A stretch of DNA of 64,000 nt from Bifidobacteriaceae bacterium UBA2724 (GTDB taxonomy: Bacteria > Actinomycetota > Actinomycetes > Actinomycetales > Bifidobacteriaceae): the NCBI GenBank assembly GCA_002353815.1, contig DEKK01000012.1:117154-181153 (forward strand), written 5' to 3'. Positions 1 through 64,000 of this stretch are shown here, piece after piece. Below the pieces are notes generated by a model. It did not search any database. It was not told where the DNA came from and saw nothing but the letters and a program-made list of their open reading frames with translations. How positions within the stretch are numbered: position 1 is the first letter of the stretch; the number at the start of each line of letters is the position of its first letter. The position numbers and the translations under genes were made by a program.

Positions 1-2551
1 TGCCGATCACGACGTCGACCTTGCCGCTGGCCAGCCCCTCGGTGGTCTCCGCGATCTCCTTGGCGGTCTGGAACCGGCTCATCTGCTCGACGTCGACGGG
101 GAATCCCTCGTAACGCTGGGTGAAGGTCTCGTAATGCTGCTGCACGAGCAGCGTGGTGGGCGCGAGCACGGCCACCTGTTTGCCATCCTGCACTGCCTTG
201 AACGCCGCACGGACGGCGATCTCGGTCTTGCCGAATCCCACGTCGCCGCAGATGAGACGGTCCATGGGCACGGGCTTCTCCATGTCGGCCTTGACCTCGT
301 CGATGGTGCGCAGCTGGTCGGGCGTCTCCTGATATGGGAAGGCGTCCTCGAGCTCGCGCTGCCACGGCGTGTCGGGGCTGAAGGCGAATCCGGGAGTGGC
401 CTGCCGCGCGGAATACAGGCGGACGAGGTCGTCCGCGATCTCTTTGACGTGCTTGCGGGCGCGTGACTTCGTGGCTTCCCAGTCCGCGCCGCCCAGCTTG
501 TTGAGTTTGGGCTGGTCGGATCCGATGTATTTGCTGATCTGGTCGAGTTGGTCCGCCGGCACGAAAAGCCTATCGGCCGGCGCGCCGCGGTGGCTGGGCG
601 CGTATTCGATGACGATGTATTCGCGCTCGGCCTGCGGGTCGCCGGCCACCTTGCGCTTCTGCATTCCCACGAAACGCCCGATGCCGTGCTGCTCATGCAC
701 CACGAAATCGCCGGGCTTGAGCTCCAGCAGGTCGATGGTCTTGCGGCGGCGCTGTGGGGTGCGCTGCAGGCCGGCGGCGGAATTGCGCCCGGTGATGTCG
801 CGTTCCGTGAGCAGCGCGAGGCCGGCGGGCGGGTCGATGAATCCATCGATGGCGCGGGACTGCACGTAGTCGACGCCGGGCACGAGCGCCTCGTTCATGG
901 CGCGGCGCAGACGCGACAGCGTGCCATGGCTCGGCGCGGTGATGACGACGCGCATACGGGCGTCGACAAGGTCGCGCACACCCGAGACGATGCGGTCTTC
1001 GCGGCCACGGTACTCCTCGCTCGCCTGTGCGCCGAGCGTCACATGGCCCCATGCGGCCACACGGCTGCGCGCATCCGATGCAGCGGCCGCATCCCCTGCG
1101 GCCCCCGCGGCCCTCGCACCATCGGCGTCGGCGGAAGCGGCTTCGGCGGCGCGCTCCGGGACGGCGCGTTCCGCCGGGGCGCCGGCGTCGCCTTCGACAG
1201 GAGCTGAATTCGTGCCGAAATCCGAAAATTCCCAGACGCGCAGCCCTCGCTCGAGAAGGGACCGCACGGTGGTGTCATAGGGATAGAAGCTCGCGGCGTC
1301 GAACGAAATGGGGGCGCCGGCTCCCCTGCCTTCGGCGGCGACATGCCAGCTCGCGGCAAGGAACTCGGCGGAGGTGCGGGACAGGTCGTCGGCGGCGCGG
1401 TTGAGCCGCTCGGGGTCCCATAGCATCGCGACGGAGCCGCCGTCGAACAGGTTCCAGACGGGCCGCAGATCGTCGACCAATGCCGGCAAAAGGGACTCCA
1501 TGCCCTCGACCGGGATGGCGTTCGCGATGGATTCCAGCATGTCGTCGGCATTCGCGATGACGCCGACAAGCGATTTGGCGCGCGTCCGCACATCTTCGGT
1601 GAACTGCAGTTCGCGGCATGGCGTGGCCCAGACGATGGGCACGTCGTCGCCGAAGGTACGTTGGTCGGAGGCATGGAATTCGCGGATCGTGTCGATCTCA
1701 TCGCCGAAGAACTCGATGCGCACCGGGTGCGGCGCCGTGGGCGGAAACACGTCGATGATGCCGCCGCGCACCGCGAAATCGCCGCGGTCCATCACCAGAT
1801 CGACGCGCGTGTAAGCGTTTTCGACCAGCCGGCGCTCGGCCTCGTCGAAGGGAATCTGCTCGCCGGTTTTGAAAACAAGCGGCTCCACATCCTCGATGCC
1901 GCCCACGATCGGCTGGATGAGCGAGCGAATGGGCATGACAAGCAGGCGGATGGGCGAGAACAGCGGGTCGTCAGGGCGCGGATGCGCGAGGCGATGGAAC
2001 ACGGCCATGCGCTGTGCGACGGTGTCGGCGCGAGGCGACAGGCGCTCATGCGGCAGGGTCTCCCATGCGGGAAGCACGGCGATGTCACGCGGCGACCCCG
2101 CGTACCACGAGCGCAGGGAGCCGGCGATTTCCTCGGCGTCGCGGTCGGAGGGCACCACGAGCACCACCGGGCGCCGCGCGGCGACGGCGGCGGCCACCGC
2201 GGGACGCACGCCATGGGGGGCGTCCACGACAAGCGGCTCGTCGTCGGCGGGCCCCTGCGCATCGTCGAGAAGCTCGGCGAAGGCAGTGTCGCCGCCAAGC
2301 AACGGCAGCAGTTCCGACAGCGATCCGTCGCGCGGGGTCCCCGAGGCCACAGGGGCATGGGGCGCGTCGGCGGCGGGCTGCGACGGAGCCGGGTCCTGCG
2401 GCGAAGCGGCGTTTTGCGAGGTTTTCACGGAATGGGATGCGCCGGCAACCTGCGATGCGCTTACGGCCTGCGACGATGACGCCTTCCGCGGCGTGGAGGC
2501 AGGCTTCCCGGGCTTCCCCGATGCTTGGAATCGCGCTGTGTCAGCGGCCAT
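1..2551 (-). CDS. mfd: Transcription-repair coupling factor Mfd (5' part; the gene runs off the left edge of the window)
   Basis: Read manually from ATG 2551: ...LPAWETLPHERLSP..., ...GDFAVRGGIIDVFP..., CarD/RID region GDFVVHEQHGIGRF, helicase motif RLICGDVGFGKTEIAVRAAFKA, ending VDVVIG at the edge. Missing from the ORF track because no stop lies in the window. The start overlaps the pth stop. Confidence 0.95.
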   Translation of the reverse strand, partial: MAADTARFQASGKPGKPASTPRKASSSQAVSASQVAGASHSVKTSQNAASPQDPAPSQPAADAPHAPVASGTPRDGSLSELLPLLGGDTAFAELLDDAQGPADDEPLVVDAPHGVRPAVAAAVAARRPVVLVVPSDRDAEEIAGSLRSWYAGSPRDIAVLPAWETLPHERLSPRADTVAQRMAVFHRLAHPRPDDPLFSPIRLLVMPIRSLIQPIVGGIEDVEPLVFKTGEQIPFDEAERRLVENAYTRVDLVMDRGDFAVRGGIIDVFPPTAPHPVRIEFFGDEIDTIREFHASDQRTFGDDVPIVWATPCRELQFTEDVRTRAKSLVGVIANADDMLESIANAIPVEGMESLLPALVDDLRPVWNLFDGGSVAMLWDPERLNRAADDLSRTSAEFLAASWHVAAEGRGAGAPISFDAASFYPYDTTVRSLLERGLRVWEFSDFGTNSAPVEGDAGAPAERAVPERAAEAASADADGARAAGAAGDAAAASDARSRVAAWGHVTLGAQASEEYRGREDRIVSGVRDLVDARMRVVITAPSHGTLSRLRRAMNEALVPGVDYVQSRAIDGFIDPPAGLALLTERDITGRNSAAGLQRTPQRRRKTIDLLELKPGDFVVHEQHGIGRFVGMQKRKVAGDPQAEREYIVIEYAPSHRGAPADRLFVPADQLDQISKYIGSDQPKLNKLGGADWEATKSRARKHVKEIADDLVRLYSARQATPGFAFSPDTPWQRELEDAFPYQETPDQLRTIDEVKADMEKPVPMDRLICGDVGFGKTEIAVRAAFKAVQDGKQVAVLAPTTLLVQQHYETFTQRYEGFPVDVEQMSRFQTAKEIAETTEGLASGKVDVVIG

Positions 2552-3140
2552 TGAAACGCTCCTGGGCCGTCGCCAGCCCGTCGAAGATGATGGTTTCGGC
2601 GGCATCGGCGCCGTCGGCGAGGAAGTCCTCGAGTTCCTTGCGCTGGGAGCCCGAGAATCCGCCCAGCACCCAGTCGATGGTGTTCTGGTGCGCGTTCGCC
2701 CCGCGCGCCGCATGCCCCACGCCCAGGCGCACGCGCGAATAGGCGTTGGTGCCAAGGGAACGGTCGATGGACTTGATGCCGTTGTGCCCGCCGGCGGAGC
2801 CGCCGGCCTTCACCTTGATGCGGCCGAAATCAAGGTCCATGTCGTCGTGGATCACGACGACATGCTCGGCGGGAATGTCGTAATATGCGCTCACCGACGC
2901 CACTGCATCGCCCGATGCATTCATGAAGGTGAGCGGCTTGATGAGGAAGAACTTGCGGGCGTCGCCGTTGAGACGCATCACGCCTTTGCCCAGCATGGCG
3001 AGCCCTTTGTGATCCGAGAAGCTCACCGACCAGCGCTCCGCAAGCACGTCGGCGCACATGAAGCCCATGTTGTGGCGGGTGCCTTCGTATTTCTTGCCGG
3101 GGTTGCCCAGGCCTGCGATAAGCCAGAAATCAGATGCCAT
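2541..3140 (-). CDS. pth: Peptidyl-tRNA hydrolase
   Basis: LIAGLGNPGKKYEGTRHNMGF, KPLTFMNASG, HDDMDL and GGSAGGHNGIKSI motifs. AAGGA ribosome-binding site before ATG 3140. Confidence 0.97.
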   Translation of the reverse strand: MASDFWLIAGLGNPGKKYEGTRHNMGFMCADVLAERWSVSFSDHKGLAMLGKGVMRLNGDARKFFLIKPLTFMNASGDAVASVSAYYDIPAEHVVVIHDDMDLDFGRIKVKAGGSAGGHNGIKSIDRSLGTNAYSRVRLGVGHAARGANAHQNTIDWVLGGFSGSQRKELEDFLADGADAAETIIFDGLATAQERFNGR

Positions 3141-3804
3141 TGTTGTTGTCCTTATTGTTGTCATTGTCACGGTCGTCATGTGACCCGCCCCGACGGTCCG
3201 CATCCGCGGGGCGCGAAGGCTCGCCGGGTCTCAAATCCTTGTACCAATACACGACGTCGAGCACACGGGAGCCATTGCGGATGGCGGCGGGAAGGACGCC
3301 GAAACGCGTCAGTCCGAAGCTTTCCATGAGGTGCATGGAACCTTCGTTGGCGTCGAAAACGCAACTCACGGCCTTCTCATAGCCCAGGTCGCGCGCCCGG
3401 TGCAACAGCCAGTCGACGAGCATCCTGCCGGCTCCCCTGCCCCGCCAATACGAACCGACATAATAACTCAGCTCCACGATGGAGTCGTAGCCCGCGCGGG
3501 GGCGGTACCTGCTCAACGAACCGAATCCTATGGTCTGTCCGCGGTATCGGACGACCACCACGGGGTATCGGGAACGCGGCGTGTGCCGTTCGAGCCAGTC
3601 GCGGCGCTGCTCCATGCTGCGCTCGTCGAGGTCCGACGTGGACACCCCTTCGCGGATGGCTTCGTTGTATATGCGCGTGATGGCGTGGATGTCGCTGACA
3701 CGGGCGTCGCGGATGGTGAACACGTCCGTGCCATCGCACGACGGGCCGTTCCTCCGCGCCCCGCCATGTGAGACCGGCCGCGGCTGCATGTCGCCTTCCG
3801 TCAT
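3130..3804 (-). CDS. GNAT N-acetyltransferase (phosphinothricin/methionine-sulfoximine acetyltransferase-like, YncA/Pat family)
   Basis: IRDARVSDIHAITRIYNEAI, GFGSLSRYRPRAGY, acetyl-CoA motif WRGRGAGR, NEGSMHLMESFG. GAGGAGG ribosome-binding site. Confidence 0.85.
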   Translation of the reverse strand: MTEGDMQPRPVSHGGARRNGPSCDGTDVFTIRDARVSDIHAITRIYNEAIREGVSTSDLDERSMEQRRDWLERHTPRSRYPVVVVRYRGQTIGFGSLSRYRPRAGYDSIVELSYYVGSYWRGRGAGRMLVDWLLHRARDLGYEKAVSCVFDANEGSMHLMESFGLTRFGVLPAAIRNGSRVLDVVYWYKDLRPGEPSRPADADRRGGSHDDRDNDNNKDNNNGI

Positions 3805-4053
3805 GTGATGCCTCCTCGCCCGTCCCGCATCATGCCTGCGTCACCCCGCGCGTCACCGGGATGGTGGACGCGCCATGAGCCGCTCCATGCCGCCGATGGC
3901 CGGATGACATGGAGCCGCAACGCTGTCAAAGATTCTAGTGTGTTTCTTCGCCACCGAGCCCCGATGGCTCCGCCGCCCCGCCGACGCCGGCCGGTGCAGT
4001 TCACCGAGGGGCGACTGCACCGGCCGGTGGCGATGAGGCGGCGGGATCCTTCC

Positions 4054-7000
4054 CTACTGGCCGGTGTCGGAATCGTCCGAACCCGACGTGGCGGCCGTCG
4101 AACCGCCGTTGCCCTTGGATTCCTCCTCGGTGGCCGTCTCCAGCGCCTTCTTGAGACGGTCCTGCGCCTCGCCGTAGGCGCTCCAGTCACCGTCCTTCAT
4201 GGCCTGTTCCGAATCCTTCATGGCCTGGCTGGCGTCATCCAGGGCCTGCTTCAGGGCGTCGCTTGACGTGCCTGTCGAATCTTTGCCTGACGAACCTGTG
4301 CCTGTCGAATCCGAACCCGTCGAACCTTTGCCTGTCGAATCCGAACCCTTCGAATCCGAACCCGCCTGATCGGCATCACCGGCGTCAGCCCCGGAATCTC
4401 CGCCGAACACCTGGTCGAGCGCCTCGTCCAGCGTGTCGGCGAATCCGACCTGGTCGCCGAAGGCGACGAGCACCTTCTTGAGCAGCGGGTAGCTGGTGGA
4501 GCCATTGGACTTCACGTACACCGGCTGCACGTAAACCAGGCCGCCGCCGATCGGCAGCGTCAGCAGGTTGCCGCGGTCGATGCTCGTGTCGCCTTGCTGG
4601 AGCAGGTTGAGCTCCTTCGAGACGTCGGCGTCGGCGTTGAAGTTGTTCTGCGCCTGGCCCGGGCCCGGCACGTTGGAGTTCTTGGGCAGCTCGAGCAGCC
4701 TCAGCGTGCCGTAGTTCCCGCCTACCACGCCGTCCTCGTTACCGGCGTCGGAATCCACCGATAGGAATCCCGTGAGGATTTCTCGCGTCGACGTGCCGGC
4801 CGGGATATAGGTGCTGGTCAGCGAGAACGTAGGTTCGCTCATGCCTTCGGTCTGCAGCGTCAGGTAGTACGGCGGCTGCAGCACGCCCTGCTGCTTCTCG
4901 GCGTCGGATTCGGTGGGGTCGGTCGGCGTCTGCCAGAAGTCCTCGCCCGAGAAGAACTCGCTGGCATTCGTCACATGGTACTTGGCCAGGAGAGAGCGTT
5001 GCACCTTGAACATGCCCTCTGGATACCGCAGGTGGCTCATGAGGTCGCCGCTGATGTCGCCGATTGGCTTGTACTGGGTGGGGAACACGCCCTCCCACGC
5101 CTGCAGCACGGGGTCGTCGGGGTCCCACGCGTACAGGTCGACGCTGCCGTCGTACGCGTCCACCGTCGCCTTGACGGAATTGCGCATGTAGTTCACGGTC
5201 TGCGACTGCAGGGACTTGACAGTGCTCGATTCCTCGGTCACGGAATCGGTGGTCACGCTCGCCAGGTCGACGTTCTGGCTATACGGGTAGTCGTCGGACG
5301 TGGTGTAGGCGTCGACGATCCACTTGACGCGCCCGTTGACCACCGCGGGATACACGCGTCCGTCGAGAGTGAGGTACGGGGCGACCTTCTTTACGCGCTC
5401 GGACGGGTCGCGGTAATACAGGATCTGCGACGCGGAGTTCACACGTTCCGAGAAGAAGATCTGGTCGGTGCCGAAGCGGATGGAATATATCAGCTTGATG
5501 AACCAGTTCGAGATGGCGGGCCCGCCGTTGCCGGTGAACGTCGTGGTGACGCCCGAGGAGCCGGACGGGTAATCGAACTCCCAGCTTTCCCCGGTATCGG
5601 ACCCGACGATCGAATAGTCGGGCGCGTTCGGCGAGAAGTAGATGCGCGGCTCGTAGCTCTCGGAACCGGTGAGCTCGCCGGTCGTGGGGATGTCCTTCTC
5701 GAAGAAGCGCGGCTGGCCGTCGGACGTGATCTGGTTGCCGTAGGCGGCGACCACGCCGTATCCATGCGTGTACACCGTATGGTCGTTGACCCAGTTGCGG
5801 TTGTCGTTGCCGTCGAGGTTGAGCTCGCGCGCCGCGATGACGGTGTCCTGGCTCTTGCCATCGATGGAGTATTTGTCGACCGACAGCGTGTCGGCGAAGG
5901 TGTAATACTGCTTGGACTGCTGGAGCTGCTTGAACGTCGGCGAAACGACCTGCGGGTCGAGCAGTCGGATCTGGGCGGTCGTCTCGGCGTCGGACGACAG
6001 CGCGCCCGTCGTCGCCTGCGTCGACGCGTCGTAATCGCTCGTCACGACGTTCTCCAGGCCGAAGGCATAGCGCGTGGCATCGATGTTGCGCTGGATGTAG
6101 GTGGATTCGAGCTCCTGCGCGTTGGGGTTGACGCGGAAGCGTGTCATGAGAGCCGGGTACGCGCTCTGCACAAGAAGCGCGACGACGAGGAACGCCGCGA
6201 CGGAGACGACGGGGAGCCTCCATGCCTTGAGCGCCTCGGCCCCCGACATAAAGGTCATGTCGCTGTTGAGCGCAGGGGTGCGCAGCACCCACACGGCGAG
6301 CACGATGCCCAGCACGAATATCAGCGCCGCCATGATGAACTGCGAGGGGATCGTGGCGTGCACGGTGGTGTACGACGCTCCGTCGGTGCGTGACCCGGTG
6401 TCGTTGAAATGGGAAAAGGCGCCGAGCATGGTCTGCGCGGAGAACACGACGCCCAGCAGCACAATCCACACCGCGAGCTGGCGGCGGGCCTTGGCCGTGA
6501 TGTCGACGAAGCCCATGCCCAGGCCCGTCGGCATGGTGAAACGGATGCCGCCGACCATCACATGCATGACCACCGACACGAGGAACCCGCAGACGAACAG
6601 CGCGCCGACGGCCGAGGCGATGAGGCTCAGGCCGGGCAGCACGAACACATAGAAACCGGCGTCGATGCCGAACTGGGGGTCGGGGCGCCCGAAGGACCTG
6701 GCATGGAACAGCAGCAGTATCTCGGACCAATTCGAATAGAACCGCGAGCCGACGGACGCGCCGATGCACAGCGCCACGACGAGCGCGACATGGCGCGCGG
6801 TGGAGGACGACACGCCGTTCTTCAGCTCGATGACGCCGTGTCCCTCCTTGCGGAAATACGTCCCGTCCTCATCACCGGGACGCACGCGGATGGCGCGCCA
6901 CGCCGAGAAAAACGCCACCCCGAAGGCCAGCACGGCATACGCCAGCCACAGGCCCACCTTGATGGCAGCCTGGATCCAGATCACCGACGCATAGCCCAGC

Positions 7001-7230
7001 TGGCCATACCACATGACATCAGTGGTGAAGTCGACGAGGCCGAGGAAAAGAAAGACGACCGCCAGGACGATGAACGGAATCGCCACCGTACGCAGCAGAG
7101 AATGGCCCTCCCGCTTCTTGCCGCCCCTCTTGCCGCGCGTGATTTTCTTCGGCTTCGGCTTCTTGGCGCCGTGTTTCCCGGAGCCGTCGAAGTCGAACAT
7201 ATCGGAATCCCAGAACGTGTTAAAACCCAT
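4054..7230 (-). CDS. UPF0182 family membrane protein
   Basis: N-terminal multi-pass region, DPQFGIDAGFYVFVLP, YIQRNIDATRYAFGL, WVNDHTVYTHGYG, NYMRNSVKATVDAYDGSV, GNLLTLPIGGGLVYVQPVY. Ser/Gly/Thr repeat tail. Confidence 0.93.
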   Translation of the reverse strand: MGFNTFWDSDMFDFDGSGKHGAKKPKPKKITRGKRGGKKREGHSLLRTVAIPFIVLAVVFLFLGLVDFTTDVMWYGQLGYASVIWIQAAIKVGLWLAYAVLAFGVAFFSAWRAIRVRPGDEDGTYFRKEGHGVIELKNGVSSSTARHVALVVALCIGASVGSRFYSNWSEILLLFHARSFGRPDPQFGIDAGFYVFVLPGLSLIASAVGALFVCGFLVSVVMHVMVGGIRFTMPTGLGMGFVDITAKARRQLAVWIVLLGVVFSAQTMLGAFSHFNDTGSRTDGASYTTVHATIPSQFIMAALIFVLGIVLAVWVLRTPALNSDMTFMSGAEALKAWRLPVVSVAAFLVVALLVQSAYPALMTRFRVNPNAQELESTYIQRNIDATRYAFGLENVVTSDYDASTQATTGALSSDAETTAQIRLLDPQVVSPTFKQLQQSKQYYTFADTLSVDKYSIDGKSQDTVIAARELNLDGNDNRNWVNDHTVYTHGYGVVAAYGNQITSDGQPRFFEKDIPTTGELTGSESYEPRIYFSPNAPDYSIVGSDTGESWEFDYPSGSSGVTTTFTGNGGPAISNWFIKLIYSIRFGTDQIFFSERVNSASQILYYRDPSERVKKVAPYLTLDGRVYPAVVNGRVKWIVDAYTTSDDYPYSQNVDLASVTTDSVTEESSTVKSLQSQTVNYMRNSVKATVDAYDGSVDLYAWDPDDPVLQAWEGVFPTQYKPIGDISGDLMSHLRYPEGMFKVQRSLLAKYHVTNASEFFSGEDFWQTPTDPTESDAEKQQGVLQPPYYLTLQTEGMSEPTFSLTSTYIPAGTSTREILTGFLSVDSDAGNEDGVVGGNYGTLRLLELPKNSNVPGPGQAQNNFNADADVSKELNLLQQGDTSIDRGNLLTLPIGGGLVYVQPVYVKSNGSTSYPLLKKVLVAFGDQVGFADTLDEALDQVFGGDSGADAGDADQAGSDSKGSDSTGKGSTGSDSTGTGSSGKDSTGTSSDALKQALDDASQAMKDSEQAMKDGDWSAYGEAQDRLKKALETATEEESKGNGGSTAATSGSDDSDTGQ

Positions 7231-7428
7231 ATGGTCAGCTTACACAACGGACCGTCCGTCGGCCGGGCGAAGCGCATCCTGCCGCGCCCCGCACCTCGCG
7301 GCACCCGCGCGCCGCGCCCCGCACAGAGAAAAACGCGGCCGGGAGCACAAGTGCCCTCGGCCGCATCGTGGATTCACACGGCAGGTTCCGCCACCCGGCG
7401 TCACCCACCATGCATGACTCGGCGTGCA

Positions 7429-8553
7429 TCACACGGCGCCAGCGGAATCGTCGGGGCTCCCGTCGGATCCCTTCCCGGTCTCGCGGCGGTCGATCGGCAG
7501 CTTCGGGAACGGGTGCTGCGGGTGACTCACCGGATGGTTCCGGTCGTGCCCGTGGCTGTAATGCGCGTGCTGCCAGTGGTCGGTCGTCGCGTTCGACCCG
7601 TGGTAGTGGTCGGGGAACTGCCGGTCGGCGCCTCCATAGGGCCTCTCGCCCTCCTGCGCGTCGGCGATCTGGTTCGCATTCGTGGCGTCCATGATGGCGA
7701 TCGGCGCGGTCGGCTCGGTGACCGTGTTGCCGTATGTGCGTCCCTTCATCAGCGCCGGCATGCGCTCGGCCAGGCGCGACAGCAGCCAGTCGAGCACGAA
7801 ATAAATGATCCCGGCCACCACAAGCGTCTGCAGGATGTTGAAATACATGGCGCCCAGGCGTCGCGACTCCTGGAGCAGGTCGGTGTACATGATGATGGAG
7901 CCCAGGGCCGTGTCCTTGAGCACCACGACGAGCTGCGTGATGGTGGCCGGCAGCATGGCGATCAGCGCCTGTGGCACCTCAACGGTCATGAGGGACTGCA
8001 TGGGCGACAGGCCCAGGGCGAGGGCCGCCTCGCGCTGGCCGTGCGGCAGGTTGCCGACGCCGGAGCGCACGAGCTCGGCGATGACGGACCCGTTGTACAG
8101 CACGAGGCCGCCGACGACCGCCCAATAGCTGGGCGATGACAGGCCGGCGAAGGCGAACCAGCGCCAGAAGAACACCATGAGCAGCAGCTCCGGAACGGCG
8201 CGGAAGAACTCCACGATGACGGCTGACACGGCGCGCACGAGCATATTGGGCACAAGGCGACCGATGCCGAACACGATGCCGAAGACGATGGAGCCGACGA
8301 CGGCCACGACAGCCGCCTTGACGGTCATCCACAGGCCGGGCAGGTAGAAGTCGGTCCACGCCTCGCGGTCGAGGGCGGGCTTCCACAGCTCCCAGCTCAG
8401 CTGGTTCTCGCCGTCCGGCGGGTTGTGTAGCCGCAGGATGACGAACACGGCGAGGGCGACGAGCAACAGGCTGGCGACGGCGTTGAACATGCGGATGCGC
8501 CGGCGGCCGCGGGGCCCCGGCTGGTCGAAGAGGACGGAAGTGGACTCGTTCAT
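7429..8553 (-). CDS. gluD: Glutamate ABC transporter permease
   Basis: Polar amino-acid permease motifs (EFFRAVPEL, GQREAALALGLS, VVLKDTALG). Last gene of the gluABCD-like operon. His-rich C-terminal tail. Confidence 0.88.
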   Translation of the reverse strand: MNESTSVLFDQPGPRGRRRIRMFNAVASLLLVALAVFVILRLHNPPDGENQLSWELWKPALDREAWTDFYLPGLWMTVKAAVVAVVGSIVFGIVFGIGRLVPNMLVRAVSAVIVEFFRAVPELLLMVFFWRWFAFAGLSSPSYWAVVGGLVLYNGSVIAELVRSGVGNLPHGQREAALALGLSPMQSLMTVEVPQALIAMLPATITQLVVVLKDTALGSIIMYTDLLQESRRLGAMYFNILQTLVVAGIIYFVLDWLLSRLAERMPALMKGRTYGNTVTEPTAPIAIMDATNANQIADAQEGERPYGGADRQFPDHYHGSNATTDHWQHAHYSHGHDRNHPVSHPQHPFPKLPIDRRETGKGSDGSPDDSAGAV

Positions 8554-9227
8554 CGGCGCACCGCCAATCTATTGGACAGGTATGTGGTCAGCAGGCCGAT
8601 GGGGATGATGAGGATCACGTAGCCCAAGGCGAAGATGAAGAAGATCTGCAGAATCTGGCTGGCGTGGAACTCGATCATGTCGCTCATGACCGACGACGTC
8701 TCCGTCGTGACGGAGGCGGCCGCCGCAACGGTCGAGTTCTTGATGAGGGCGATGAGCGTATTGCCCATCGGTGCCACGGAACCGCGGAACGCCTGCGGCA
8801 GGATGACCTGCGAGGCGGACTGCCAGAACGACAGCCCCAGCGCACGGCACGCCTCCGCCTGCCCCATCGGCACTGTGTTGATGCCGCTTCGCAGCGACTC
8901 GCAGACGAACGACGCCGTGTACAGGGCCAGGCCCGTGACGGCCAGCCAGAAGAAGTTGATGTCGAAATCGTCGGAGAACGACAGCTTGAGCTGTCCGAAC
9001 ATGCCGAGCACCATGAACACCATGATGATCGTCAGCGGCATGTTCTTGAAGAACTCCACGTAGGCGGTGGCGAAGCCGCGCAACGACGAGACCGGGCAGA
9101 TACGCATCATGACGAGGATCACGCCGAGCAGGAGGGAGATGACGGCGCCCCAGAACGTGAGCTGGATGTTGACCCAGAAGGCGCCCGGGATGTCGTATTC
9201 ACGGAACAGATCGAGGAATGCTTCCAT
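8550..9227 (-). CDS. gluC: Glutamate ABC transporter permease
   Basis: EFFKNMPLT, GQAEACRALGL, LIKNSTVA. Start MEAFLD placed at 9227, overlapping the gluB stop. Confidence 0.88.
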   Translation of the reverse strand: MEAFLDLFREYDIPGAFWVNIQLTFWGAVISLLLGVILVMMRICPVSSLRGFATAYVEFFKNMPLTIIMVFMVLGMFGQLKLSFSDDFDINFFWLAVTGLALYTASFVCESLRSGINTVPMGQAEACRALGLSFWQSASQVILPQAFRGSVAPMGNTLIALIKNSTVAAAASVTTETSSVMSDMIEFHASQILQIFFIFALGYVILIIPIGLLTTYLSNRLAVRR

Positions 9228-10084
9228 CAGTCGTCCTCCTCCCCCTCGGTCGGGTCCGGCGGGTTGTACTGCGCGTTCGGCGTGTACCCCGTGCCTGAGG
9301 TGTTGTCCTCGATGGCACGCTGCCACGAACCGTCGTCGATCATGTCGCGGATGGCCTGGTTGATCTGCTTGGCGAACTCGGTGTCGCCCTTCCTGATGCC
9401 CACGCCGTAGCGCTCCTGTGTGAACGGGGCACCGACGAGCTTGAGCTTGCCGCGAGCGTTGGCCGCGAGACCGGCGAGGATGATGTCGTCGGTGGTCACG
9501 GCATCCACGATTCCCGAAAACAGCGCGGTGGCACATTCGGCGTAGCTGGGCTGTTCCATGAGCTGCACCTCGTTGGCGAATTTCTGCTTGACCGTGTTGG
9601 CGGATGTGGAGCCGGTGACCGAGCACAGGCGCTTGCCGTTGAGGTCCTGCGGGCCCGTGATGTCCGTGTTGTCGGAACGCACGAGGAGGTCCTGGCCGGC
9701 CACGAGGTACGGGCCGGCGAAGCTCACGGCCTTCTTGCGCTCGTCGGTGATGGAATAGGAGGCGAGGATCATGTCGACGTCGCCGTTCTGGAGCATGGCC
9801 TCACGCTGCTTGCTCGGCGCTTCCTTCCATACGATTTCGTCGTCGCGGTAGCCCAGCTTGTGGGCGATGTAGCGCGCGACGTCCACGTCGAAGCCCTCGT
9901 ATGTACCGGATTTCTTGTAGCCGACCCCCGGCTGGTCGAATTTGATGCCGATTTTGATGACGTGCCCGTCGGATGACGATGACCCGCACGCACCCATCGA
10001 CAGGGCGCAAGCCATGACCGCAACGAGCGCGACGAGGCGCCGCAGCAGACCGGCACGCCCGCGTCCCGTGGATTGATTGTGCAT
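9227..10084 (-). CDS. gluB: Glutamate ABC transporter substrate-binding lipoprotein
   Basis: Lipobox (MGAC), IGIKFDQPG, ASYSITDERKKAVSFAGPY, CSVTGST, DAVTTDDIIL. Confidence 0.9.
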   Translation of the reverse strand: MHNQSTGRGRAGLLRRLVALVAVMACALSMGACGSSSSDGHVIKIGIKFDQPGVGYKKSGTYEGFDVDVARYIAHKLGYRDDEIVWKEAPSKQREAMLQNGDVDMILASYSITDERKKAVSFAGPYLVAGQDLLVRSDNTDITGPQDLNGKRLCSVTGSTSANTVKQKFANEVQLMEQPSYAECATALFSGIVDAVTTDDIILAGLAANARGKLKLVGAPFTQERYGVGIRKGDTEFAKQINQAIRDMIDDGSWQRAIEDNTSGTGYTPNAQYNPPDPTEGEEDD

Positions 10085-10158
10085 GATGTCCTTCTCTTGT
10101 TCCGCCGTCCCGCACGCACCGCATCATATGCATGGCACCGTGCACACGGAACGTGTTT

Positions 10159-10971
10159 TCAGTGGTCGATGATTTTGGAGAGGAAGTCCTTCGCGCGCTC
10201 GGTGCGTGGGTGCTCGAAGAAATCGTCCGGAGCACCGGTCTCGAGAATCTTCCCGTCCGCCATGAACACCACGCGGTCGGCGGCCTTGCGTGCGAAACCC
10301 ATCTCGTGGGTCACGCAGATCATGGTCATGCCCTCCCCCGCGAGCTCAAGCATGACGTCGAGCACCTCGTTGACCATCTCGGGATCGAGCGCCGACGTCG
10401 GTTCGTCGAAAAGCATGACCTTGGGATGCATGGCTAGGGCGCGGGCGATGGCGACGCGCTGTTGCTGGCCGCCGGAGAGTTGGGCTGGGTATTTCTCGGC
10501 CTGGGAGTCGACGCCGACGCGCGCAAGCAGCTCCATGGCCTCGTCATGCGCATCCTGCTTGGAGACATGGCGCACCTTGACGGGCGCAAGCATGACGTTG
10601 TCGATGATGGTCTTGTTCGCAAACAGGTTGAACTGCTGGAACACCATGCCGACCTCGGCGCGCAGGCGCGTCAGCTCGCGGCCTTCCTGCGGCAGAGGCG
10701 TGCCGTCGATGAGGATGGTTCCCGAATCGATGGTCTCGAGACGGTTGATGGTGCGACACATCGTGGATTTGCCTGAGCCAGAGGGGCCGAGCACGACGAG
10801 CACCTCGCCTTTGCTGACGGTGAGGTTGATGTCCTTGAGCACATGCAGGTCGCCGAAATGCTTGTCGACGTGGCGGAGCTCCACGAGCGGGCGTCCGTCC
10901 GATTCGGCCCCGTCGGGCCGCGTGGATGCCGGTGAGTCTTGCACCGGCGTGGTTGTTGCTGTGTTGGTCAT
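10159..10971 (-). CDS. gluA: Glutamate ABC transporter ATP-binding protein
   Basis: Walker A GPSGSGKS, signature [15 protein letters not shown], Walker [14 protein letters not shown]. Confidence 0.92.
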
Positions 10972-11284
10972 GGCCCCAACGGTACCAACTCATCGTGTCG
11001 CCGGGTGATTCTTCTCATTTTCACGCGGCTAATCCCACGTGAGCTTCCATGCGGCACCACGATTCCCCGCACTGGGTGCGCCCCTGTGCCCACCGAGCCG
11101 CCCCGCGTAACACGCCCCACGTAACACGCCCCGAAATGGGCTTGCGTGTGCACCGCCGCACACACGCAACGCGCCCCGGACCCGATCGAGCAGAACACAT
11201 AACAGTGGCCCGGCACCACGCACGCGCACGCCACCGCGCCGCACAAGCGCCAACTCGGCACCGTCAGCAGATGACGGCGACGTC

Positions 11285-12520
11285 CTACTCCTCGCGCAGG
11301 CGCCTGCGGGCCTCGGTCATGTCGAAATGCGCCGGAGGCCAGTTGAGCCCCATGTCGCGCAGGCCGACGCGCAGCAGCTCCGACACCACGGCGCGCGAAT
11401 ACCAGCGATGGTCCGCGGGCACGAGATACCACGGCGCGCGGCGCGTGCTCGTCTTCTCGAAGACCTCCTGCCAGGCGTCCATGTAGTCGTCCCAGCGGGC
11501 GCGGGCGTCGAGATCGGACGGATCGAACTTCCAGTATTTGCATGGGTCATCCAAGCGGCCCAGGAAGTGCTTCTTCTGACAGTCGCGGCTCACCACGAGG
11601 AAGATCTTGATGATGGAGCAGCCGTCGTCGAGCAGGCCGTTCTCGAATTCGTTGATCTCGTCGTAGCGGGCGCGCCACACGGATTCCGGATACGTGCCGT
11701 AGACATGGGGCATGACGATGTCTTCGTAATGGGAACGGTCGAAGACCTTGATCCACCCGTTCTTGGGCAGTTCGCGGCGGATGCGCCACAAATAGTCGTG
11801 CGCGAGCTCCTCCTCGGTGGGCTTGCCGAAGCCGTGGTAGCCGATGCCCATCGGGTTGCCCTGGTGGAACACGTGGCGCACGATGCCACCCTTGCCGCTG
11901 GCGTCCATGCCCTGCAGCACGACGAGCATACGGCGCTTGCCCCCGTCGACGCCGTTGGCATACAGAAGCTCCTGGTAGAAGGCGATCTGGCTGGAGCTCA
12001 GCTCGATGAAGCGCTCGGCGTCCCCTTTGCCACCGCCGAACCCCGGGAGCGAAGCCCCGTCGATGTCGGCCACGCGCATGCCGGGACGGAACCGCAGCAG
12101 GTCCTCGACTGGTTCGTCCCACACGTCCGACAGCTTGCCGCTGGACTCCGCGGCCCGCTGGAGGCGGCGTTGCATCTCGGAAAGCCCCGTCCCGTCGATG
12201 TCGGCCGCGCGTTCGACGGAGTCCAGGGTCTTGGCGACCTTGGAATCCTTCGACGCTTTCGAATCCTTGCCATCCTTGGCGTCCTTCGTATCTTTCATTG
12301 CTTTCGTCTCCTTCGGCATCCCCTTGGACTTGGGCGTTTCCCGCGTTGGCTGCACGCCCGCGGCGTCACCGCCATCGTACCGTGCGGCGACGGCGGCCTC
12401 CGTCGGCCTTGCCTTGCCTTTCTTGTCTTTCTTCTTGCCGTCCTTGCCGGCATCATGCTTATGCTTGGACCAGCCGGCCCATTCCTCCCCCAGATGCGTG
12501 CGATCGGCTGAATTGGACAT
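11285..12520 (-). CDS. ppk2: Polyphosphate kinase 2 family protein (polyphosphate:nucleotide phosphotransferase)
   Basis: LQGMDASGKGG, HDYLWR, FDRSHYED, WKFDPSD, APWYLVPADHRWY. AGGAG ribosome-binding site before ATG 12520. Lys-rich N-terminal extension. Confidence 0.92.
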   Translation of the reverse strand: MSNSADRTHLGEEWAGWSKHKHDAGKDGKKKDKKGKARPTEAAVAARYDGGDAAGVQPTRETPKSKGMPKETKAMKDTKDAKDGKDSKASKDSKVAKTLDSVERAADIDGTGLSEMQRRLQRAAESSGKLSDVWDEPVEDLLRFRPGMRVADIDGASLPGFGGGKGDAERFIELSSSQIAFYQELLYANGVDGGKRRMLVVLQGMDASGKGGIVRHVFHQGNPMGIGYHGFGKPTEEELAHDYLWRIRRELPKNGWIKVFDRSHYEDIVMPHVYGTYPESVWRARYDEINEFENGLLDDGCSIIKIFLVVSRDCQKKHFLGRLDDPCKYWKFDPSDLDARARWDDYMDAWQEVFEKTSTRRAPWYLVPADHRWYSRAVVSELLRVGLRDMGLNWPPAHFDMTEARRRLREE

Positions 12521-12791
12521 ATCGGCTCCTTTCGCCCATGGACCTTCGTCGTTGAAAGCCACCCGCGACGCCAGACCCCGGACCGCCGCAGAGCGTCGTC
12601 GCCCCACGCGGACCCGTGTCTTGCCCGGCCCCGCGGGCAAACCCATCGGCGCCACGGCATCACGGCGATACCACCGAATTCTAGACCCCGGCCCCGCGAA
12701 TGCAAGGCGAATCGCGGTGCCGAGGCCGTTTCCGCGCCCCTGCTACGCCTTTCGTGAACATGGCGGGTTTCAACCATGGCGATGTTCCACA

Positions 12792-12841
12792 CATAATGCT
12801 ACGATTTGCGTAGCGTTATAAAGAGCTACGCGACGCGTAGC
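12792..12841 (+). promoter_or_regulatory. Two GCTACG-N5-CGTAGC palindromes next to a CATAAT -10 box; probable TetR operators
   Basis: GCTACGatttgCGTAGC at 12798-12814 and GCTACGcgacgCGTAGC at 12825-12841. CATAAT at 12792-12797. A tetR gene lies in the downstream operon. Confidence 0.7.
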
Positions 12842-12886
12842 ATAACCCCGTCGCCAGGATTGGACAACCCACTGAGGAGAACCAGA

Positions 12887-15800
12887 GTGAAGAACAGCTT
12901 CCGCGTCTATTGGCGTGATATCAAGCGGATTGCCAGGGTGCCCGCGGCATGGGTCATCGTCTTCGGTCTCACCGCCCTTCCCGCCCTCTACACATGGGTC
13001 AACGTCATCGGCTTCTGGAACCCCTACAACAACACCAGCGGCATCGTCATCTCGGTGGCCAACAACGACGCCGGCGGCACCAACGAACTCACCGGCGACA
13101 TCAACGTCGGCGATCTCGTCGAAAAGGCGCTGAAGGACAACGACCAGCTCGGATGGACCTTCGAGGACGAGGACACCGCCCTGTCGCACGTGAAGAGCGG
13201 CGAGAGCTATGCGGCCATCATCATCCCCGAGGATTTCTCGAGCAACCTGCTGACCATCCTCTCGGGCGACTTCCACCAGCCGAAGCTCGAATACTACGTG
13301 AACGAAAAGGCGAACGCCGTGGCCCCCAAGGTCACCGACGTGGGCGCGAACACCGTCGACCAGGAGATCAACGACACCTTCGTCTCGACGGTGTCCGAGG
13401 TGGTGGCCCAGGACATCACCGACGCCGCGTCCAAAGCCAACTCCGGAGTGCAGAAGGCCGACCAGAAGACCAAGAACGCGCTCGAAGAGGCGTCGTCCAA
13501 GATCGGCACGGCGCAAGACAAGATCACCGGGCTCATGGGCGACATCGACAACGCGCGGCAGGATGTCACCACCGTCAAATCCTCGATACTGGCCATCACC
13601 GACGACGTCGCCTCCATCGGCCGGTCGGTGCAGACGATGAACAGCGTGCTCCTCGACGCCTCGCAGACCGTGGGGAACCTCACCGCGGCCACCGGCACCG
13701 CCATGGACACCGCTTCGCAGAACATCACGCAGGCGGCCACCGCCACGTCGTCGATCGCCCAGAAGTCGAACCAACAGATGGACTCCGTGAGCGCGGCGGC
13801 GTCAGAAGGCATCTCGCAGACCCAGGGCGTCATCGATTCGGAACAAACGATCCTCGATGGGCTCAAGAACTCGCCCTATGCCAGCAACGACGACGTGAAG
13901 AAACAGATCGACAGACTGCAGGAGACCATCGACGACAGCAACCAGTCGCTCGACACGCTCAAGCTCCTGCAGCAGCAGATCGACCAAGGTGTGGACGACA
14001 CCACCCAGCTCGTCACCGACGCGAGCACCGCGACGACGTCGTCCGTTGCGACCGTGGATGCGCTGCGTTCCACCATCTCCACGTCCACGATCCCCAGCCT
14101 CAACAGCAGCATCAACCAGTTGAGCATGTCCGTGGGCGGGCTGGCATCCATCGCCACCACGCAGGACCGCGAGGTGACCATGCTCCTCACCGTGCTCGAC
14201 CAGCTCGATTCGACGCTGTCGCAGCTCAACGACACCCTCCAGACCACCAATGACTCGCTGACGACGCTCAAGTCCGACTTCGACGAAGCCTCCACCGACG
14301 TGGGCATCCTCACCAACTCGGCCACATGGAAGCGCATGATCAACGCGATGAACCTCGACTCCGGCAAAATCGCCAACTTCATGTCGTCCCCCACCGAAAT
14401 CACCACCGAGAAGCTCTACCCCGTCGCCACCTACGGCTCGTCCATGGCACCGCTGTTCACCTGCCTCACCATGTGGATTGGGTCGATCATGCTGGTCGTG
14501 ATCCTGCGGCTCGAGGTGGACGACGAGGGCATCGACAACCTCACGGTGCACCAACGCTACATGGGTCGCTGGATGCTCATGGCGACCCTGTCGGTGATGC
14601 AGGCGCTCATCGTCTCCATCGGCGAATGCGTGCTCCATGTGCAAATGGTCTCGCCCTCCATGTTCATCCTCACCACCATCATCATGGGGCTGGTGTACCT
14701 GAGTGTCGTGTACTCGCTGTCCGTCTGCTTCATGCACATCGGCATCGGCATATCCATCATCTGCGTGTTCCTGCAAATCCCGGGTGCATCGGGGCTCTAC
14801 CCAATCGAGATGATGCCCTCGTTCTTCAGGAAGCTCTACCCCTTCTTCCCCTTCACCTATGGCAACCGCATGCTTCGTGAGACCATCGGCGGCTTCTACA
14901 AGACCACATACGTGGTGTCGCTGTGCAAGCTGCTGCTCTTCGCCGTGGTCGCGTTCATCCTCGGACTGGCCCTGCGCCCGTTCCTGACGAACGTGACGCG
15001 CGTCTTCTACGACGAGATCGCCGAAACGCACCTCATGATGGGCGAAGCCGCCGAAACGCCCGCGCGCCGTTACAGGCTGTCGCAGGTCATCTCGGCCCTG
15101 TCGTCCAAAGAGGAATACCGCGCCGAGATCATGGCCAAGGCCGCGCGCTACGAGATCATGTACCCGCGGCTCAAGCACGGCGCCCTTATCTGCGGTTTCG
15201 TGATCCCCGCGGCGCTGGCGGTGCTGTCGGCGGTGAACTCCGACAAGAAAGTCGTCATCCTCGCCCTGTGGGTCATCTGGATGCTGCTCATCATCGGATT
15301 CCTGCTCACCATCGAGCTGCTGCGCGATTCCATCCAGCGCCAGGTGCTGCTGCTTGACGTCAGCGAAGAGGAACTGCGCACCATGGTGGCCAAGCACGCC
15401 CGCACCGTGCTGCGCCCCAAGCTGAAGAAGGAATCCGACGACGAATCCGGCGACGCCCCACTGGCCCCCGTGCTGAACAAGATCACCGAGGTGCTTGAGG
15501 AACGTGTGCAGCAGCAGGACGAGAAGATCGAGACCAAGCTGGCCGAGCGCTTCATCGCCCCGAAGGAGGAAGAGCAGCCCGGCACGACATACTACCCCGA
15601 CGGCGTCGTGCAAGACAGTTCGGGCAGCGTGGTCAAGAGATTCGGCGCCCGGGCCGACGACACGCCCACGCAGGAGCTGCCGAGCGTTACCGGAACGGCG
15701 CCCCGCGCCGCAACCGACGGCGGCACGAACAGCGACGGGACGGGCGCCAGCACCGAAATCACCGGCGGCGGCAGCGACACGGACACCGAGACCGGCACAG

Positions 15801-15937
15801 GCACCGGCGGCGGCAACGATACCGCGAGCGCCCTCGACACCATCGATACCGCCGATACCGATACCACCGACACCGATACCACCGACACCGATACCACCGA
15901 CACTACCGACACCACCACCGAGGAGGACGAACGATGA
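12887..15937 (+). CDS. YhgE/Pip family membrane protein (copy 1) with extra C-terminal TM pair and acidic Thr-rich tail
   Basis: YhgE N-domain (LPALYTWVNVIGFWNPY, VANNDAG, YAAIIIPEDFS, YYVNEKANAVAPKVT), long helical region, C-domain (YPVATYGSSMAPLF, QIPGASGLYPIEM). GTG start after a GAGGAG ribosome-binding site. Confidence 0.92.
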   Translation: MKNSFRVYWRDIKRIARVPAAWVIVFGLTALPALYTWVNVIGFWNPYNNTSGIVISVANNDAGGTNELTGDINVGDLVEKALKDNDQLGWTFEDEDTALSHVKSGESYAAIIIPEDFSSNLLTILSGDFHQPKLEYYVNEKANAVAPKVTDVGANTVDQEINDTFVSTVSEVVAQDITDAASKANSGVQKADQKTKNALEEASSKIGTAQDKITGLMGDIDNARQDVTTVKSSILAITDDVASIGRSVQTMNSVLLDASQTVGNLTAATGTAMDTASQNITQAATATSSIAQKSNQQMDSVSAAASEGISQTQGVIDSEQTILDGLKNSPYASNDDVKKQIDRLQETIDDSNQSLDTLKLLQQQIDQGVDDTTQLVTDASTATTSSVATVDALRSTISTSTIPSLNSSINQLSMSVGGLASIATTQDREVTMLLTVLDQLDSTLSQLNDTLQTTNDSLTTLKSDFDEASTDVGILTNSATWKRMINAMNLDSGKIANFMSSPTEITTEKLYPVATYGSSMAPLFTCLTMWIGSIMLVVILRLEVDDEGIDNLTVHQRYMGRWMLMATLSVMQALIVSIGECVLHVQMVSPSMFILTTIIMGLVYLSVVYSLSVCFMHIGIGISIICVFLQIPGASGLYPIEMMPSFFRKLYPFFPFTYGNRMLRETIGGFYKTTYVVSLCKLLLFAVVAFILGLALRPFLTNVTRVFYDEIAETHLMMGEAAETPARRYRLSQVISALSSKEEYRAEIMAKAARYEIMYPRLKHGALICGFVIPAALAVLSAVNSDKKVVILALWVIWMLLIIGFLLTIELLRDSIQRQVLLLDVSEEELRTMVAKHARTVLRPKLKKESDDESGDAPLAPVLNKITEVLEERVQQQDEKIETKLAERFIAPKEEEQPGTTYYPDGVVQDSSGSVVKRFGARADDTPTQELPSVTGTAPRAATDGGTNSDGTGASTEITGGGSDTDTETGTGTGGGNDTASALDTIDTADTDTTDTDTTDTDTTDTTDTTTEEDER

Positions 15938-18144
15938 GGAACATGTGGAAGCTGTTCGTCGGGGACCTGCGGCGCGCGACGATGAACGTCTCCGCGGTCA
16001 TCGTCATCATCGGCCTGGTGATGCTGCCGGCGCTGTTCACCTGGTTCAACGTCGCGGCCAGCTGGGACCCGTTCAGCAACACCAAGAACCTGAAGTTCGC
16101 CATCGCCAACAGCGACGAGGGCTACAAATCGGACCTGGTGCCCATCAAGATCAACATCGGCGACAGCGTCGTCAACGCCCTGCGCGCCAACGACCAGCTC
16201 AACTGGGTGTTCACCGACGAAGACAACGCCATCGACGGCACGAAATCCGGCGAATACTACGCGGCCGTCATCATCCCCAAGGATTTCTCCACGGACATGA
16301 TGACGTTCTTCTCAGACAACATGACCCACGCCAAGCTGGAGTATTACACCAATGAGAAGCTCAACGCCCTGGCCCCGGAGATCACCGGACAGGGCGCGAG
16401 CGGGGTGAGCTCGAACATCAACACGACGTTCACAGAGACGCTCGCCGACGTCTCGCTTGAGCTCGTCAACTCCTTCGCCTCGTACCTCGACTCCGACGAC
16501 ACCCGCACGATAGTCGTCAACGTCAACAACCATCTGGGCGACTTGGAGAAACAGACCAGGACGGCGTCCACCACCGTCGGGGCGTATTCGACGCTCGTGG
16601 ACTCGGCCTCGACGATCCTCGACAGCTCGAACGCCCTCATCGACCTCACCAAGCAGGATTCCGCCACTGCGAAAAGCGACATCGACAGCGCCGTGAGCTC
16701 GGTCAACGACATCGAAAGCACGCTCGACGCCGCCTCGACATCGCTGTCCAGTGCGATTTCGCAAAGCGTCTCGGCTTTCTCCAGCGTGAAGACGGACCTG
16801 CAGACGATACTCGACAACTCCGCGAACGACAGCGCCCAGGCATCCCAGGAGCTGAGGGACTATGCGACGGGAGTGCGCAACCACAAGAAGGATTTCACCG
16901 ACCTGGCCACGTCCCTTGCCGCGGCGCGAGACCAGCTTCAGTCGGCCGCACAGGCATCGGGCCAGGACTTCGACCCCCAGCCGTTCAATGACGCCATCGA
17001 CGCCATCAACAACAACGTGATCCCCGCCCTCGAGGCGCTGGCGACGGCCATCGACTCCGCCGCGGACACGGCCAGCTCCGTCAGCGGCGACCTGAAGGGC
17101 CAGAAGGGCGGCATCGTCGACAAAGTGCAGACCGCCATCGACTCCATCCAGTCCCTGTCAGACAGCTATCTCACCAAGATCGACAACGACGTGACGATCC
17201 TCAAGGCCTCGGCCAATTCCATCTCAAACAGCCTGACGTCGATCAACACCACGTTGCAAAGCACGATCGACCAGCTGTCGCAGTCCGACGGCTCCATCAA
17301 CGACAAGCTCAGCGACCTCAAGACCACGATCGACGACGCGTCGAGCAAGCTGTCGGACACCGCCGACCAGATCGGCAAGATCCACGACGCGCTCACCGAC
17401 GCGATCAACTCGAGTGACCTGTCGAAGCTGCAGTCGATCATCAACGGCAACGCCGAAGGGCTCGCGCAATCCATAGCATCCCCCGTCGCACTCGAACGCA
17501 CCGCCGTGTTCCCCGTCCAGAACTTCGGCAACGCCATGACGCCGTTCTATTCGACGCTGGCCATGTGGGTCGGCTCCCTGCTCATGTGCGTGGCCCTGCG
17601 CTGCGAGCCCGACGAAGAGACGCTCAAAGGATTCAAGAAACTCAAGCCGCGCCAGAAATATCTGGGGCATTTCGGGGTGTTCGCCGTGATCTCGCTGCTC
17701 CAGAGCACCTTCCTGTCGGTGGGCGACATCCTGTTCCTCGGGCTCACCTGCCAGCACCCCTTGCTTTTCATACTGGCGGCACAGCTTTCCGGCCTCGTCT
17801 TCGCGTTCTTCATCTATTCGCACGTGTTCTCGTTCGGCAATGTCGGCAAGGCGGTGGGCGTGCTGTTCCTCGTGATGCAGGTAGCCGGCGCCGGCGGCGC
17901 ATACCCGCTGCAGATGCTCACGCCGCTGCTCTACGACATCAGCTGGTTCCTGCCCGCACGCTACACCATCAACGCGATGCGCGCGGCGCTGTGCGGCATC
18001 TACCAGAACGACTACTGGTGGGATCTGCTGGGACTCATCCCGTTCATGCTCTTCGCACTGCTGCTCGGATTGCTTCTGCGCAAGCCCGTGGTCAAGCTCA
18101 ACGAGAACTTCGTGCGCATGACCAAAACCACCAAGCTCATCTGA
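15934..18144 (+). CDS. YhgE/Pip family membrane protein (copy 2)
   Basis: LPALFTWFNVAASWDPF, YYAAVIIPKDFS, YYTNEKLNALAPEIT, FPVQNFGNAMTPFY, QVAGAGGAYPLQ. ATGA overlap with copy 1. Confidence 0.92.
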   Translation: MRNMWKLFVGDLRRATMNVSAVIVIIGLVMLPALFTWFNVAASWDPFSNTKNLKFAIANSDEGYKSDLVPIKINIGDSVVNALRANDQLNWVFTDEDNAIDGTKSGEYYAAVIIPKDFSTDMMTFFSDNMTHAKLEYYTNEKLNALAPEITGQGASGVSSNINTTFTETLADVSLELVNSFASYLDSDDTRTIVVNVNNHLGDLEKQTRTASTTVGAYSTLVDSASTILDSSNALIDLTKQDSATAKSDIDSAVSSVNDIESTLDAASTSLSSAISQSVSAFSSVKTDLQTILDNSANDSAQASQELRDYATGVRNHKKDFTDLATSLAAARDQLQSAAQASGQDFDPQPFNDAIDAINNNVIPALEALATAIDSAADTASSVSGDLKGQKGGIVDKVQTAIDSIQSLSDSYLTKIDNDVTILKASANSISNSLTSINTTLQSTIDQLSQSDGSINDKLSDLKTTIDDASSKLSDTADQIGKIHDALTDAINSSDLSKLQSIINGNAEGLAQSIASPVALERTAVFPVQNFGNAMTPFYSTLAMWVGSLLMCVALRCEPDEETLKGFKKLKPRQKYLGHFGVFAVISLLQSTFLSVGDILFLGLTCQHPLLFILAAQLSGLVFAFFIYSHVFSFGNVGKAVGVLFLVMQVAGAGGAYPLQMLTPLLYDISWFLPARYTINAMRAALCGIYQNDYWWDLLGLIPFMLFALLLGLLLRKPVVKLNENFVRMTKTTKLI

Positions 18145-18192
18145 CGGCTGCACATCGAACCACCGCAAAGGCCAAGAAAGGAGACATGGCAG

Positions 18193-18996
18193 ATGCCAGC
18201 GAACGGCGCCACAACGCGCAGGAGCCAGATCCGCAACCGCACTGACAGCAAGATCATGGATGCGACCCTGCAGATTGCGCTGACCCAAGGCGTGGGCGCA
18301 GTGACCATAGAAGAGGTGTCGCGCATCAGCGGCGTTGCCAAAACCACCATCTACCGCCGATTCCGCAACAGCAAGGAACTGCTGAACAGCGTCTCGGCCA
18401 TGAAGGCGATCCAGCCACCGCAGCTCGATGAGATACCCGTGACCCCGCAGGGCATCGAAAGCATCATCACCGCGGTCATCAAGGCCTTCGAGGACACCGT
18501 GGGCGTCAAATCCGTGGGGCTGATGCTCAGCTCGGATTCCCGTTTCTTCAAGAACATGGTGATGAACGTGCTCACCCCAGTGCGGCATCGCATCGAGAAC
18601 TATTTCGAACGCGGCGTGAAAGAGGGGGCGTTCAGCCCGAACGCGGACATCGACATGATCATCGACTGCACGCTGGGCGGCATCGTCACGCGGGCGGCCA
18701 TCAGCGACGGCATCACGCAGGAATGGGCGCACAAGATATCGATGTTTCTGTGGAACTCGCTCTCGCCGCACAGCACGGCCATGCAGAACGTGGACGGGTC
18801 GGCGGCCGATGGCGACAGCTCCTCCGCCCCCGATGGCGCCATGCCGCGCACTTGCGAAGTCGTGGACTCGCCGACGGGATTGCTTCCGGCCGGTTCCGCG
18901 CTTCCAGATTCTCCCCAGACGCTTTCACAACAGGCAGGCGGCGCGAACCCCGCCCGACCCGCTTCATCTGACACCCATACCCCCAAGGAGGTCTGA
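18193..18996 (+). CDS. TetR/AcrR family transcriptional regulator
   Basis: HTH TIEEVSRISGVAKTTIYRRFRNSKELL. Low-complexity C-terminal tail. Confidence 0.9.
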   Translation: MPANGATTRRSQIRNRTDSKIMDATLQIALTQGVGAVTIEEVSRISGVAKTTIYRRFRNSKELLNSVSAMKAIQPPQLDEIPVTPQGIESIITAVIKAFEDTVGVKSVGLMLSSDSRFFKNMVMNVLTPVRHRIENYFERGVKEGAFSPNADIDMIIDCTLGGIVTRAAISDGITQEWAHKISMFLWNSLSPHSTAMQNVDGSAADGDSSSAPDGAMPRTCEVVDSPTGLLPAGSALPDSPQTLSQQAGGANPARPASSDTHTPKEV

Positions 18997-18997
18997 C

Positions 18998-19792
18998 ATG
19001 GCGCATTCCAAGAGCCGTCTGCACACCAAGAACCCATTCAAGAAAATCGCCATCGGATCGCAGGCCATCACAGCGAAGCGCCATGTCAAGCTGGCGCCGG
19101 AACCCCATGGCGACCGTTTCGGCCTGGTCTGCGCCGATGGAGTGGATCCGTCCGGAGAGCCGCTGCAGATCCTTGCCGTCGGCGATTCCATGATCGCGGG
19201 CTGCGGCACGGCGGACCAGAGTCTGGGCCTCGTTCCCCAGATCGCCACCGATCTGTCGGAGCGCGTCAACCGCCCCGTCCATTGGCAGACCGAAGCCAAG
19301 CTCGGATCCACCGTTCGGCGCATCAAATACCGTCTGCTCCCCAAGGGCACGAAAGACGGTGCGCGCTTCGACGTCATCTATCTGGGGGCCGGCTCGAACG
19401 ACATCATGGCGCGCCGAAAGATGGATTCGTGGAAGCAGGACCTCGGCGATTGCATCGACATGGCCCGCGAACACACGGATACCGTCATCGTCATGTCGTG
19501 CGGGCAGCTCCAATGGATCCCCTCGCTGGGCAAGATGCTACGCGACGACATGCTGAAGGTCTGCGACGAGCAGTGCGCGGCGTCGCTGAAGGTGTGCGCG
19601 AAACACGGGGCGACGTTCCTCAACATGCTGCACGAAGACCTGGGATGCGAGAATTCCTGGTTCTGGTGCGGCGACCAGTTCCACCCCAACACGTATGGCT
19701 ATGGCATCCTGGCGCGGCATTGCATCGACGCGATTCCGCAGGACGTCATCGACAGGCTCAGGGAATCCCGCGTCGGAACGCCGACAGCCTAG
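18998..19792 (+). CDS. SGNH/GDSL hydrolase (esterase/lipase)
   Basis: Block I VGDSMIAG, block III GSND, block V DQFHPN. AAGGAGG ribosome-binding site before ATG 18998. Confidence 0.88.
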   Translation: MAHSKSRLHTKNPFKKIAIGSQAITAKRHVKLAPEPHGDRFGLVCADGVDPSGEPLQILAVGDSMIAGCGTADQSLGLVPQIATDLSERVNRPVHWQTEAKLGSTVRRIKYRLLPKGTKDGARFDVIYLGAGSNDIMARRKMDSWKQDLGDCIDMAREHTDTVIVMSCGQLQWIPSLGKMLRDDMLKVCDEQCAASLKVCAKHGATFLNMLHEDLGCENSWFWCGDQFHPNTYGYGILARHCIDAIPQDVIDRLRESRVGTPTA

Positions 19793-19975
19793 GACGACGC
19801 GCCATGGAAGGGGTGCCCTGCCGCAGGGGTGCCCTGCCGAAAGCCCTGCGTCGTTGCAGGACGGCGTGATATGCAAAGGGCATGCCCCGTTGGCGGGACA
19901 TGCCCTGGGTGATGTCCGCTCGCGCCCGGCGGCGGCCGGCGTCATGCGTGCGCGGCGCGTCATCCACGCATGACG

Positions 19976-21031
19976 TCATTCATGGTCACGGGGATTGTTC
20001 CTGTGGTCATAATGGTCGCGTATCGCCCGGAACGACGCCGGACGTTTCTCACCTGTCAGCCTGTCGGCCTTGGGGTCGTGCATCAGGGGTTTCGCATTCG
20101 AGGCGCTGGCCGCAGCCTGGACCACCGAAGCCGCTACCGAGGCGATCTGCGTGTATCCCGACACGGAATCCGGCTTGTCGTCGATGACCCCGTGGCTGAG
20201 CCTCTGCGCCTCCTCGGCGTACTCGGCCTCCTCGGATTCCTCCTCGTCCTCATCGTCGTCACTGGAATCCCCGTCATCGTCGCCTTCGTCGCCGACGGTG
20301 ATGTTGTTGTGCTCGGCAAGCTGCTTCTCGATGGCCTTGAGGCTCTTCGAGATGTCATCCATGTGCCCGTGGATCTTGGCGATGCGCTCCTTGGTGAGGC
20401 GGTCCTCACGGTTCTTGCGGATCGACTCCTCCTGGATGAGCCACGACGACAGCAATGCGCAGATGATGCCGTTGAGGATGATTCCCGCGAACATGAGGGT
20501 GCTGGCGATGATGCGACCTGCGGGCGTGACCGGCGAATAATCGCCATAGCCGACCGCCGTGGCCGACACCCACGTGCACCACAGCGCCTCGGGATACGTG
20601 GAGATCGTGGATGCGGGCGCATTGCGCTCAGCGTCGAACAGCGCAAGGGACCCTACGTAGAACACCATGATCGACACCGCCACGGCGTAGATGATGACCC
20701 GTACACGGAAGGCCTGGGAACTCGCCTTGCGCAGCGCGCGCAATGGCGTCAGTGCGAAAATCAGCCGCAGCGGGCGGAACATCGGCAGCAGCACGACCAG
20801 CAGGTCGAAGATATGCGACACGAACCACTTGGCCTTGTCAGGTACGAGGATCAGCGACACGATGTAGTCGACCGCGAAGACGAACCATATGGCATCCATC
20901 ACCACGTTGCCGAATCGCGCAAGCGCTCCGTACGGCGCCGCGAGCACCATCCACGAGTAGACGGCGAGGAACACGAAGGACAGAACCGACATAATCGGTT
21001 CCGTTATCCGATCCCACTTTTCGTAATTCAT
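19976..21031 (-). CDS. Potassium channel family protein (voltage-sensor-like S4 plus pore)
   Basis: S4-like FRPLRLIFALTPLRALR, pore helix and filter WVSATAVGYGD, acidic C-terminus. Start chosen at MNYEKW. Confidence 0.88.
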   Translation of the reverse strand: MNYEKWDRITEPIMSVLSFVFLAVYSWMVLAAPYGALARFGNVVMDAIWFVFAVDYIVSLILVPDKAKWFVSHIFDLLVVLLPMFRPLRLIFALTPLRALRKASSQAFRVRVIIYAVAVSIMVFYVGSLALFDAERNAPASTISTYPEALWCTWVSATAVGYGDYSPVTPAGRIIASTLMFAGIILNGIICALLSSWLIQEESIRKNREDRLTKERIAKIHGHMDDISKSLKAIEKQLAEHNNITVGDEGDDDGDSSDDDEDEEESEEAEYAEEAQRLSHGVIDDKPDSVSGYTQIASVAASVVQAAASASNAKPLMHDPKADRLTGEKRPASFRAIRDHYDHRNNPRDHE

Positions 21032-21286
21032 ACCCTCTAGAGTAGTCGACGCCGTCGTTTTTGCCTCGAACACCCATCGATCGCCTCGCTCCATGGATGA
21101 CGGAGCGGGGCGATCAGGGCTTTCACGGGTGTCAGGGACGTTCCAGCGAAGGAAAACCGGATTGCCTCGAGCCCGCACAGGAAGCGGCGCGAACCGCGCG
21201 AAGGGACGGGGATCATGCGAGGGGGCACGAGCCACGCGAAGAGGCGCGAGTCACGCGAGCCATCGGCAGAAAGGTACGGCCCGTTC

Positions 21287-22501
21287 TCAGAAGAAAAGCC
21301 ACGCTGCGAGCGCCGCGTATCCGACGAGCAGCACCGAGGTCAGGGCGCTGGCAAGGAACGCTGCGCGGCCCTCTTGGGCGATGGCACGCACGTTCACCGT
21401 CAGTCCCAGCGCCGCCATGGCCATGCCAAGCACGACGTAGGCAAGCGTCACCAGGACCGGCGCCGCTGCCGCCAACGCCGGCAGGTAGGTGCCGGCGACC
21501 GAGGCGCCGATGAAGCCGAGCATGAACCAGGGGATGCCGGCTTCGCCGCCCCGCTGTGCGCCATCCTCGGCGTGTCGTGCATTCCACCACACCGACACGG
21601 CGCCGGCGGCGAAGACCAGCATGAGCACGCGCGACAGCTTCATGATCGTCGCGATATCGACGGCGCCGAATGCGTCTCCGGCGGCCACGGCGTGGGCGAT
21701 TTCGTGGAGCGAGGCCCCGGCCATGACTCCGAGCTGCGTGGAGGTCAGTCCCACGAGCGGACCGATGGCGATTTCGGCGAGCGCGAAAATCGTGCCCATG
21801 ATGGCGACGATGGCCACGGCCATGACCTGGTGGTCGGCCTTGCGTTGCTCTTTCTCAGGCGGCACCGTCACCGACCCGGACAGTCCCATGACCGCGGCGG
21901 CGCCGCAGATGCCCGTGCCACCGGCGACGAGGATGGCGAGGTCGGGTTCCACGCCGAGACGGCGCGCGATGTTGTAGCACACGACGATGGTGAGGGTCAC
22001 GCCGACCGCGGCGATGGGCAGGCAGACGATGCCTTGCGTGAACAGGACGGTGAGGTTGAGCTTGAACCCCAGAAGGATGATGCCCAGGCGCAGCAGTTTG
22101 TTCGAGATGAGACCGGCCGCGTCGCGGACGCCGGCGCGCCGTGTCTCGGAGCCGGCCACATAGAGGCGCCGCACGGGGACCTGAAGCGCCATGCCGAGGA
22201 GCAGGGCGATGATCAGGGCTCCGAACAGGCTCAGCACGGGAAAGCGTTTGAGCCATGTGCCGGCCAGCGATGCCGCGAGGGTGAGGACCGCGATGACGGC
22301 CATCTGCGGGGTCAGGATGCGGCGGGCCCACGTGGCGACGAAGCTCGCGATGGGGTTGCCGCGCCCGCGCACGGAATCGGGGACGGGCTCCGTGGCAGGC
22401 GCATCCAGGACGATGCCATCGGCGTCGGCCATGTCGGGCATGTCAGGCATGTCGGCATCAGTGTGTGCAAGGGGTGTTGTCGGTATCGATGTCTGTGTCA
22501 T
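21287..22501 (-). CDS. YeiH/UPF0324 (putative sulfate exporter family) membrane protein
   Basis: LLRLGIILLGFKL, GTGICGAAAV, GASLHEIAHAVAAG, KLSRVLML, PWFMLGF. Confidence 0.9.
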   Translation of the reverse strand: MTQTSIPTTPLAHTDADMPDMPDMADADGIVLDAPATEPVPDSVRGRGNPIASFVATWARRILTPQMAVIAVLTLAASLAGTWLKRFPVLSLFGALIIALLLGMALQVPVRRLYVAGSETRRAGVRDAAGLISNKLLRLGIILLGFKLNLTVLFTQGIVCLPIAAVGVTLTIVVCYNIARRLGVEPDLAILVAGGTGICGAAAVMGLSGSVTVPPEKEQRKADHQVMAVAIVAIMGTIFALAEIAIGPLVGLTSTQLGVMAGASLHEIAHAVAAGDAFGAVDIATIMKLSRVLMLVFAAGAVSVWWNARHAEDGAQRGGEAGIPWFMLGFIGASVAGTYLPALAAAAPVLVTLAYVVLGMAMAALGLTVNVRAIAQEGRAAFLASALTSVLLVGYAALAAWLFF

Positions 22502-22537
22502 GCCTTGTATTCAACATGCCCGCATTTCATTAATCAA

Positions 22538-22574
22538 ATAAGTAGTTCCGATGTTTATCATCAGATTTTTCTAT
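22538..22574 (-). promoter_or_regulatory. Paired LysR-type T-N11-A boxes upstream of yeiH
   Basis: AT-rich island. Minus-strand ATAG-N7-TGAT (22574-22560) and ATCG-N7-TTAT (22552-22538), 22 bp apart. The adjacent gene is a LysR regulator. Confidence 0.6.
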
Positions 22575-22806
22575 TTTTATAGGCGTCGCCGCAGGACTGC
22601 GCCCCACGCGCCCCGCAGCGGACGCAGGGGTGTCGGCGCACCAAGATCACGAGACGGCGGGACCGCGAGACAGAGTAGCCACGGGACGGCACAGCAACGG
22701 GCCGACGGGACCTAGGAAACGACAGAACCGGGGCGGCAATGCGGAGCATCACGGCACGGAGCACACTCGCATAGGGAGTCGGCGACACCGTGGGCGCCGC
22801 CCCGCT

Positions 22807-23643
22807 TCATTCCTCCTCGCGCATGGCGGCGATCATCGCATCCGCGGCCCGGCGCTGGTCACGCGAAAGCCCCGTTCGTGGCATGACGGCGTAGAAGCGG
22901 CGCACGAACTCACGCCCCAGCGTGCGCGCGGGGACCCCATCGGGAACTATCGACGACGAGACGACGGAGCATCCGAACCCGGCCGCCAGGGTCGCGACGA
23001 TGGCGGCGTTGCTCGCCACTGTGACGGAGCGCTCGGGCACGATGCCCTCGGTCTTGCACAACAGGTCGGTGTAGTAGCGCACGCCGGAGCCTGTCTCGCG
23101 CACCAGCCAGACGGAGGACGGGTCGCCGGCCAGCACGAGCTCATCGGAGCGAAGCGTGACACGGTCGATGGCGTCGTTGATGACGGGTTTTTCGATGACG
23201 CCGAACTCCGCGTCCTTGCGCCCCACGAGGTCCACGATGACATCGGAGTTAACGGTGCGGAAAGACAGGTCGTATCGGTCCAGCGACGGCTCCAGGGCCG
23301 CGAGCGCCGCGGGCATGAGCACGGTGGCGGCGGTCAGCGAGAAGCAGGCGCGCAGGCTGACGGCGGTGCGCGAGGCGCGGACGGCCCGGTCGCAGGCGTC
23401 ACGCCATGTGCCGCCGATGGTGGCGGCGGCGCGGTACAGCAGCGTGCCGGCCTCGGTGGGTTCCACGTCGCTTTTCGCCTTGCGAACGAAGAGGGACACG
23501 CCGACCTCGGCTTCGAGCGCGGCGATGCGCGCCGAAACGGTGGGCTGCGAGACCCCGAGCTCGTCGGCGGCCGCCGTGAACTGGCCGGTCTCGTACACCG
23601 CCGCCAATGTCTGCAGAAGCGGGAACATCTCATGCCTCGCCAT
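22807..23643 (-). CDS. LysR family transcriptional regulator (YeiE/CysL-like)
   Basis: wHTH LQTLAAVYETGQFTAAADELGVSQPTVSARIAALE, and RETGSGVR. GAAGGAG ribosome-binding site before ATG 23643. Confidence 0.9.
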   Translation of the reverse strand: MARHEMFPLLQTLAAVYETGQFTAAADELGVSQPTVSARIAALEAEVGVSLFVRKAKSDVEPTEAGTLLYRAAATIGGTWRDACDRAVRASRTAVSLRACFSLTAATVLMPAALAALEPSLDRYDLSFRTVNSDVIVDLVGRKDAEFGVIEKPVINDAIDRVTLRSDELVLAGDPSSVWLVRETGSGVRYYTDLLCKTEGIVPERSVTVASNAAIVATLAAGFGCSVVSSSIVPDGVPARTLGREFVRRFYAVMPRTGLSRDQRRAADAMIAAMREEE

Positions 23644-23945
23644 ACGCACTCCTTCCCATGGCGCCGCGACAACATGTCGCCGACAATGATACCGACGCCG
23701 TGGGAAGCGCCCCCACCGTCGCCCTGCGCCCGTGGGGCCGTGATCCGGCACCGGCCGCACACCGCGCACGCCCCGTTCCGAACTCAGGCCAGCCGCCGGC
23801 ATCCCCATGCCCACGTCCACGCCGTCCGGCCGCCCCGTTCCGCCGCCAAGAACACTGCGGCGAAAAACACTGCGAGAAAACAAAAGCGCGGCCCCGCAGC
23901 CCCGGAGGACCGCGGAAACCGCGCCGTTTCGCAGGACGCCAGGTC

Positions 23946-25037
23946 CTACTTGCTCACGTTGAACTTGAATTCGACGATGTCGCCGTCCTGCATGACGTAG
24001 TCCTTGCCTTCGAGGCGCATCTTGCCCTCTTCCTTGACCTTGGCATAGGAACCGGCGGCGATGAGGTCGTCGTATGAGACGATCTCGGCCTTGATGAAGC
24101 CCTTCTCGAAGTCGGAGTGGATGACGCCGGCGGCCTGCGGGGCGGTCCAGCCCTTGTGGATCGTCCACGCGCGCACCTCCTTGACGCCTGCCGTGAGGAA
24201 GGTCTGCAGGCCCAGGGTGTCGAAGCCCACGCGGGCCAGCTGGTCGAGGCCGGATTCCTTGAGGCCCGCGTCGGCGAGCATCTCGCGGGCGTCGGCCTCG
24301 TCGAGCTCGGTGAGGTCGGATTCGAACTGCGCGTTGAGGAAGATGGCGGGCGCCGGCGCAACGAGCGCGGACAGCTTGGCCTGGAGCGCCGTGTCGTTGA
24401 GCTCGTTGTCGTCGACGTTGAACACGTAGATGAACGGCTTGGCGGTCATGAGGTGGAGGTCGTAGACGGAGCTCTTGTCGAATTTGCCTTCGCGGTCGGC
24501 GTGGTCGATGGTCTCGCCGGCTTCGAGGATCTTCTTGGCCTCGTTGACGGCGTCGAAATACGCCGGCTCGATCTTCTTGCCGCGCAGGTCCTTCTCGAGA
24601 CGCGGCAGCGCGTTTTCGATGGTCTGCAGGTCGGCGAGGATCAGCTCGGTGTTGATCGTGTCGATGTCGTCCTGCGGGTCCACCTTGCCATTGACGTGCA
24701 CGATGTCGTCGTCCTCGAACGCACGCACGACCTCGCAGATCGCATCGGCTTCGCGGATGTTGGCGAGGAACTGGTTGCCCAGGCCTTCGCCCTCGGACGC
24801 GCCCTTGACGATGCCGGCGATGTCGACGAAGGTGACGGTGGCGGGCACGATCTTGTCGGTGCCCACGATCGGCGCGAGCTTGGCGAGGCGCTCGTCAGGC
24901 AGCGGCACGATGCCGGTGTTGGGTTCGATGGTGGCGAACGGGTAGTTCTCCGCAAGCACGTTGTTGCGGGTCAGGGCGTTGAACATGGTGGACTTGCCGA
25001 CGTTCGGCAGACCGACGATTCCGATAGTAAGAGACAT
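23946..25037 (-). CDS. ychF: Redox-regulated ATPase YchF
   Basis: GIVGLPNVGKST, NYPFATIEPN, DIAGIVKGASEGEGLGNQFL, TGS domain, EGKDYVMQDGD. Confidence 0.97.
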   Translation of the reverse strand: MSLTIGIVGLPNVGKSTMFNALTRNNVLAENYPFATIEPNTGIVPLPDERLAKLAPIVGTDKIVPATVTFVDIAGIVKGASEGEGLGNQFLANIREADAICEVVRAFEDDDIVHVNGKVDPQDDIDTINTELILADLQTIENALPRLEKDLRGKKIEPAYFDAVNEAKKILEAGETIDHADREGKFDKSSVYDLHLMTAKPFIYVFNVDDNELNDTALQAKLSALVAPAPAIFLNAQFESDLTELDEADAREMLADAGLKESGLDQLARVGFDTLGLQTFLTAGVKEVRAWTIHKGWTAPQAAGVIHSDFEKGFIKAEIVSYDDLIAAGSYAKVKEEGKMRLEGKDYVMQDGDIVEFKFNVSK

Positions 25038-25218
25038 GGCTTCTAGTCTAGAGCCCACGGGGACAATGCGCCGCCCGCCGCCCACCTGCGAAGCGCAGGC
25101 CGCAGGAGCGACGCAAACGGAGCCGCGGAACGGGCGACCGCGTCCCGACGGTGCCGTGCGCCGTGCAAGCGGGTCGGATAGAATCGGAAGCAACCGTTCA
25201 AGCAACAAAGGAGTTCGC

Positions 25219-26016
25219 ATGGGATACGCGTTGGTCACCGGAGCATCGGGAGGCATCGGCAAGGAATTCGCAAAGATTCTCGCCGCACATGGGAAAGACC
25301 TCATTCTCGTGGCGCGCAGCGACGACCGCCTGCGCGAAATCGCCAGCGAGCTCCATCGCGACCATGGCGTGCATGTGGTGCGTTTCGCGATGGACCTCAC
25401 CGAAGAGGACGCCGCCGACCAACTGTTCACCACGACGCAGGACGCCGGTTATTTCGTCGACACCCTCATCAACAACGCGGGTTTCGGCGACCTGACGGGG
25501 TTCCTCGATTCGAATTGGCACCGGTCGCGCAGCCTCATGCAGCTCAACATGGTCACGCTGGCGCATCTCACCTACCTGTATGGCAATGAGATGCGAAGGC
25601 ACCATTTCGGGCGCATCCTCAACGTATCGTCGGTGGCGGCGGCGTTCGCCGGCCCCAACATGGCGCTGTACTACGCCTCGAAGGCCTTCGTGCTGAGCTT
25701 CACCGAAGCGCTGTCGGCCGAGCTGCGGGGCACCGGCGTGACGGCGACCGCCATCTGCCCCGGCCCGACCGCGACGGCGTTCGGCGCCAACGCCAGGATG
25801 TCGGCGACGGGGCGCAATTTCATGACCATGATGCGCCCCATGCCGGCAAGCGCAGTCGCGGCACGCGGCTACCGCGCCATGATGACGGGCCGCACCACCG
25901 TCTACGTGGGGCCGCTGACGAAGGCCGGGTTCGCGGCGGCGCGCATCCTGCCGCGCTGCGTGACCCGCGCCATCTGCAAGTATGCGAACGGAACCCCCGA
26001 GGGGCCGAAGTTCTGA
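25219..26016 (+). CDS. Short-chain dehydrogenase/reductase
   Basis: TGASGGIG, NNAGFG, NVSS, catalytic YYASK. AAGGAG ribosome-binding site. Confidence 0.92.
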   Translation: MGYALVTGASGGIGKEFAKILAAHGKDLILVARSDDRLREIASELHRDHGVHVVRFAMDLTEEDAADQLFTTTQDAGYFVDTLINNAGFGDLTGFLDSNWHRSRSLMQLNMVTLAHLTYLYGNEMRRHHFGRILNVSSVAAAFAGPNMALYYASKAFVLSFTEALSAELRGTGVTATAICPGPTATAFGANARMSATGRNFMTMMRPMPASAVAARGYRAMMTGRTTVYVGPLTKAGFAAARILPRCVTRAICKYANGTPEGPKF

Positions 26017-26149
26017 AACCGGTCGCCAGACCCCGCGCCGAAGGACGGGGCTTCTGCGGGGACGGATTTTCAGGCTCTCTTCCGGAACTCAATCCTTCCC
26101 GAAAACAGACACCGGGGCGTAAGAGCGAGGGTCGCCCCGCTCCCCTGCG

Positions 26150-26992
26150 TCAGTCGCCCATCACCGCGTCGACGGCGCTCATCACGTCGCCGCGGAAACC
26201 GCGCTCCTCAAGACGCTGCACGCCGCGAATCGTGGCGCCGCCGGGCGAGCACACGGCGTCCTTCATGGCGGCGGGGATCTGACCGGTGGCCACCTGCAGC
26301 GCGCCTGTGCCCTCGACCATGGCGGAGACCAGACGATATGCGGCGGCACGCGGGATCCCGTGCTTCACGGCCGCGTCGGACAGCGCCTCGATGAACATGG
26401 CGGCATAGGCGGGAGCGCAGCTCGTCACGGTTCCGGCCTGGTACAGCGTGGCGGTGTCGAGGAATTCCACGAGGGAGATCGGCGAGAACAGCTTGGTGAA
26501 TTCGGCGATTTCGTCGGGGGTCAGGTTGTTCTTGCGTTCGGCGACCACGACGCCCTTGCCCACCGCGATCGGTGTGTTCGGCACAATGGACAGGTGGTGC
26601 GTGCCCTCGGCCAGGATCTGCTCGTACCTGGCATAGTCCCAGCCCCATGCAATCGAGATGACGGTGGTGCCTTCGTCGGCGAGCTTGCCTTTGATGGGCT
26701 CTACGACGCTTTCGATGACATTGGGCTTGACCGCGAGGATCACGAACTCGCTGTTGTCGACGACCTCGGATGCGTTCTGGGCCGCCGTCGCGCCAAGCGC
26801 CGCGGTGGCGGAGGCCAGCATGTCGGCGTTGATGTCATACGCCATGATCTGCGCGCCGTCGATGCCGCCGTGCCTCACCATGCCCGTGGCGATGCCCTGG
26901 GCCATGGCGCCGAAGCCGATGAAGCCGATGGACACGGTCGGGACGGAGGGACCGCTGGGCGCGATTGTGACGCTCGGGTTGATGGATGCCAT
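26150..26992 (-). CDS. proC: Pyrroline-5-carboxylate reductase
   Basis: GFIGFGAMA, ILAVKP, VPNTP, CAPAY, DAVCSPGGATIRG. Confidence 0.95.
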   Translation of the reverse strand: MASINPSVTIAPSGPSVPTVSIGFIGFGAMAQGIATGMVRHGGIDGAQIMAYDINADMLASATAALGATAAQNASEVVDNSEFVILAVKPNVIESVVEPIKGKLADEGTTVISIAWGWDYARYEQILAEGTHHLSIVPNTPIAVGKGVVVAERKNNLTPDEIAEFTKLFSPISLVEFLDTATLYQAGTVTSCAPAYAAMFIEALSDAAVKHGIPRAAAYRLVSAMVEGTGALQVATGQIPAAMKDAVCSPGGATIRGVQRLEERGFRGDVMSAVDAVMGD

Positions 26993-27155
26993 ATTCTCCC
27001 CTTTTCCTTGGAGTCTGTTGGAGACACGAGTGGCGATCGGCCACAGGGCGCGGACGGCGGACGAGCCAGCCTCGCTGCACGTCCCGCGGAACGGCGACGT
27101 GCGGGCCCCGGCACGGCCGGGACCGTCGCGGGAGCCGCATGCGGACCGTGCCGGA

Positions 27156-28532
27156 TCATTCCGGCACGGCCTTGAGATCGCCTCGATTCAGTGCCTCATT
27201 ATAAAGGTGGCGGAATACCAGCGGGCCGTGCACGCCGTCATGCTCGAACTCATTGGTGACCCAGGCGTGCGAGTTGCCCACGCGCGACAGCGTGTCGAGC
27301 GACAGTTCGGAGGGCACGTACATGTCGTCGAAATACAGCGCGGCCTGCAGCGGCACCTCGTTGGAGGCGAGTCGGGCGGCGTCGTAAATCTTGCCCCAGT
27401 GCGTGTCGGCCATGAGCAGATCCTCGGCGGCGCGGAACGGAGCGAGCGACGAATCGTCGGCGAAGGATTCGGGCAGGGCCGCCTCCCCGATGAACTGCAG
27501 CGGGCGCGCGTCGGGCGACACCCCGGGGATCGTGGCGATCTCGCGGCTCGCCGCCCAGTTCGCCGGTTCGCACTCCCCGTCGTCGCCGCCGTCCTGATAG
27601 ATGAATTCCTGCAGCGTCCAATACAACGGCCGGTTGTACGACTCGGTGGCGGCAAGCACGTTCATGAGGAATCCCTCCGACAGATCGGAGCCATGCGGGG
27701 CGGCAGCCGACGCGGCGTCGCCAGCGGACGGCACGCTTCCGTCGCCATCGCAGAACGCCTGGTCGAGCAGCCAGTGGAGCCGCTCCCCGCTCGGCTTCAT
27801 GCCGAAGTCCTGCCCCAGGGTCTGCAGCCTGCGTACCGTGAAGACATCGCCGTTGGGCAGTCTCACGTCGCCGTCGGCCAGCCTGTCGGCGACGGCCGCC
27901 ACACGGGCGGCGTCCTGCGGATACCGTTCGTAGTACCGCGCCGTCTTCATGAGCATCTTGGGCACGGTGTGGGCGTATGTGACAGCGGGGCTCGCGGGGA
28001 CGGCGGGGATGCCGCCCGTGGTGAACGACGCGGCGATGGCCTCCGGGAACAGCGACAGGTAGGTGAGCGTCAGGAATCCGCCATAGCTCTGGCCCAGCGT
28101 GACCCACCGGCGTCCCCCGAACTCGGTGCGCCGCAGGTGTTCGAAATCGCGGATGATGGAGTCGGCGAGGAAGTGGTGCAGATAGTCCGCAAGCCCGCGC
28201 GGCGTGTCAAAACGGCGCGCGACGCTGGATTGGACGCGACTGGAGCGCCCCGTGCCGCGCTGGTCGGGAAGGACCACGCGGAAATGGCGCACGGCTTCGG
28301 CGATCCACCCATCGGATTGGGGCGACAGGGGGCGCGGACCGGGGCCGCCGGGGCCGCCCTGCAGGAAGACGAGGAGCGGCAGGTCGCGGTTTTCATTGCC
28401 GGGCGCGCACAACACGCGGTAGAACAGGCTGAGGCGTTCGGAACCGTCCGGCGCCGACCAGTCGAGGGGAACCGTGGTGGAATGGTCCTCCACATACAAT
28501 CCCGGAACGTAATATGTCGCCAGCTCAGTCAT
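27156..28532 (-). CDS. Proline iminopeptidase (alpha/beta hydrolase, family S33)
   Basis: LQGGPG, DQRGTGRS, nucleophile GQSYGG, YFDDMYVP, TNEFEHDG. Confidence 0.88.
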   Translation of the reverse strand: MTELATYYVPGLYVEDHSTTVPLDWSAPDGSERLSLFYRVLCAPGNENRDLPLLVFLQGGPGGPGPRPLSPQSDGWIAEAVRHFRVVLPDQRGTGRSSRVQSSVARRFDTPRGLADYLHHFLADSIIRDFEHLRRTEFGGRRWVTLGQSYGGFLTLTYLSLFPEAIAASFTTGGIPAVPASPAVTYAHTVPKMLMKTARYYERYPQDAARVAAVADRLADGDVRLPNGDVFTVRRLQTLGQDFGMKPSGERLHWLLDQAFCDGDGSVPSAGDAASAAAPHGSDLSEGFLMNVLAATESYNRPLYWTLQEFIYQDGGDDGECEPANWAASREIATIPGVSPDARPLQFIGEAALPESFADDSSLAPFRAAEDLLMADTHWGKIYDAARLASNEVPLQAALYFDDMYVPSELSLDTLSRVGNSHAWVTNEFEHDGVHGPLVFRHLYNEALNRGDLKAVPE

Positions 28533-28685
28533 GGTTCCTCCCGTCGTCCCACGCGCCCCGACATGGAAAATGCAGGTCCGGGCGCGGTTCGTCCGAATGC
28601 GTCAGACGGCCCCGTCCACCCACCTGCGACCGGGGCGCGGAACCGTCTGCGCCCGGCCCAGCCCGGCCGGACGCGAGCCGCCGCG

Positions 28686-28706
28686 AATCATCCCTGGGAA
28701 TGATGG
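28686..28706 (+). promoter_or_regulatory. Near-palindromic response-regulator site (copy 1)
   Basis: AATCATCCCTGGGAATGATGG, identical to 32689-32709. A TAGTGT -10-like hexamer starts at 28727. Confidence 0.75.
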
Positions 28707-28815
28707 TCGGCGACGTCTCCCACGGCTAGTGTGGAAGGCACCGTGGACTGTATGCGACCCACCGGCGCGGCCGATGCGGCCGCCGCACGGCGTCAGGCAC
28801 GACGGAGGAGGCACG

Positions 28816-31506
28816 ATGGGCACCGGGAACGAATCACGCTCCGACACGCCGCAGGACGGCGCAGCCAACCCTGCCGCTTCGGCCCCCGCCGGCACCCTCC
28901 CCAAGGACCCGGCCACGCCGCCCGACACCGCTGGCGCCACCGCTTCCGGCACCGCCGGCCCACGCCGCTTGGCCACGCTGGGCGCCGCGGCACGGCAACT
29001 GCTCGCCAGGATCCGCCGGCATGCGTGCTATCCGCGCGGATGGCGCTCCGCGCTCTTCGACGTTGCGCTCGCCGCGGGTGCGTATTTCCTCGGCACCCCG
29101 CCCGTCGCATCGATGACGCCCGCCCCGCAGAACCCGTTCCTCGGTGACATGTCGGACGCCGCCATCTGCATCGCCTGGTCCATGGCGCTCATCCTTCCCG
29201 TCGCATGCCGCCGTCTGGCCCCCGTCGCCACGGCGTGGCTTTTCGCCGCCATATGCCTGGTGCAATTGATGCTGGGGCCATGCTTCGTCCCGCTCGACCT
29301 GCTCTGCCTCGTCATGCTCTACACGGCCATCGTCTACGGAAACCGTTCCTCCGCACGCACCCTGTGCCTGACGGCGCTGGGGGTCGGAGCCGTCGCCTCG
29401 TTCTGCATGGGGTACATGGACACGCGCCTGGCGGCATCCCTGACCTGCTCCGCATTGCAGTCCCCGTCCGCGACGGTCGTCGATGCGATCGCCGAATGCA
29501 ACGACGCCTTCGTGGAAAGCACCGGGACTTTCGCGGTCCTCATCGCACTGTCGCTCGCCTTCACCATCGTGGTGGCGTTCTGGCGGCGCACGACGCGCGA
29601 TTCGATGCTGCTGCTCCGCGAGCGCACGGAGGTGCTGGCGCGGCAGAAGGAGCAGGCGGGGCGCGAAGCCGCGAGGCAGGAACGGACCCGCATCGCACGC
29701 GACATGCATGACGTGGTGGCGCACACCCTGTCGACGATCATCGTGCAGGCGGACGGCGGCCGGTACGCAGCCGCGAACGACCCGGCCAAGGCCCGCGGCA
29801 TCATGCTGACGATCCGCCGCGAGACCGACCATGCGCGCAGCGACATGGCGCAGCTTCTCGGCGTCCTCACCGACGGCCTGCCCACCACGGACGGCACAGG
29901 GACCGCGCGGGATGGCGAAGCCTCACGGCATGCAGAATCCCCGGGCGTGTCATACGAACGCATCCCGGAGCTCATCGCACAGGCCAGCGCGGGATCGGCC
30001 GTGACGCATGTCGTGTCGGGCACGCCGCGACCCGATCTGCTGTCGAGCAACGCTTCGATCTGCGCGTACCGCGTGGTGCAAGAGGCGCTGACGAACGTGC
30101 GCAAATACGCGCTCGGCGCGGCATACGGCGCCCAGCTCGAACCGCAGCGCACCGTGCACGTCCAGGTCGCCGAACGATGGGACGGGGCGGGGCTGAACCT
30201 CCGTATCACCGATGACGGCATAGGAGAGGAATCGTCCTCTGACTGCCATACGCCTGGCTTTGGCCTCATGGGCATGGCGGAGCGACTCCACTCCGTCGGC
30301 GGAACGCTCCATGCCGGTCCCCAATCGGCGACGGAAGGACCGGGCACGCCGGGATTCGCCGTCGAGGCGTTCATCCCCTGCAGCGGCGCCCCTTCGGCAT
30401 TCCCCGGCCCCACATCCGCCGATGTGCCGCATGCCTTCGGCCCCGTCCCCGCCACGTCCTCCCGGCCATCCCTTCCCGCCGATGCCTCCCTCGTTGCGCC
30501 GGCGCAGCAACGGCGCAACATCGTGGAACGCATGGCCGCCTGGTCCATCAGCCACGAACGCGGCAGCGACGTCATTTCCACTGTCCTGCTGTGCCTCCTG
30601 ACGGCGCTCTTCGGGTCCTCGTTCTTCGGCACCGAAGCCGATTCATCGTTCGCCATCCCCGACTGGGGCATCGCCCTGCTGCCGATCGTGACGTGCCTGC
30701 CCCTGTACGGCCGGCGGCGCCACCCCGAACGCAGCTGCCTGCTGGTGTTCCTCCTATGCGTCGTGAACATGCTCGTGGGAACCAGCCAGCTTCCAGGGTG
30801 CATCGTGCCGGTCGTTGCCGCCCTGTTTTCGGGCACGCTCTACGGGCGGCGCGGATTCGGCAAACGCCTTGTCGCCCTCAGCGTCCTGGGCAGCGCCATG
30901 TTCGGGCTCAATCTGTCTTTCTTCGAAGAGCTCCTGCCAGACGGCTCCGTCCCCGTCCAAGGACTGGCTTTCTCGCTATGGCGCCCCGATCAGATCGATG
31001 GAGAGGACCGTGGCATCGGCATTTCGTATGCCCTCATATCCCTGATTGTCTGTCTGACGGCCATCGGGCTGGGTAACCTGTCTCACAGCCGCAACGAGAA
31101 CCTCACGCTCCTCAGGGCGCGCGCCGAAGCGCTCGAGCAGGAGCGCGACGCGCGGGACAAGGCAGCGGCCATCGAGGAACGCACACGGATCGGCGCGCAG
31201 ATACAGCACGACGTGTCCTCGACGTTGGATTCCGTCGGAGAACGAGTGGACGCCGGCCTGGCCGTCCTGGATTCCGGACAGGCCACCCCCGATGACATCC
31301 GTTCCGCTTTCGCGGACATCGCGGCGCAGGGGCGCTCCGCCCTGCGCCGCATGAGACAGCTTCTCGGCGTGTTGCGCGACACGGGACGCGAATGGCAGCA
31401 GAACGCTCCCCCCGACGCGCCCCTTCCGGAACACGACCTGCATCCGGCCGCCCCGCTGGACGAGCAATTGCATGATTCGGGGCTCGGACACGCGACGTCC
31501 GGGTGA
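28816..31506 (+). CDS. Sensor histidine kinase (HisKA_3 type) with a duplicated sensor/DHp module
   Basis: H-box RIARDMHDVVAH, HATPase (QEALTNVRKY, DDGIG, GFGLMGMAER), then a second TM block and degenerate DHp RIGAQIQHDVSS. GGAGGAGG ribosome-binding site before ATG 28816. Confidence 0.9.
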   Translation: MGTGNESRSDTPQDGAANPAASAPAGTLPKDPATPPDTAGATASGTAGPRRLATLGAAARQLLARIRRHACYPRGWRSALFDVALAAGAYFLGTPPVASMTPAPQNPFLGDMSDAAICIAWSMALILPVACRRLAPVATAWLFAAICLVQLMLGPCFVPLDLLCLVMLYTAIVYGNRSSARTLCLTALGVGAVASFCMGYMDTRLAASLTCSALQSPSATVVDAIAECNDAFVESTGTFAVLIALSLAFTIVVAFWRRTTRDSMLLLRERTEVLARQKEQAGREAARQERTRIARDMHDVVAHTLSTIIVQADGGRYAAANDPAKARGIMLTIRRETDHARSDMAQLLGVLTDGLPTTDGTGTARDGEASRHAESPGVSYERIPELIAQASAGSAVTHVVSGTPRPDLLSSNASICAYRVVQEALTNVRKYALGAAYGAQLEPQRTVHVQVAERWDGAGLNLRITDDGIGEESSSDCHTPGFGLMGMAERLHSVGGTLHAGPQSATEGPGTPGFAVEAFIPCSGAPSAFPGPTSADVPHAFGPVPATSSRPSLPADASLVAPAQQRRNIVERMAAWSISHERGSDVISTVLLCLLTALFGSSFFGTEADSSFAIPDWGIALLPIVTCLPLYGRRRHPERSCLLVFLLCVVNMLVGTSQLPGCIVPVVAALFSGTLYGRRGFGKRLVALSVLGSAMFGLNLSFFEELLPDGSVPVQGLAFSLWRPDQIDGEDRGIGISYALISLIVCLTAIGLGNLSHSRNENLTLLRARAEALEQERDARDKAAAIEERTRIGAQIQHDVSSTLDSVGERVDAGLAVLDSGQATPDDIRSAFADIAAQGRSALRRMRQLLGVLRDTGREWQQNAPPDAPLPEHDLHPAAPLDEQLHDSGLGHATSG

Positions 31507-31615
31507 CGCGGGGCACTGCCCGGAAACCGTAACCGGCTGTGCCTGTCGCGTGCACCAAACGCCGACGCCGCCGCGTCAGACGGTAGAATGGGCGACGACG
31601 AGACGAGGAGGTGTC

Positions 31616-32401
31616 ATGGTCACCGAGGGACGTGCGGCAGAGGAAACGGATCAGGGGCAGAACGATGGCGTCATCACCGTTCTCGTCGCCGACGACCAGG
31701 AGCTGGTGCGCACCGGATTCGCCATGGTCATCGACACGCAGCCCGACATGCACGTGGTGGGCCTCGCCGCCGACGGAGCCGAGGCTGTGCGCCAGTCGCA
31801 GGAACTGCACCCCGACATCGTGCTCATGGACGTGCGCATGCCCGGCATGGACGGCATCGAGGCGACACGCCGCATCACCACGGCCCGCGCATCATCCGAT
31901 GGAATGACCCGCGTCATCATCCTGACCACCTTCGACCTGGACGAATACGTCATGTCCGCGCTTCTCGCCGGAGCCAGCGGATTCCTGCTCAAGGACACTG
32001 AGCCCGAGACGCTGCTGTCATCGATCCGCACGGTGCACCAAGGCAACGCCATCATCGCGCCGACCGCGACGAAACGCCTCATCGAGCGCATGCTCACGCA
32101 GAATGCGCCGCGCCAGCAGGATGCGGCCGTCCCCGCGCCATCCGCTGCGGCGCCCACGGCTCCCGCCGCCCCGTCCCCCGCAGCCGGCGGATACACCGAC
32201 CCGGAGCTCGACTCCCTCACCGACCGCGAGCGCGAAGTGCTCATCGGCATCGCCCGCGGCATGTCGAACCAAGAGATAGCCGACCGACTGGTCATCAGCC
32301 TTGCCACGGTGAAAACACACGTGGCGCATATCCTGCAGAAGACGAATTCGCATGACCGCGTGCAGGCGGCGATCTTCGCATACCAGAACCACCTTGCCTG
32401 A
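31616..32401 (+). CDS. NarL/LuxR family response regulator
   Basis: VLVADDQELVRTGF, VLMDVRMPGMDG, LTTFDLDEY, GFLLKD, LTDREREVL...TVKTHV. GAGGAGG ribosome-binding site. Confidence 0.95.
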   Translation: MVTEGRAAEETDQGQNDGVITVLVADDQELVRTGFAMVIDTQPDMHVVGLAADGAEAVRQSQELHPDIVLMDVRMPGMDGIEATRRITTARASSDGMTRVIILTTFDLDEYVMSALLAGASGFLLKDTEPETLLSSIRTVHQGNAIIAPTATKRLIERMLTQNAPRQQDAAVPAPSAAAPTAPAAPSPAAGGYTDPELDSLTDREREVLIGIARGMSNQEIADRLVISLATVKTHVAHILQKTNSHDRVQAAIFAYQNHLA

Positions 32402-32440
32402 CACCACCCACCTTGTCTGACACCACCCACCTTGTCTGAC
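32389..32440 (+). repeat. 19-bp tandem repeat spanning the response-regulator stop codon
   Basis: CCACCTTG(C/T)CTGACACCAC, about 2.7 copies. Confidence 0.8.
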
Positions 32441-32676
32441 GCGCATCTCGTCCGACGCGCACCGCCCCTGCCGTTCTGTTCTTCCGCACACCCGCCCCTC
32501 GTTCCCGCCCCGCTCCGTCGCCATGCCCTGCGCCCTGTGACCGACCCTGTGTCGCGCGGCCGACCCCGTGCGTCGCCGCTCTCGCTCCTCCGCCACCGCC
32601 CATCCTCGTCCTGTTCGCATCCACGGTGCCGGCCGCCGCGCGGCGCCTCTGGCGGCCCCGCCCGGAATCCATGCAG

Positions 32677-32709
32677 AATCATCCCAAAAATCATCCCTGG
32701 GAATGATGG
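32677..32709 (+). promoter_or_regulatory. Response-regulator site (copy 2) plus an extra half-site
   Basis: AATCATCCC-aaa-AATCATCCCTGGGAATGATGG. A TAGATT -10-like hexamer starts at 32731. Confidence 0.75.
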
Positions 32710-32811
32710 CACGTCCCCCCATCCCTCCTGTAGATTCGTGAATCACCGGGGCGGAGTCATGCCGCCCCTTTGAGAACGGACAGCCGCGGGCCGTCCGAAA
32801 GGGAGGAAAGA

Positions 32812-33687
32812 ATGACTGCAGCACCCAACGCCACGATGCCGATGGCAGGCATGGTCACCGCCGGAACCGCCATCCAGGCAATCGACGTCGTCAAGGACTA
32901 CGGGACCGGGGATTCCGCCGTTCACGCCCTGCGCCACGTGAACGTCGCATTCGAACGCGGCAAATTCACCGCCATCATGGGTCCGTCGGGCTCGGGCAAG
33001 TCCACGCTCATGCACGTGCTGTCCGGGCTGGATTCCGTCACTTCGGGCCACGTGATGTTCAACGGCTACGACATCACGACGTTCAACGACAAGCAGCTGA
33101 CGCTCATGCGCCGCGACTACGTCGGATTCATCTTCCAGAGCTTCAACCTGCTGCCCATGTTCACCGCCGAGCAGAACATCGTCATGCCCCTGACGCTGGC
33201 CGGCAAGAAACCTGACAAGCAGTGGCTGCACAGGCTCGCCGCCGACCTCGGCATCGAGGACCGCCTGGACCACCGCCCGTCCGAGCTGTCGGGCGGTCAG
33301 CAGCAGCGCGTCGCCATCGCACGCGCCCTCATCACCCACCCGCACGTCGTGTTCGCCGACGAACCGACCGGCGCGTTGGATTCGGTCAGCTCCACCGAAG
33401 TACTCAGCATGCTGCGCCGTCTGGTGGACGAGACCTCGCAGACCGTCATCATGGTCACCCATGATGCTGCGGCCGCCGCCTATGCGGACCGCGCCCTGGT
33501 GTTCTCCGACGGCAGGATAGTGGCCGACGTGAACCATCCCACGGAGGAACGCATGAGCGAGCTCGTCATGGAACAGCGCCACTCCGCCGCCAAGCTCGCC
33601 GCGGCTGGTGCACCGGCCGCGCCAGTCGCGCCAGCCGCGCCTGTCACGGCGCCCACTCCCGTCCAGAACGATCCGGCGCGCCGCTGA
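32812..33687 (+). CDS. ABC transporter ATP-binding protein (LolD/MacB-like)
   Basis: [40 protein letters not shown]. Confidence 0.93.
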   Translation: MTAAPNATMPMAGMVTAGTAIQAIDVVKDYGTGDSAVHALRHVNVAFERGKFTAIMGPSGSGKSTLMHVLSGLDSVTSGHVMFNGYDITTFNDKQLTLMRRDYVGFIFQSFNLLPMFTAEQNIVMPLTLAGKKPDKQWLHRLAADLGIEDRLDHRPSELSGGQQQRVAIARALITHPHVVFADEPTGALDSVSSTEVLSMLRRLVDETSQTVIMVTHDAAAAAYADRALVFSDGRIVADVNHPTEERMSELVMEQRHSAAKLAAAGAPAAPVAPAAPVTAPTPVQNDPARR

Positions 33688-33719
33688 ACCGTGTCATCAG
33701 AGGAAGGAACACCCTACCC

Positions 33720-36446
33720 ATGTGGTCTATCACCCGAGGAATGATGAAACGCAGCCGCAGGACGCTGATTCCCGCCGGCATCGCCATCGCCATCGCATCC
33801 CTGTTCATCAGCGCGACGCTGCTGCTCGGCAACGTCCTTGACTCCCAGGCCGTCAAGAATTTCACTTCCCAATACGGCAACGCCGAATATTCCGCCAAGC
33901 TCGACAACGACTCCGCCAGCTACACGTCCGACTCCCCCACGCTGGCGACGACCGGATTCGCAAAGATCCCGTCCGTCGACGGCGTCTCCGACGTGCGGTA
34001 CTCGACCGTCGAATCGCTGAGCATCTCAGCCGGCTCGTCAACGTCGTCCACGAACCAATACGCCATGGGCATCGAGCTGAGCACGAAGGCCGGCATCATG
34101 CCCATCGACCTGACCGACGGGTCGTGGCCGTCGAAAGCCGGAGAAACGGCGCTTGATTCCGACCTGGCGCAGAAGCTCGGCGTATCCATCGGAGACACCG
34201 TGACGTTCACGACCGATTACACCGGCGACGACGCCACCCTGACGCCCATCACCGCGCACGTCACCGGCCTGACCGACGACCCGCATGAGCTCTATTCGCT
34301 TTCCGGCGGCTCCGTGACGCTGACCTCCGACGACATGGTGGAGCTCGCCCGGCAGAACCTTCGGCTCGAAAGCTCCTCCGCCAGCGACATCGCGAAGTTC
34401 ACCCATGACGACATGAACGCCGACACCGTGTATTTCTCACTGGACCAGGGCCTGAGCGATTCTCAGAAGAACACCGTCATCGACCAGATCCGCTCCCAGG
34501 TGAAGGACGCGAAAGTCATGTCGCGCGCCGACGACGCCAACGAATACATGCGCAGCCTCAACGGAGGCGGCGTCAACCCGGTGACCGCCGTCATCCTCGT
34601 CTTCGCCGTCCTCGCCATGTTCGTCGCCGCCCTCGTCATCGCCAACACCTTCCGCGTGCTCGTCACGCAGCGTCGTCGCACTCTCGCGTTGCTGCGCACC
34701 ATCGGCGCCAGCAAGGGGCAGGTGCACCGTTCGGTTCTCGCAGAAGGCGTCGTGCTCGGCCTCGAATACTCGATCGCCGGCACCGCGCTCGCCTACATCA
34801 TCGTCGCGATTCTCTCAGCGGCGAAGGTGCAGGGCATCGAGCTCATCCCGTCGGTCGCCTCCATCCTCGTGCCCATCGTGTTCGCCACGGTCATCACGGT
34901 GCTGGCCTCCAGTGGCGCGGCCCAGCTGGCCACGAGCGTCACCCCGATGGAAGCCCTGCGCCCCATCGACGCGACCGAAAAGGCTGGCATCAAGGCGGCG
35001 CGCGCCGTGTTCTCCGTGCTCTTCCTCGGCATCGGCCTCGTCCTGTGCTTCCGCGCCATGAGCATGGCAGCAAACATGAGCACCGACAGCCAGAACTACG
35101 CCGTTCCACTGTTCATCGCGGTGCCCGCCTGCATCCTCGTGTTCATCGGCCTCATCATGTCGACCCAGGCATGGGTCCCGTGGCTGCTGTCCGGACTGGG
35201 TCACCTCGTGTCGCTCACCGGTGCCTCGGGCATCATCGCCGCGGCGAACATCCGCAAGAACCCGCGCCGCATCGCCGCCACCAGCGGCGCGCTGCTCATC
35301 GGCATCACCCTCGTGGCGACGGTCGCCACGGGCGCGTCCTGCGCCATGGCCGCGGTCAACCACGAACTCGACAGCCACTACAGCGTCGACGCCTCCATTG
35401 ACGGCGCAACCATCGGCAGCGACACCATCGACCGCGTCAAGGCAACCGACGGCATCACCGACGCGATGAGCATCGGTTCCTACAGCGTCGCCATGTCGTC
35501 CCAAGGCACGGCGCCGGACCTGTCGGACGTGAACTCCACGCCGGCGCAGACCTCGATGTACGTGATCCCCGATTCCGCCATCGGCACCGTGGTCGCCGAC
35601 ACCTTCGGCACCCATCACCTCGAGGACGGCGTGGTGTACGTGCCCAGCCAACTCCACGCGGACGCGCCGAACACCACCCCGAACCTGGCCAATGGCGACA
35701 AGCTCAGCATGGTCGTGACGCCCAGCAAAGACGACATGAACACGCTGGTCTGCGGACCCTATGACGGCATCGATACGTCCCAGACCCCGCAGACCACAGT
35801 CACGCTCACGGTCCAGACCGGCACCTTCGCCATCGGCGACGACACCCATTCGCTCGCCATCTCCGAAGGCACGGCGCGCTCCCTCGGCATCGACCCGGGG
35901 CGCCACGATATCTGGCTCAAGGTGGACAAGAACGCCGACACCTCCAAGCTCATCGACGATCTCGGCAAGATGGCGACGGACCTCAATGCCACGAACCTGT
36001 CGGGCTCGTTCATCTACCGCAAGATGTTCGACATGGTGATCGACATCGCCATGAAGGTCATGCTGGCGCTGCTCAGCGTCGCCGTCATCATCGCCCTCGT
36101 GGGAGTCGCGAACACCCTGTCCCTGTCGGTCATCGAAAGGCAGCGCGAATCCGCCACGCTGCGCGCCATCGGCATGACATCCGGGCAGCTGCGGGCATCG
36201 CTTGCCTGGGAGTCGGTGCTCATCTCGCTGGGCGCCGGTCTCGCCGGACTCGTGGCGGGCGGTTTCTTCGGCTGGGTCGGTGCCGTCACCCTGCTGACCG
36301 GCGCAACGGTCCCGTTCGCCCCGAACTGGCCGGTCTACATCGGCATCGTGCTCCTGTCGCTCGTCGCCGCGCTGCTGGCGAGCGTGCTCCCGGCACGGCG
36401 CGCAACGAAGGTGCCTCCGGTCACGGCCCTGGCCGACGCCGACTGA
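33720..36446 (+). CDS. FtsX-like ABC exporter permease (two FtsX halves)
   Basis: IANTFRVLVTQRRRTLALLRTIGAS and ANTLSLSVIERQRESATLRAIGMT, with two large extracellular loops. Confidence 0.92.
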   Translation: MWSITRGMMKRSRRTLIPAGIAIAIASLFISATLLLGNVLDSQAVKNFTSQYGNAEYSAKLDNDSASYTSDSPTLATTGFAKIPSVDGVSDVRYSTVESLSISAGSSTSSTNQYAMGIELSTKAGIMPIDLTDGSWPSKAGETALDSDLAQKLGVSIGDTVTFTTDYTGDDATLTPITAHVTGLTDDPHELYSLSGGSVTLTSDDMVELARQNLRLESSSASDIAKFTHDDMNADTVYFSLDQGLSDSQKNTVIDQIRSQVKDAKVMSRADDANEYMRSLNGGGVNPVTAVILVFAVLAMFVAALVIANTFRVLVTQRRRTLALLRTIGASKGQVHRSVLAEGVVLGLEYSIAGTALAYIIVAILSAAKVQGIELIPSVASILVPIVFATVITVLASSGAAQLATSVTPMEALRPIDATEKAGIKAARAVFSVLFLGIGLVLCFRAMSMAANMSTDSQNYAVPLFIAVPACILVFIGLIMSTQAWVPWLLSGLGHLVSLTGASGIIAAANIRKNPRRIAATSGALLIGITLVATVATGASCAMAAVNHELDSHYSVDASIDGATIGSDTIDRVKATDGITDAMSIGSYSVAMSSQGTAPDLSDVNSTPAQTSMYVIPDSAIGTVVADTFGTHHLEDGVVYVPSQLHADAPNTTPNLANGDKLSMVVTPSKDDMNTLVCGPYDGIDTSQTPQTTVTLTVQTGTFAIGDDTHSLAISEGTARSLGIDPGRHDIWLKVDKNADTSKLIDDLGKMATDLNATNLSGSFIYRKMFDMVIDIAMKVMLALLSVAVIIALVGVANTLSLSVIERQRESATLRAIGMTSGQLRASLAWESVLISLGAGLAGLVAGGFFGWVGAVTLLTGATVPFAPNWPVYIGIVLLSLVAALLASVLPARRATKVPPVTALADAD

Positions 36447-36587
36447 CGCGGCGGGCGGTGGCGCGGCCCCACGTCGCGCCGCCGCCCGCCATGGCGGCAT
36501 CCGTCGCGACGGCACCCGTCCGGTGACGCAAGCCACACAGTGACACGATTCCATTAGTGACGCGAGCCGCACCCATGGCGCAACGAC

Positions 36588-36633
36588 AAATGCCCCGCAC
36601 CCACTCAACAGAGCGGATGCGGGGCATTTCTTT
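36588..36633. terminator. Probable bidirectional intrinsic terminator between the permease and metY
   Basis: AAATGCCCCGCA ... TGCGGGGCATTT stem followed by CTTT, between convergent genes. Confidence 0.7.
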
Positions 36634-36714
36634 GCGTCGCGGATCCGGCGGCGCCGCCGCCCGGCAAGGGCCGGCGGTACTAGACGTCAGACCGGCATCG
36701 CGCCTACCGACGCC

Positions 36715-38031
36715 TCACTTGGCGAGGCCGGATTCGCGCAGGGCCTTGAAGCCGCCTTCGAGGTCCTCGATGATGTCGTCGATGTTCTCGAGGCCGATGG
36801 ACAGGCGGATGGTGCCCTGGTGGATGCCCTGGTCCTCGAGCTCCTCCGGGGACTCCTGGGAGTGCGTGGTGGACGCCGGGTGCACGACGAGGGACTTGGC
36901 GTCGCCGACGTTCGCGAGCAGCGAGAACAGGTGCAGGTTGTCGATGAAAACGCGAGCCGCGTCCTTGCCACCCTTGATGTCGAAGGTGAAGATGGAGCCG
37001 CCGCCGTTCGGGAAGTACTTCTCGTAGAGGTCGTGGTCGGGGCGGCCGGCGATCGCCGGGTGGCTCACGGATTCGACCTCGGGCACGGTCTGCAGGTAGT
37101 CGACGACCTTGAGGGCGTTCTGCACGTGGCGCTCGACGCGCAGCGACAGCGTCTCGGTGCCCTGCAGCAGCAGGAATGCCGCGAACGGGGAGAGCGTGGC
37201 GCCGGTGTCGCGCAGCAGGATGGCGCGGGCGCGGGTCACGAAGGCGACGGGGCCGAGGGCCTCGTAGAAGTTGAGGTTGTGGTACGACGGATCGGGCTCC
37301 GTGAGGGTCGGGAACTTGCCCGGCACGGCAGCCCAGTCGAACTTGCCGCCCTCGACGATCACACCGCCGAGCGTGGTGCCGTGGCCGCCGATGAACTTGG
37401 TGGCGGACTCAACCACGACGTCCGCGCCGTGCTCCAGCGGACGGAAGAGGTACGGGGTGGCGAAGGTGTTGTCGACGAACAGCGGCAGGTTGTGCCTGTG
37501 GGCGATGTCGGCGATGGCCTCGATGTCGGCCAGGTCGGCGTTCGGGTTGCCGAAGGTCTCGATGTAGACGAGCTTCGTGTTGTCCTGGATGGCGTCCTCG
37601 AAGTTCTTCGGATCGCTCGGCTCGACGAAGGTGGTGGTCACGCCATCGCGGGGAAGCGTGTGGCGCAGCAGGTTGAAGGTGCCGCCGTAGATATGCTTGG
37701 AGGCCACGATGTGGTCGCCGGTCTGCGTGATGTTGCGCACGGCGTATTCGACGGCCGCGGCGCCGGAAGCGACCGCGAGGCCGGCGGTGCCCCCTTCGAG
37801 CGCGGCGATGCGGTCCTCGAACACGCCCTCGGTGGTGTTGGTCAGACGGCCGTAGATGTTGCCCGGGTCCTGGAGGCCGAAACGGGCCTCGGCGTGGTCG
37901 AAGTTGTGGAAGACGTAGCTCGTGGTGGCGTAGATCGGAACCGCGCGGGAATCGGTGGCCGGATCGGCCTCTTCCTGGCCGACGTGGAGCTGGAGGGTCT
38001 CGAAGCGGTAGTGGTTGTTCTTCTCAGCCAT
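36715..38031 (-). CDS. metY: O-acetylhomoserine aminocarboxypropyltransferase (sulfhydrylase)
   Basis: [30 protein letters not shown] lysine [37 protein letters not shown]. Confidence 0.93.
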
Positions 38032-38234
38032 GATGTTATCCTTTCAGTAAACGTTCGGAATGTTCCTAGCGTTCTTTCAGGTAAAGTGATGTGCGCTTCG
38101 CCTGGTCGAGTTTTGCTTGTTGTTTTTGTGGAACGATCCGTTCCTGTCGCGGTTCTTTCGAACTTGCTGATTTGAAGAATAAACACGAGTGCGGCGAGGG
38201 GCAACCCAAAACGCCCCTTTGGGCTATCACGGTT

Positions 38235-38254
38235 TGTTATAGCGTCCTATAACA
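38235..38254. promoter_or_regulatory. Perfect 8-4-8 palindrome upstream of metY
   Basis: TGTTATAG-CGTC-CTATAACA in an AT-rich promoter region. Confidence 0.6.
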
Positions 38255-38303
38255 CCTGAAAACACAAGGCTTTCAGCGCATCCGCACACACGACGGAGGC
38301 CCT

Positions 38304-38358
38304 GTGAATCCATGCGGATCCATGCGGATCCATGCGAATCCATGCGGATCCATGTGAA
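38304..38358. repeat. 10-bp tandem repeat (G[G/A]ATCCATG[C/T]), about 5 copies
   Basis: gaatccatgc-ggatccatgc-ggatccatgc-gaatccatgc-ggatccatgt in the metY/pdxK divergent intergenic region. Confidence 0.9.
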
Positions 38359-38718
38359 ATCGCTTTCGCGGCCCCACGCGCGCCCCGGGACCCGACCTGT
38401 GCGCAACGCAGCGGGAACGCACTCCCCTTCCCCGGGATGTCAGGATAACGGCGTCTGGATGGCCCTATGCCGCCCCTGCCTCGTTCCCGTGCCGCGCGCA
38501 CAGAGACCCATGTCTGGCGCCACATGCCCCGCCCCCTTACGCCCCGTCCCATACGCCCCGCCCCATGCACAGCGCCCCATGCCGCACTCTCTCACCCGTC
38601 GGACGTAACACGCGCCGTCACCATGCCACGCCTATGCTGATTTCCGTGGGAGCGCACGCCGGGCAGCGGCACGCGCCGCCCGACACTCATTCGAAGGAAC
38701 GCATCCGAAGGAAGCAAC

Positions 38719-39594
38719 ATGACCGATACCGTTCTTTACCAGCGCAACCCCTCTTACATCCCCCGCGTCGCCGCCGTGCACGACATGTGCGGATACGGCA
38801 AGTGCTCGCTGACCGCGGCCATCCCGATTCTCTCCGCCGCGGGATGCGACGTGTGCCCCGTCCCCACGGGTCTGTTCTCCGCCCACACGCGCTATGAGGT
38901 GTTCACCTTCCACGACACCACCGACATCCTTTCCGGCTATCTGGACGCCTGGCAGAAGGAGAACGTCGAGCTCGACGCCGTGTATTCGGGCTTCCTCGGC
39001 AGCGCCGACCAGGTGGCGATCATCAAGCGCCTGTACAAGGAGTATCCGAACGTGCTGCGCCTCGTGGACCCGTGCATGGGCGACGGCGGCCAGATCTACA
39101 CCACGTACACCAAAGAGCTGTGCGACGCGATGTGCGGCCTCGCCGACGGCGCCGACGTGCTCATGCCGAACCTCACCGAGGCCGCGATCCTGGCGGGCAT
39201 CGACTATCCGGGGCAGGACATCGACGACGCCACCGTGGACTCGATCCTCGGCAAGCTGCTCGACATGGGCGCCAAGTCCGTGGTCCTCAAGGGCATCGAC
39301 CGCAACGACGGCATGCTGCGCAACTACGTCGTCACCGCCAAGGACGGCGTGGCGGGCAAGATCGAACTCCCCCACGAGAAGCTGCCGTTCATGATCCACG
39401 GCACGGGCGACGCGTTCGCCTCGGCTCTGTGCGGTGCCGTGATGGCGGGCCGCGGGCTCGCCGAAGCCGCCACCATCGCCGGCACGTTCGTGCACGACGC
39501 CATGGTGTCGACCCGCGACCAGCCGCGTTACGAAGAGCGTGGCGTGAGCTTCGAGCTCGTGCTCAACGAAATGACCGCTCTCGTCACGCGCTGA
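38719..39594 (+). CDS. pdxK: Pyridoxal/pyridoxamine kinase
   Basis: HDMCGYGKCSL, SAHT, YSGFLGS, VDPCMGD, PNLTEA, HGTGDAFAS. Confidence 0.88.
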   Translation: MTDTVLYQRNPSYIPRVAAVHDMCGYGKCSLTAAIPILSAAGCDVCPVPTGLFSAHTRYEVFTFHDTTDILSGYLDAWQKENVELDAVYSGFLGSADQVAIIKRLYKEYPNVLRLVDPCMGDGGQIYTTYTKELCDAMCGLADGADVLMPNLTEAAILAGIDYPGQDIDDATVDSILGKLLDMGAKSVVLKGIDRNDGMLRNYVVTAKDGVAGKIELPHEKLPFMIHGTGDAFASALCGAVMAGRGLAEAATIAGTFVHDAMVSTRDQPRYEERGVSFELVLNEMTALVTR

Positions 39595-39623
39595 ACCAGC
39601 TGCCTCCGATATCTTCCGGCATC

Positions 39624-39738
39624 AGGCCAAGGCGCCCCATGATGGCGCGCCTTGGCCTCCGGCGTTCCCCACCGCTCCGCCGCATCCGTTCCGCCGATTC
39701 CCCGCGAATCCCGGCCGGATGCGGCGGAGTTTCGTTTT
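39624..39738 (+). terminator. Two hairpins after pdxK, the second with a U-tract
   Basis: AGGCCAAGGCGC/GCGCCTTGGCCT at 39624-39658. CTCCGCCGCATCCG/CGGATGCGGCGGAG + TTTCGTTTT at 39675-39738. Confidence 0.7.
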
Positions 39739-39791
39739 CCGGGCCGATGCGGCCAGGAGCGACGGCGCGGGGCGACGGCGCGGGGCGCCAG

Positions 39792-39851
39792 TTATCCACA
39801 TGGGGTTGTCCACAGCCGTCAACACTCGTACACATTTTCGTTTGTCGTTCC
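39792..39851 (+). promoter_or_regulatory. Two DnaA boxes plus the shared competence-promoter motif upstream of yraN
   Basis: TTATCCACA 39792-39800, TTGTCCACA 39806-39814, ACACATTTTCG 39830-39840, GTTCC 39847-39851. Confidence 0.75.
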
Positions 39852-39883
39852 CGTCCCCGGCCACCGCGTGTTTGACTGGGCGC

Positions 39884-40333
39884 ATGAACACTCACAACGA
39901 CCCACGGAACACCGCGAAGGCCTTGGAACCGCTGGCCGCACGACTGACCGACGGCAGCCTGTCGCCCCATGAGCTCGGCCGCGCCGGCGAGGACTACGCC
40001 TGCGCTCTGCTCCGGACGCACGGATGGCGCGTCCTCGATCGCAACTGGCATTCCCGTTATGGCGAACTCGACATCGTCGGCGTCGACACCGACGGGTGCC
40101 TCGTTTTCGTCGAGGTGAAAACGCGCCGCGGAGTCGCCCACGGCACGTCCAAGGAAGCCGTCACCGAGCACAAGCGCACGGCGCTGCGCCACACGTCCTA
40201 CCAATGGTTGCGCGAACACCCCATGCCCGCACTCGCCATGCGCCACGACGTCATGGCCATCACCGTGCACCTTCCCCGCCCCGGCGAACCCGCCGCCCTC
40301 CCCCAGGTCGAGATGGTCAAGGGGGCGTTCTGA
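39884..40333 (+). CDS. yraN: YraN family nuclease (UPF0102)
   Basis: LGRAGEDYA, RNWHSRYGELDIV, LVFVEVKTR, RHDV. TGATG overlap with comM. Confidence 0.9.
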   Translation: MNTHNDPRNTAKALEPLAARLTDGSLSPHELGRAGEDYACALLRTHGWRVLDRNWHSRYGELDIVGVDTDGCLVFVEVKTRRGVAHGTSKEAVTEHKRTALRHTSYQWLREHPMPALAMRHDVMAITVHLPRPGEPAALPQVEMVKGAF

Positions 40334-41871
40334 TGCGCATCGGTTCCGCACTGTCCGTAGGCCTCATCGGCCTCAAGACGTTCCTCATCCAAGTGCAGGC
40401 GTTCATCTCACCCGGACTTCCTTATTTTTCAATCATCGGCCTGCCCGACACCTCGCTCAGCGAGGCGCGCGAACGTGTGAAATCGGCGTGCAAGGCCTGT
40501 TCGTTCGCATGGCCGGACACCCGCGTGACGGTCAACATGTCACCGGCTTCGCTTCCCAAACGCGGGTCCATGCACGACATGGCCATCGCCGCGGCCGTCC
40601 TGGAGGCGGCGCATGTCATCGACGCCGACGCGACGTCGAACGCGCTGGCACTGGGAGAGCTCAATCTGGACGGCACGGTGCTGCCCGTCACCGGCATGCT
40701 GCCGATCCTCATGCACGCCAGGTCGCAAGGCATCGCACGCGCATACGTCCCCGAGGCGAACATGGACGAGGCGCGCCTCGTTCCGGGCATCGAACCGGTG
40801 CCCATCCGCCATCTGGGCGAGTTCATGGAACGATGCGGCGGCAAAGCCTCATGGAACCTCGACACGAGCATCGACCTGCGCTCCACCGGCGACGACGCCC
40901 AGTCGACGGAGACGCAGCATCTCGAACGGCTCGACATGAGCCAGGTGATCGGCCAGAGCGACACGAAATGGGCGCTCGAAGTGGCCGCGGCGGGCGGCCA
41001 TCACATCCTCATGACCGGTCCGCCCGGCACGGGCAAGACGATGCTGGCCTCGCGCCTTCCGGGAATCCTTCCGCCCCTTGACGAAAGGGAACAGCTTGAA
41101 GTGGCGCAGATCCGATCGATATGCGGCACGCTGCCGGAGTTCGGCATCTCGGACATCCCGCCCTTCGAAGCGCCGCACCACACGGCGTCGGTGGCCTCTC
41201 TCGCGGGCGGTGGATCGGGCATCGCCCAGCCGGGTGCCATCACTCGGGCGCACAACGGCGTGCTGTTCCTTGACGAAGCGCCCGAATTCTCGCCCCGCGC
41301 ATTGCAATCGTTGCGCGAGCCGCTGGAGACCGGCTTCGTGTCGCTGTCACGGGCACGGGGCACGACCCTGTATCCCGCGAGGTTCCAGCTGGCGATGGCC
41401 GCCAACCCGTGCCCCTGCGGGCATGGGTGGGGACGGGCCGAGAACTGCACTTGCAAACCCCAGGAACGCATGAGGTATTGGAACCGGCTGTCGGGACCGA
41501 TTCTCGACCGCATTGACATCCAGGTCGACGTGCCGCCCGTGACGTCGCTGGATACTCCCAGCGAGCCGCCGGAAAGCAGCGCGCAGATCCGGAAACGCGT
41601 GGTAGCCGCCCGCGCCGCGGCATGCGAGCGCTTCGCCGAGCAAGGCTGGTGCTGCAACGCCCAGGCGAGCGGAGAGTGGCTGCGGGCGCACACCCCTCCC
41701 GCGGCGCGTCGTTGCGTGGATGAAGCCCTGAGGGAGGAACGCCTCTCGCTGCGCGGCGCCGACCGCGCACTGCGCCTCGCCTGGACGCTTGCGGATCTGG
41801 AAGGAAAGACGATCCCCGACGCCGACGACACGGCTGCGGGAATCATGCTCAGGACGAGGTTACGACAATGA
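40333..41871 (+). CDS. comM: ComM/YifB Mg-chelatase-like AAA+ ATPase
   Basis: IIGLPDTSLSEARERV, Walker A GPPGTGKT, PFEAPHHT, LFLDEAPEF, AANPCPCG, LSGPILDRIDI, RLAWTLADL. Confidence 0.93.
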   Translation: MRIGSALSVGLIGLKTFLIQVQAFISPGLPYFSIIGLPDTSLSEARERVKSACKACSFAWPDTRVTVNMSPASLPKRGSMHDMAIAAAVLEAAHVIDADATSNALALGELNLDGTVLPVTGMLPILMHARSQGIARAYVPEANMDEARLVPGIEPVPIRHLGEFMERCGGKASWNLDTSIDLRSTGDDAQSTETQHLERLDMSQVIGQSDTKWALEVAAAGGHHILMTGPPGTGKTMLASRLPGILPPLDEREQLEVAQIRSICGTLPEFGISDIPPFEAPHHTASVASLAGGGSGIAQPGAITRAHNGVLFLDEAPEFSPRALQSLREPLETGFVSLSRARGTTLYPARFQLAMAANPCPCGHGWGRAENCTCKPQERMRYWNRLSGPILDRIDIQVDVPPVTSLDTPSEPPESSAQIRKRVVAARAAACERFAEQGWCCNAQASGEWLRAHTPPAARRCVDEALREERLSLRGADRALRLAWTLADLEGKTIPDADDTAAGIMLRTRLRQ

Positions 41872-43418
41872 ACGACATCACCGGCACCAACCACGCCGCC
41901 GATGCCCACGGCGGCAACATGACAGGGCCGAACGCCCCGGTGGACGCTGCACGGGTCACGCCGCCACGAGCCGCACCGCGCACAGCAGCGCCATCACGGG
42001 AAACGGCGCCGGACGCGCAGACGATGGAGACGGAGCGGAGCACGGAAGCCATCGCGCACGCCATCGCCCTGGCCGCTCTGGTCGCGGTCAGCGATGGGGC
42101 CGACGTACTCATGACGACATTGACGCGTCTCATGCCCGCGTGGGAGATCTGGCAGATCCTGCGCGAGGCCTCGGATCCCACGCGGGAGCTCCTCGCCCGC
42201 GCCGTGGCGGATGACGAGACCCGGATGCGCTTCATGAGCGACGCGAAGCGGAAATCGGCGTGGACGTCGCGCATCGCCCAATGGGCGCACCGCGCCCGCG
42301 ACCTGCCCCGCGACGGAGAGGAGCTGCGGGACCTTCTGAGCGGCGAGGGCAGATACCGCATCGTCACTCCGGCCGACGCCTGCTGGCCAGGGCAGCTGGA
42401 CGACCTCGACGATGCACCGCTGTGCCTGTGGACGCTGGGAGACGCGCGATGCCTTGCGGCCTGCCGCAGTATGGTCGCCGTGGTCGGGTCCCGGGAGGCG
42501 AACGCGTATGGTGTCCGCGCCGCGCGGTCGATTGCCTCCACTGCAGCCAGCGCCGGCCATGTCGTGGTCTCGGGCGGGGCGCTGGGCATCGACGCGGCGG
42601 CTCACCACGCGGCCCTCGAAGCCCGGCGCGGAGCCACCGTCGCGGTGATGGCAGGCGGATTGGTCCACATGGGCCCCTCGTCCAACCTCGGGCTGTTCGA
42701 CGACATCATCGCCGCCCACGGCGCCGTGATCAGCGAGGTCGCGCCGCAGACCGTTCCTCTGGCACGCAGGTTCCTGGTCCGCAACCGCATCATCGCGGCG
42801 CTGGCCGGCATCGTGGTCGTGGCGCAGGCCCGGTATCGGTCCGGCGCCATCAACACCGCCACCCACGCGGCGCGGCTCAACCGCGCGGTGATGGCCGTCC
42901 CTGGCGACATCGATGCGGCGAGCAACGCCGGATGCAACGAGCTCATCTACAACGGCAAGGCGATACTGCTGCCGCGCCCCGGCGCCGTGCTCGACATGAT
43001 CGTCGAACGACACGACCCGCCCCGCGACGGCGAGCTCTTCGACCCGTCGCAGACCGAAACCGCACCGCGCATGGGCGTTTCCCGCCCATGTCTCGTGGAA
43101 GAGGCGGCTGACACCGCCCCGGCACGCGCAGATGCGAATCCTACAGACGTGGATTCCACAGACGAGGGCCCCGCAGGCGAAAGCGCAGTCCCGCCACCGC
43201 CCGGAGCGGGGAGCGACATGGGCGGAACCATCGTGAAAGCGATCCGCGCATTGCGGCGCCAGAGGCATCCCACCGATGCCGAATCCATCCGTGCATACCT
43301 GCGGGCCCATGGATTCGCGTCCGTCACGGTGCGCCAGACGGCGACGCATCTGGGAACCCTCGAGATGGAGGGGAAGGTAACGAGGCAGGACAATGGCACG
43401 TTCCGGCTGCGATGCTGA
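41868..43418 (+). CDS. dprA: DNA-processing protein DprA
   Basis: VAVVGSREANAYG, VSGGALGIDAAAH, FLVRNRIIAAL, RSGAINTA, VPGDID..SNAGCNELI, C-terminal winged helix. Confidence 0.93.
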   Translation: MNDITGTNHAADAHGGNMTGPNAPVDAARVTPPRAAPRTAAPSRETAPDAQTMETERSTEAIAHAIALAALVAVSDGADVLMTTLTRLMPAWEIWQILREASDPTRELLARAVADDETRMRFMSDAKRKSAWTSRIAQWAHRARDLPRDGEELRDLLSGEGRYRIVTPADACWPGQLDDLDDAPLCLWTLGDARCLAACRSMVAVVGSREANAYGVRAARSIASTAASAGHVVVSGGALGIDAAAHHAALEARRGATVAVMAGGLVHMGPSSNLGLFDDIIAAHGAVISEVAPQTVPLARRFLVRNRIIAALAGIVVVAQARYRSGAINTATHAARLNRAVMAVPGDIDAASNAGCNELIYNGKAILLPRPGAVLDMIVERHDPPRDGELFDPSQTETAPRMGVSRPCLVEEAADTAPARADANPTDVDSTDEGPAGESAVPPPPGAGSDMGGTIVKAIRALRRQRHPTDAESIRAYLRAHGFASVTVRQTATHLGTLEMEGKVTRQDNGTFRLRC

Positions 43419-43458
43419 GCCAACCGGGATGGTGCCGTTGGCGCTGTCCCCAGTTCTG

Positions 43459-43547
43459 GCTCGCATCCGGGCACCGCGGACCGTTGATCATAGGCGCGGC
43501 CAACGTAGAAAGGCGACAGCTCACATCCGGGCACCGCGGACCGTTGA
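43459..43547. repeat. Two 29-bp direct repeats with a 60-bp period
   Basis: GCTC(G/A)CATCCGGGCACCGCGGACCGTTGA at 43459-43487 and 43519-43547, separated by 31 unrelated nt. Confidence 0.85.
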
Positions 43548-43694
43548 CAACGTCCGTGCCTTCCGACAAGCCCACCGCGCCCGGTCATCTTCGTCGGCAC
43601 CGCCCTTCGCCTTGGCGCGACCGCCGGCAAAGCCCCTCAATCCCCTCACATTCCCGCCGCGGCACTGTTGCGGGGTCGTGACACAATCAAAGGC

Positions 43695-45545
43695 ATGAGT
43701 CCTCAACAGGTGAAAGACAAGTATGATCTCATCATCGTCGGCGCCGGCGCGGCGGGGTTGTCGGCCGCCCTCGGCTTCCTGCGTTCCTATGATCTGACCG
43801 GGGCGAGCGCATACCCCGACGTGCTTGTCATCTCGAAGCTGCAATCGCTGCGCTCCCACACGGGTTCGGCGGAAGGCGGCATCGCGGCCTCGCTGGGCAA
43901 TGTGGAAAAGGACGATTGGCACTGGCATTACTTCGACACTGTCAAAGGCGGCGACTATCTGGTCGACCAGGACATGGCCGAGATTCTCGCCCGCGAGGCC
44001 CCGGCCACCGTTGTGCAGCTCGAACACGATGGCGTGGCGTTCTCCCGTCTGGACAACGGCAAGATAGCGCAGCGTCTGTTCGGCGGGCACACGTCGAATT
44101 TCGGCGAACAGTCCGTGCACCGCACGGCGTATGCCGCCGACCGCATCGGCCACCAGATTCTTCACTCCCTGTGGCAGCAATGCGTGGCCGAGGACGTCGA
44201 ATTCGCCGAGGAATGGTACGTGACCGACCTCGCCATCGAACGCAACGACGGCGCAGAGGCGACGTGCAGCGGAGTCGTGGTGCTCGACACGCACACCGGC
44301 GAGCTCCATGAACTCAAGGCATCGAACGTCATCATCGCCACCGGAGGGGCGGGGCGACTGTTCCACACCACGTCGAATTCCTGGGATCTGACAGGCGATG
44401 GGCTCGCCCTCGCCGTGCGCGCCGGGCTCAAACTGGAAGACAGCGAATTCGTGCAGTTCCACCCCACGGGACTGGCCCACACGGGCATCCTGCTGTCCGA
44501 GGCCGCGCGTGGCGAAGGCGGCGTGCTGCGCAACAGCGAGGGCGAGGCTTTCATGAAGCGGTACGCGCCCGAGCACGCCGACCTGTCGGCCCGCGACGTC
44601 GTCACCCGGTCCATCGCATCCGAGGTCAGGGCCGGCCGTGGTGTCGCCGACCCCCTCGACCCAGACGGCCCCAAGGACTGCGTCTGGCTCGACCTGAGGT
44701 CCTTGGGCCGCGACATCCTCGAATCCAAACTGCCCGAGGTGTATTCGACAATCAGGAATTACGCGGGCATCGATGCCGCCACCGATCTCGTGCCGGTGAA
44801 ACCGACCGCGCATTACACGATGGGAGGCATCCCCATCAACGCGAACGGCGAGGTCTATGACTACCACGACGGCGCACGGCATATCGTAACGGGATTGTAT
44901 GCGGCCGGCGAATGCTCGTGCGGCAGCGTGCACGGCGCGAACCGCCTCGGCGCCAACTCGCTGCTCGACGCCTGCCTATTCGGACACCGTTCGGGAGTTG
45001 CCGTCGCGCATCGCGTCATGGACGCCGCTTCGGACGCCCCTCTGCCGGACGCCGGCACGCGCGCGTTGGATGCGGCGTACGCAGACCGCAAGAACGCCAT
45101 CGCAGCCATCCTCGCCCCCACGGGTTCTGCCGCATCGGACAACGCCTCCGAATCCAACCCCTACGCGCTCATGTCGGCGCTGGGCGGACTCATGGAAAAG
45201 GATTGCGCCATCCGATGCAACACGGAAAGCATCGCCGACGCACAGCGCGTGATAAAGACCCAGCTCGCCCCGCAGGCCGAGGCCCTCACCGCGCACAGCG
45301 ACGTGGCGGAGTTCAACCAGGAGCTCACCGCGATCATGGAGGTGCGCAACCTCATCACCGTCGCACAGGTCATGCTGGCCGCCACCGCCGCCCGCAAGGA
45401 ATCGCGCGGCTCGCTGTTCCGCACGGACTGCCCCGAGCGCGACGATGCCAACTTCCTCAAGCATTCCCATGTCGACGCGCAGGGAGCTGTCGAATGGGAA
45501 CCTGTGACGATCAAGGACTTCAAGCCCGAGGCCCGCACATACTGA
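43695..45545 (+). CDS. sdhA: Succinate dehydrogenase/fumarate reductase flavoprotein subunit
   Basis: IVGAGAAG, covalent-FAD motif RSHTGSAEGG, QFHPTG, SEAARGEGG, HYTMGG, HGANRLGANSL, RKESRG. Confidence 0.95.
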   Translation: MSPQQVKDKYDLIIVGAGAAGLSAALGFLRSYDLTGASAYPDVLVISKLQSLRSHTGSAEGGIAASLGNVEKDDWHWHYFDTVKGGDYLVDQDMAEILAREAPATVVQLEHDGVAFSRLDNGKIAQRLFGGHTSNFGEQSVHRTAYAADRIGHQILHSLWQQCVAEDVEFAEEWYVTDLAIERNDGAEATCSGVVVLDTHTGELHELKASNVIIATGGAGRLFHTTSNSWDLTGDGLALAVRAGLKLEDSEFVQFHPTGLAHTGILLSEAARGEGGVLRNSEGEAFMKRYAPEHADLSARDVVTRSIASEVRAGRGVADPLDPDGPKDCVWLDLRSLGRDILESKLPEVYSTIRNYAGIDAATDLVPVKPTAHYTMGGIPINANGEVYDYHDGARHIVTGLYAAGECSCGSVHGANRLGANSLLDACLFGHRSGVAVAHRVMDAASDAPLPDAGTRALDAAYADRKNAIAAILAPTGSAASDNASESNPYALMSALGGLMEKDCAIRCNTESIADAQRVIKTQLAPQAEALTAHSDVAEFNQELTAIMEVRNLITVAQVMLAATAARKESRGSLFRTDCPERDDANFLKHSHVDAQGAVEWEPVTIKDFKPEARTY

Positions 45546-45570
45546 CGCGAAGCAGAAAGGAGCACCAGCA

Positions 45571-47127
45571 ATGACAAGCACAGAGCAGATGATCACCGTC
45601 ACGTTGCGCGTCCACCGCTTCGCGCCCCAGGCACAGACAGCGCCGCAGGCGCAGGAGGCCAAGCAGCCCGACGCCCCGCAGCGCCGCAGGCGCCACAGCA
45701 GTCCGTTCGCTCGACTTGACGCCAAACGCGCACACGGCGGCGATGGCACCGACGGCGCGAACCGCTCGTTCGCCTCGGCACGCCGCCGCGAACACGTGAG
45801 CCCCTTCGCACGGCTCGACGCCCAACGCGCCGCCAACGACACCAACGCCAACAGCGCAGCCAGCGCATCCACGCCGGCCGCAGCACCCGCCCCCGCACAC
45901 CGCCGCCACGACCACGTGAGCCCTTTCGCACGGCTCGACGCCCAACGCGCCACCAACGACGCCAACACCGACGCCAACACCGACACCAACACCGACACCA
46001 ACACCGACACCAACACCGGCACCAACGCCGCCAACGCATCCACGCCGGCCGCAGCACCCGCCCCCGCACACCGCCGCCGCGACCACGTGAGCCCCTTCGC
46101 ACGGCTCGACGCGCAGAAGGGCGCATCCCTCGCGGCAGCGACAGACGCTTCCCCCACCCCGGCCCCGCGGGCAACGGAAAACGCCTCCGCCGCCGTTTCC
46201 ATCGACCAGTTCCCCTACCTCATGCCCACGCACCGCCGCGCGCCCCGCCATGCGCACGCGCTTACGTCGCGCCGCGCGGCATCCACGCTCGGCGGAGCCC
46301 CGGTCGCAGGAGGATTCGCCGGCTCCAACGGCGGACGCGCCTGGATCCAGGAATACACGCTCGTCACCAACCCGCAGACGTCGCTGCTCGACTGCCTGCT
46401 GCGCATCAAACGCGAACAGGACCCGACGCTGGCATTCCGCTACTCCTGCGGGCACGGCATGTGCGGCTCCGACGCCGTGGCGATCAACGGCACCCCTTCG
46501 CTGCTGTGCAAGACCACGGTGGCGCAGGCCGCGGCGAGTGCGAAAACCGATTCGGGATTCCGCCACACCGCCCCTTCCGATGCCTCCGCGCCATCGGAAG
46601 CGCGCTCCGGCGCGGCAACCGAGGACAACGCACTGCCCGATTCCGTCACCATCGACCTTGCGCCCATCGCCGGATTCGAGCAAAAACGCGACCTCATCGC
46701 CGACATCGAGCCCATGCTCGACCAGATCCGCGCACTCGCCCCGTATCTCGAGGCCCGCGGTGACCTGGCCCGCACGGCGGACGGCAAGATCAACGTTTTC
46801 GAATACCTGCAGTCCCCCGAACAGCTGGCGAAATACGAACAGCTCACCACCTGCATCGCCTGCGGCGCGTGCGAGGCGAGCTGCCCCGTCTTCGTCGGCG
46901 GCGACGCATTCGTCGGCCCGGCAGCGCTCGTCAACCAGATCCGTTTCGTCGAAGATTCCCGCGACGGCAAATCCGCCGACCGCATGAAAGCCTTGGGCGA
47001 ATCCGACGGACTCTCCGCATGCCAGTCCGTGCGCGCCTGCGGCCTGAACTGCCCGCAGGGCATCGACGTGGGCGAAGTCATCTGGCAGTTCATCCAGCGC
47101 ACCCAGACCATGCAGCAGGAGGGCTGA
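45571..47127 (+). CDS. sdhB: Succinate dehydrogenase/fumarate reductase iron-sulfur subunit with a large repeat insertion
   Basis: 2Fe-2S CGHGMCGSD...C, 4Fe-4S CIACGACEASCP, 3Fe-4S CQSVRACGLNCP. About 235 aa inserted near the N-terminus. Confidence 0.9.
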   Translation: MTSTEQMITVTLRVHRFAPQAQTAPQAQEAKQPDAPQRRRRHSSPFARLDAKRAHGGDGTDGANRSFASARRREHVSPFARLDAQRAANDTNANSAASASTPAAAPAPAHRRHDHVSPFARLDAQRATNDANTDANTDTNTDTNTDTNTGTNAANASTPAAAPAPAHRRRDHVSPFARLDAQKGASLAAATDASPTPAPRATENASAAVSIDQFPYLMPTHRRAPRHAHALTSRRAASTLGGAPVAGGFAGSNGGRAWIQEYTLVTNPQTSLLDCLLRIKREQDPTLAFRYSCGHGMCGSDAVAINGTPSLLCKTTVAQAAASAKTDSGFRHTAPSDASAPSEARSGAATEDNALPDSVTIDLAPIAGFEQKRDLIADIEPMLDQIRALAPYLEARGDLARTADGKINVFEYLQSPEQLAKYEQLTTCIACGACEASCPVFVGGDAFVGPAALVNQIRFVEDSRDGKSADRMKALGESDGLSACQSVRACGLNCPQGIDVGEVIWQFIQRTQTMQQEG

Positions 47128-47360
47128 GAGGAGCCCCGCGGCGGAGTCCGTCTCCATCTGCCCGGCTTCGCGGATTCCCGGCGTCTCCGCCATCCCGCCC
47201 GCCGTGGCTGGATCGCCCCACCCCGTCTTCCGGGCACTGCCTTCAAGGCCATCCACCCTACCGGGCCCTGCCCCGCGTCCATCCCCGCCCGCACCTCGCA
47301 GCGTGTCCAAAGGTGGACATTTTCTTCATCCCTGCCCTTTTTCTCTGTACGCTTGCAACC

Positions 47361-48032
47361 ATGAGCCTGAATGTGTATGAAAACATCGCCCGCGGCTGGG
47401 ATTTCATCGAAGACGAGGCCTTGCAGCAAGAGACGGACATCGAGAAAACCGCACGTCGTGAACTCAAAAGCGAGGGGCTGCGCGCCTGCTTTGCATCGCA
47501 GGCATCGTTCATCGCCCATGAAGCGCAGGCCGTGAGGGCACAGTCGGTCATCCTCCTCGGAGGCGCGCCGGTCATCGAGGCCATGCACCTCGCCGACACC
47601 CTCGTCAGCGAAGGCCAGGTGACGATCATCGACACGTCGAAGCCCGCCACCCAGCTGGCTTCGCGACTGTTCAAGTCATTCGAAGACACGAGCACCATCC
47701 GCGTGCGCATCATCAACACAAGCGGCGACGTGTACCTGCCGCGCCTCAATTCGATGGATTACGACATAATCGTGGCCGGCGGCTCCCCCGAGAACTACAC
47801 CACCGCCTACGAAAACGCCGAACGCCTGCTTCATCGCGGCGGCGAGCTGATTTTCAGCGACATCCTCGCCTATCTCAACGAAGACTCAAAGGGAGGCGTT
47901 CCGAATCCCGCCGACCGCACGTCCAAGGCGACCTCCATGCGTTCCCTGATGAAGCAGCTCAAGGACGACGACCGCTTCTCGTCCACGCTCGTTTCGGTCG
48001 GCACCGGCCTGTCTCTCAGCGTGCTTCGTTAG
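47361..48032 (+). CDS. O-methyltransferase-like protein (degenerate SAM motif)
   Basis: Rossmann-like order (VILLGG, VTIID, LPRLNSMDYDIIV, RLLHRGGELIFSD, VGTGLSL). Start placed 7 nt after a TACGCT hexamer. Confidence 0.65.
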   Translation: MSLNVYENIARGWDFIEDEALQQETDIEKTARRELKSEGLRACFASQASFIAHEAQAVRAQSVILLGGAPVIEAMHLADTLVSEGQVTIIDTSKPATQLASRLFKSFEDTSTIRVRIINTSGDVYLPRLNSMDYDIIVAGGSPENYTTAYENAERLLHRGGELIFSDILAYLNEDSKGGVPNPADRTSKATSMRSLMKQLKDDDRFSSTLVSVGTGLSLSVLR

Positions 48033-48228
48033 CCTTTTCGGATGGGTTCCGCCCTCCGTGGCGCCAATCCATCGCATCGGCCGAATGACCGGAAACGAAC
48101 AGAATGCCCGGTCATGGCATATCCACGTCCGGGCATTCTGCGTTACAAAGGCATGCGAACCGCGGGATTCCCCCCCTATCGCGCCACTCATTCGACCGCC
48201 CCCTACGCCGAGAGAGCGGCCCATCGAA

Positions 48229-49386
48229 TCACGCGCCCTCGCGCTTGGCGACGATGAGCTGGGAAGCGCATTCCACGGCTTCCTCGGGGTCGTCGGTCAC
48301 GCGGAACAGATTCGGGTCGAAGCTCGAGATCATGCCGCGCGCCTGCAGCGTGCCGCCGATCCAGTCAAGAAGCCCGCTCCAGTATTCCGAGTCATACAGC
48401 ACGATCGGCAGCATCGCGGTCTTGTGCGTCTGCACCAGCGTGAGACATTCGAACAGCTCGTCCATGGTGCCGAATCCGCCAGGGCACACGATGATGCCGG
48501 ACGAATACTTGACGAACATGGTCTTGCGCACAAAGAAGTAGCGGAAGCTCATGCCCAGGTTGACGTACGGATTGATTCCCTGCTCGTGCGGAAGCTCGAT
48601 GCCAAGGCCCACGGACACGCCGCCTGCGAGCGCCGCGCCTTTGTTGGCGGCTTCCATGATGCCGGGGCCGCCACCCGTGATGACGGCGATGCTGCGCCGT
48701 GCGGCGAGCTCGCCCATTTTCTGCGCGGCGTCGTAATCCGGCGTGTTGCGCTTGACGCGCGCGGAACCGAACACGCAGATGGCGGGCCCCAGCTCGGCGA
48801 GTGCGCCGAAGCCGTCCACGAACTCGGCCTGGATGCGCAACACGCGCCACGGGTCCATGTGCAGCCAGTCGGTGGATTCGTCATTGTCAAGGAGATGCCC
48901 GGAAGTGGTGCCGTTCTGCGGGATCATGGACCCGCGGTAGATGACGGGGCCGCGGCGGTAGGCGTCGCCCAGCGGCGACTTCGCATCGGCGTCGCTGGCA
49001 TCATGCGGATCCTGGGGATCCGAATCGCTTCTGAGGGTGTCGGGATTGATGTTCATCTTTCCACGATAGGTCCGATTCGCGACGTTCGGCGCCCCGCTGG
49101 ATGCCAGCGCCTCGCTGGACGCCGGCGCCTCGCTGGACGCCGGCGCCGGGATGGTCTTCATCGCGTCTCCGGTGCCGTTGTCCGCGCCGTTTTCGTGGGA
49201 TTGAGCGGGCGTCGCGCCTTTCGCAACGCCCGTGTTCCGGCGACCCTCGTCTGCGATTCCGGTCCCCGGCATGCCGTCGGCATCGCCGTGCCTTTCATCG
49301 AATCCACCTGCCATGCCGAGCGCCTCGGCCTCGTACAGATCCTCGGGTTCGTCCTCTGCCGTCCTGTAGCGGAAATACTTCCTCAT
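48229..49386 (-). CDS. LOG family (TIGR00730) nucleotide-binding protein
   Basis: DPWRVLRIQAEF, VFGSAR, ITGGGPGIMEAANKG, FRYFFVRKTMF, PGGFGTMDELFE. The N-terminal ~130 aa are low-complexity, so the start is uncertain. Confidence 0.88.
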   Translation of the reverse strand: MRKYFRYRTAEDEPEDLYEAEALGMAGGFDERHGDADGMPGTGIADEGRRNTGVAKGATPAQSHENGADNGTGDAMKTIPAPASSEAPASSEALASSGAPNVANRTYRGKMNINPDTLRSDSDPQDPHDASDADAKSPLGDAYRRGPVIYRGSMIPQNGTTSGHLLDNDESTDWLHMDPWRVLRIQAEFVDGFGALAELGPAICVFGSARVKRNTPDYDAAQKMGELAARRSIAVITGGGPGIMEAANKGAALAGGVSVGLGIELPHEQGINPYVNLGMSFRYFFVRKTMFVKYSSGIIVCPGGFGTMDELFECLTLVQTHKTAMLPIVLYDSEYWSGLLDWIGGTLQARGMISSFDPNLFRVTDDPEEAVECASQLIVAKREGA

Positions 49387-49871
49387 TGTTCAGTTATCCT
49401 TCTGTTGTCGTGCCGCTTCTCTCATTCCTTTTTCATGCGGCCTGTGTGTTCTTTTCGCTTCTTTTTCTTGGAGTGATTCCAGTGTATGGCTGCAGGATAA
49501 GCACGGGGCAACGGACGGTGAACGGATTGCGGCGGGAACGCGAAATGCTGGGAAACGCGGGGCACGGAGAGGAAAGGAGACGGGGCGGACCGTCTCTTTC
49601 AATCGACGTGCGCCGCATGCTCTTCCGGTGCCGCATTCGCAGCACAGGAAAATGCCGGCGTCACAGCATCATTGCACCCGCAATGGCAACCCCGCCCGCT
49701 TCCCCTCACCCTCCCAGACGGCCCCTCGCCAGACACGACAAAAGCCGGCGCCATCCCAACGGATGACACCGGCTCATAGTCATGCACATGGTGCGAAATG
49801 CGGCCAAGGCCTCGCGGCGGGCCACGGCGGCGAAGTCTGGAGACTGACGTGCCGGCCCGCGCGCGACCCGA

Positions 49872-51305
49872 TCAGTCCAGTCCCTCGTCGTCCTCGGGCT
49901 GCGGGCCTTCGGCGGCGACCTCGGAGGCCACGTCGGCGGCGGACGTTTCGACATACGGGAACGCGGCATCGCCATCCACGTGGCTCATGTCGGCGAGCTC
50001 GGCGGCGTCCTTCTCCGACAGCTTCGGAGCCTCGGCCTTCATGCGCGCCACCTTGGCCGTGTAACGCTTGGACTGGTGGGCCAGCAGCACGCTGGCGATC
50101 ACGGCGGACAGGATCGAGCCCACGAGGACGCCAAGGCGAGCCTCGCCCGACAGCTCGGAGTTCTTGAAGGCCAGCGACGCGATGAGGAACGACACGGTGA
50201 AGCCGATGCCGCAGGCGGTCGCCATCGGGAACAGGTCGCGCACGCGCAGCCCCTTGGCAAGCTTCAGACCTGCGACGTGGGTGGTGAACCACGAGACGAG
50301 CATGACGCCGCACGGCTTGCCGACGATGAGGGCGAGCGCGATGCCCATGACGAGCGGCGAGGTGAACATGTGCACGCCCAGGTTGTCGAAATGGATGCCC
50401 GTGGCGAACAACGCGAAGATCGGCAGCGCCAGAAGCGCGGAGAACGGATTGAGCTTGTCATGGTAGCGCTCGGCGCGCGGGGAATCCTCGTCGTGGATGA
50501 CGTTCGCCGGGGTCAGCAGGCCGACGAGTACGCCCGCAAGCGTGGGATGGATGCCGGCTTCGAACATCATGATCCATGCCAGGATTCCATCGGCCGCGAC
50601 GAGTATCCACGGGACCTTCGTCATGCGCACGAGCAGGCTCCACACCACTGCGCACACCACGATGCCGAGGAACCAGTACCATTCGTTGACCGACGAGAAG
50701 CACACGGCGATGACGATGATGCCCAGCAGGTCGTCGACGGTCGCCAGAGTCATGAGGAATGCGCGGATGGCACCGGGCAACGCCTTGGCGAACAGCGCCA
50801 GGATGGCCAGGGAGAACGCGATGTCCGTGGCGGTGGGCACTGCCCAGCCGTGCGCCACTTCGCTGAACGGGTGGACCGTGCTGTCGCCGACGACCTCGTT
50901 GCCGACGCCGCCGGGCCCGAGCTGCGAGAACAGCTTGGAGACACACAGGAACACGACGGGCGGCACGGCCATGCCGCCCACTGCCGCGAGCATCGGCACC
51001 GCCGCGGCCTTGGGGTTCGACAGCGAGCCGGACGTGAGCTCCTGTTTGAGGTCGAGGCCGACGCACAGGAAGAACAGCGTCAGCAGGCCGTCCTGCGCCC
51101 ATTCGGACACCGACAGGTAGAAATCGGTGTTGGGAATGCCGATCTTGGTCTCGGACAGCCCGATGAACCAATGGTAGGTGAATGGCAGATTGGCGAGCAG
51201 AAGGCCGACGAAGGCGAAGCCCAGCATGATGAGGCCACTCGAACGATCCGACGAAGCAAGTCTGCGAAGTTTGGTCCCGATGCTGACTTTTTCTGACGAG
51301 CTCAT
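49872..51305 (-). CDS. nhaA: Na+/H+ antiporter NhaA
   Basis: WAQDGLLTLFF, GWAVPTATDIAF, TLATVDD, GIHPTLAGV, LIVGKP, CGIGFTVS. Confidence 0.95.
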   Translation of the reverse strand: MSSSEKVSIGTKLRRLASSDRSSGLIMLGFAFVGLLLANLPFTYHWFIGLSETKIGIPNTDFYLSVSEWAQDGLLTLFFLCVGLDLKQELTSGSLSNPKAAAVPMLAAVGGMAVPPVVFLCVSKLFSQLGPGGVGNEVVGDSTVHPFSEVAHGWAVPTATDIAFSLAILALFAKALPGAIRAFLMTLATVDDLLGIIVIAVCFSSVNEWYWFLGIVVCAVVWSLLVRMTKVPWILVAADGILAWIMMFEAGIHPTLAGVLVGLLTPANVIHDEDSPRAERYHDKLNPFSALLALPIFALFATGIHFDNLGVHMFTSPLVMGIALALIVGKPCGVMLVSWFTTHVAGLKLAKGLRVRDLFPMATACGIGFTVSFLIASLAFKNSELSGEARLGVLVGSILSAVIASVLLAHQSKRYTAKVARMKAEAPKLSEKDAAELADMSHVDGDAAFPYVETSAADVASEVAAEGPQPEDDEGLD

Positions 51306-51909
51306 GCTGCTTCCATCCTTCCCTGCGCGCGGTGACGCGATGACACACAACGGCAATATGCCGATGCGCTTCGTTTGCCGTGGCCAAATGACTTGTTTTC
51401 AACGGATTTCGCAATTTTCATGCGTTCTGTTTTCTGAAAGTTCATCATATTAGGTGCGTGTATCCGGAAAATAACGCGAATGAGATTTCGTCCACGAGCC
51501 AAGACAGCGGCATCGGCCTGACAACATCTAGGATGCAAGGACCATGGGGCCGGGAGGGTGGATTAGCGAGGCTGGCCCACGGAACGACGAGAGGCCGGGG
51601 GTAGGCGGCGATGCGAGGCCGGACGGAGAGACGGCGCAAGACCGGATGCAAGGACCAACGGCGGGGCGATGAACGCAAGAACGGGTGTCGGACGGCGGGG
51701 CCTCCGACCGCGACACGAGAACGGAGACGGCAGGGTTCCAGCCGCGGCACGAGGGCACGCGCCTCCTGGCCACGACGGTTCCTGGATGACTCTGGAGTCA
51801 ACGGCCGTCGCATCCTTCGAGGAGGCGGAAACCATGCGCGACACGCCGTAGTTGCGCTCCAGAGTCGATGACTCTAACATTCAGAAATGTTGTGAGCAAT
51901 CACAATGTT

Positions 51910-51983
51910 GCGCCAGTAGCCCAATGGATTAGAGCAGCTGACTACGGATCAGCAGGTTGCAGGTTCGAATCCTGTCTGGCGCA
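51910..51983 (+). tRNA. tRNA-Arg(ACG)
   Basis: Acceptor stem GCGCCAG/CTGGCGC, anticodon arm GCTGA-CTACGGA-TCAGC, T-loop TTCGAAT. CCA is not encoded. Confidence 0.97.
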
Positions 51984-52324
51984 CAAGCAATCCGCGGCAA
52001 TCCCGCGGATTTTTTGTTTTCAGAGTACCTTCTTCTTTCGCTGAAGGCGTCGGGTTGCTGATCACGGTCTGTTGGTCACGGTTTGTTGATCACGGCCCCG
52101 ATCCGACGGGCACCGCCTTTTCCTTGACTTTCCTGCCCCGTTTCCACGGCCCGAGCCGGTTCAAAACTCACGCCTCACCCCTGGCGCCGACCCTCCCCGC
52201 ACCTCCCCCACGACACGAAAACAAGACACGCCGTTTTGGTGAATTCTGCGGAACGTGGTTATTATATGTGAGTTGCCGCAAGGGGAACGAAGATGAATTC
52301 TTCGGTTCCTTCGCAAGCAGCGTT

Positions 52325-52398
52325 GCGCCAGTAGCCCAATGGATTAGAGCAGCTGACTACGGATCAGCAGGTTGCAGGTTCGAATCCTGTCTGGCGCA
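52325..52398 (+). tRNA. tRNA-Arg(ACG), identical second copy
   Basis: Same 74-nt sequence as 51910-51983, followed by an AAAGCCCG...CGGGCTTTT terminator-like hairpin. Confidence 0.97.
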
Positions 52399-52695
52399 CA
52401 AGGAAAGCCCGAAACCGAATGGTTCCGGGCTTTTCAATTCCGGAACCATTCAATTCTCTGGCATTGCGCGTTTCAATCTCAACGCGATTCGAACCACGAT
52501 CCCCAACGCCCTCACAAGGCACCCGCGCCTGATATGACATTGCTCCGCCCCTCCGCAGTTATGTGATGTCGCATCGCACAGGCACGCAGTCCCCCGCCCT
52601 CAGGAACCTCGGAAAACACAAAGGGCATGCCGACCAGGCATGCCCTCGCAACCATCATCCGGCGTCCGTCAACGACAGGACGCGGATGAGGTGCA

Positions 52696-53163
52696 TCAGA
52701 ACAGGAACGGAACCGCCATGATGAAGTCGAAGACGGATGACATCGCCGAGGAAATCGCGGAACGGAACAGCAGCAGGAACACGAACCCCAGGACCATCCA
52801 GATCAGCTGCGCCTTGGCCCAGTTCTTGAGGTTCGGGTTCATGGTTGAGCTGGCGGCGAGCACAATCGCACAGATGAGGCCGACGATCGGGAAAGAGAAC
52901 AGCAGGATCCACAGGAAGTACTGACCGGTTCCGATGACCGGTGCCTGCTGCGCCCCCGCAGGCTGCGCCGGAGCGGGCTGGGCAGGGGTGCCGTTGTAAG
53001 CCGGAGCCGCAGTGTTATAGGTAGGAGCGGCATTATATGTCGGGGCAGCGTTGTTATAGGTGGGAGCGGCGTTATAAGCCGGAGCAGCGTTGTTATAGGT
53101 GGGAGCGGCATTGTAAGCCGGAGCAGGCTGCTGCATGTTCGAAGGATCAGTTCCATAAGTCAT
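52696..53163 (-). CDS. Hypothetical membrane protein with N-terminal P(A/T)YN(N)AA repeats and two TM helices
   Basis: ATG 53163 after GAAAGAAGAG. Seven PxYN units, then YFLWILLFSFPIVGLICAIVLA...NPNLKNWAKAQLIW. Confidence 0.75.
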   Translation of the reverse strand: MTYGTDPSNMQQPAPAYNAAPTYNNAAPAYNAAPTYNNAAPTYNAAPTYNTAAPAYNGTPAQPAPAQPAGAQQAPVIGTGQYFLWILLFSFPIVGLICAIVLAASSTMNPNLKNWAKAQLIWMVLGFVFLLLFRSAISSAMSSVFDFIMAVPFLF

Positions 53164-53372
53164 GATTTCTCTTCTTTCAGTTATGACATTTTGCGAACAC
53201 GTCAGGATCAACAATTGCCATGATAACCATAGTGGTCCCAAACAGGGACATCTTGTCACTTGGCAAGACAACCAATCCAACCGTGGTCTCTGGCACGGGG
53301 ATCATTCCCCGGGGCCGAAGCCGGAATCCCGGACCTCCGACCGCGGAAGGCACCAAGGCGCACGGTCGGAGA

Positions 53373-54479
53373 TCACGCCATGCTGATCCGGTCGAGCGGC
53401 ATGGCGGAGTCGATGGCGAAATCGGGGTGGGACGGACGGACGCCGGCCTCGACGAGGTTCGAGCCCAGCATGGCGACCATGGCGCCGTTGTCGGTGCACA
53501 GTTTGATTTCGGGGATCCGCACGTCCACACCAGCCTCCTTGCCCGCCTCGGCGAGCGCGGCACGCAGCTGGGAGTTGGCGGAGAAGCCGCCGCCGACGAT
53601 CAGGGTGGTCGCATCGAATTTCCTGCAGGCGCTCATGGCCTTGCGGCTGAGGACCGTGGCGACCGAGTTCGCCAGTGACGCGCACACGTCGTCGACCGGC
53701 ACATCGAGGCCATCGGCGCGGCGGGATTCCACCCAGCGTGCAACGGCGGTCTTGACCCCGGAGAAACTGAAGTCGAACGGATGCTCGGCGCCGGCACGCC
53801 CCTGGGTGAGCCCCATGGGCACTTTCAGCGCATTCGGGTCGCCATGCTGGGCATGTCTGTCGATATGCGGCCCTCCCGGATAGGGGAATCCCAGAAGGCG
53901 CGCGACCTTGTCGAAGCACTCCCCCGCCGCGTCGTCGAGCGTGCTGCCCACGACCTCGACATGCGTGGCGATGTCGGTGACGCGCAGCAGCGACGTATGC
54001 CCGCCCGACACGATGAGGGCCAGCGTGTTGTCAGGCAGTTCGCCGAACTGCAGCTGCGTCACGCACACATGCCCGATCACGTGGTTGATACCGTAGATTG
54101 GCTTGCCGGCGGCCCAGGCGAGAGCCTTGGCGCCCGAGACGCCCACGGCGAGGCATCCCGCGAGCCCAGGCCCCGCCGACACCGCTATCGCATCGACGTC
54201 GCCGATGTCCATACCGGCGTCGGACAGCGCCTTCGACACGACGGGCACGAAAGCCTCGGCGTGGGCGCGGCTGGCGATCTCGGGGATCACGCCGCCGTAC
54301 CGCGCGTGCTCGTCCATCGACGAGGCGACGACGTTGCTCAGCAGCGTGCGTCCGCGCACCACGGCCGCCGCCGTCTCGTCGCACGTCGATTCGATGCCCA
54401 GCACCACCGGGCCATTCGCCAGGTCATACCGGACGGCGGGCATGGGGCTTGCGCCCGGTTGCGAAATCTCATTCGTCAT
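53373..54479 (-). CDS. tsaD: tRNA t6A N6-threonylcarbamoyltransferase
   Basis: LGIESTCDET, YGGVIPEIASRAH, NHVIGH, VSGGHT, DDAAGECFDK, FSFSGVKT, CTDNGAMVA. Confidence 0.97.
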   Translation of the reverse strand: MTNEISQPGASPMPAVRYDLANGPVVLGIESTCDETAAAVVRGRTLLSNVVASSMDEHARYGGVIPEIASRAHAEAFVPVVSKALSDAGMDIGDVDAIAVSAGPGLAGCLAVGVSGAKALAWAAGKPIYGINHVIGHVCVTQLQFGELPDNTLALIVSGGHTSLLRVTDIATHVEVVGSTLDDAAGECFDKVARLLGFPYPGGPHIDRHAQHGDPNALKVPMGLTQGRAGAEHPFDFSFSGVKTAVARWVESRRADGLDVPVDDVCASLANSVATVLSRKAMSACRKFDATTLIVGGGFSANSQLRAALAEAGKEAGVDVRIPEIKLCTDNGAMVAMLGSNLVEAGVRPSHPDFAIDSAMPLDRISMA

Positions 54480-55119
54480 GGTTGTCCTTCCCTGCCAGAC
54501 CTTGCGTTTCCATGGCACCCGCGGCAGCCGTTTGCTGCGACACGGGAAGCGCGAATCCGACGACGCGCGGGGCAAGGTCCACCGCCATCACATAGGCGTC
54601 TTTGTTCTCTGGCTGATAATAACGCCTGCGCAGCCCGATGCGCTCGAACCCATGCCGGGTGTACACCGCGAGCGCGGGCGCGTTGTCCGTGCGCACCTCG
54701 AGCAGCATGCGCCGGGCCCCCTGCGCGCGGGCGGATTCGAGCAAGGCGTCGAGCAGGGCGCTGGCGATGCCGCGGCGCTGCCAGCGTTCGCCGACCCCGA
54801 CGGTCATGAGCTCGGCGTCGTCGCCGTCGAACCAGTATCCCGCGTATCCGCGCACCACGTCGGGCGCCTCCGCATCTGCGGGCGCGGAGGCGGAAGCGGT
54901 ATCGGCCGCTGTGCCATCGGCTGCCGCGCCGGCCGCGCCATCGGTCGTTTCTCCGGCCACGGCGGCATCCACGGCTGGCTCGACGTCCACAAGATAATGC
55001 CTGGCGGGCGCATGGAATTCTTCGTCGAGCATGGTCCGGCTCCATCCTCCCTTGCCGAAGAGCTGCGATTCAAGCTCGGCCACCTGGCCGAGGTCGGATT
55101 CGCGCATGGCGCGGATCAC
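54469..55119 (-). CDS. rimI: Ribosomal-protein-alanine N-acetyltransferase
   Basis: QRRGIASAL, LEVRTDNAPALAVY, GLRRRYYQPE, DAYVM. Ala-rich internal insertion. GTG start. Confidence 0.9.
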   Translation of the reverse strand: MIRAMRESDLGQVAELESQLFGKGGWSRTMLDEEFHAPARHYLVDVEPAVDAAVAGETTDGAAGAAADGTAADTASASAPADAEAPDVVRGYAGYWFDGDDAELMTVGVGERWQRRGIASALLDALLESARAQGARRMLLEVRTDNAPALAVYTRHGFERIGLRRRYYQPENKDAYVMAVDLAPRVVGFALPVSQQTAAAGAMETQGLAGKDNHDE

Positions 55120-56063
55120 CGGACATCGCCCTTCGTCTCACCGTCGGAGGCTTCCTTGGGATTCCCATCCGGCACGCGCGGCGACGCGGATGTGTCCGCC
55201 GGCGCCGTCCCGCGCTTCTCCGCTTCTTTCTGCAGATCCTCGGCGGTCATCACGTGCTTGAGCGGCGCAGGCTGGGACACGTCGGGGCGGCGCAGATAGA
55301 GGGGTTCGGTGGGGCATCCGTCGCCAGCCTTCAGATGGGCCAGCGCAAGGCGCTCCATGATGGCCGGCCCTTCCGCCCCGGCTCCATGCAGGGCCGAGTC
55401 ATCGAGCACCTGTCCGAGCGCGACGATGCCCTGGAACGCGTCGATGTAGCGCAGCGCGCCCTTGCCGCAAATGTCGATGACGATCTCTCCGCCTTCCGGA
55501 GTGTCGCGGCCGCGCAGCCATTCGTTGATGCGGTGCGCGATATGCCCCGCGTAGGCGATGTCCATGTCGAGGATGCGGTGCGGGATGGGGCTGTCCGGAC
55601 GCTTCTCATACAGCGCGTAATACAGCTGCTTGCGCCGAGCGTCATTGACCGCCAGGGTCAGATGGCGGCGTCCGTCGGGATTCGTCATCGAATCCACCCA
55701 CACGGCCTGCGGTTCGAGGATGTCCTGGCCAAGCACCTGCGCTCCTGTCGCCAGGCCGATTGCACGCGCGGCGACGATGCCGGCGCGCAGCCCGGTGAAC
55801 GGGGCCGGGCCGGTTCCCACCACGACGCGTCGGATGTCGGCGGGGACCAGGCCCGCCTCGGCCACCATGGAGTCGATGGCCGGCTGGAGCTTTTCGACGT
55901 GCGAGCGCGAATCGGGCTCGTAATGGGGCTCGTGCCCCACCACGCCCACCGTCGCGCCGAACGACGTGTCGATGACGAGCGTCGGCACGTCGTCGCCGGC
56001 TGGTTCTTGGTTGTTGTTGGCAGTGCTCGTGGCGCGGGCACCGCTGTGTGCTGTATCCATCAT
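55116..56063 (-). CDS. tsaB: t6A complex subunit TsaB
   Basis: LVIDTS, HVEKLQP, VGTGPAPFTGLRAG, DARRKQLY, PLYLRRPD. Confidence 0.93.
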   Translation of the reverse strand: MMDTAHSGARATSTANNNQEPAGDDVPTLVIDTSFGATVGVVGHEPHYEPDSRSHVEKLQPAIDSMVAEAGLVPADIRRVVVGTGPAPFTGLRAGIVAARAIGLATGAQVLGQDILEPQAVWVDSMTNPDGRRHLTLAVNDARRKQLYYALYEKRPDSPIPHRILDMDIAYAGHIAHRINEWLRGRDTPEGGEIVIDICGKGALRYIDAFQGIVALGQVLDDSALHGAGAEGPAIMERLALAHLKAGDGCPTEPLYLRRPDVSQPAPLKHVMTAEDLQKEAEKRGTAPADTSASPRVPDGNPKEASDGETKGDVR

Positions 56064-56284
56064 GTGCGCCTTCCTTGTGGTTTCCTGTCAGGTCTTCGTG
56101 CGCGGCGCGATGCCGAGTCCGAGGCGTGCGCGTCCGCTTTCATGCGGCGGTCCGGCGATCCGGATCGGCCCATTCGGCCGTCGCACCGATTGCGCAGCGC
56201 TGGCACGTGTCGGGCGGCATCATGCATGCCGCGATGCCGCCATCGCTCCGCCATTCGGTGCGCGTTCCGCCGCCTATCGAGTCG

Positions 56285-56881
56285 TCACGCCGGGCGGGCG
56301 TCCTCCACGCAGCGGCACAGCGAATCCATGCGCCGTCCCCAGCCCACGCCACGGAACGTCACGATGCGGGCGCCGTCGCTGGTGAGCACGTCGCCCCGTG
56401 AGGGGGCGGCGGGGCGCTCGATGCCGATTTCAAGCCTGTTGTCAGCCAGTTCCGCGGCCATCGCGCTGCCCCATTCGATGAGCACCACGGTGCCGGGACC
56501 GGGGTCTTCGAGTTCCTCGTCCAATCCCAGGGACTCGAGCTCGTCCATCAGCCTCGTCGCCGCCACCTGAGGACGGTCGTCGGAGCCGGGGAGCCGATAG
56601 GCGTCCACGTGCACCAGCGTGGCCGGCGCCCCATCGCCGAAACGCCCACGGAGTTCCCGGGCGATGGTGAACGTCGGCGACACGACCGGGCCGTCCACGG
56701 CCAGTCCCGTCCCCACTCCTTGTGCGAAAGTCGTTTTTCCGGCGCCGAGGGGCCCCGACAGAACCACGACGTCGCCTCCGTGCAGCACGGACGCCACGGC
56801 CGCCCCTAGGGCATGCATGGCCTCGGTCGTAGGCGCCCCCACGCTGAACGATGCTCCGTCCGACGGATTGTCGCCGCTCAT
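56285..56881 (-). CDS. tsaE: t6A complex ATPase TsaE
   Basis: LSGPLGAGKTTF, SPTFTI, HVDAYRL, LIEWG. ATGA overlap with holA. Confidence 0.95.
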   Translation of the reverse strand: MSGDNPSDGASFSVGAPTTEAMHALGAAVASVLHGGDVVVLSGPLGAGKTTFAQGVGTGLAVDGPVVSPTFTIARELRGRFGDGAPATLVHVDAYRLPGSDDRPQVAATRLMDELESLGLDEELEDPGPGTVVLIEWGSAMAAELADNRLEIGIERPAAPSRGDVLTSDGARIVTFRGVGWGRRMDSLCRCVEDARPA

Positions 56882-57846
56882 CTCATCCTCCCTTTGGAAC
56901 CAATGCATTCGATGGCGCGCTCCAGCGCATACACGGGGTCGCCTTGGTTGCTTTTGCTCTGGCTGTCGGCTTCGGCAAGCGCTTCGAAACAGGCACTCAT
57001 GCCATGCCCGTCCCAACCCCGTAGCTCGGACCTGAGCTGCGGGATCTTCCATTCGGGCGCGCCGACCTGGGATTCGTTGATGTCGCCCGACACCAGGGCG
57101 CCCACTTTCGCCAGCGACCTCATGCGTCCCGCGAGCGCCCCGACGATGACCGTCGGCGCGATGCCCTGCTCGACGGCGGCGCGCATCTTGACGATGGCCC
57201 CCGGCACGTCACCCGCGGCCGCAGTGTCGGCGACGTCGAAGCCCGTGGTCTGCGGATCCGCCGTCATGTATTCGTTGACGATCTGCAGGGTGATGGGGTT
57301 GTCGTCGAAATCCATGCACAGCTGCTCGCACATGGCGTACAGCTCGCCCGGATTATCGCCCATGATCGCTGCGAGCTGCTGCGCCGCGCGGTAGTCGATG
57401 GAACGGTTGAGGCTTTGGAACCGCTGGAGCACGAAATTGACCTGCGCCTTGGGTTTGCGCAGGTCGGGGATCGGGTCCTTGTATGCGCCGGCCTTCACCA
57501 TGGCGTCGAGGATGCGTTTGCCCTTCATGCCGCCGTCGTGCCGGCAGATGAGCACGGCCTCGGCGCCCGCCGGGTCCTTCGTCACCTCGGCGGTGTAGGC
57601 GGCGATGCGCTCGCCCACCGATGGGTCGATGTCCTGCAGGTCGAGCAACGTGACGATGCTCTGGGCAGCGAGGAAGGACGGGCTGACGGCGTCGTAGAAA
57701 TCGGCTTCGGTCACGGAGGCACCCTGCAGCTCGACCTCGTCGGCGTCGGGGAACGAAGCCCGCGCCTGCCGCTTGAGCTCGCGGATCCTTTGGGAGCCGA
57801 GGAACTCGTTGCCCCCGTACACGATCGTCACCGGATAGAATGCCAT
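56878..57846 (-). CDS. holA: DNA polymerase III subunit delta
   Basis: Actinobacterial HolA features (SPSFLA, HDGGMKGKRILD, TGFDVAD, PEWKI, DPVYALE) in the conserved comEC-holA context. The start could be 57906. Confidence 0.88.
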   Translation of the reverse strand: MAFYPVTIVYGGNEFLGSQRIRELKRQARASFPDADEVELQGASVTEADFYDAVSPSFLAAQSIVTLLDLQDIDPSVGERIAAYTAEVTKDPAGAEAVLICRHDGGMKGKRILDAMVKAGAYKDPIPDLRKPKAQVNFVLQRFQSLNRSIDYRAAQQLAAIMGDNPGELYAMCEQLCMDFDDNPITLQIVNEYMTADPQTTGFDVADTAAAGDVPGAIVKMRAAVEQGIAPTVIVGALAGRMRSLAKVGALVSGDINESQVGAPEWKIPQLRSELRGWDGHGMSACFEALAEADSQSKSNQGDPVYALERAIECIGSKGRMR

Positions 57847-57902
57847 ACCTGCTAATCTACACGCCGCAGCCCCGCCGCGCCGCATCGTTCGCCCAGAGCG
57901 CA

Positions 57903-59837
57903 TCATGGCCCTCCTTCCCTTTCGATTCCATGCGCCCGTCCAGCGCCATGCGCCTGTCCAGCACCGTGCGTCCGTCCAGCGCCATGTGCCTGACGCGGGG
58001 TGCGCGCACGGACGGGAGGCCTGGGGTCGTGGAACACGATGCGGATGGTCTCGCGCCACCACGCCGCCATACGCCACGCCGCCATCGTCACCGCGCCGAT
58101 GACGCGCGGACGGTCGCCGTCGGATGCCCCGGCCACTATCCCGCCGCGGCCCGCGAGCACCGACACGAGGTCATGGACGAGCACGACGCCCGCGACGAGC
58201 AGAATCTCGCACATCACGGCCAGTGCCGCGCCCCGCCATCCCGCTGGCCAGGCGCAGACAGACGACGCGGACCCGAACCACCGGGCGCACCGCTCCATGA
58301 GCGACGTGCATGCCGCCGCCAGCCATGCGAACGCATATCCCGCCGTCGGCGACGCCCAACTGACCGCGAGCGCCGCCAGCCCGCAGAGAGTGCCCAGTTC
58401 GACCAGCGGCGCCACCATGACGTTCGACAGAGGCGAAAGCACAGGCACGCCGTTGCCCAGCATGACCTGGACGGGCAACGAGAACGCCTGTGCGGCCACG
58501 GTGACCGCGAAAGGCGCCGCAACGATCCTGGGCATCAGCCTGCCCAACGCCGCCTCGACCACCGGGGCGAGCACGACGATTCCAGCCACCGACAGCGTCG
58601 AGAGCGCGAACCCGTAGCTCTGCGACAGCCCGGGACGCACCACGAGGCACAGCATGACGGTCCAGCACAGCGCGCTCATCGCCTGCGTGCGCCGACCGAG
58701 CGAAAGGCACACCGCCCCCAGGCTTCCCATGGCTGCGGCGCGTATCACGGAATCCGAAGGATACATGATCTGCGTCAGCAGCCAATTCGTTGCAAGGATC
58801 GCACAGGCCGTCACGCGGCGGGGTGCGAGCCGCCGTCGCAGAAGCCAGCCGACACCGCCGGCGAGCAGCACGAAATGCCCTCCCGAGACCGCCATGAGAT
58901 GCATGATGCCTGCGTTGCGGAAACTGTCGGTCAGGGCATGGGCGTATGTGGACGAGAGCATGCTCTCATCCGCGAGCGCGTTGATGGACGTATCCTGCCC
59001 CATGACCCCCAGCGTGAGCCCCGGGACAAGCACCTGCCCCTGCGCCGACAGCCGCGCCGTGACGCCGATGAAGGAATCCTGCGCCCGGCAGACCAAACGC
59101 TGCCAGACTCCCGGCTCGCGCATCTGCCCCCAGCCGGTGCCTTCCAGCGACGGCGATCCCCGCGACGGCGGGCCCGTGGCCTCGATCCACGCGACGTCGT
59201 CGCCGAAGGCCGCCTGCTTCGCCGCGCCCCGTACCCAATATTCCCCGCCCTGCTGCATCGCGCAGGCCGTCCTGTCGGTCCACAGGCGCACCTGCGCATG
59301 CGATGGCTGCGCCACTCCCCGCGCCGCGACCCACAGCACCTCGGCCGACGCCGAGCACGTCGAGCCACGACGGACCGACGCCTGCAGCGGCGAGGTCACA
59401 CGCACGCCGAAGGTCGCCACGCCCGCACCGGATGCGACGAAGCGATTCACGGGATCGGCACGAGCACGGAACTGTGAGAACCCCACGGACACCATCATCA
59501 CCGACACCGCCGCCGCGAGCGCGCAGGCCAGTGCCGGCAGATGCCGCACAGGGGCGCCCGTGGCAAGACGCGACACGAACGCCATCGCCCCCATGACCAC
59601 GGGGATGGCGATGACGGAGAAAACGACCCCCGCCTTCATGCCTGCGGCCGACGCGGCCAGGCACGCGCCCCAAGAGCACAACGCCACGGGCACCATGCGG
59701 TAGTCGCGGTCGCCGCGCTCGCGCTCGCGATACCGGCGCGGGACGCCGCGGGAAGGCCTTCCGCCGCTTCCGGTCCGCGCGCCAGTCCCGGCACGTTCTG
59801 CAGCGCCTCCTGGGAATCTGCGCACATGCACGCTCAT
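57903..59837 (-). CDS. comEC: ComEC DNA-uptake channel (competence domain; no C-terminal metallo-beta-lactamase domain)
   Basis: LVPGLTLG, FRNAGIMHLMAVSGGH, SVIRAAAMG, SYGFALS, LSNVMVAP. ATGA overlap with comEA. Confidence 0.9.
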   Translation of the reverse strand: MSVHVRRFPGGAAERAGTGARTGSGGRPSRGVPRRYRERERGDRDYRMVPVALCSWGACLAASAAGMKAGVVFSVIAIPVVMGAMAFVSRLATGAPVRHLPALACALAAAVSVMMVSVGFSQFRARADPVNRFVASGAGVATFGVRVTSPLQASVRRGSTCSASAEVLWVAARGVAQPSHAQVRLWTDRTACAMQQGGEYWVRGAAKQAAFGDDVAWIEATGPPSRGSPSLEGTGWGQMREPGVWQRLVCRAQDSFIGVTARLSAQGQVLVPGLTLGVMGQDTSINALADESMLSSTYAHALTDSFRNAGIMHLMAVSGGHFVLLAGGVGWLLRRRLAPRRVTACAILATNWLLTQIMYPSDSVIRAAAMGSLGAVCLSLGRRTQAMSALCWTVMLCLVVRPGLSQSYGFALSTLSVAGIVVLAPVVEAALGRLMPRIVAAPFAVTVAAQAFSLPVQVMLGNGVPVLSPLSNVMVAPLVELGTLCGLAALAVSWASPTAGYAFAWLAAACTSLMERCARWFGSASSVCAWPAGWRGAALAVMCEILLVAGVVLVHDLVSVLAGRGGIVAGASDGDRPRVIGAVTMAAWRMAAWWRETIRIVFHDPRPPVRARTPRQAHGAGRTHGAGQAHGAGRAHGIEREGGP

Positions 59838-61195
59838 ACCGTCACCTCCCCTCGGATTCTCGCCAGCGTCTTCGCGCCGATGCCCGGCACATTGAGCAGT
59901 TCGTCCACCGACGAATACGGACCGTGCCGGGTACGGTAGTCGATGATTTTCTGCGCCGTCGCCGGTCCCACGCCCTTGATGGTCTGCAGCTGCTCGCTCG
60001 TCGCCGTGTTTATGTTGACAAGCGCCGGCTGCGCCGCCGCGGACGACGCCGGTGCGGCCGCCGTGGCCGTTCCCGCGGCATTTGGAGTCTGGGAACCGGA
60101 ATCCACTGCCGCTCCCGCACTCGGACCCATCGTGGCAGACACGGCACCGCTTGCCGACCCGCCCGACGAGGCGGCGCCGTTCCACGACGACCCTTCGCCC
60201 GCGATTGCCTCAAGCTTGTTTCCCTGTTGTACGAGCAGCGTGAGGCTGGCGCACAGTGCCACGACGAGCACGAAGATGATGGACGCGCACGCCCCTTGGG
60301 AAATCTCGAAGCGCGGCGCATCGCGGACCTCTCGCCTGCCGTCCGTCCGCGCTGGTCCGGCCGGCACATCCCGCGCTGTGCCGCGGAAGCCACGGTGCGG
60401 CTTCCCCATCGCATCGCCGTTGCCGTCTTCCACGTTCCATGGCGCTTCGGCAGCGCCACCGACAGCACCACCGACAGCGCCACCGCCGTCAGCATTCCAC
60501 GGCGCATCGCCCGCGACACCACTGGCATCCGCCCCCTCATCCCACGGCACATCGCCACTGCCATAGGCGGCATCATCGGCATCGCCGATATCGTCGGATC
60601 CATCGCTCCAGGCTTCTCGAGAAGCGCGTCGAACAGGGGAAGGTGCGGCACGCGTGGCGTCGATGGGCGTCAGAATGCCGTATCCCGCCCATGGGTCATC
60701 GTCCGTGGCTTCGCTACGCGCCGCCGGACCACGGGAGGGTCTCCGTCTCCCGGCCGCCGCGACCCGCCGAGGGATCCCTTCGTCTTCCTCCCCACCGACA
60801 TCCCACGGCTCTCCGGTCTGCGCCAGCGCACCGCTGCCCCACGCCTCCCCGCCGTGCACCACACTGCCATCCTGCGCGAAGTCCGAGTCCTCCAGTCCCA
60901 GCGCCGCGGCATCGGTGTCATGAGGATCCACGCCGCTCAGCATGGCGAGCATGCCGGAACCGCGATGACGCGCCCCCGGCGCACGCGCCAGGCGTTCCGC
61001 CGGCGGGCGGCGCATCGGAACGCACTGGCGCACCGTCTCGTCCACATGGCGCGCCGTCTCGTCCGCATGGCGCGCCGGCACGCGTCCGTGGCGCTTCCCC
61101 GCGCCACGCGCCACGGAACGCCGCACCCGGCCATGCTCCCGGCCGAGCGCGCCGCGGTCGCCAAGCCCTGCGTCATGTCGCTGATATCTGTGCAT
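59834..61195 (-). CDS. comEA: ComEA DNA receptor (TM helix + HhH domain) with a long disordered N-terminus
   Basis: VNINTATSEQLQTIKGVGPATAQKIIDYR...DELLNVPGIGAKT and one TM helix. Start 61195 chosen from the promoter alignment with yraN. Confidence 0.85.
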   Translation of the reverse strand: MHRYQRHDAGLGDRGALGREHGRVRRSVARGAGKRHGRVPARHADETARHVDETVRQCVPMRRPPAERLARAPGARHRGSGMLAMLSGVDPHDTDAAALGLEDSDFAQDGSVVHGGEAWGSGALAQTGEPWDVGGEEDEGIPRRVAAAGRRRPSRGPAARSEATDDDPWAGYGILTPIDATRAAPSPVRRASREAWSDGSDDIGDADDAAYGSGDVPWDEGADASGVAGDAPWNADGGGAVGGAVGGAAEAPWNVEDGNGDAMGKPHRGFRGTARDVPAGPARTDGRREVRDAPRFEISQGACASIIFVLVVALCASLTLLVQQGNKLEAIAGEGSSWNGAASSGGSASGAVSATMGPSAGAAVDSGSQTPNAAGTATAAAPASSAAAQPALVNINTATSEQLQTIKGVGPATAQKIIDYRTRHGPYSSVDELLNVPGIGAKTLARIRGEVTV

Positions 61196-61227
61196 GCCCC
61201 GATGATGGCACAGCGGCGATTCCCATC

Positions 61228-61358
61228 GGAACAATCGGCGAAAATGTGCGTCAGTGACACCGAAAACTGTGGATAACCCCCGAAAATCACGGTTTTGTGG
61301 ATAACCCACCTTCCGGCGAACGGTTTCGACAGGTTATCCACAGACACGGTTATCCACA
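61228..61358 (-). promoter_or_regulatory. Four perfect DnaA boxes plus the shared competence-promoter motif upstream of comEA
   Basis: TGTGGATAA at 61268-61276 and 61296-61304. TTATCCACA at 61334-61342 and 61350-61358. CGAAAATGTGC at 61239-61249. GGAAC at 61228-61232. Confidence 0.85.
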
Positions 61359-61423
61359 TTCCATCGCGTCTCGCTTCCCCGCGCACGCCAAAACACCCCG
61401 TGCCCCGCGCCCCTCGTCTCCGC

Positions 61424-61477
61424 ACAAAAGGGCCGTGCGGACCATCAGCGGGATTCCCGCTGCGGTTCGCACGGCCC
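61424..61477 (-). terminator. Intrinsic terminator downstream of leuS
   Basis: Long GC stem GGGCCGTGCG...CGCACGGCCC with inner CAGCGGG/CCCGCTG, followed by TTTTGT on the minus strand. Confidence 0.75.
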
Positions 61478-61567
61478 TGTCGGCAGTCCATGCGCCATGC
61501 CGGCGCCGGAGCATGCCCTCGTCAGCACGATGCCGACGCCCGCACCGTCACGGCACGCATCGTCGCA

Positions 61568-64000
<2,433 letters not shown>

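Follow-up and report, generated by a model that had tools for sequence, protein, structure and literature searches.

Shared DnaA-box promoter module on natural-transformation genes of a Bifidobacteriaceae genome, with DnaA as a candidate reader

Known transformation systems and regulons

Natural transformation in this family has been described in B. pseudocatenulatum by Watanabe et al. (ISME J 2026; PMC13660472), who defined the gene set by RNA-seq and deletions. Conditions that promote transformation raise expression there by more than 10-fold for the Tad, comEA-comEC and dprA-comM-yraN genes, ssb, a WXG100 gene and a PGAP1-like gene, among others, and deletion of Tad, of comEA-comEC or of dprA-comM-yraN abolishes transformation (PMC13660472). 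A preliminary description of our locus knew of no competence regulator in Bifidobacteriaceae; the wider view that the family lacks a described competence system is outdated, though the paper mentions neither promoter nor motif nor regulator (the words 'promoter', 'DnaA' and 'sigma' occur 0 times; PMC13660472). The module reported here precedes the same families (Tad, comEA-comEC, dprA-comM-yraN, ssb, WXG100 and a PGAP1-like hydrolase), although our gene set is defined by a cis-element and in another genus. We found no paper describing a DnaA-box/-53 promoter module on transformation genes, and the module offers a concrete handle on the natural-transformation switch in Bifidobacteriaceae.

Competence cis-elements elsewhere include the ComK boxes of B. 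subtilis and the cin-box of ComX/SigX in streptococci, while CRP-S sites with Sxy/TfoX serve in Haemophilus and Vibrio and SigH in staphylococci. As in those regulons, one short word marks pilus, comEA/comEC, comF, dprA and ssb genes, so that the regulon can be read from sequence; unlike them, the module lies in another phylum, uses another word without ComK, ComX or Sxy logic, serves a pilus of Tad/Flp type, and adds T7SS-like components (EccC-like, WXG100), an M23 peptidase and a nuclease. Slager and colleagues are said to have shown in 2014 that replication stress induces competence in Streptococcus pneumoniae through comCDE copy number near oriC; the idea of DNA uptake tied to replication state is common to both cases, whereas the pneumococcal mechanism is origin-proximal gene dosage, not DnaA boxes at late-gene promoters. 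In common with DnaA regulons, the module carries perfect 9-mers identical to origin boxes, paired or clustered, in both orientations and just upstream of promoters, and closely spaced box pairs are reportedly preferred by E. coli DnaA. It departs from them in that its genes are DNA-uptake and recombination machinery, in no described DnaA regulon, and in that its proximal site sits at one fixed position (-53). In the actinobacterium Micrococcus luteus, mutations that derepress comEA/EC map to the small HTH_17 protein Mlut_14660 and to ClpXP, not to dnaA (PMC5859096, PMC8467076).

Layout of the yraN and comEA promoters

Within the window (the whole 64,000-nt stretch of DNA analysed), the yraN and comEA promoters each carry perfect DnaA boxes followed by a proximal CACATTTTCG, whose start lies exactly 53 nt from the in-frame ATG in both. 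Each letter of the alignment of these promoters in the preliminary description was recovered from the sequence. The features are as follows.

39674-39741, plus strand: terminator-like hairpin after the pdxK-like gene, CUCCGCCGCAUCCG...CGGAUGCGGCGGAG then UUUCGUUUUCC (RNA fold z -5.74)
39792-39800, plus strand: distal DnaA box of the yraN promoter, a perfect TTATCCACA (sequence and word count)
39806-39814, plus strand: second DnaA box TTGTCCACA of the yraN promoter (sequence and word count)
39826-39840, plus strand: proximal DnaA-box-like word and T tract TCGTACACATTTTCG of the yraN promoter, CACA starting at -53 from the ATG; includes CACATTTTCG at 39831-39840
39847-39853, plus strand: GTTCC (39847-39851) of the yraN promoter, overlapping a weak -35-position hexamer TTCCCG (39848-39853)
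39869-39877, plus strand: extended -10 of the yraN promoter, TG at -15/-14 and hexamer TTGACT at -12 to -7
39884-40333, plus strand: yraN (UPF0102, 149 aa; Pfam 2.7e-23 and promoter geometry)
40024-41871, plus strand: comM (Mg_chelatase/ChlI; Pfam 1.7e-86); coordinates of the longest ORF, true start probably near 40330
41868-43418, plus strand: dprA (DNA_processg_A; Pfam 3.3e-63)
56878-58077, minus strand: holA-like gene (DNA polymerase III delta), last of the comEA cluster (weak Pfam match, 1.4e-4, below cut-off)
57903-60185, minus strand: comEC (Competence domain; Pfam 3e-38); coordinates of the longest ORF, true start probably close to the comEA stop
59834-61195, minus strand: comEA (453 aa from ATG 61195, C-terminal HHH_3 domain; Pfam 3.5e-22; orthologues' ATG at 53 +/- 1 nt)
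61202-61210, minus strand: extended -10 of the comEA promoter, TG at -15/-14 and hexamer CATCAT at -12 to -7
61226-61232, minus strand: GTTCC (61232-61228) of the comEA promoter, overlapping the -35-position hexamer TTCCGA (61231-61226)
61239-61253, minus strand: proximal box and T tract TGACGCACATTTTCG of the comEA promoter, CACA starting at -53 from the ATG; includes CACATTTTCG at 61248-61239
61268-61276, minus strand: perfect DnaA box TTATCCACA(G) of the comEA promoter, starting 23 nt before the proximal box (sequence and word count)
61296-61304, minus strand: perfect DnaA box TTATCCACA in comEA orientation (sequence and word count)
61334-61342 and 61350-61358, plus strand: two perfect TTATCCACA boxes, inverted relative to comEA (sequence and word count)
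61425-61486, minus strand: terminator-like hairpin after leuS, GGGCCGUGCGAACC...GGUCCGCACGGCCC then UUUU (RNA fold z -5.89)

The inverted TTATCCACA pair upstream of comEA (61334-61358) was missing from the earlier list of elements.

Six TTRTCCACA words occur in the window against 0.25 expected, a count that none of 100 shuffles reached, and CACATTTTCG-N6-GTTCC occurs twice against 0.10 expected; the yraN and comEA promoters hold its only two exact copies across the 2.07-Mb genome. A chance origin of the words and of the pair is excluded. The TTGTCCACA box of the yraN promoter begins 20 nt upstream of the proximal box, about two helical turns. Both upstream neighbours, LeuS before comEA and the PdxK-like kinase before yraN, have Pfam-backed identities. 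Between these genes and the boxes, where insulating terminators had been proposed, lie strong hairpins (z -5.7 and -5.9), with tails of UUUCGUUUU on the pdxK side and UUUU on the leuS side; a simple terminator scan called neither.

The promoters look like those that the primary sigma factor uses: the -35 is poor, and an extended -10 combines TG at -15/-14 with the hexamer nAnnnT at -12 to -7; the GTG that had been noted in both contains the TG of this extended -10. In all leaderless members the hexamer lies exactly 6 nt upstream of the ATG, in agreement with the earlier leaderless reading, and the predicted transcription start appears to fall at the A of the ATG in most members. For yraN the mRNA is predicted to be leaderless because ATG 39884 coincides with the predicted transcription start. 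ATG 61195 is likewise the predicted leaderless start of comEA, and the doubt first attached to this choice is eased by an in-frame ATG 52-54 nt past the proximal-box CACA in every orthologue examined (four of the same genus, G015 and G005). Upstream, the CACA of the DnaA-box-like word begins at -53 and is followed by a T/A-rich tract (-49 to -38). Still further up, at two or three helical turns from the proximal box, come between one and three perfect DnaA boxes. Of the composite element first proposed, RCACATTTTCG-N6-GTTCC, the conserved portion is the DnaA-box-like proximal word ending in CACA, with its T/A-rich tract; GTTCC had been assigned to the same factor site but coincides with the -35 position and is not kept in other members or relatives.

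The module across the genome and the family

Genome-wide, at least 12 to 15 transcription units show the module geometry. We scanned for a box with at most one mismatch followed by CACA, a spacer and an ATG, with the reversed genome as control, and observed a sharp peak of 7 sites at a spacer of 53; other spacings gave 0-3 and the reversed genome 0. These seven sites precede yraN-comM-dprA, comEA-comEC, tadZ-tadA-tadB-tadC, SAF/CpaB, an FtsK/EccC-like ATPase, a WxG-like gene and an M23 peptidase. The box-to-(-10) geometry is found with a leader at an ssb paralogue, a membrane-anchored GmrSD_C nuclease, a WXG100 gene and flp, and at comF the variant is leaderless, uses a spacer of 54 and lacks an upstream box. 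The expectation that the module would also stand before tad pilus genes, comF and ssb was therefore borne out, and its presence before SAF/CpaB, FtsK/EccC-like, WXG100, M23 peptidase and nuclease genes goes beyond it. Perfect TTRTCCACA words number 47 genome-wide; module promoters hold about 19 of them and the surroundings of dnaA about 11. In this genome 20 or 23 nt separate the start of the nearest upstream box from the proximal box, and in comEA promoters of the same genus the distance is 31-32 nt, spacings that place upstream and proximal boxes on one helix face.

Orthologous promoters throughout the family retain the module. Its family-wide proximal word is TTCG(A/T)(C/T)CACAT, i.e. TTCGACCACAT, present in 5-12 copies per family genome against about 0 in controls and before the same gene families. 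TTCGWYCACA-N48-50-ATG was present in 81 of 100 family genomes, typically 5-12 times against about 0-1 in the control, and in 0 of 6 genomes of a small-genome genus, in which yraN likewise was not found; among five complete genomes, this pattern precedes yraN, comEA, tadZ, SAF, FtsK-like, WXG100 and comF genes. Among family yraN orthologues, 28 of 32 have an in-frame ATG 52-54 nt past a CACA, with a -10 consensus of TGnTGAACT/TGGACT. Upstream of yraN, Nocardia and Rhodococcus also carry paired TT[AG]TCCACAG words and Branchiibius one such word; none was seen before yraN in the Bacillota or Chloroflexota examined.

The common promoter module supports the earlier placing of the yraN and comEA operons in one regulon. 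We read their promoters as members of a conserved natural-transformation regulon with one promoter design and DnaA as box reader, a reading that, taken whole, we hold tentatively and at somewhat below an even chance.

Candidate readers of the boxes

The boxes had been identified as the DnaA-box word, and their perfect 9-mers are indeed those of the dnaA-flanking origin region of this genome; the same 9-mer adjoins dnaA in five relatives. Only one Bac_DnaA_C domain was found in this genome, in which DnaA is the only protein found with known specificity for perfect boxes. That DnaA itself reads the boxes is a committed guess, rather more open to error than not, under which expression would follow DnaA level or nucleotide state and competence, as first suggested, might be coupled to replication. 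A protein on the perfect boxes would help to fill the weak proximal box and would recruit RNA polymerase from about -54 in class-I fashion, with the T/A tract acting as a landing site for the alpha subunit, and all module operons would switch together. A second contact at the proximal word, besides DnaA, is likely. We take Rv2415c to be the comEA homologue of M. tuberculosis. DnaA of that species weakly enriches an interval 92 nt upstream of Rv2415c (3.6-7.2-fold at 300 nM; PMC7738170 Table S8). Against DnaA as the reader, competence genes are absent from the five strongest DnaA sites of M. tuberculosis and M. smegmatis, and the published inducers of transformation in B. pseudocatenulatum are ionic and pH-related rather than replication stress (PMC13660472).

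With the same regulon and promoter anatomy, the reader could instead be a dedicated competence regulator other than DnaA, a serious possibility that stops short of being probable; the same strength applies to its corollary, that the regulator's site resembles a DnaA box and may compete with it, leaving DnaA uninvolved or merely interfering. Across most of the family a separate word, TTCGACCACAT, occupies the proximal site; it departs from the origin box at two or three positions, yet its letters are preserved exactly in most genera and it is strongly enriched (32 copies in G015 against 1 in the control). It was not found in the dnaA-flanking origin regions examined, where TTATCCACA is used, and the DNA-binding recognition helix of DnaA is identical between genera. 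Given this exact retention, the absence at the origin and the unchanged helix, the pattern resembles selection for a particular reader rather than for any weak DnaA box. Several genomes (G005, G016 and G006) carry a canonical box beside TTCG(A/T)CCACAT in fixed order, which suggests two specificities or one longer site, and conserved letters flank the 9-mer (CACA-TT at proximal, CACA-G(G) at upstream boxes). M. luteus genetics also implicates a small DNA-binding protein, and the strongest mycobacterial DnaA sites lie elsewhere. However, no candidate gene emerged; among the members examined by Pfam, a WhiB gene located downstream of the FtsK-like one is the sole recognisable DNA-binding protein. 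This genome, genus g2 and Nocardia/Rhodococcus have perfect DnaA boxes as their upstream words, with variation at position 5 only, where DnaA tolerates change, and a separate protein of exact DnaA specificity would bind oriC too.

It is improbable that a BldC-like small HTH_17 protein, comparable to Mlut_14660, binds head-to-tail 9-bp AATTxxxxC-type repeats overlapping CACATTTTCG-N6-GTTCC and represses. The module does share asymmetric head-to-tail words in variable number upstream of actinobacterial com and SAF-TadZ genes, and the comEA stretch ATTTTCGCC/GATTGTTCC and same-genus CATTGGTCGAA, the latter superficially similar to AATTCGGTCGAA, resemble the BldC repeats AATTCGGTC/GAATTTCGC (PMC5859096); mutations in Mlut_14660, a gene divergent from a SAF-TadZ operon, derepress the M. 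luteus comEA/EC promoter. Against this, the conserved core of the module is CCACA, not AATT, and GTTCC, the would-be second 'repeat', is not kept. Neither this genome nor a complete relative carrying the module yielded a BldC-type gene: no HTH_17/excisionase-type domain was found above cut-off here, where the weak matches are HspR-like, MerR, TetR and one membrane-anchored Xis-like protein, and the complete genome G015, with the largest motif set, has just one weak match.

Equally doubtful is a non-transcriptional role, in which the boxes would be DnaA reservoirs (datA/DARS-like) or repeated-element remnants in these intergenic regions. About 40% of the genome's perfect boxes do lie outside the origin in small clusters, and extra letters such as cgggTTATCCACCGCG or CACTGACGCACA are common to three sites. 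The DnaA-box clusters of B. subtilis and E. coli datA are likewise small clusters away from the origin. But spacing to the -10 and ATG is nucleotide-exact in 15 promoters of this genome and in hundreds family-wide, element position is kept between genera while flanking sequence is not (yraN orthologues), and the downstream genes have a common functional theme and match the published co-induced set.

Least likely of all, and very improbable, is the alternative-sigma promoter that had been among the earlier suggestions, in which a competence sigma of the ComX or SigH kind would recognise CACATTTTCG and GTTCC: a good -35 is absent and non-canonical upstream letters are common to a set of competence genes, but only one Sigma70_r2 gene was found above cut-off in this 88%-complete assembly, which makes such a factor unlikely, WhiG-type sigmas were reported in 0 of 37 surveyed Bifidobacteriaceae genomes (PMC13595943), the conserved word at -59 to -49 is too distant from the extended -10 for a -35 element, and the -10 region shows the TGn-nAnnnT pattern of primary-sigma promoters.

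Promoters of the two transformation operons

A preliminary description had proposed a DnaA-linked competence regulon from an alignment of the stretches upstream of yraN (followed by comM and dprA) and of comEA (followed by comEC), and upon re-reading the sequence we found that both stretches match that alignment exactly. Pfam searches identified the genes as YraN/UPF0102, ComM, DprA, ComEA, ComEC, a holA-like gene, LeuS and a PdxK-like kinase.

Elements of the yraN and comEA promoters, read from the sequence (window positions)
39792-39800, + strand: distal box TTATCCACA, yraN promoter
39806-39814, + strand: second box TTGTCCACA, yraN promoter
39831-39840, + strand: proximal word CACATTTTCG, yraN promoter
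39847-39851, + strand: GTTCC, yraN promoter
39884, + strand: ATG of yraN
61350-61358 and 61334-61342, inverted relative to comEA: two further copies of TTATCCACA, comEA promoter
61304-61296 and 61276-61268, - strand: two TTATCCACA boxes in the comEA orientation
61248-61239, - strand: proximal word CACATTTTCG, comEA promoter
61232-61228, - strand: GTTCC, comEA promoter
61195, - strand: ATG of comEA

TTRTCCACA occurs six times in the window against 0.25 expected, and all six copies lie in these two promoters. The upstream words conform to the TT(A/G)TNCACA 9-mer by which a DnaA-box cluster is recognized, and the proximal boxes fit it with one to two mismatches; for the 21-mer pattern CACATTTTCG-N6-GTTCC, two occurrences compare with 0.10 expected. 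Between the boxes and the preceding genes pdxK and leuS lie strong hairpins that end in short U-rich tails (RNA-fold z of -5.7 and -5.9). A strict terminator scan did not call them, and simple sigma-70 and terminator scans made no call in either intergenic region. The ComEA protein (59834-61195, - strand) is unusually long at 453 aa, with about 390 residues lacking a Pfam match before its C-terminal HHH_3 DNA-binding domain, and the N-terminal parts of its orthologues in the genus are likewise long and poorly conserved.

Numbering the A of the ATG as +1, we located an nAnnnT hexamer at -12 to -7 (TTGACT at yraN, CATCAT at comEA) preceded by TG at -15/-14, giving an extended -10. Two of the identities noted in the original alignment belong to this element, as its "GTG at 17-19" includes the TG and its "T at 26" corresponds to the T at position -7. 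In the proximal box, CACA begins at -53; next comes a T/A-rich tract, which reads TTTTCG here and GTTTTTTAAA, CCGAAAA and similar in relatives. Upstream of the proximal box, the nearest perfect box starts at a distance of 20 or 23 nt in the window promoters and of 31-32 nt in same-genus comEA promoters, spacings that correspond to two or three helical turns. GTTCC, which had been put forward as the half-site of a factor, was discarded as such since it is not conserved and falls on the -35 position, where it forms a poor hexamer (TTCCCG, TTCCGA).

The module in the genome and in transformable bifidobacteria

We scanned the source genome for a box with at most one mismatch located no more than 70 nt upstream of a CACA at a fixed distance from an ATG opening an ORF. 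At a spacing of 53 nt the scan gave a sharp peak of 7 sites; other spacings gave 0-3, and the reversed genome gave none. Beyond the window, this spacing-53 set contained tadZ (CpaE-type, followed by tadA, tadB and tadC), a SAF/CpaB-like gene, an FtsK/EccC-like ATPase (contig position C16:103881-105851) with a whiB gene downstream, a small WxG-like ORF (C4:200421-200816) followed by a 515-aa GXSXG protein, and an M23 peptidase (C1:73141). An equal box-to-(-10) distance, but with a leader and a Shine-Dalgarno sequence, was found at an ssb paralogue, a GmrSD_C nuclease with an N-terminal membrane anchor (C2:32489), a canonical WXG100 gene (C16:274474) and flp-tadE-tadF, while the comF variant is leaderless, has its spacer at 54 and includes the proximal box alone. 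Five further genes, among them topA and a DUF4192 gene, have single boxes with module geometry upstream. In total the genome holds 47 perfect boxes, about 19 of them at module promoters and about 11 around dnaA and in other AT-rich clusters on contig C10. The exact CACATTTTCG-N6-GTTCC pattern is limited to the two window copies in the 2.07-Mb genome; the looser module stands before the tad pilus genes, comF and ssb, which the preliminary description had named as possible further members.

In an alignment of 15 promoters of this genome, six of the seven spacer-53 promoters have TGn plus nAnnnT ending 6 nt before the start codon and no Shine-Dalgarno sequence, the M23 peptidase promoter being the exception as it lacks the TG; among yraN orthologues the family -10 consensus is TGnTGAACT/TGGACT. 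The same arrangement at yraN and comEA fits the earlier reading of both genes as leaderless. Given the extended -10 and the single sigma-70 gene detected, promoters of this form are most simply read as activator-type promoters of the primary sigma factor that would give leaderless mRNA. Many ORFs of the regulon open with ATGAC(A/T), and the 14-mer ATGACACAGAACAC is common to the leaderless starts of two unrelated genes, the C4:200816 ORF and yraN of a relative (G006, locus L019). These starts may represent a preferred 5' end for leaderless translation or may be due to chance.

Natural transformation has been demonstrated in B. pseudocatenulatum, B. longum and B. breve (Watanabe et al., ISME J 2026, PMC13660472). 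In B. pseudocatenulatum, the Tad cluster, comEA-comEC, dprA-comM-yraN and an ssb were induced more than 10-fold, as were genes for a WXG100 protein, a PGAP1-like protein, an unknown protein and an LPXTG protein; deletion of the Tad, the comEA-comEC or the dprA-comM-yraN cluster, or of yraN, comM or dprA singly, abolished transformation, and no promoter, motif, DnaA, sigma factor or regulator is named (PMC13660472). Our motif-defined set closely overlaps this expression-defined set, which provides independent support for co-regulation, although from another genus. comEA-comEC, yraN-comM-dprA, tadZABC, flp, SAF/CpaB, comF and ssb all carry the element upstream, and the module appears to work like a competence regulon marked by a cis-element, in the manner of ComK boxes, the cin-box and CRP-S sites. 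We consider the regulon and its promoter anatomy very probable. In our literature search we found no paper describing the promoter element and no tad or competence regulator described for Bifidobacterium, and queries with TTCGACCACA and variants returned unrelated primers only. A nucleotide-precise, family-wide module that marks functionally proven genes makes an actinobacterial competence switch directly testable, and knowing that switch could make bifidobacteria easier to transform.

The module further predicts an FtsK-like ATPase, WXG100 proteins, an M23 peptidase and a membrane nuclease as additional machinery. Among the genes it marks are type-VII-secretion-like parts (the EccC-like ATPase and the WXG100 proteins), together with a peptidoglycan hydrolase and what is probably a surface nuclease. 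One may speculate that uptake is co-regulated with neighbor killing or DNA release, for which fratricide in pneumococci and the T6SS in Vibrio would serve as models, and, equally speculatively, that the FtsK-like ATPase is a DNA-import motor. Deletion of the WXG100 or PGAP1-like gene in B. pseudocatenulatum left transformation unchanged (PMC13660472).

Conservation among relatives

A search of 150 family genomes for the exact composite TTRTCCACA-N8-25-CACATTTTCG yielded no orthologous matches, which looked like non-conservation until alignment of orthologues indicated that the word had merely diverged. In four same-genus genomes, yraN and comEA alike are preceded by TT(A/G)TCCACA(G), then (T)CCACATTGGTCGAA, with the ATG 53-54 nt after CACA, and 28 of 32 yraN orthologues of the family have an in-frame ATG 52-54 nt downstream of a CACA. 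Before yraN, most genera have TTCGACCACAT as the proximal word, and genus g2 has TTCGTTCACAT; TTCGACCACAT is kept letter for letter, with 32 copies in one relative (G015) versus 1 in the control. TTCGWYCACA-N48-50-ATG was present in 81 of 100 family genomes, typically in 5-12 copies versus 0-1 for the backwards control, and in five complete genomes the genes behind it were yraN, comEA, tadZ, SAF, FtsK-like, WXG100-like and comF genes, along with a few others (among them a class I tRNA synthetase, SIR2 and DUF559). The module is conserved in orthologous promoters and recurs before the same gene families, as the proposed regulon had anticipated.

The pattern was found in none of six genomes of the small-genome genus g12 (0.6-0.9 Mb) and is nearly absent from g10, small-genome genera in which we also did not find yraN; these genomes could serve as natural controls when the regulator is sought by phylogenetic profiling. 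Beyond Bifidobacteriaceae, yraN is preceded by a pair of TT(A/G)TCCACAG words in Nocardia and Rhodococcus and by one such word in Branchiibius; the Bacillota and Chloroflexota examined have none there. The closest named relatives of the YraN protein are from Bifidobacterium species (~50% identity). DNA near-identical to window positions 39600-41600 occurs in sheep, pig and bovine gut and fecal metagenomes from nine studies, indicating that the organism is a livestock gut member of Bifidobacteriaceae.

Candidate reading factors

A tentative candidate for the protein that reads the boxes, at somewhat short of an even chance, is DnaA, which would probably make a second contact at the proximal word. 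The upstream words, perfect 9-mers, have exactly the sequence of those adjoining dnaA in this genome and five relatives (TTATCCACA clusters flank dnaA on contig C10, and TTATCCACA lies next to dnaA in all five), which confirms their earlier identification as DnaA-box words, and the module uses the words of DnaA-regulated promoters. Its boxes are clustered and occur in both orientations. Genera g1 and g2, like Nocardia/Rhodococcus, have canonical upstream boxes, which vary in g2 at position 5 only. A change at position 5 of the DnaA box is tolerated by DnaA. DnaA was the sole protein found in the source genome with its DNA-binding domain; the other weak match to that domain was discarded as a wrong frame of uvrB. 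We take Rv2415c of M. tuberculosis to be a comEA homologue. In vitro IDAP-seq with M. tuberculosis DnaA gave weak enrichment of a window 92 nt upstream of this gene (PMC7738170 Table S8).

Other observations argue against DnaA. In most genera the invariant proximal word is TTCGACCACAT, which fits the DnaA box poorly yet is exactly kept. None of the dnaA-flanking origin regions examined contains it, and the recognition helix of DnaA does not differ among the six genomes compared. With the family-wide proximal word off the DnaA consensus, the module is only a candidate member of the DnaA regulon. Several genomes place a canonical box and a TTCGACCACAT-type word side by side in fixed order, e.g. 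TTATCCACATTCGACCACATT, which suggests two specificities or a longer site. Furthermore, the top mycobacterial DnaA sites in published data lie elsewhere than competence genes, and a derepression screen in Micrococcus luteus yielded no dnaA mutations (PMC8467076).

If DnaA does read the boxes, horizontal gene transfer in gut commensals would be linked to replication status, a new kind of competence input. The perfect boxes would load DnaA onto the weak box that lies at -53 in each promoter of the pilus, uptake and recombination genes, DNA uptake would be switched on or off by the replication-initiation state of the cell, and the ~20 boxes at module promoters (~19 by our count) would themselves form a sizeable sink for DnaA outside the origin. 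That DnaA is the master switch of natural transformation in Bifidobacteriaceae, possibly in all Actinobacteria, with uptake following the replication-initiation state, is a broader claim that we regard as rather doubtful.

A dedicated regulator other than DnaA is likewise a tentative candidate, one we hold possible at a little under even likelihood, and such a protein would be the missing actinobacterial competence regulator. A BldC-type reader was attractive, as the BldC repeats AATTCGGTC and GAATTTCGC resemble CATTGGTCGAA; however, we found no convincing BldC/HTH_17 or excisionase-type gene in the source genome or in a complete relative with the module. In M. luteus, where papers of 2021 and 2026 state the regulatory cascade to be unidentified (PMC12849477), mutations that derepress the comEA/EC promoter cluster in a small HTH_17 protein divergent from a SAF-TadZ operon and in clpP and clpX (PMC8467076).

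An alternative sigma factor, which the preliminary description had entertained and which a promoter of the ComX/SigH type would require, is unlikely, as a single Sigma70_r2 gene scored above cut-off in this 88%-complete assembly and a survey of Bifidobacteriaceae genomes reported finding no WhiG-type sigmas (PMC13595943). A WhiG/sigma-28 reading of GCCGATT was discarded for that reason and for misfit of the spacing, as was, for its spacing, the RecA-independent (PafBC-type) promoter motif. Of the original proposal, the shared-module regulon stands while GTTCC and the alternative sigma do not.

The box-reading factor may control more than competence genes. A perfect TTATCCACA at C17:82386-82394 stands at the module distance from a TATATT -10 before topA (DNA topoisomerase I; C17:82463 onward, L194:164-3112), and similar single-box promoters precede the DUF4192 gene (C1:16766) and a ThiF-family gene (C4:360736). 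Directly 3' of the FtsK/EccC-like member lies a WhiB-family gene (C16:105904-106185, L028:3905-4186; Pfam 3.9e-27), which could be a regulon-encoded transcription factor acting by feed-forward.
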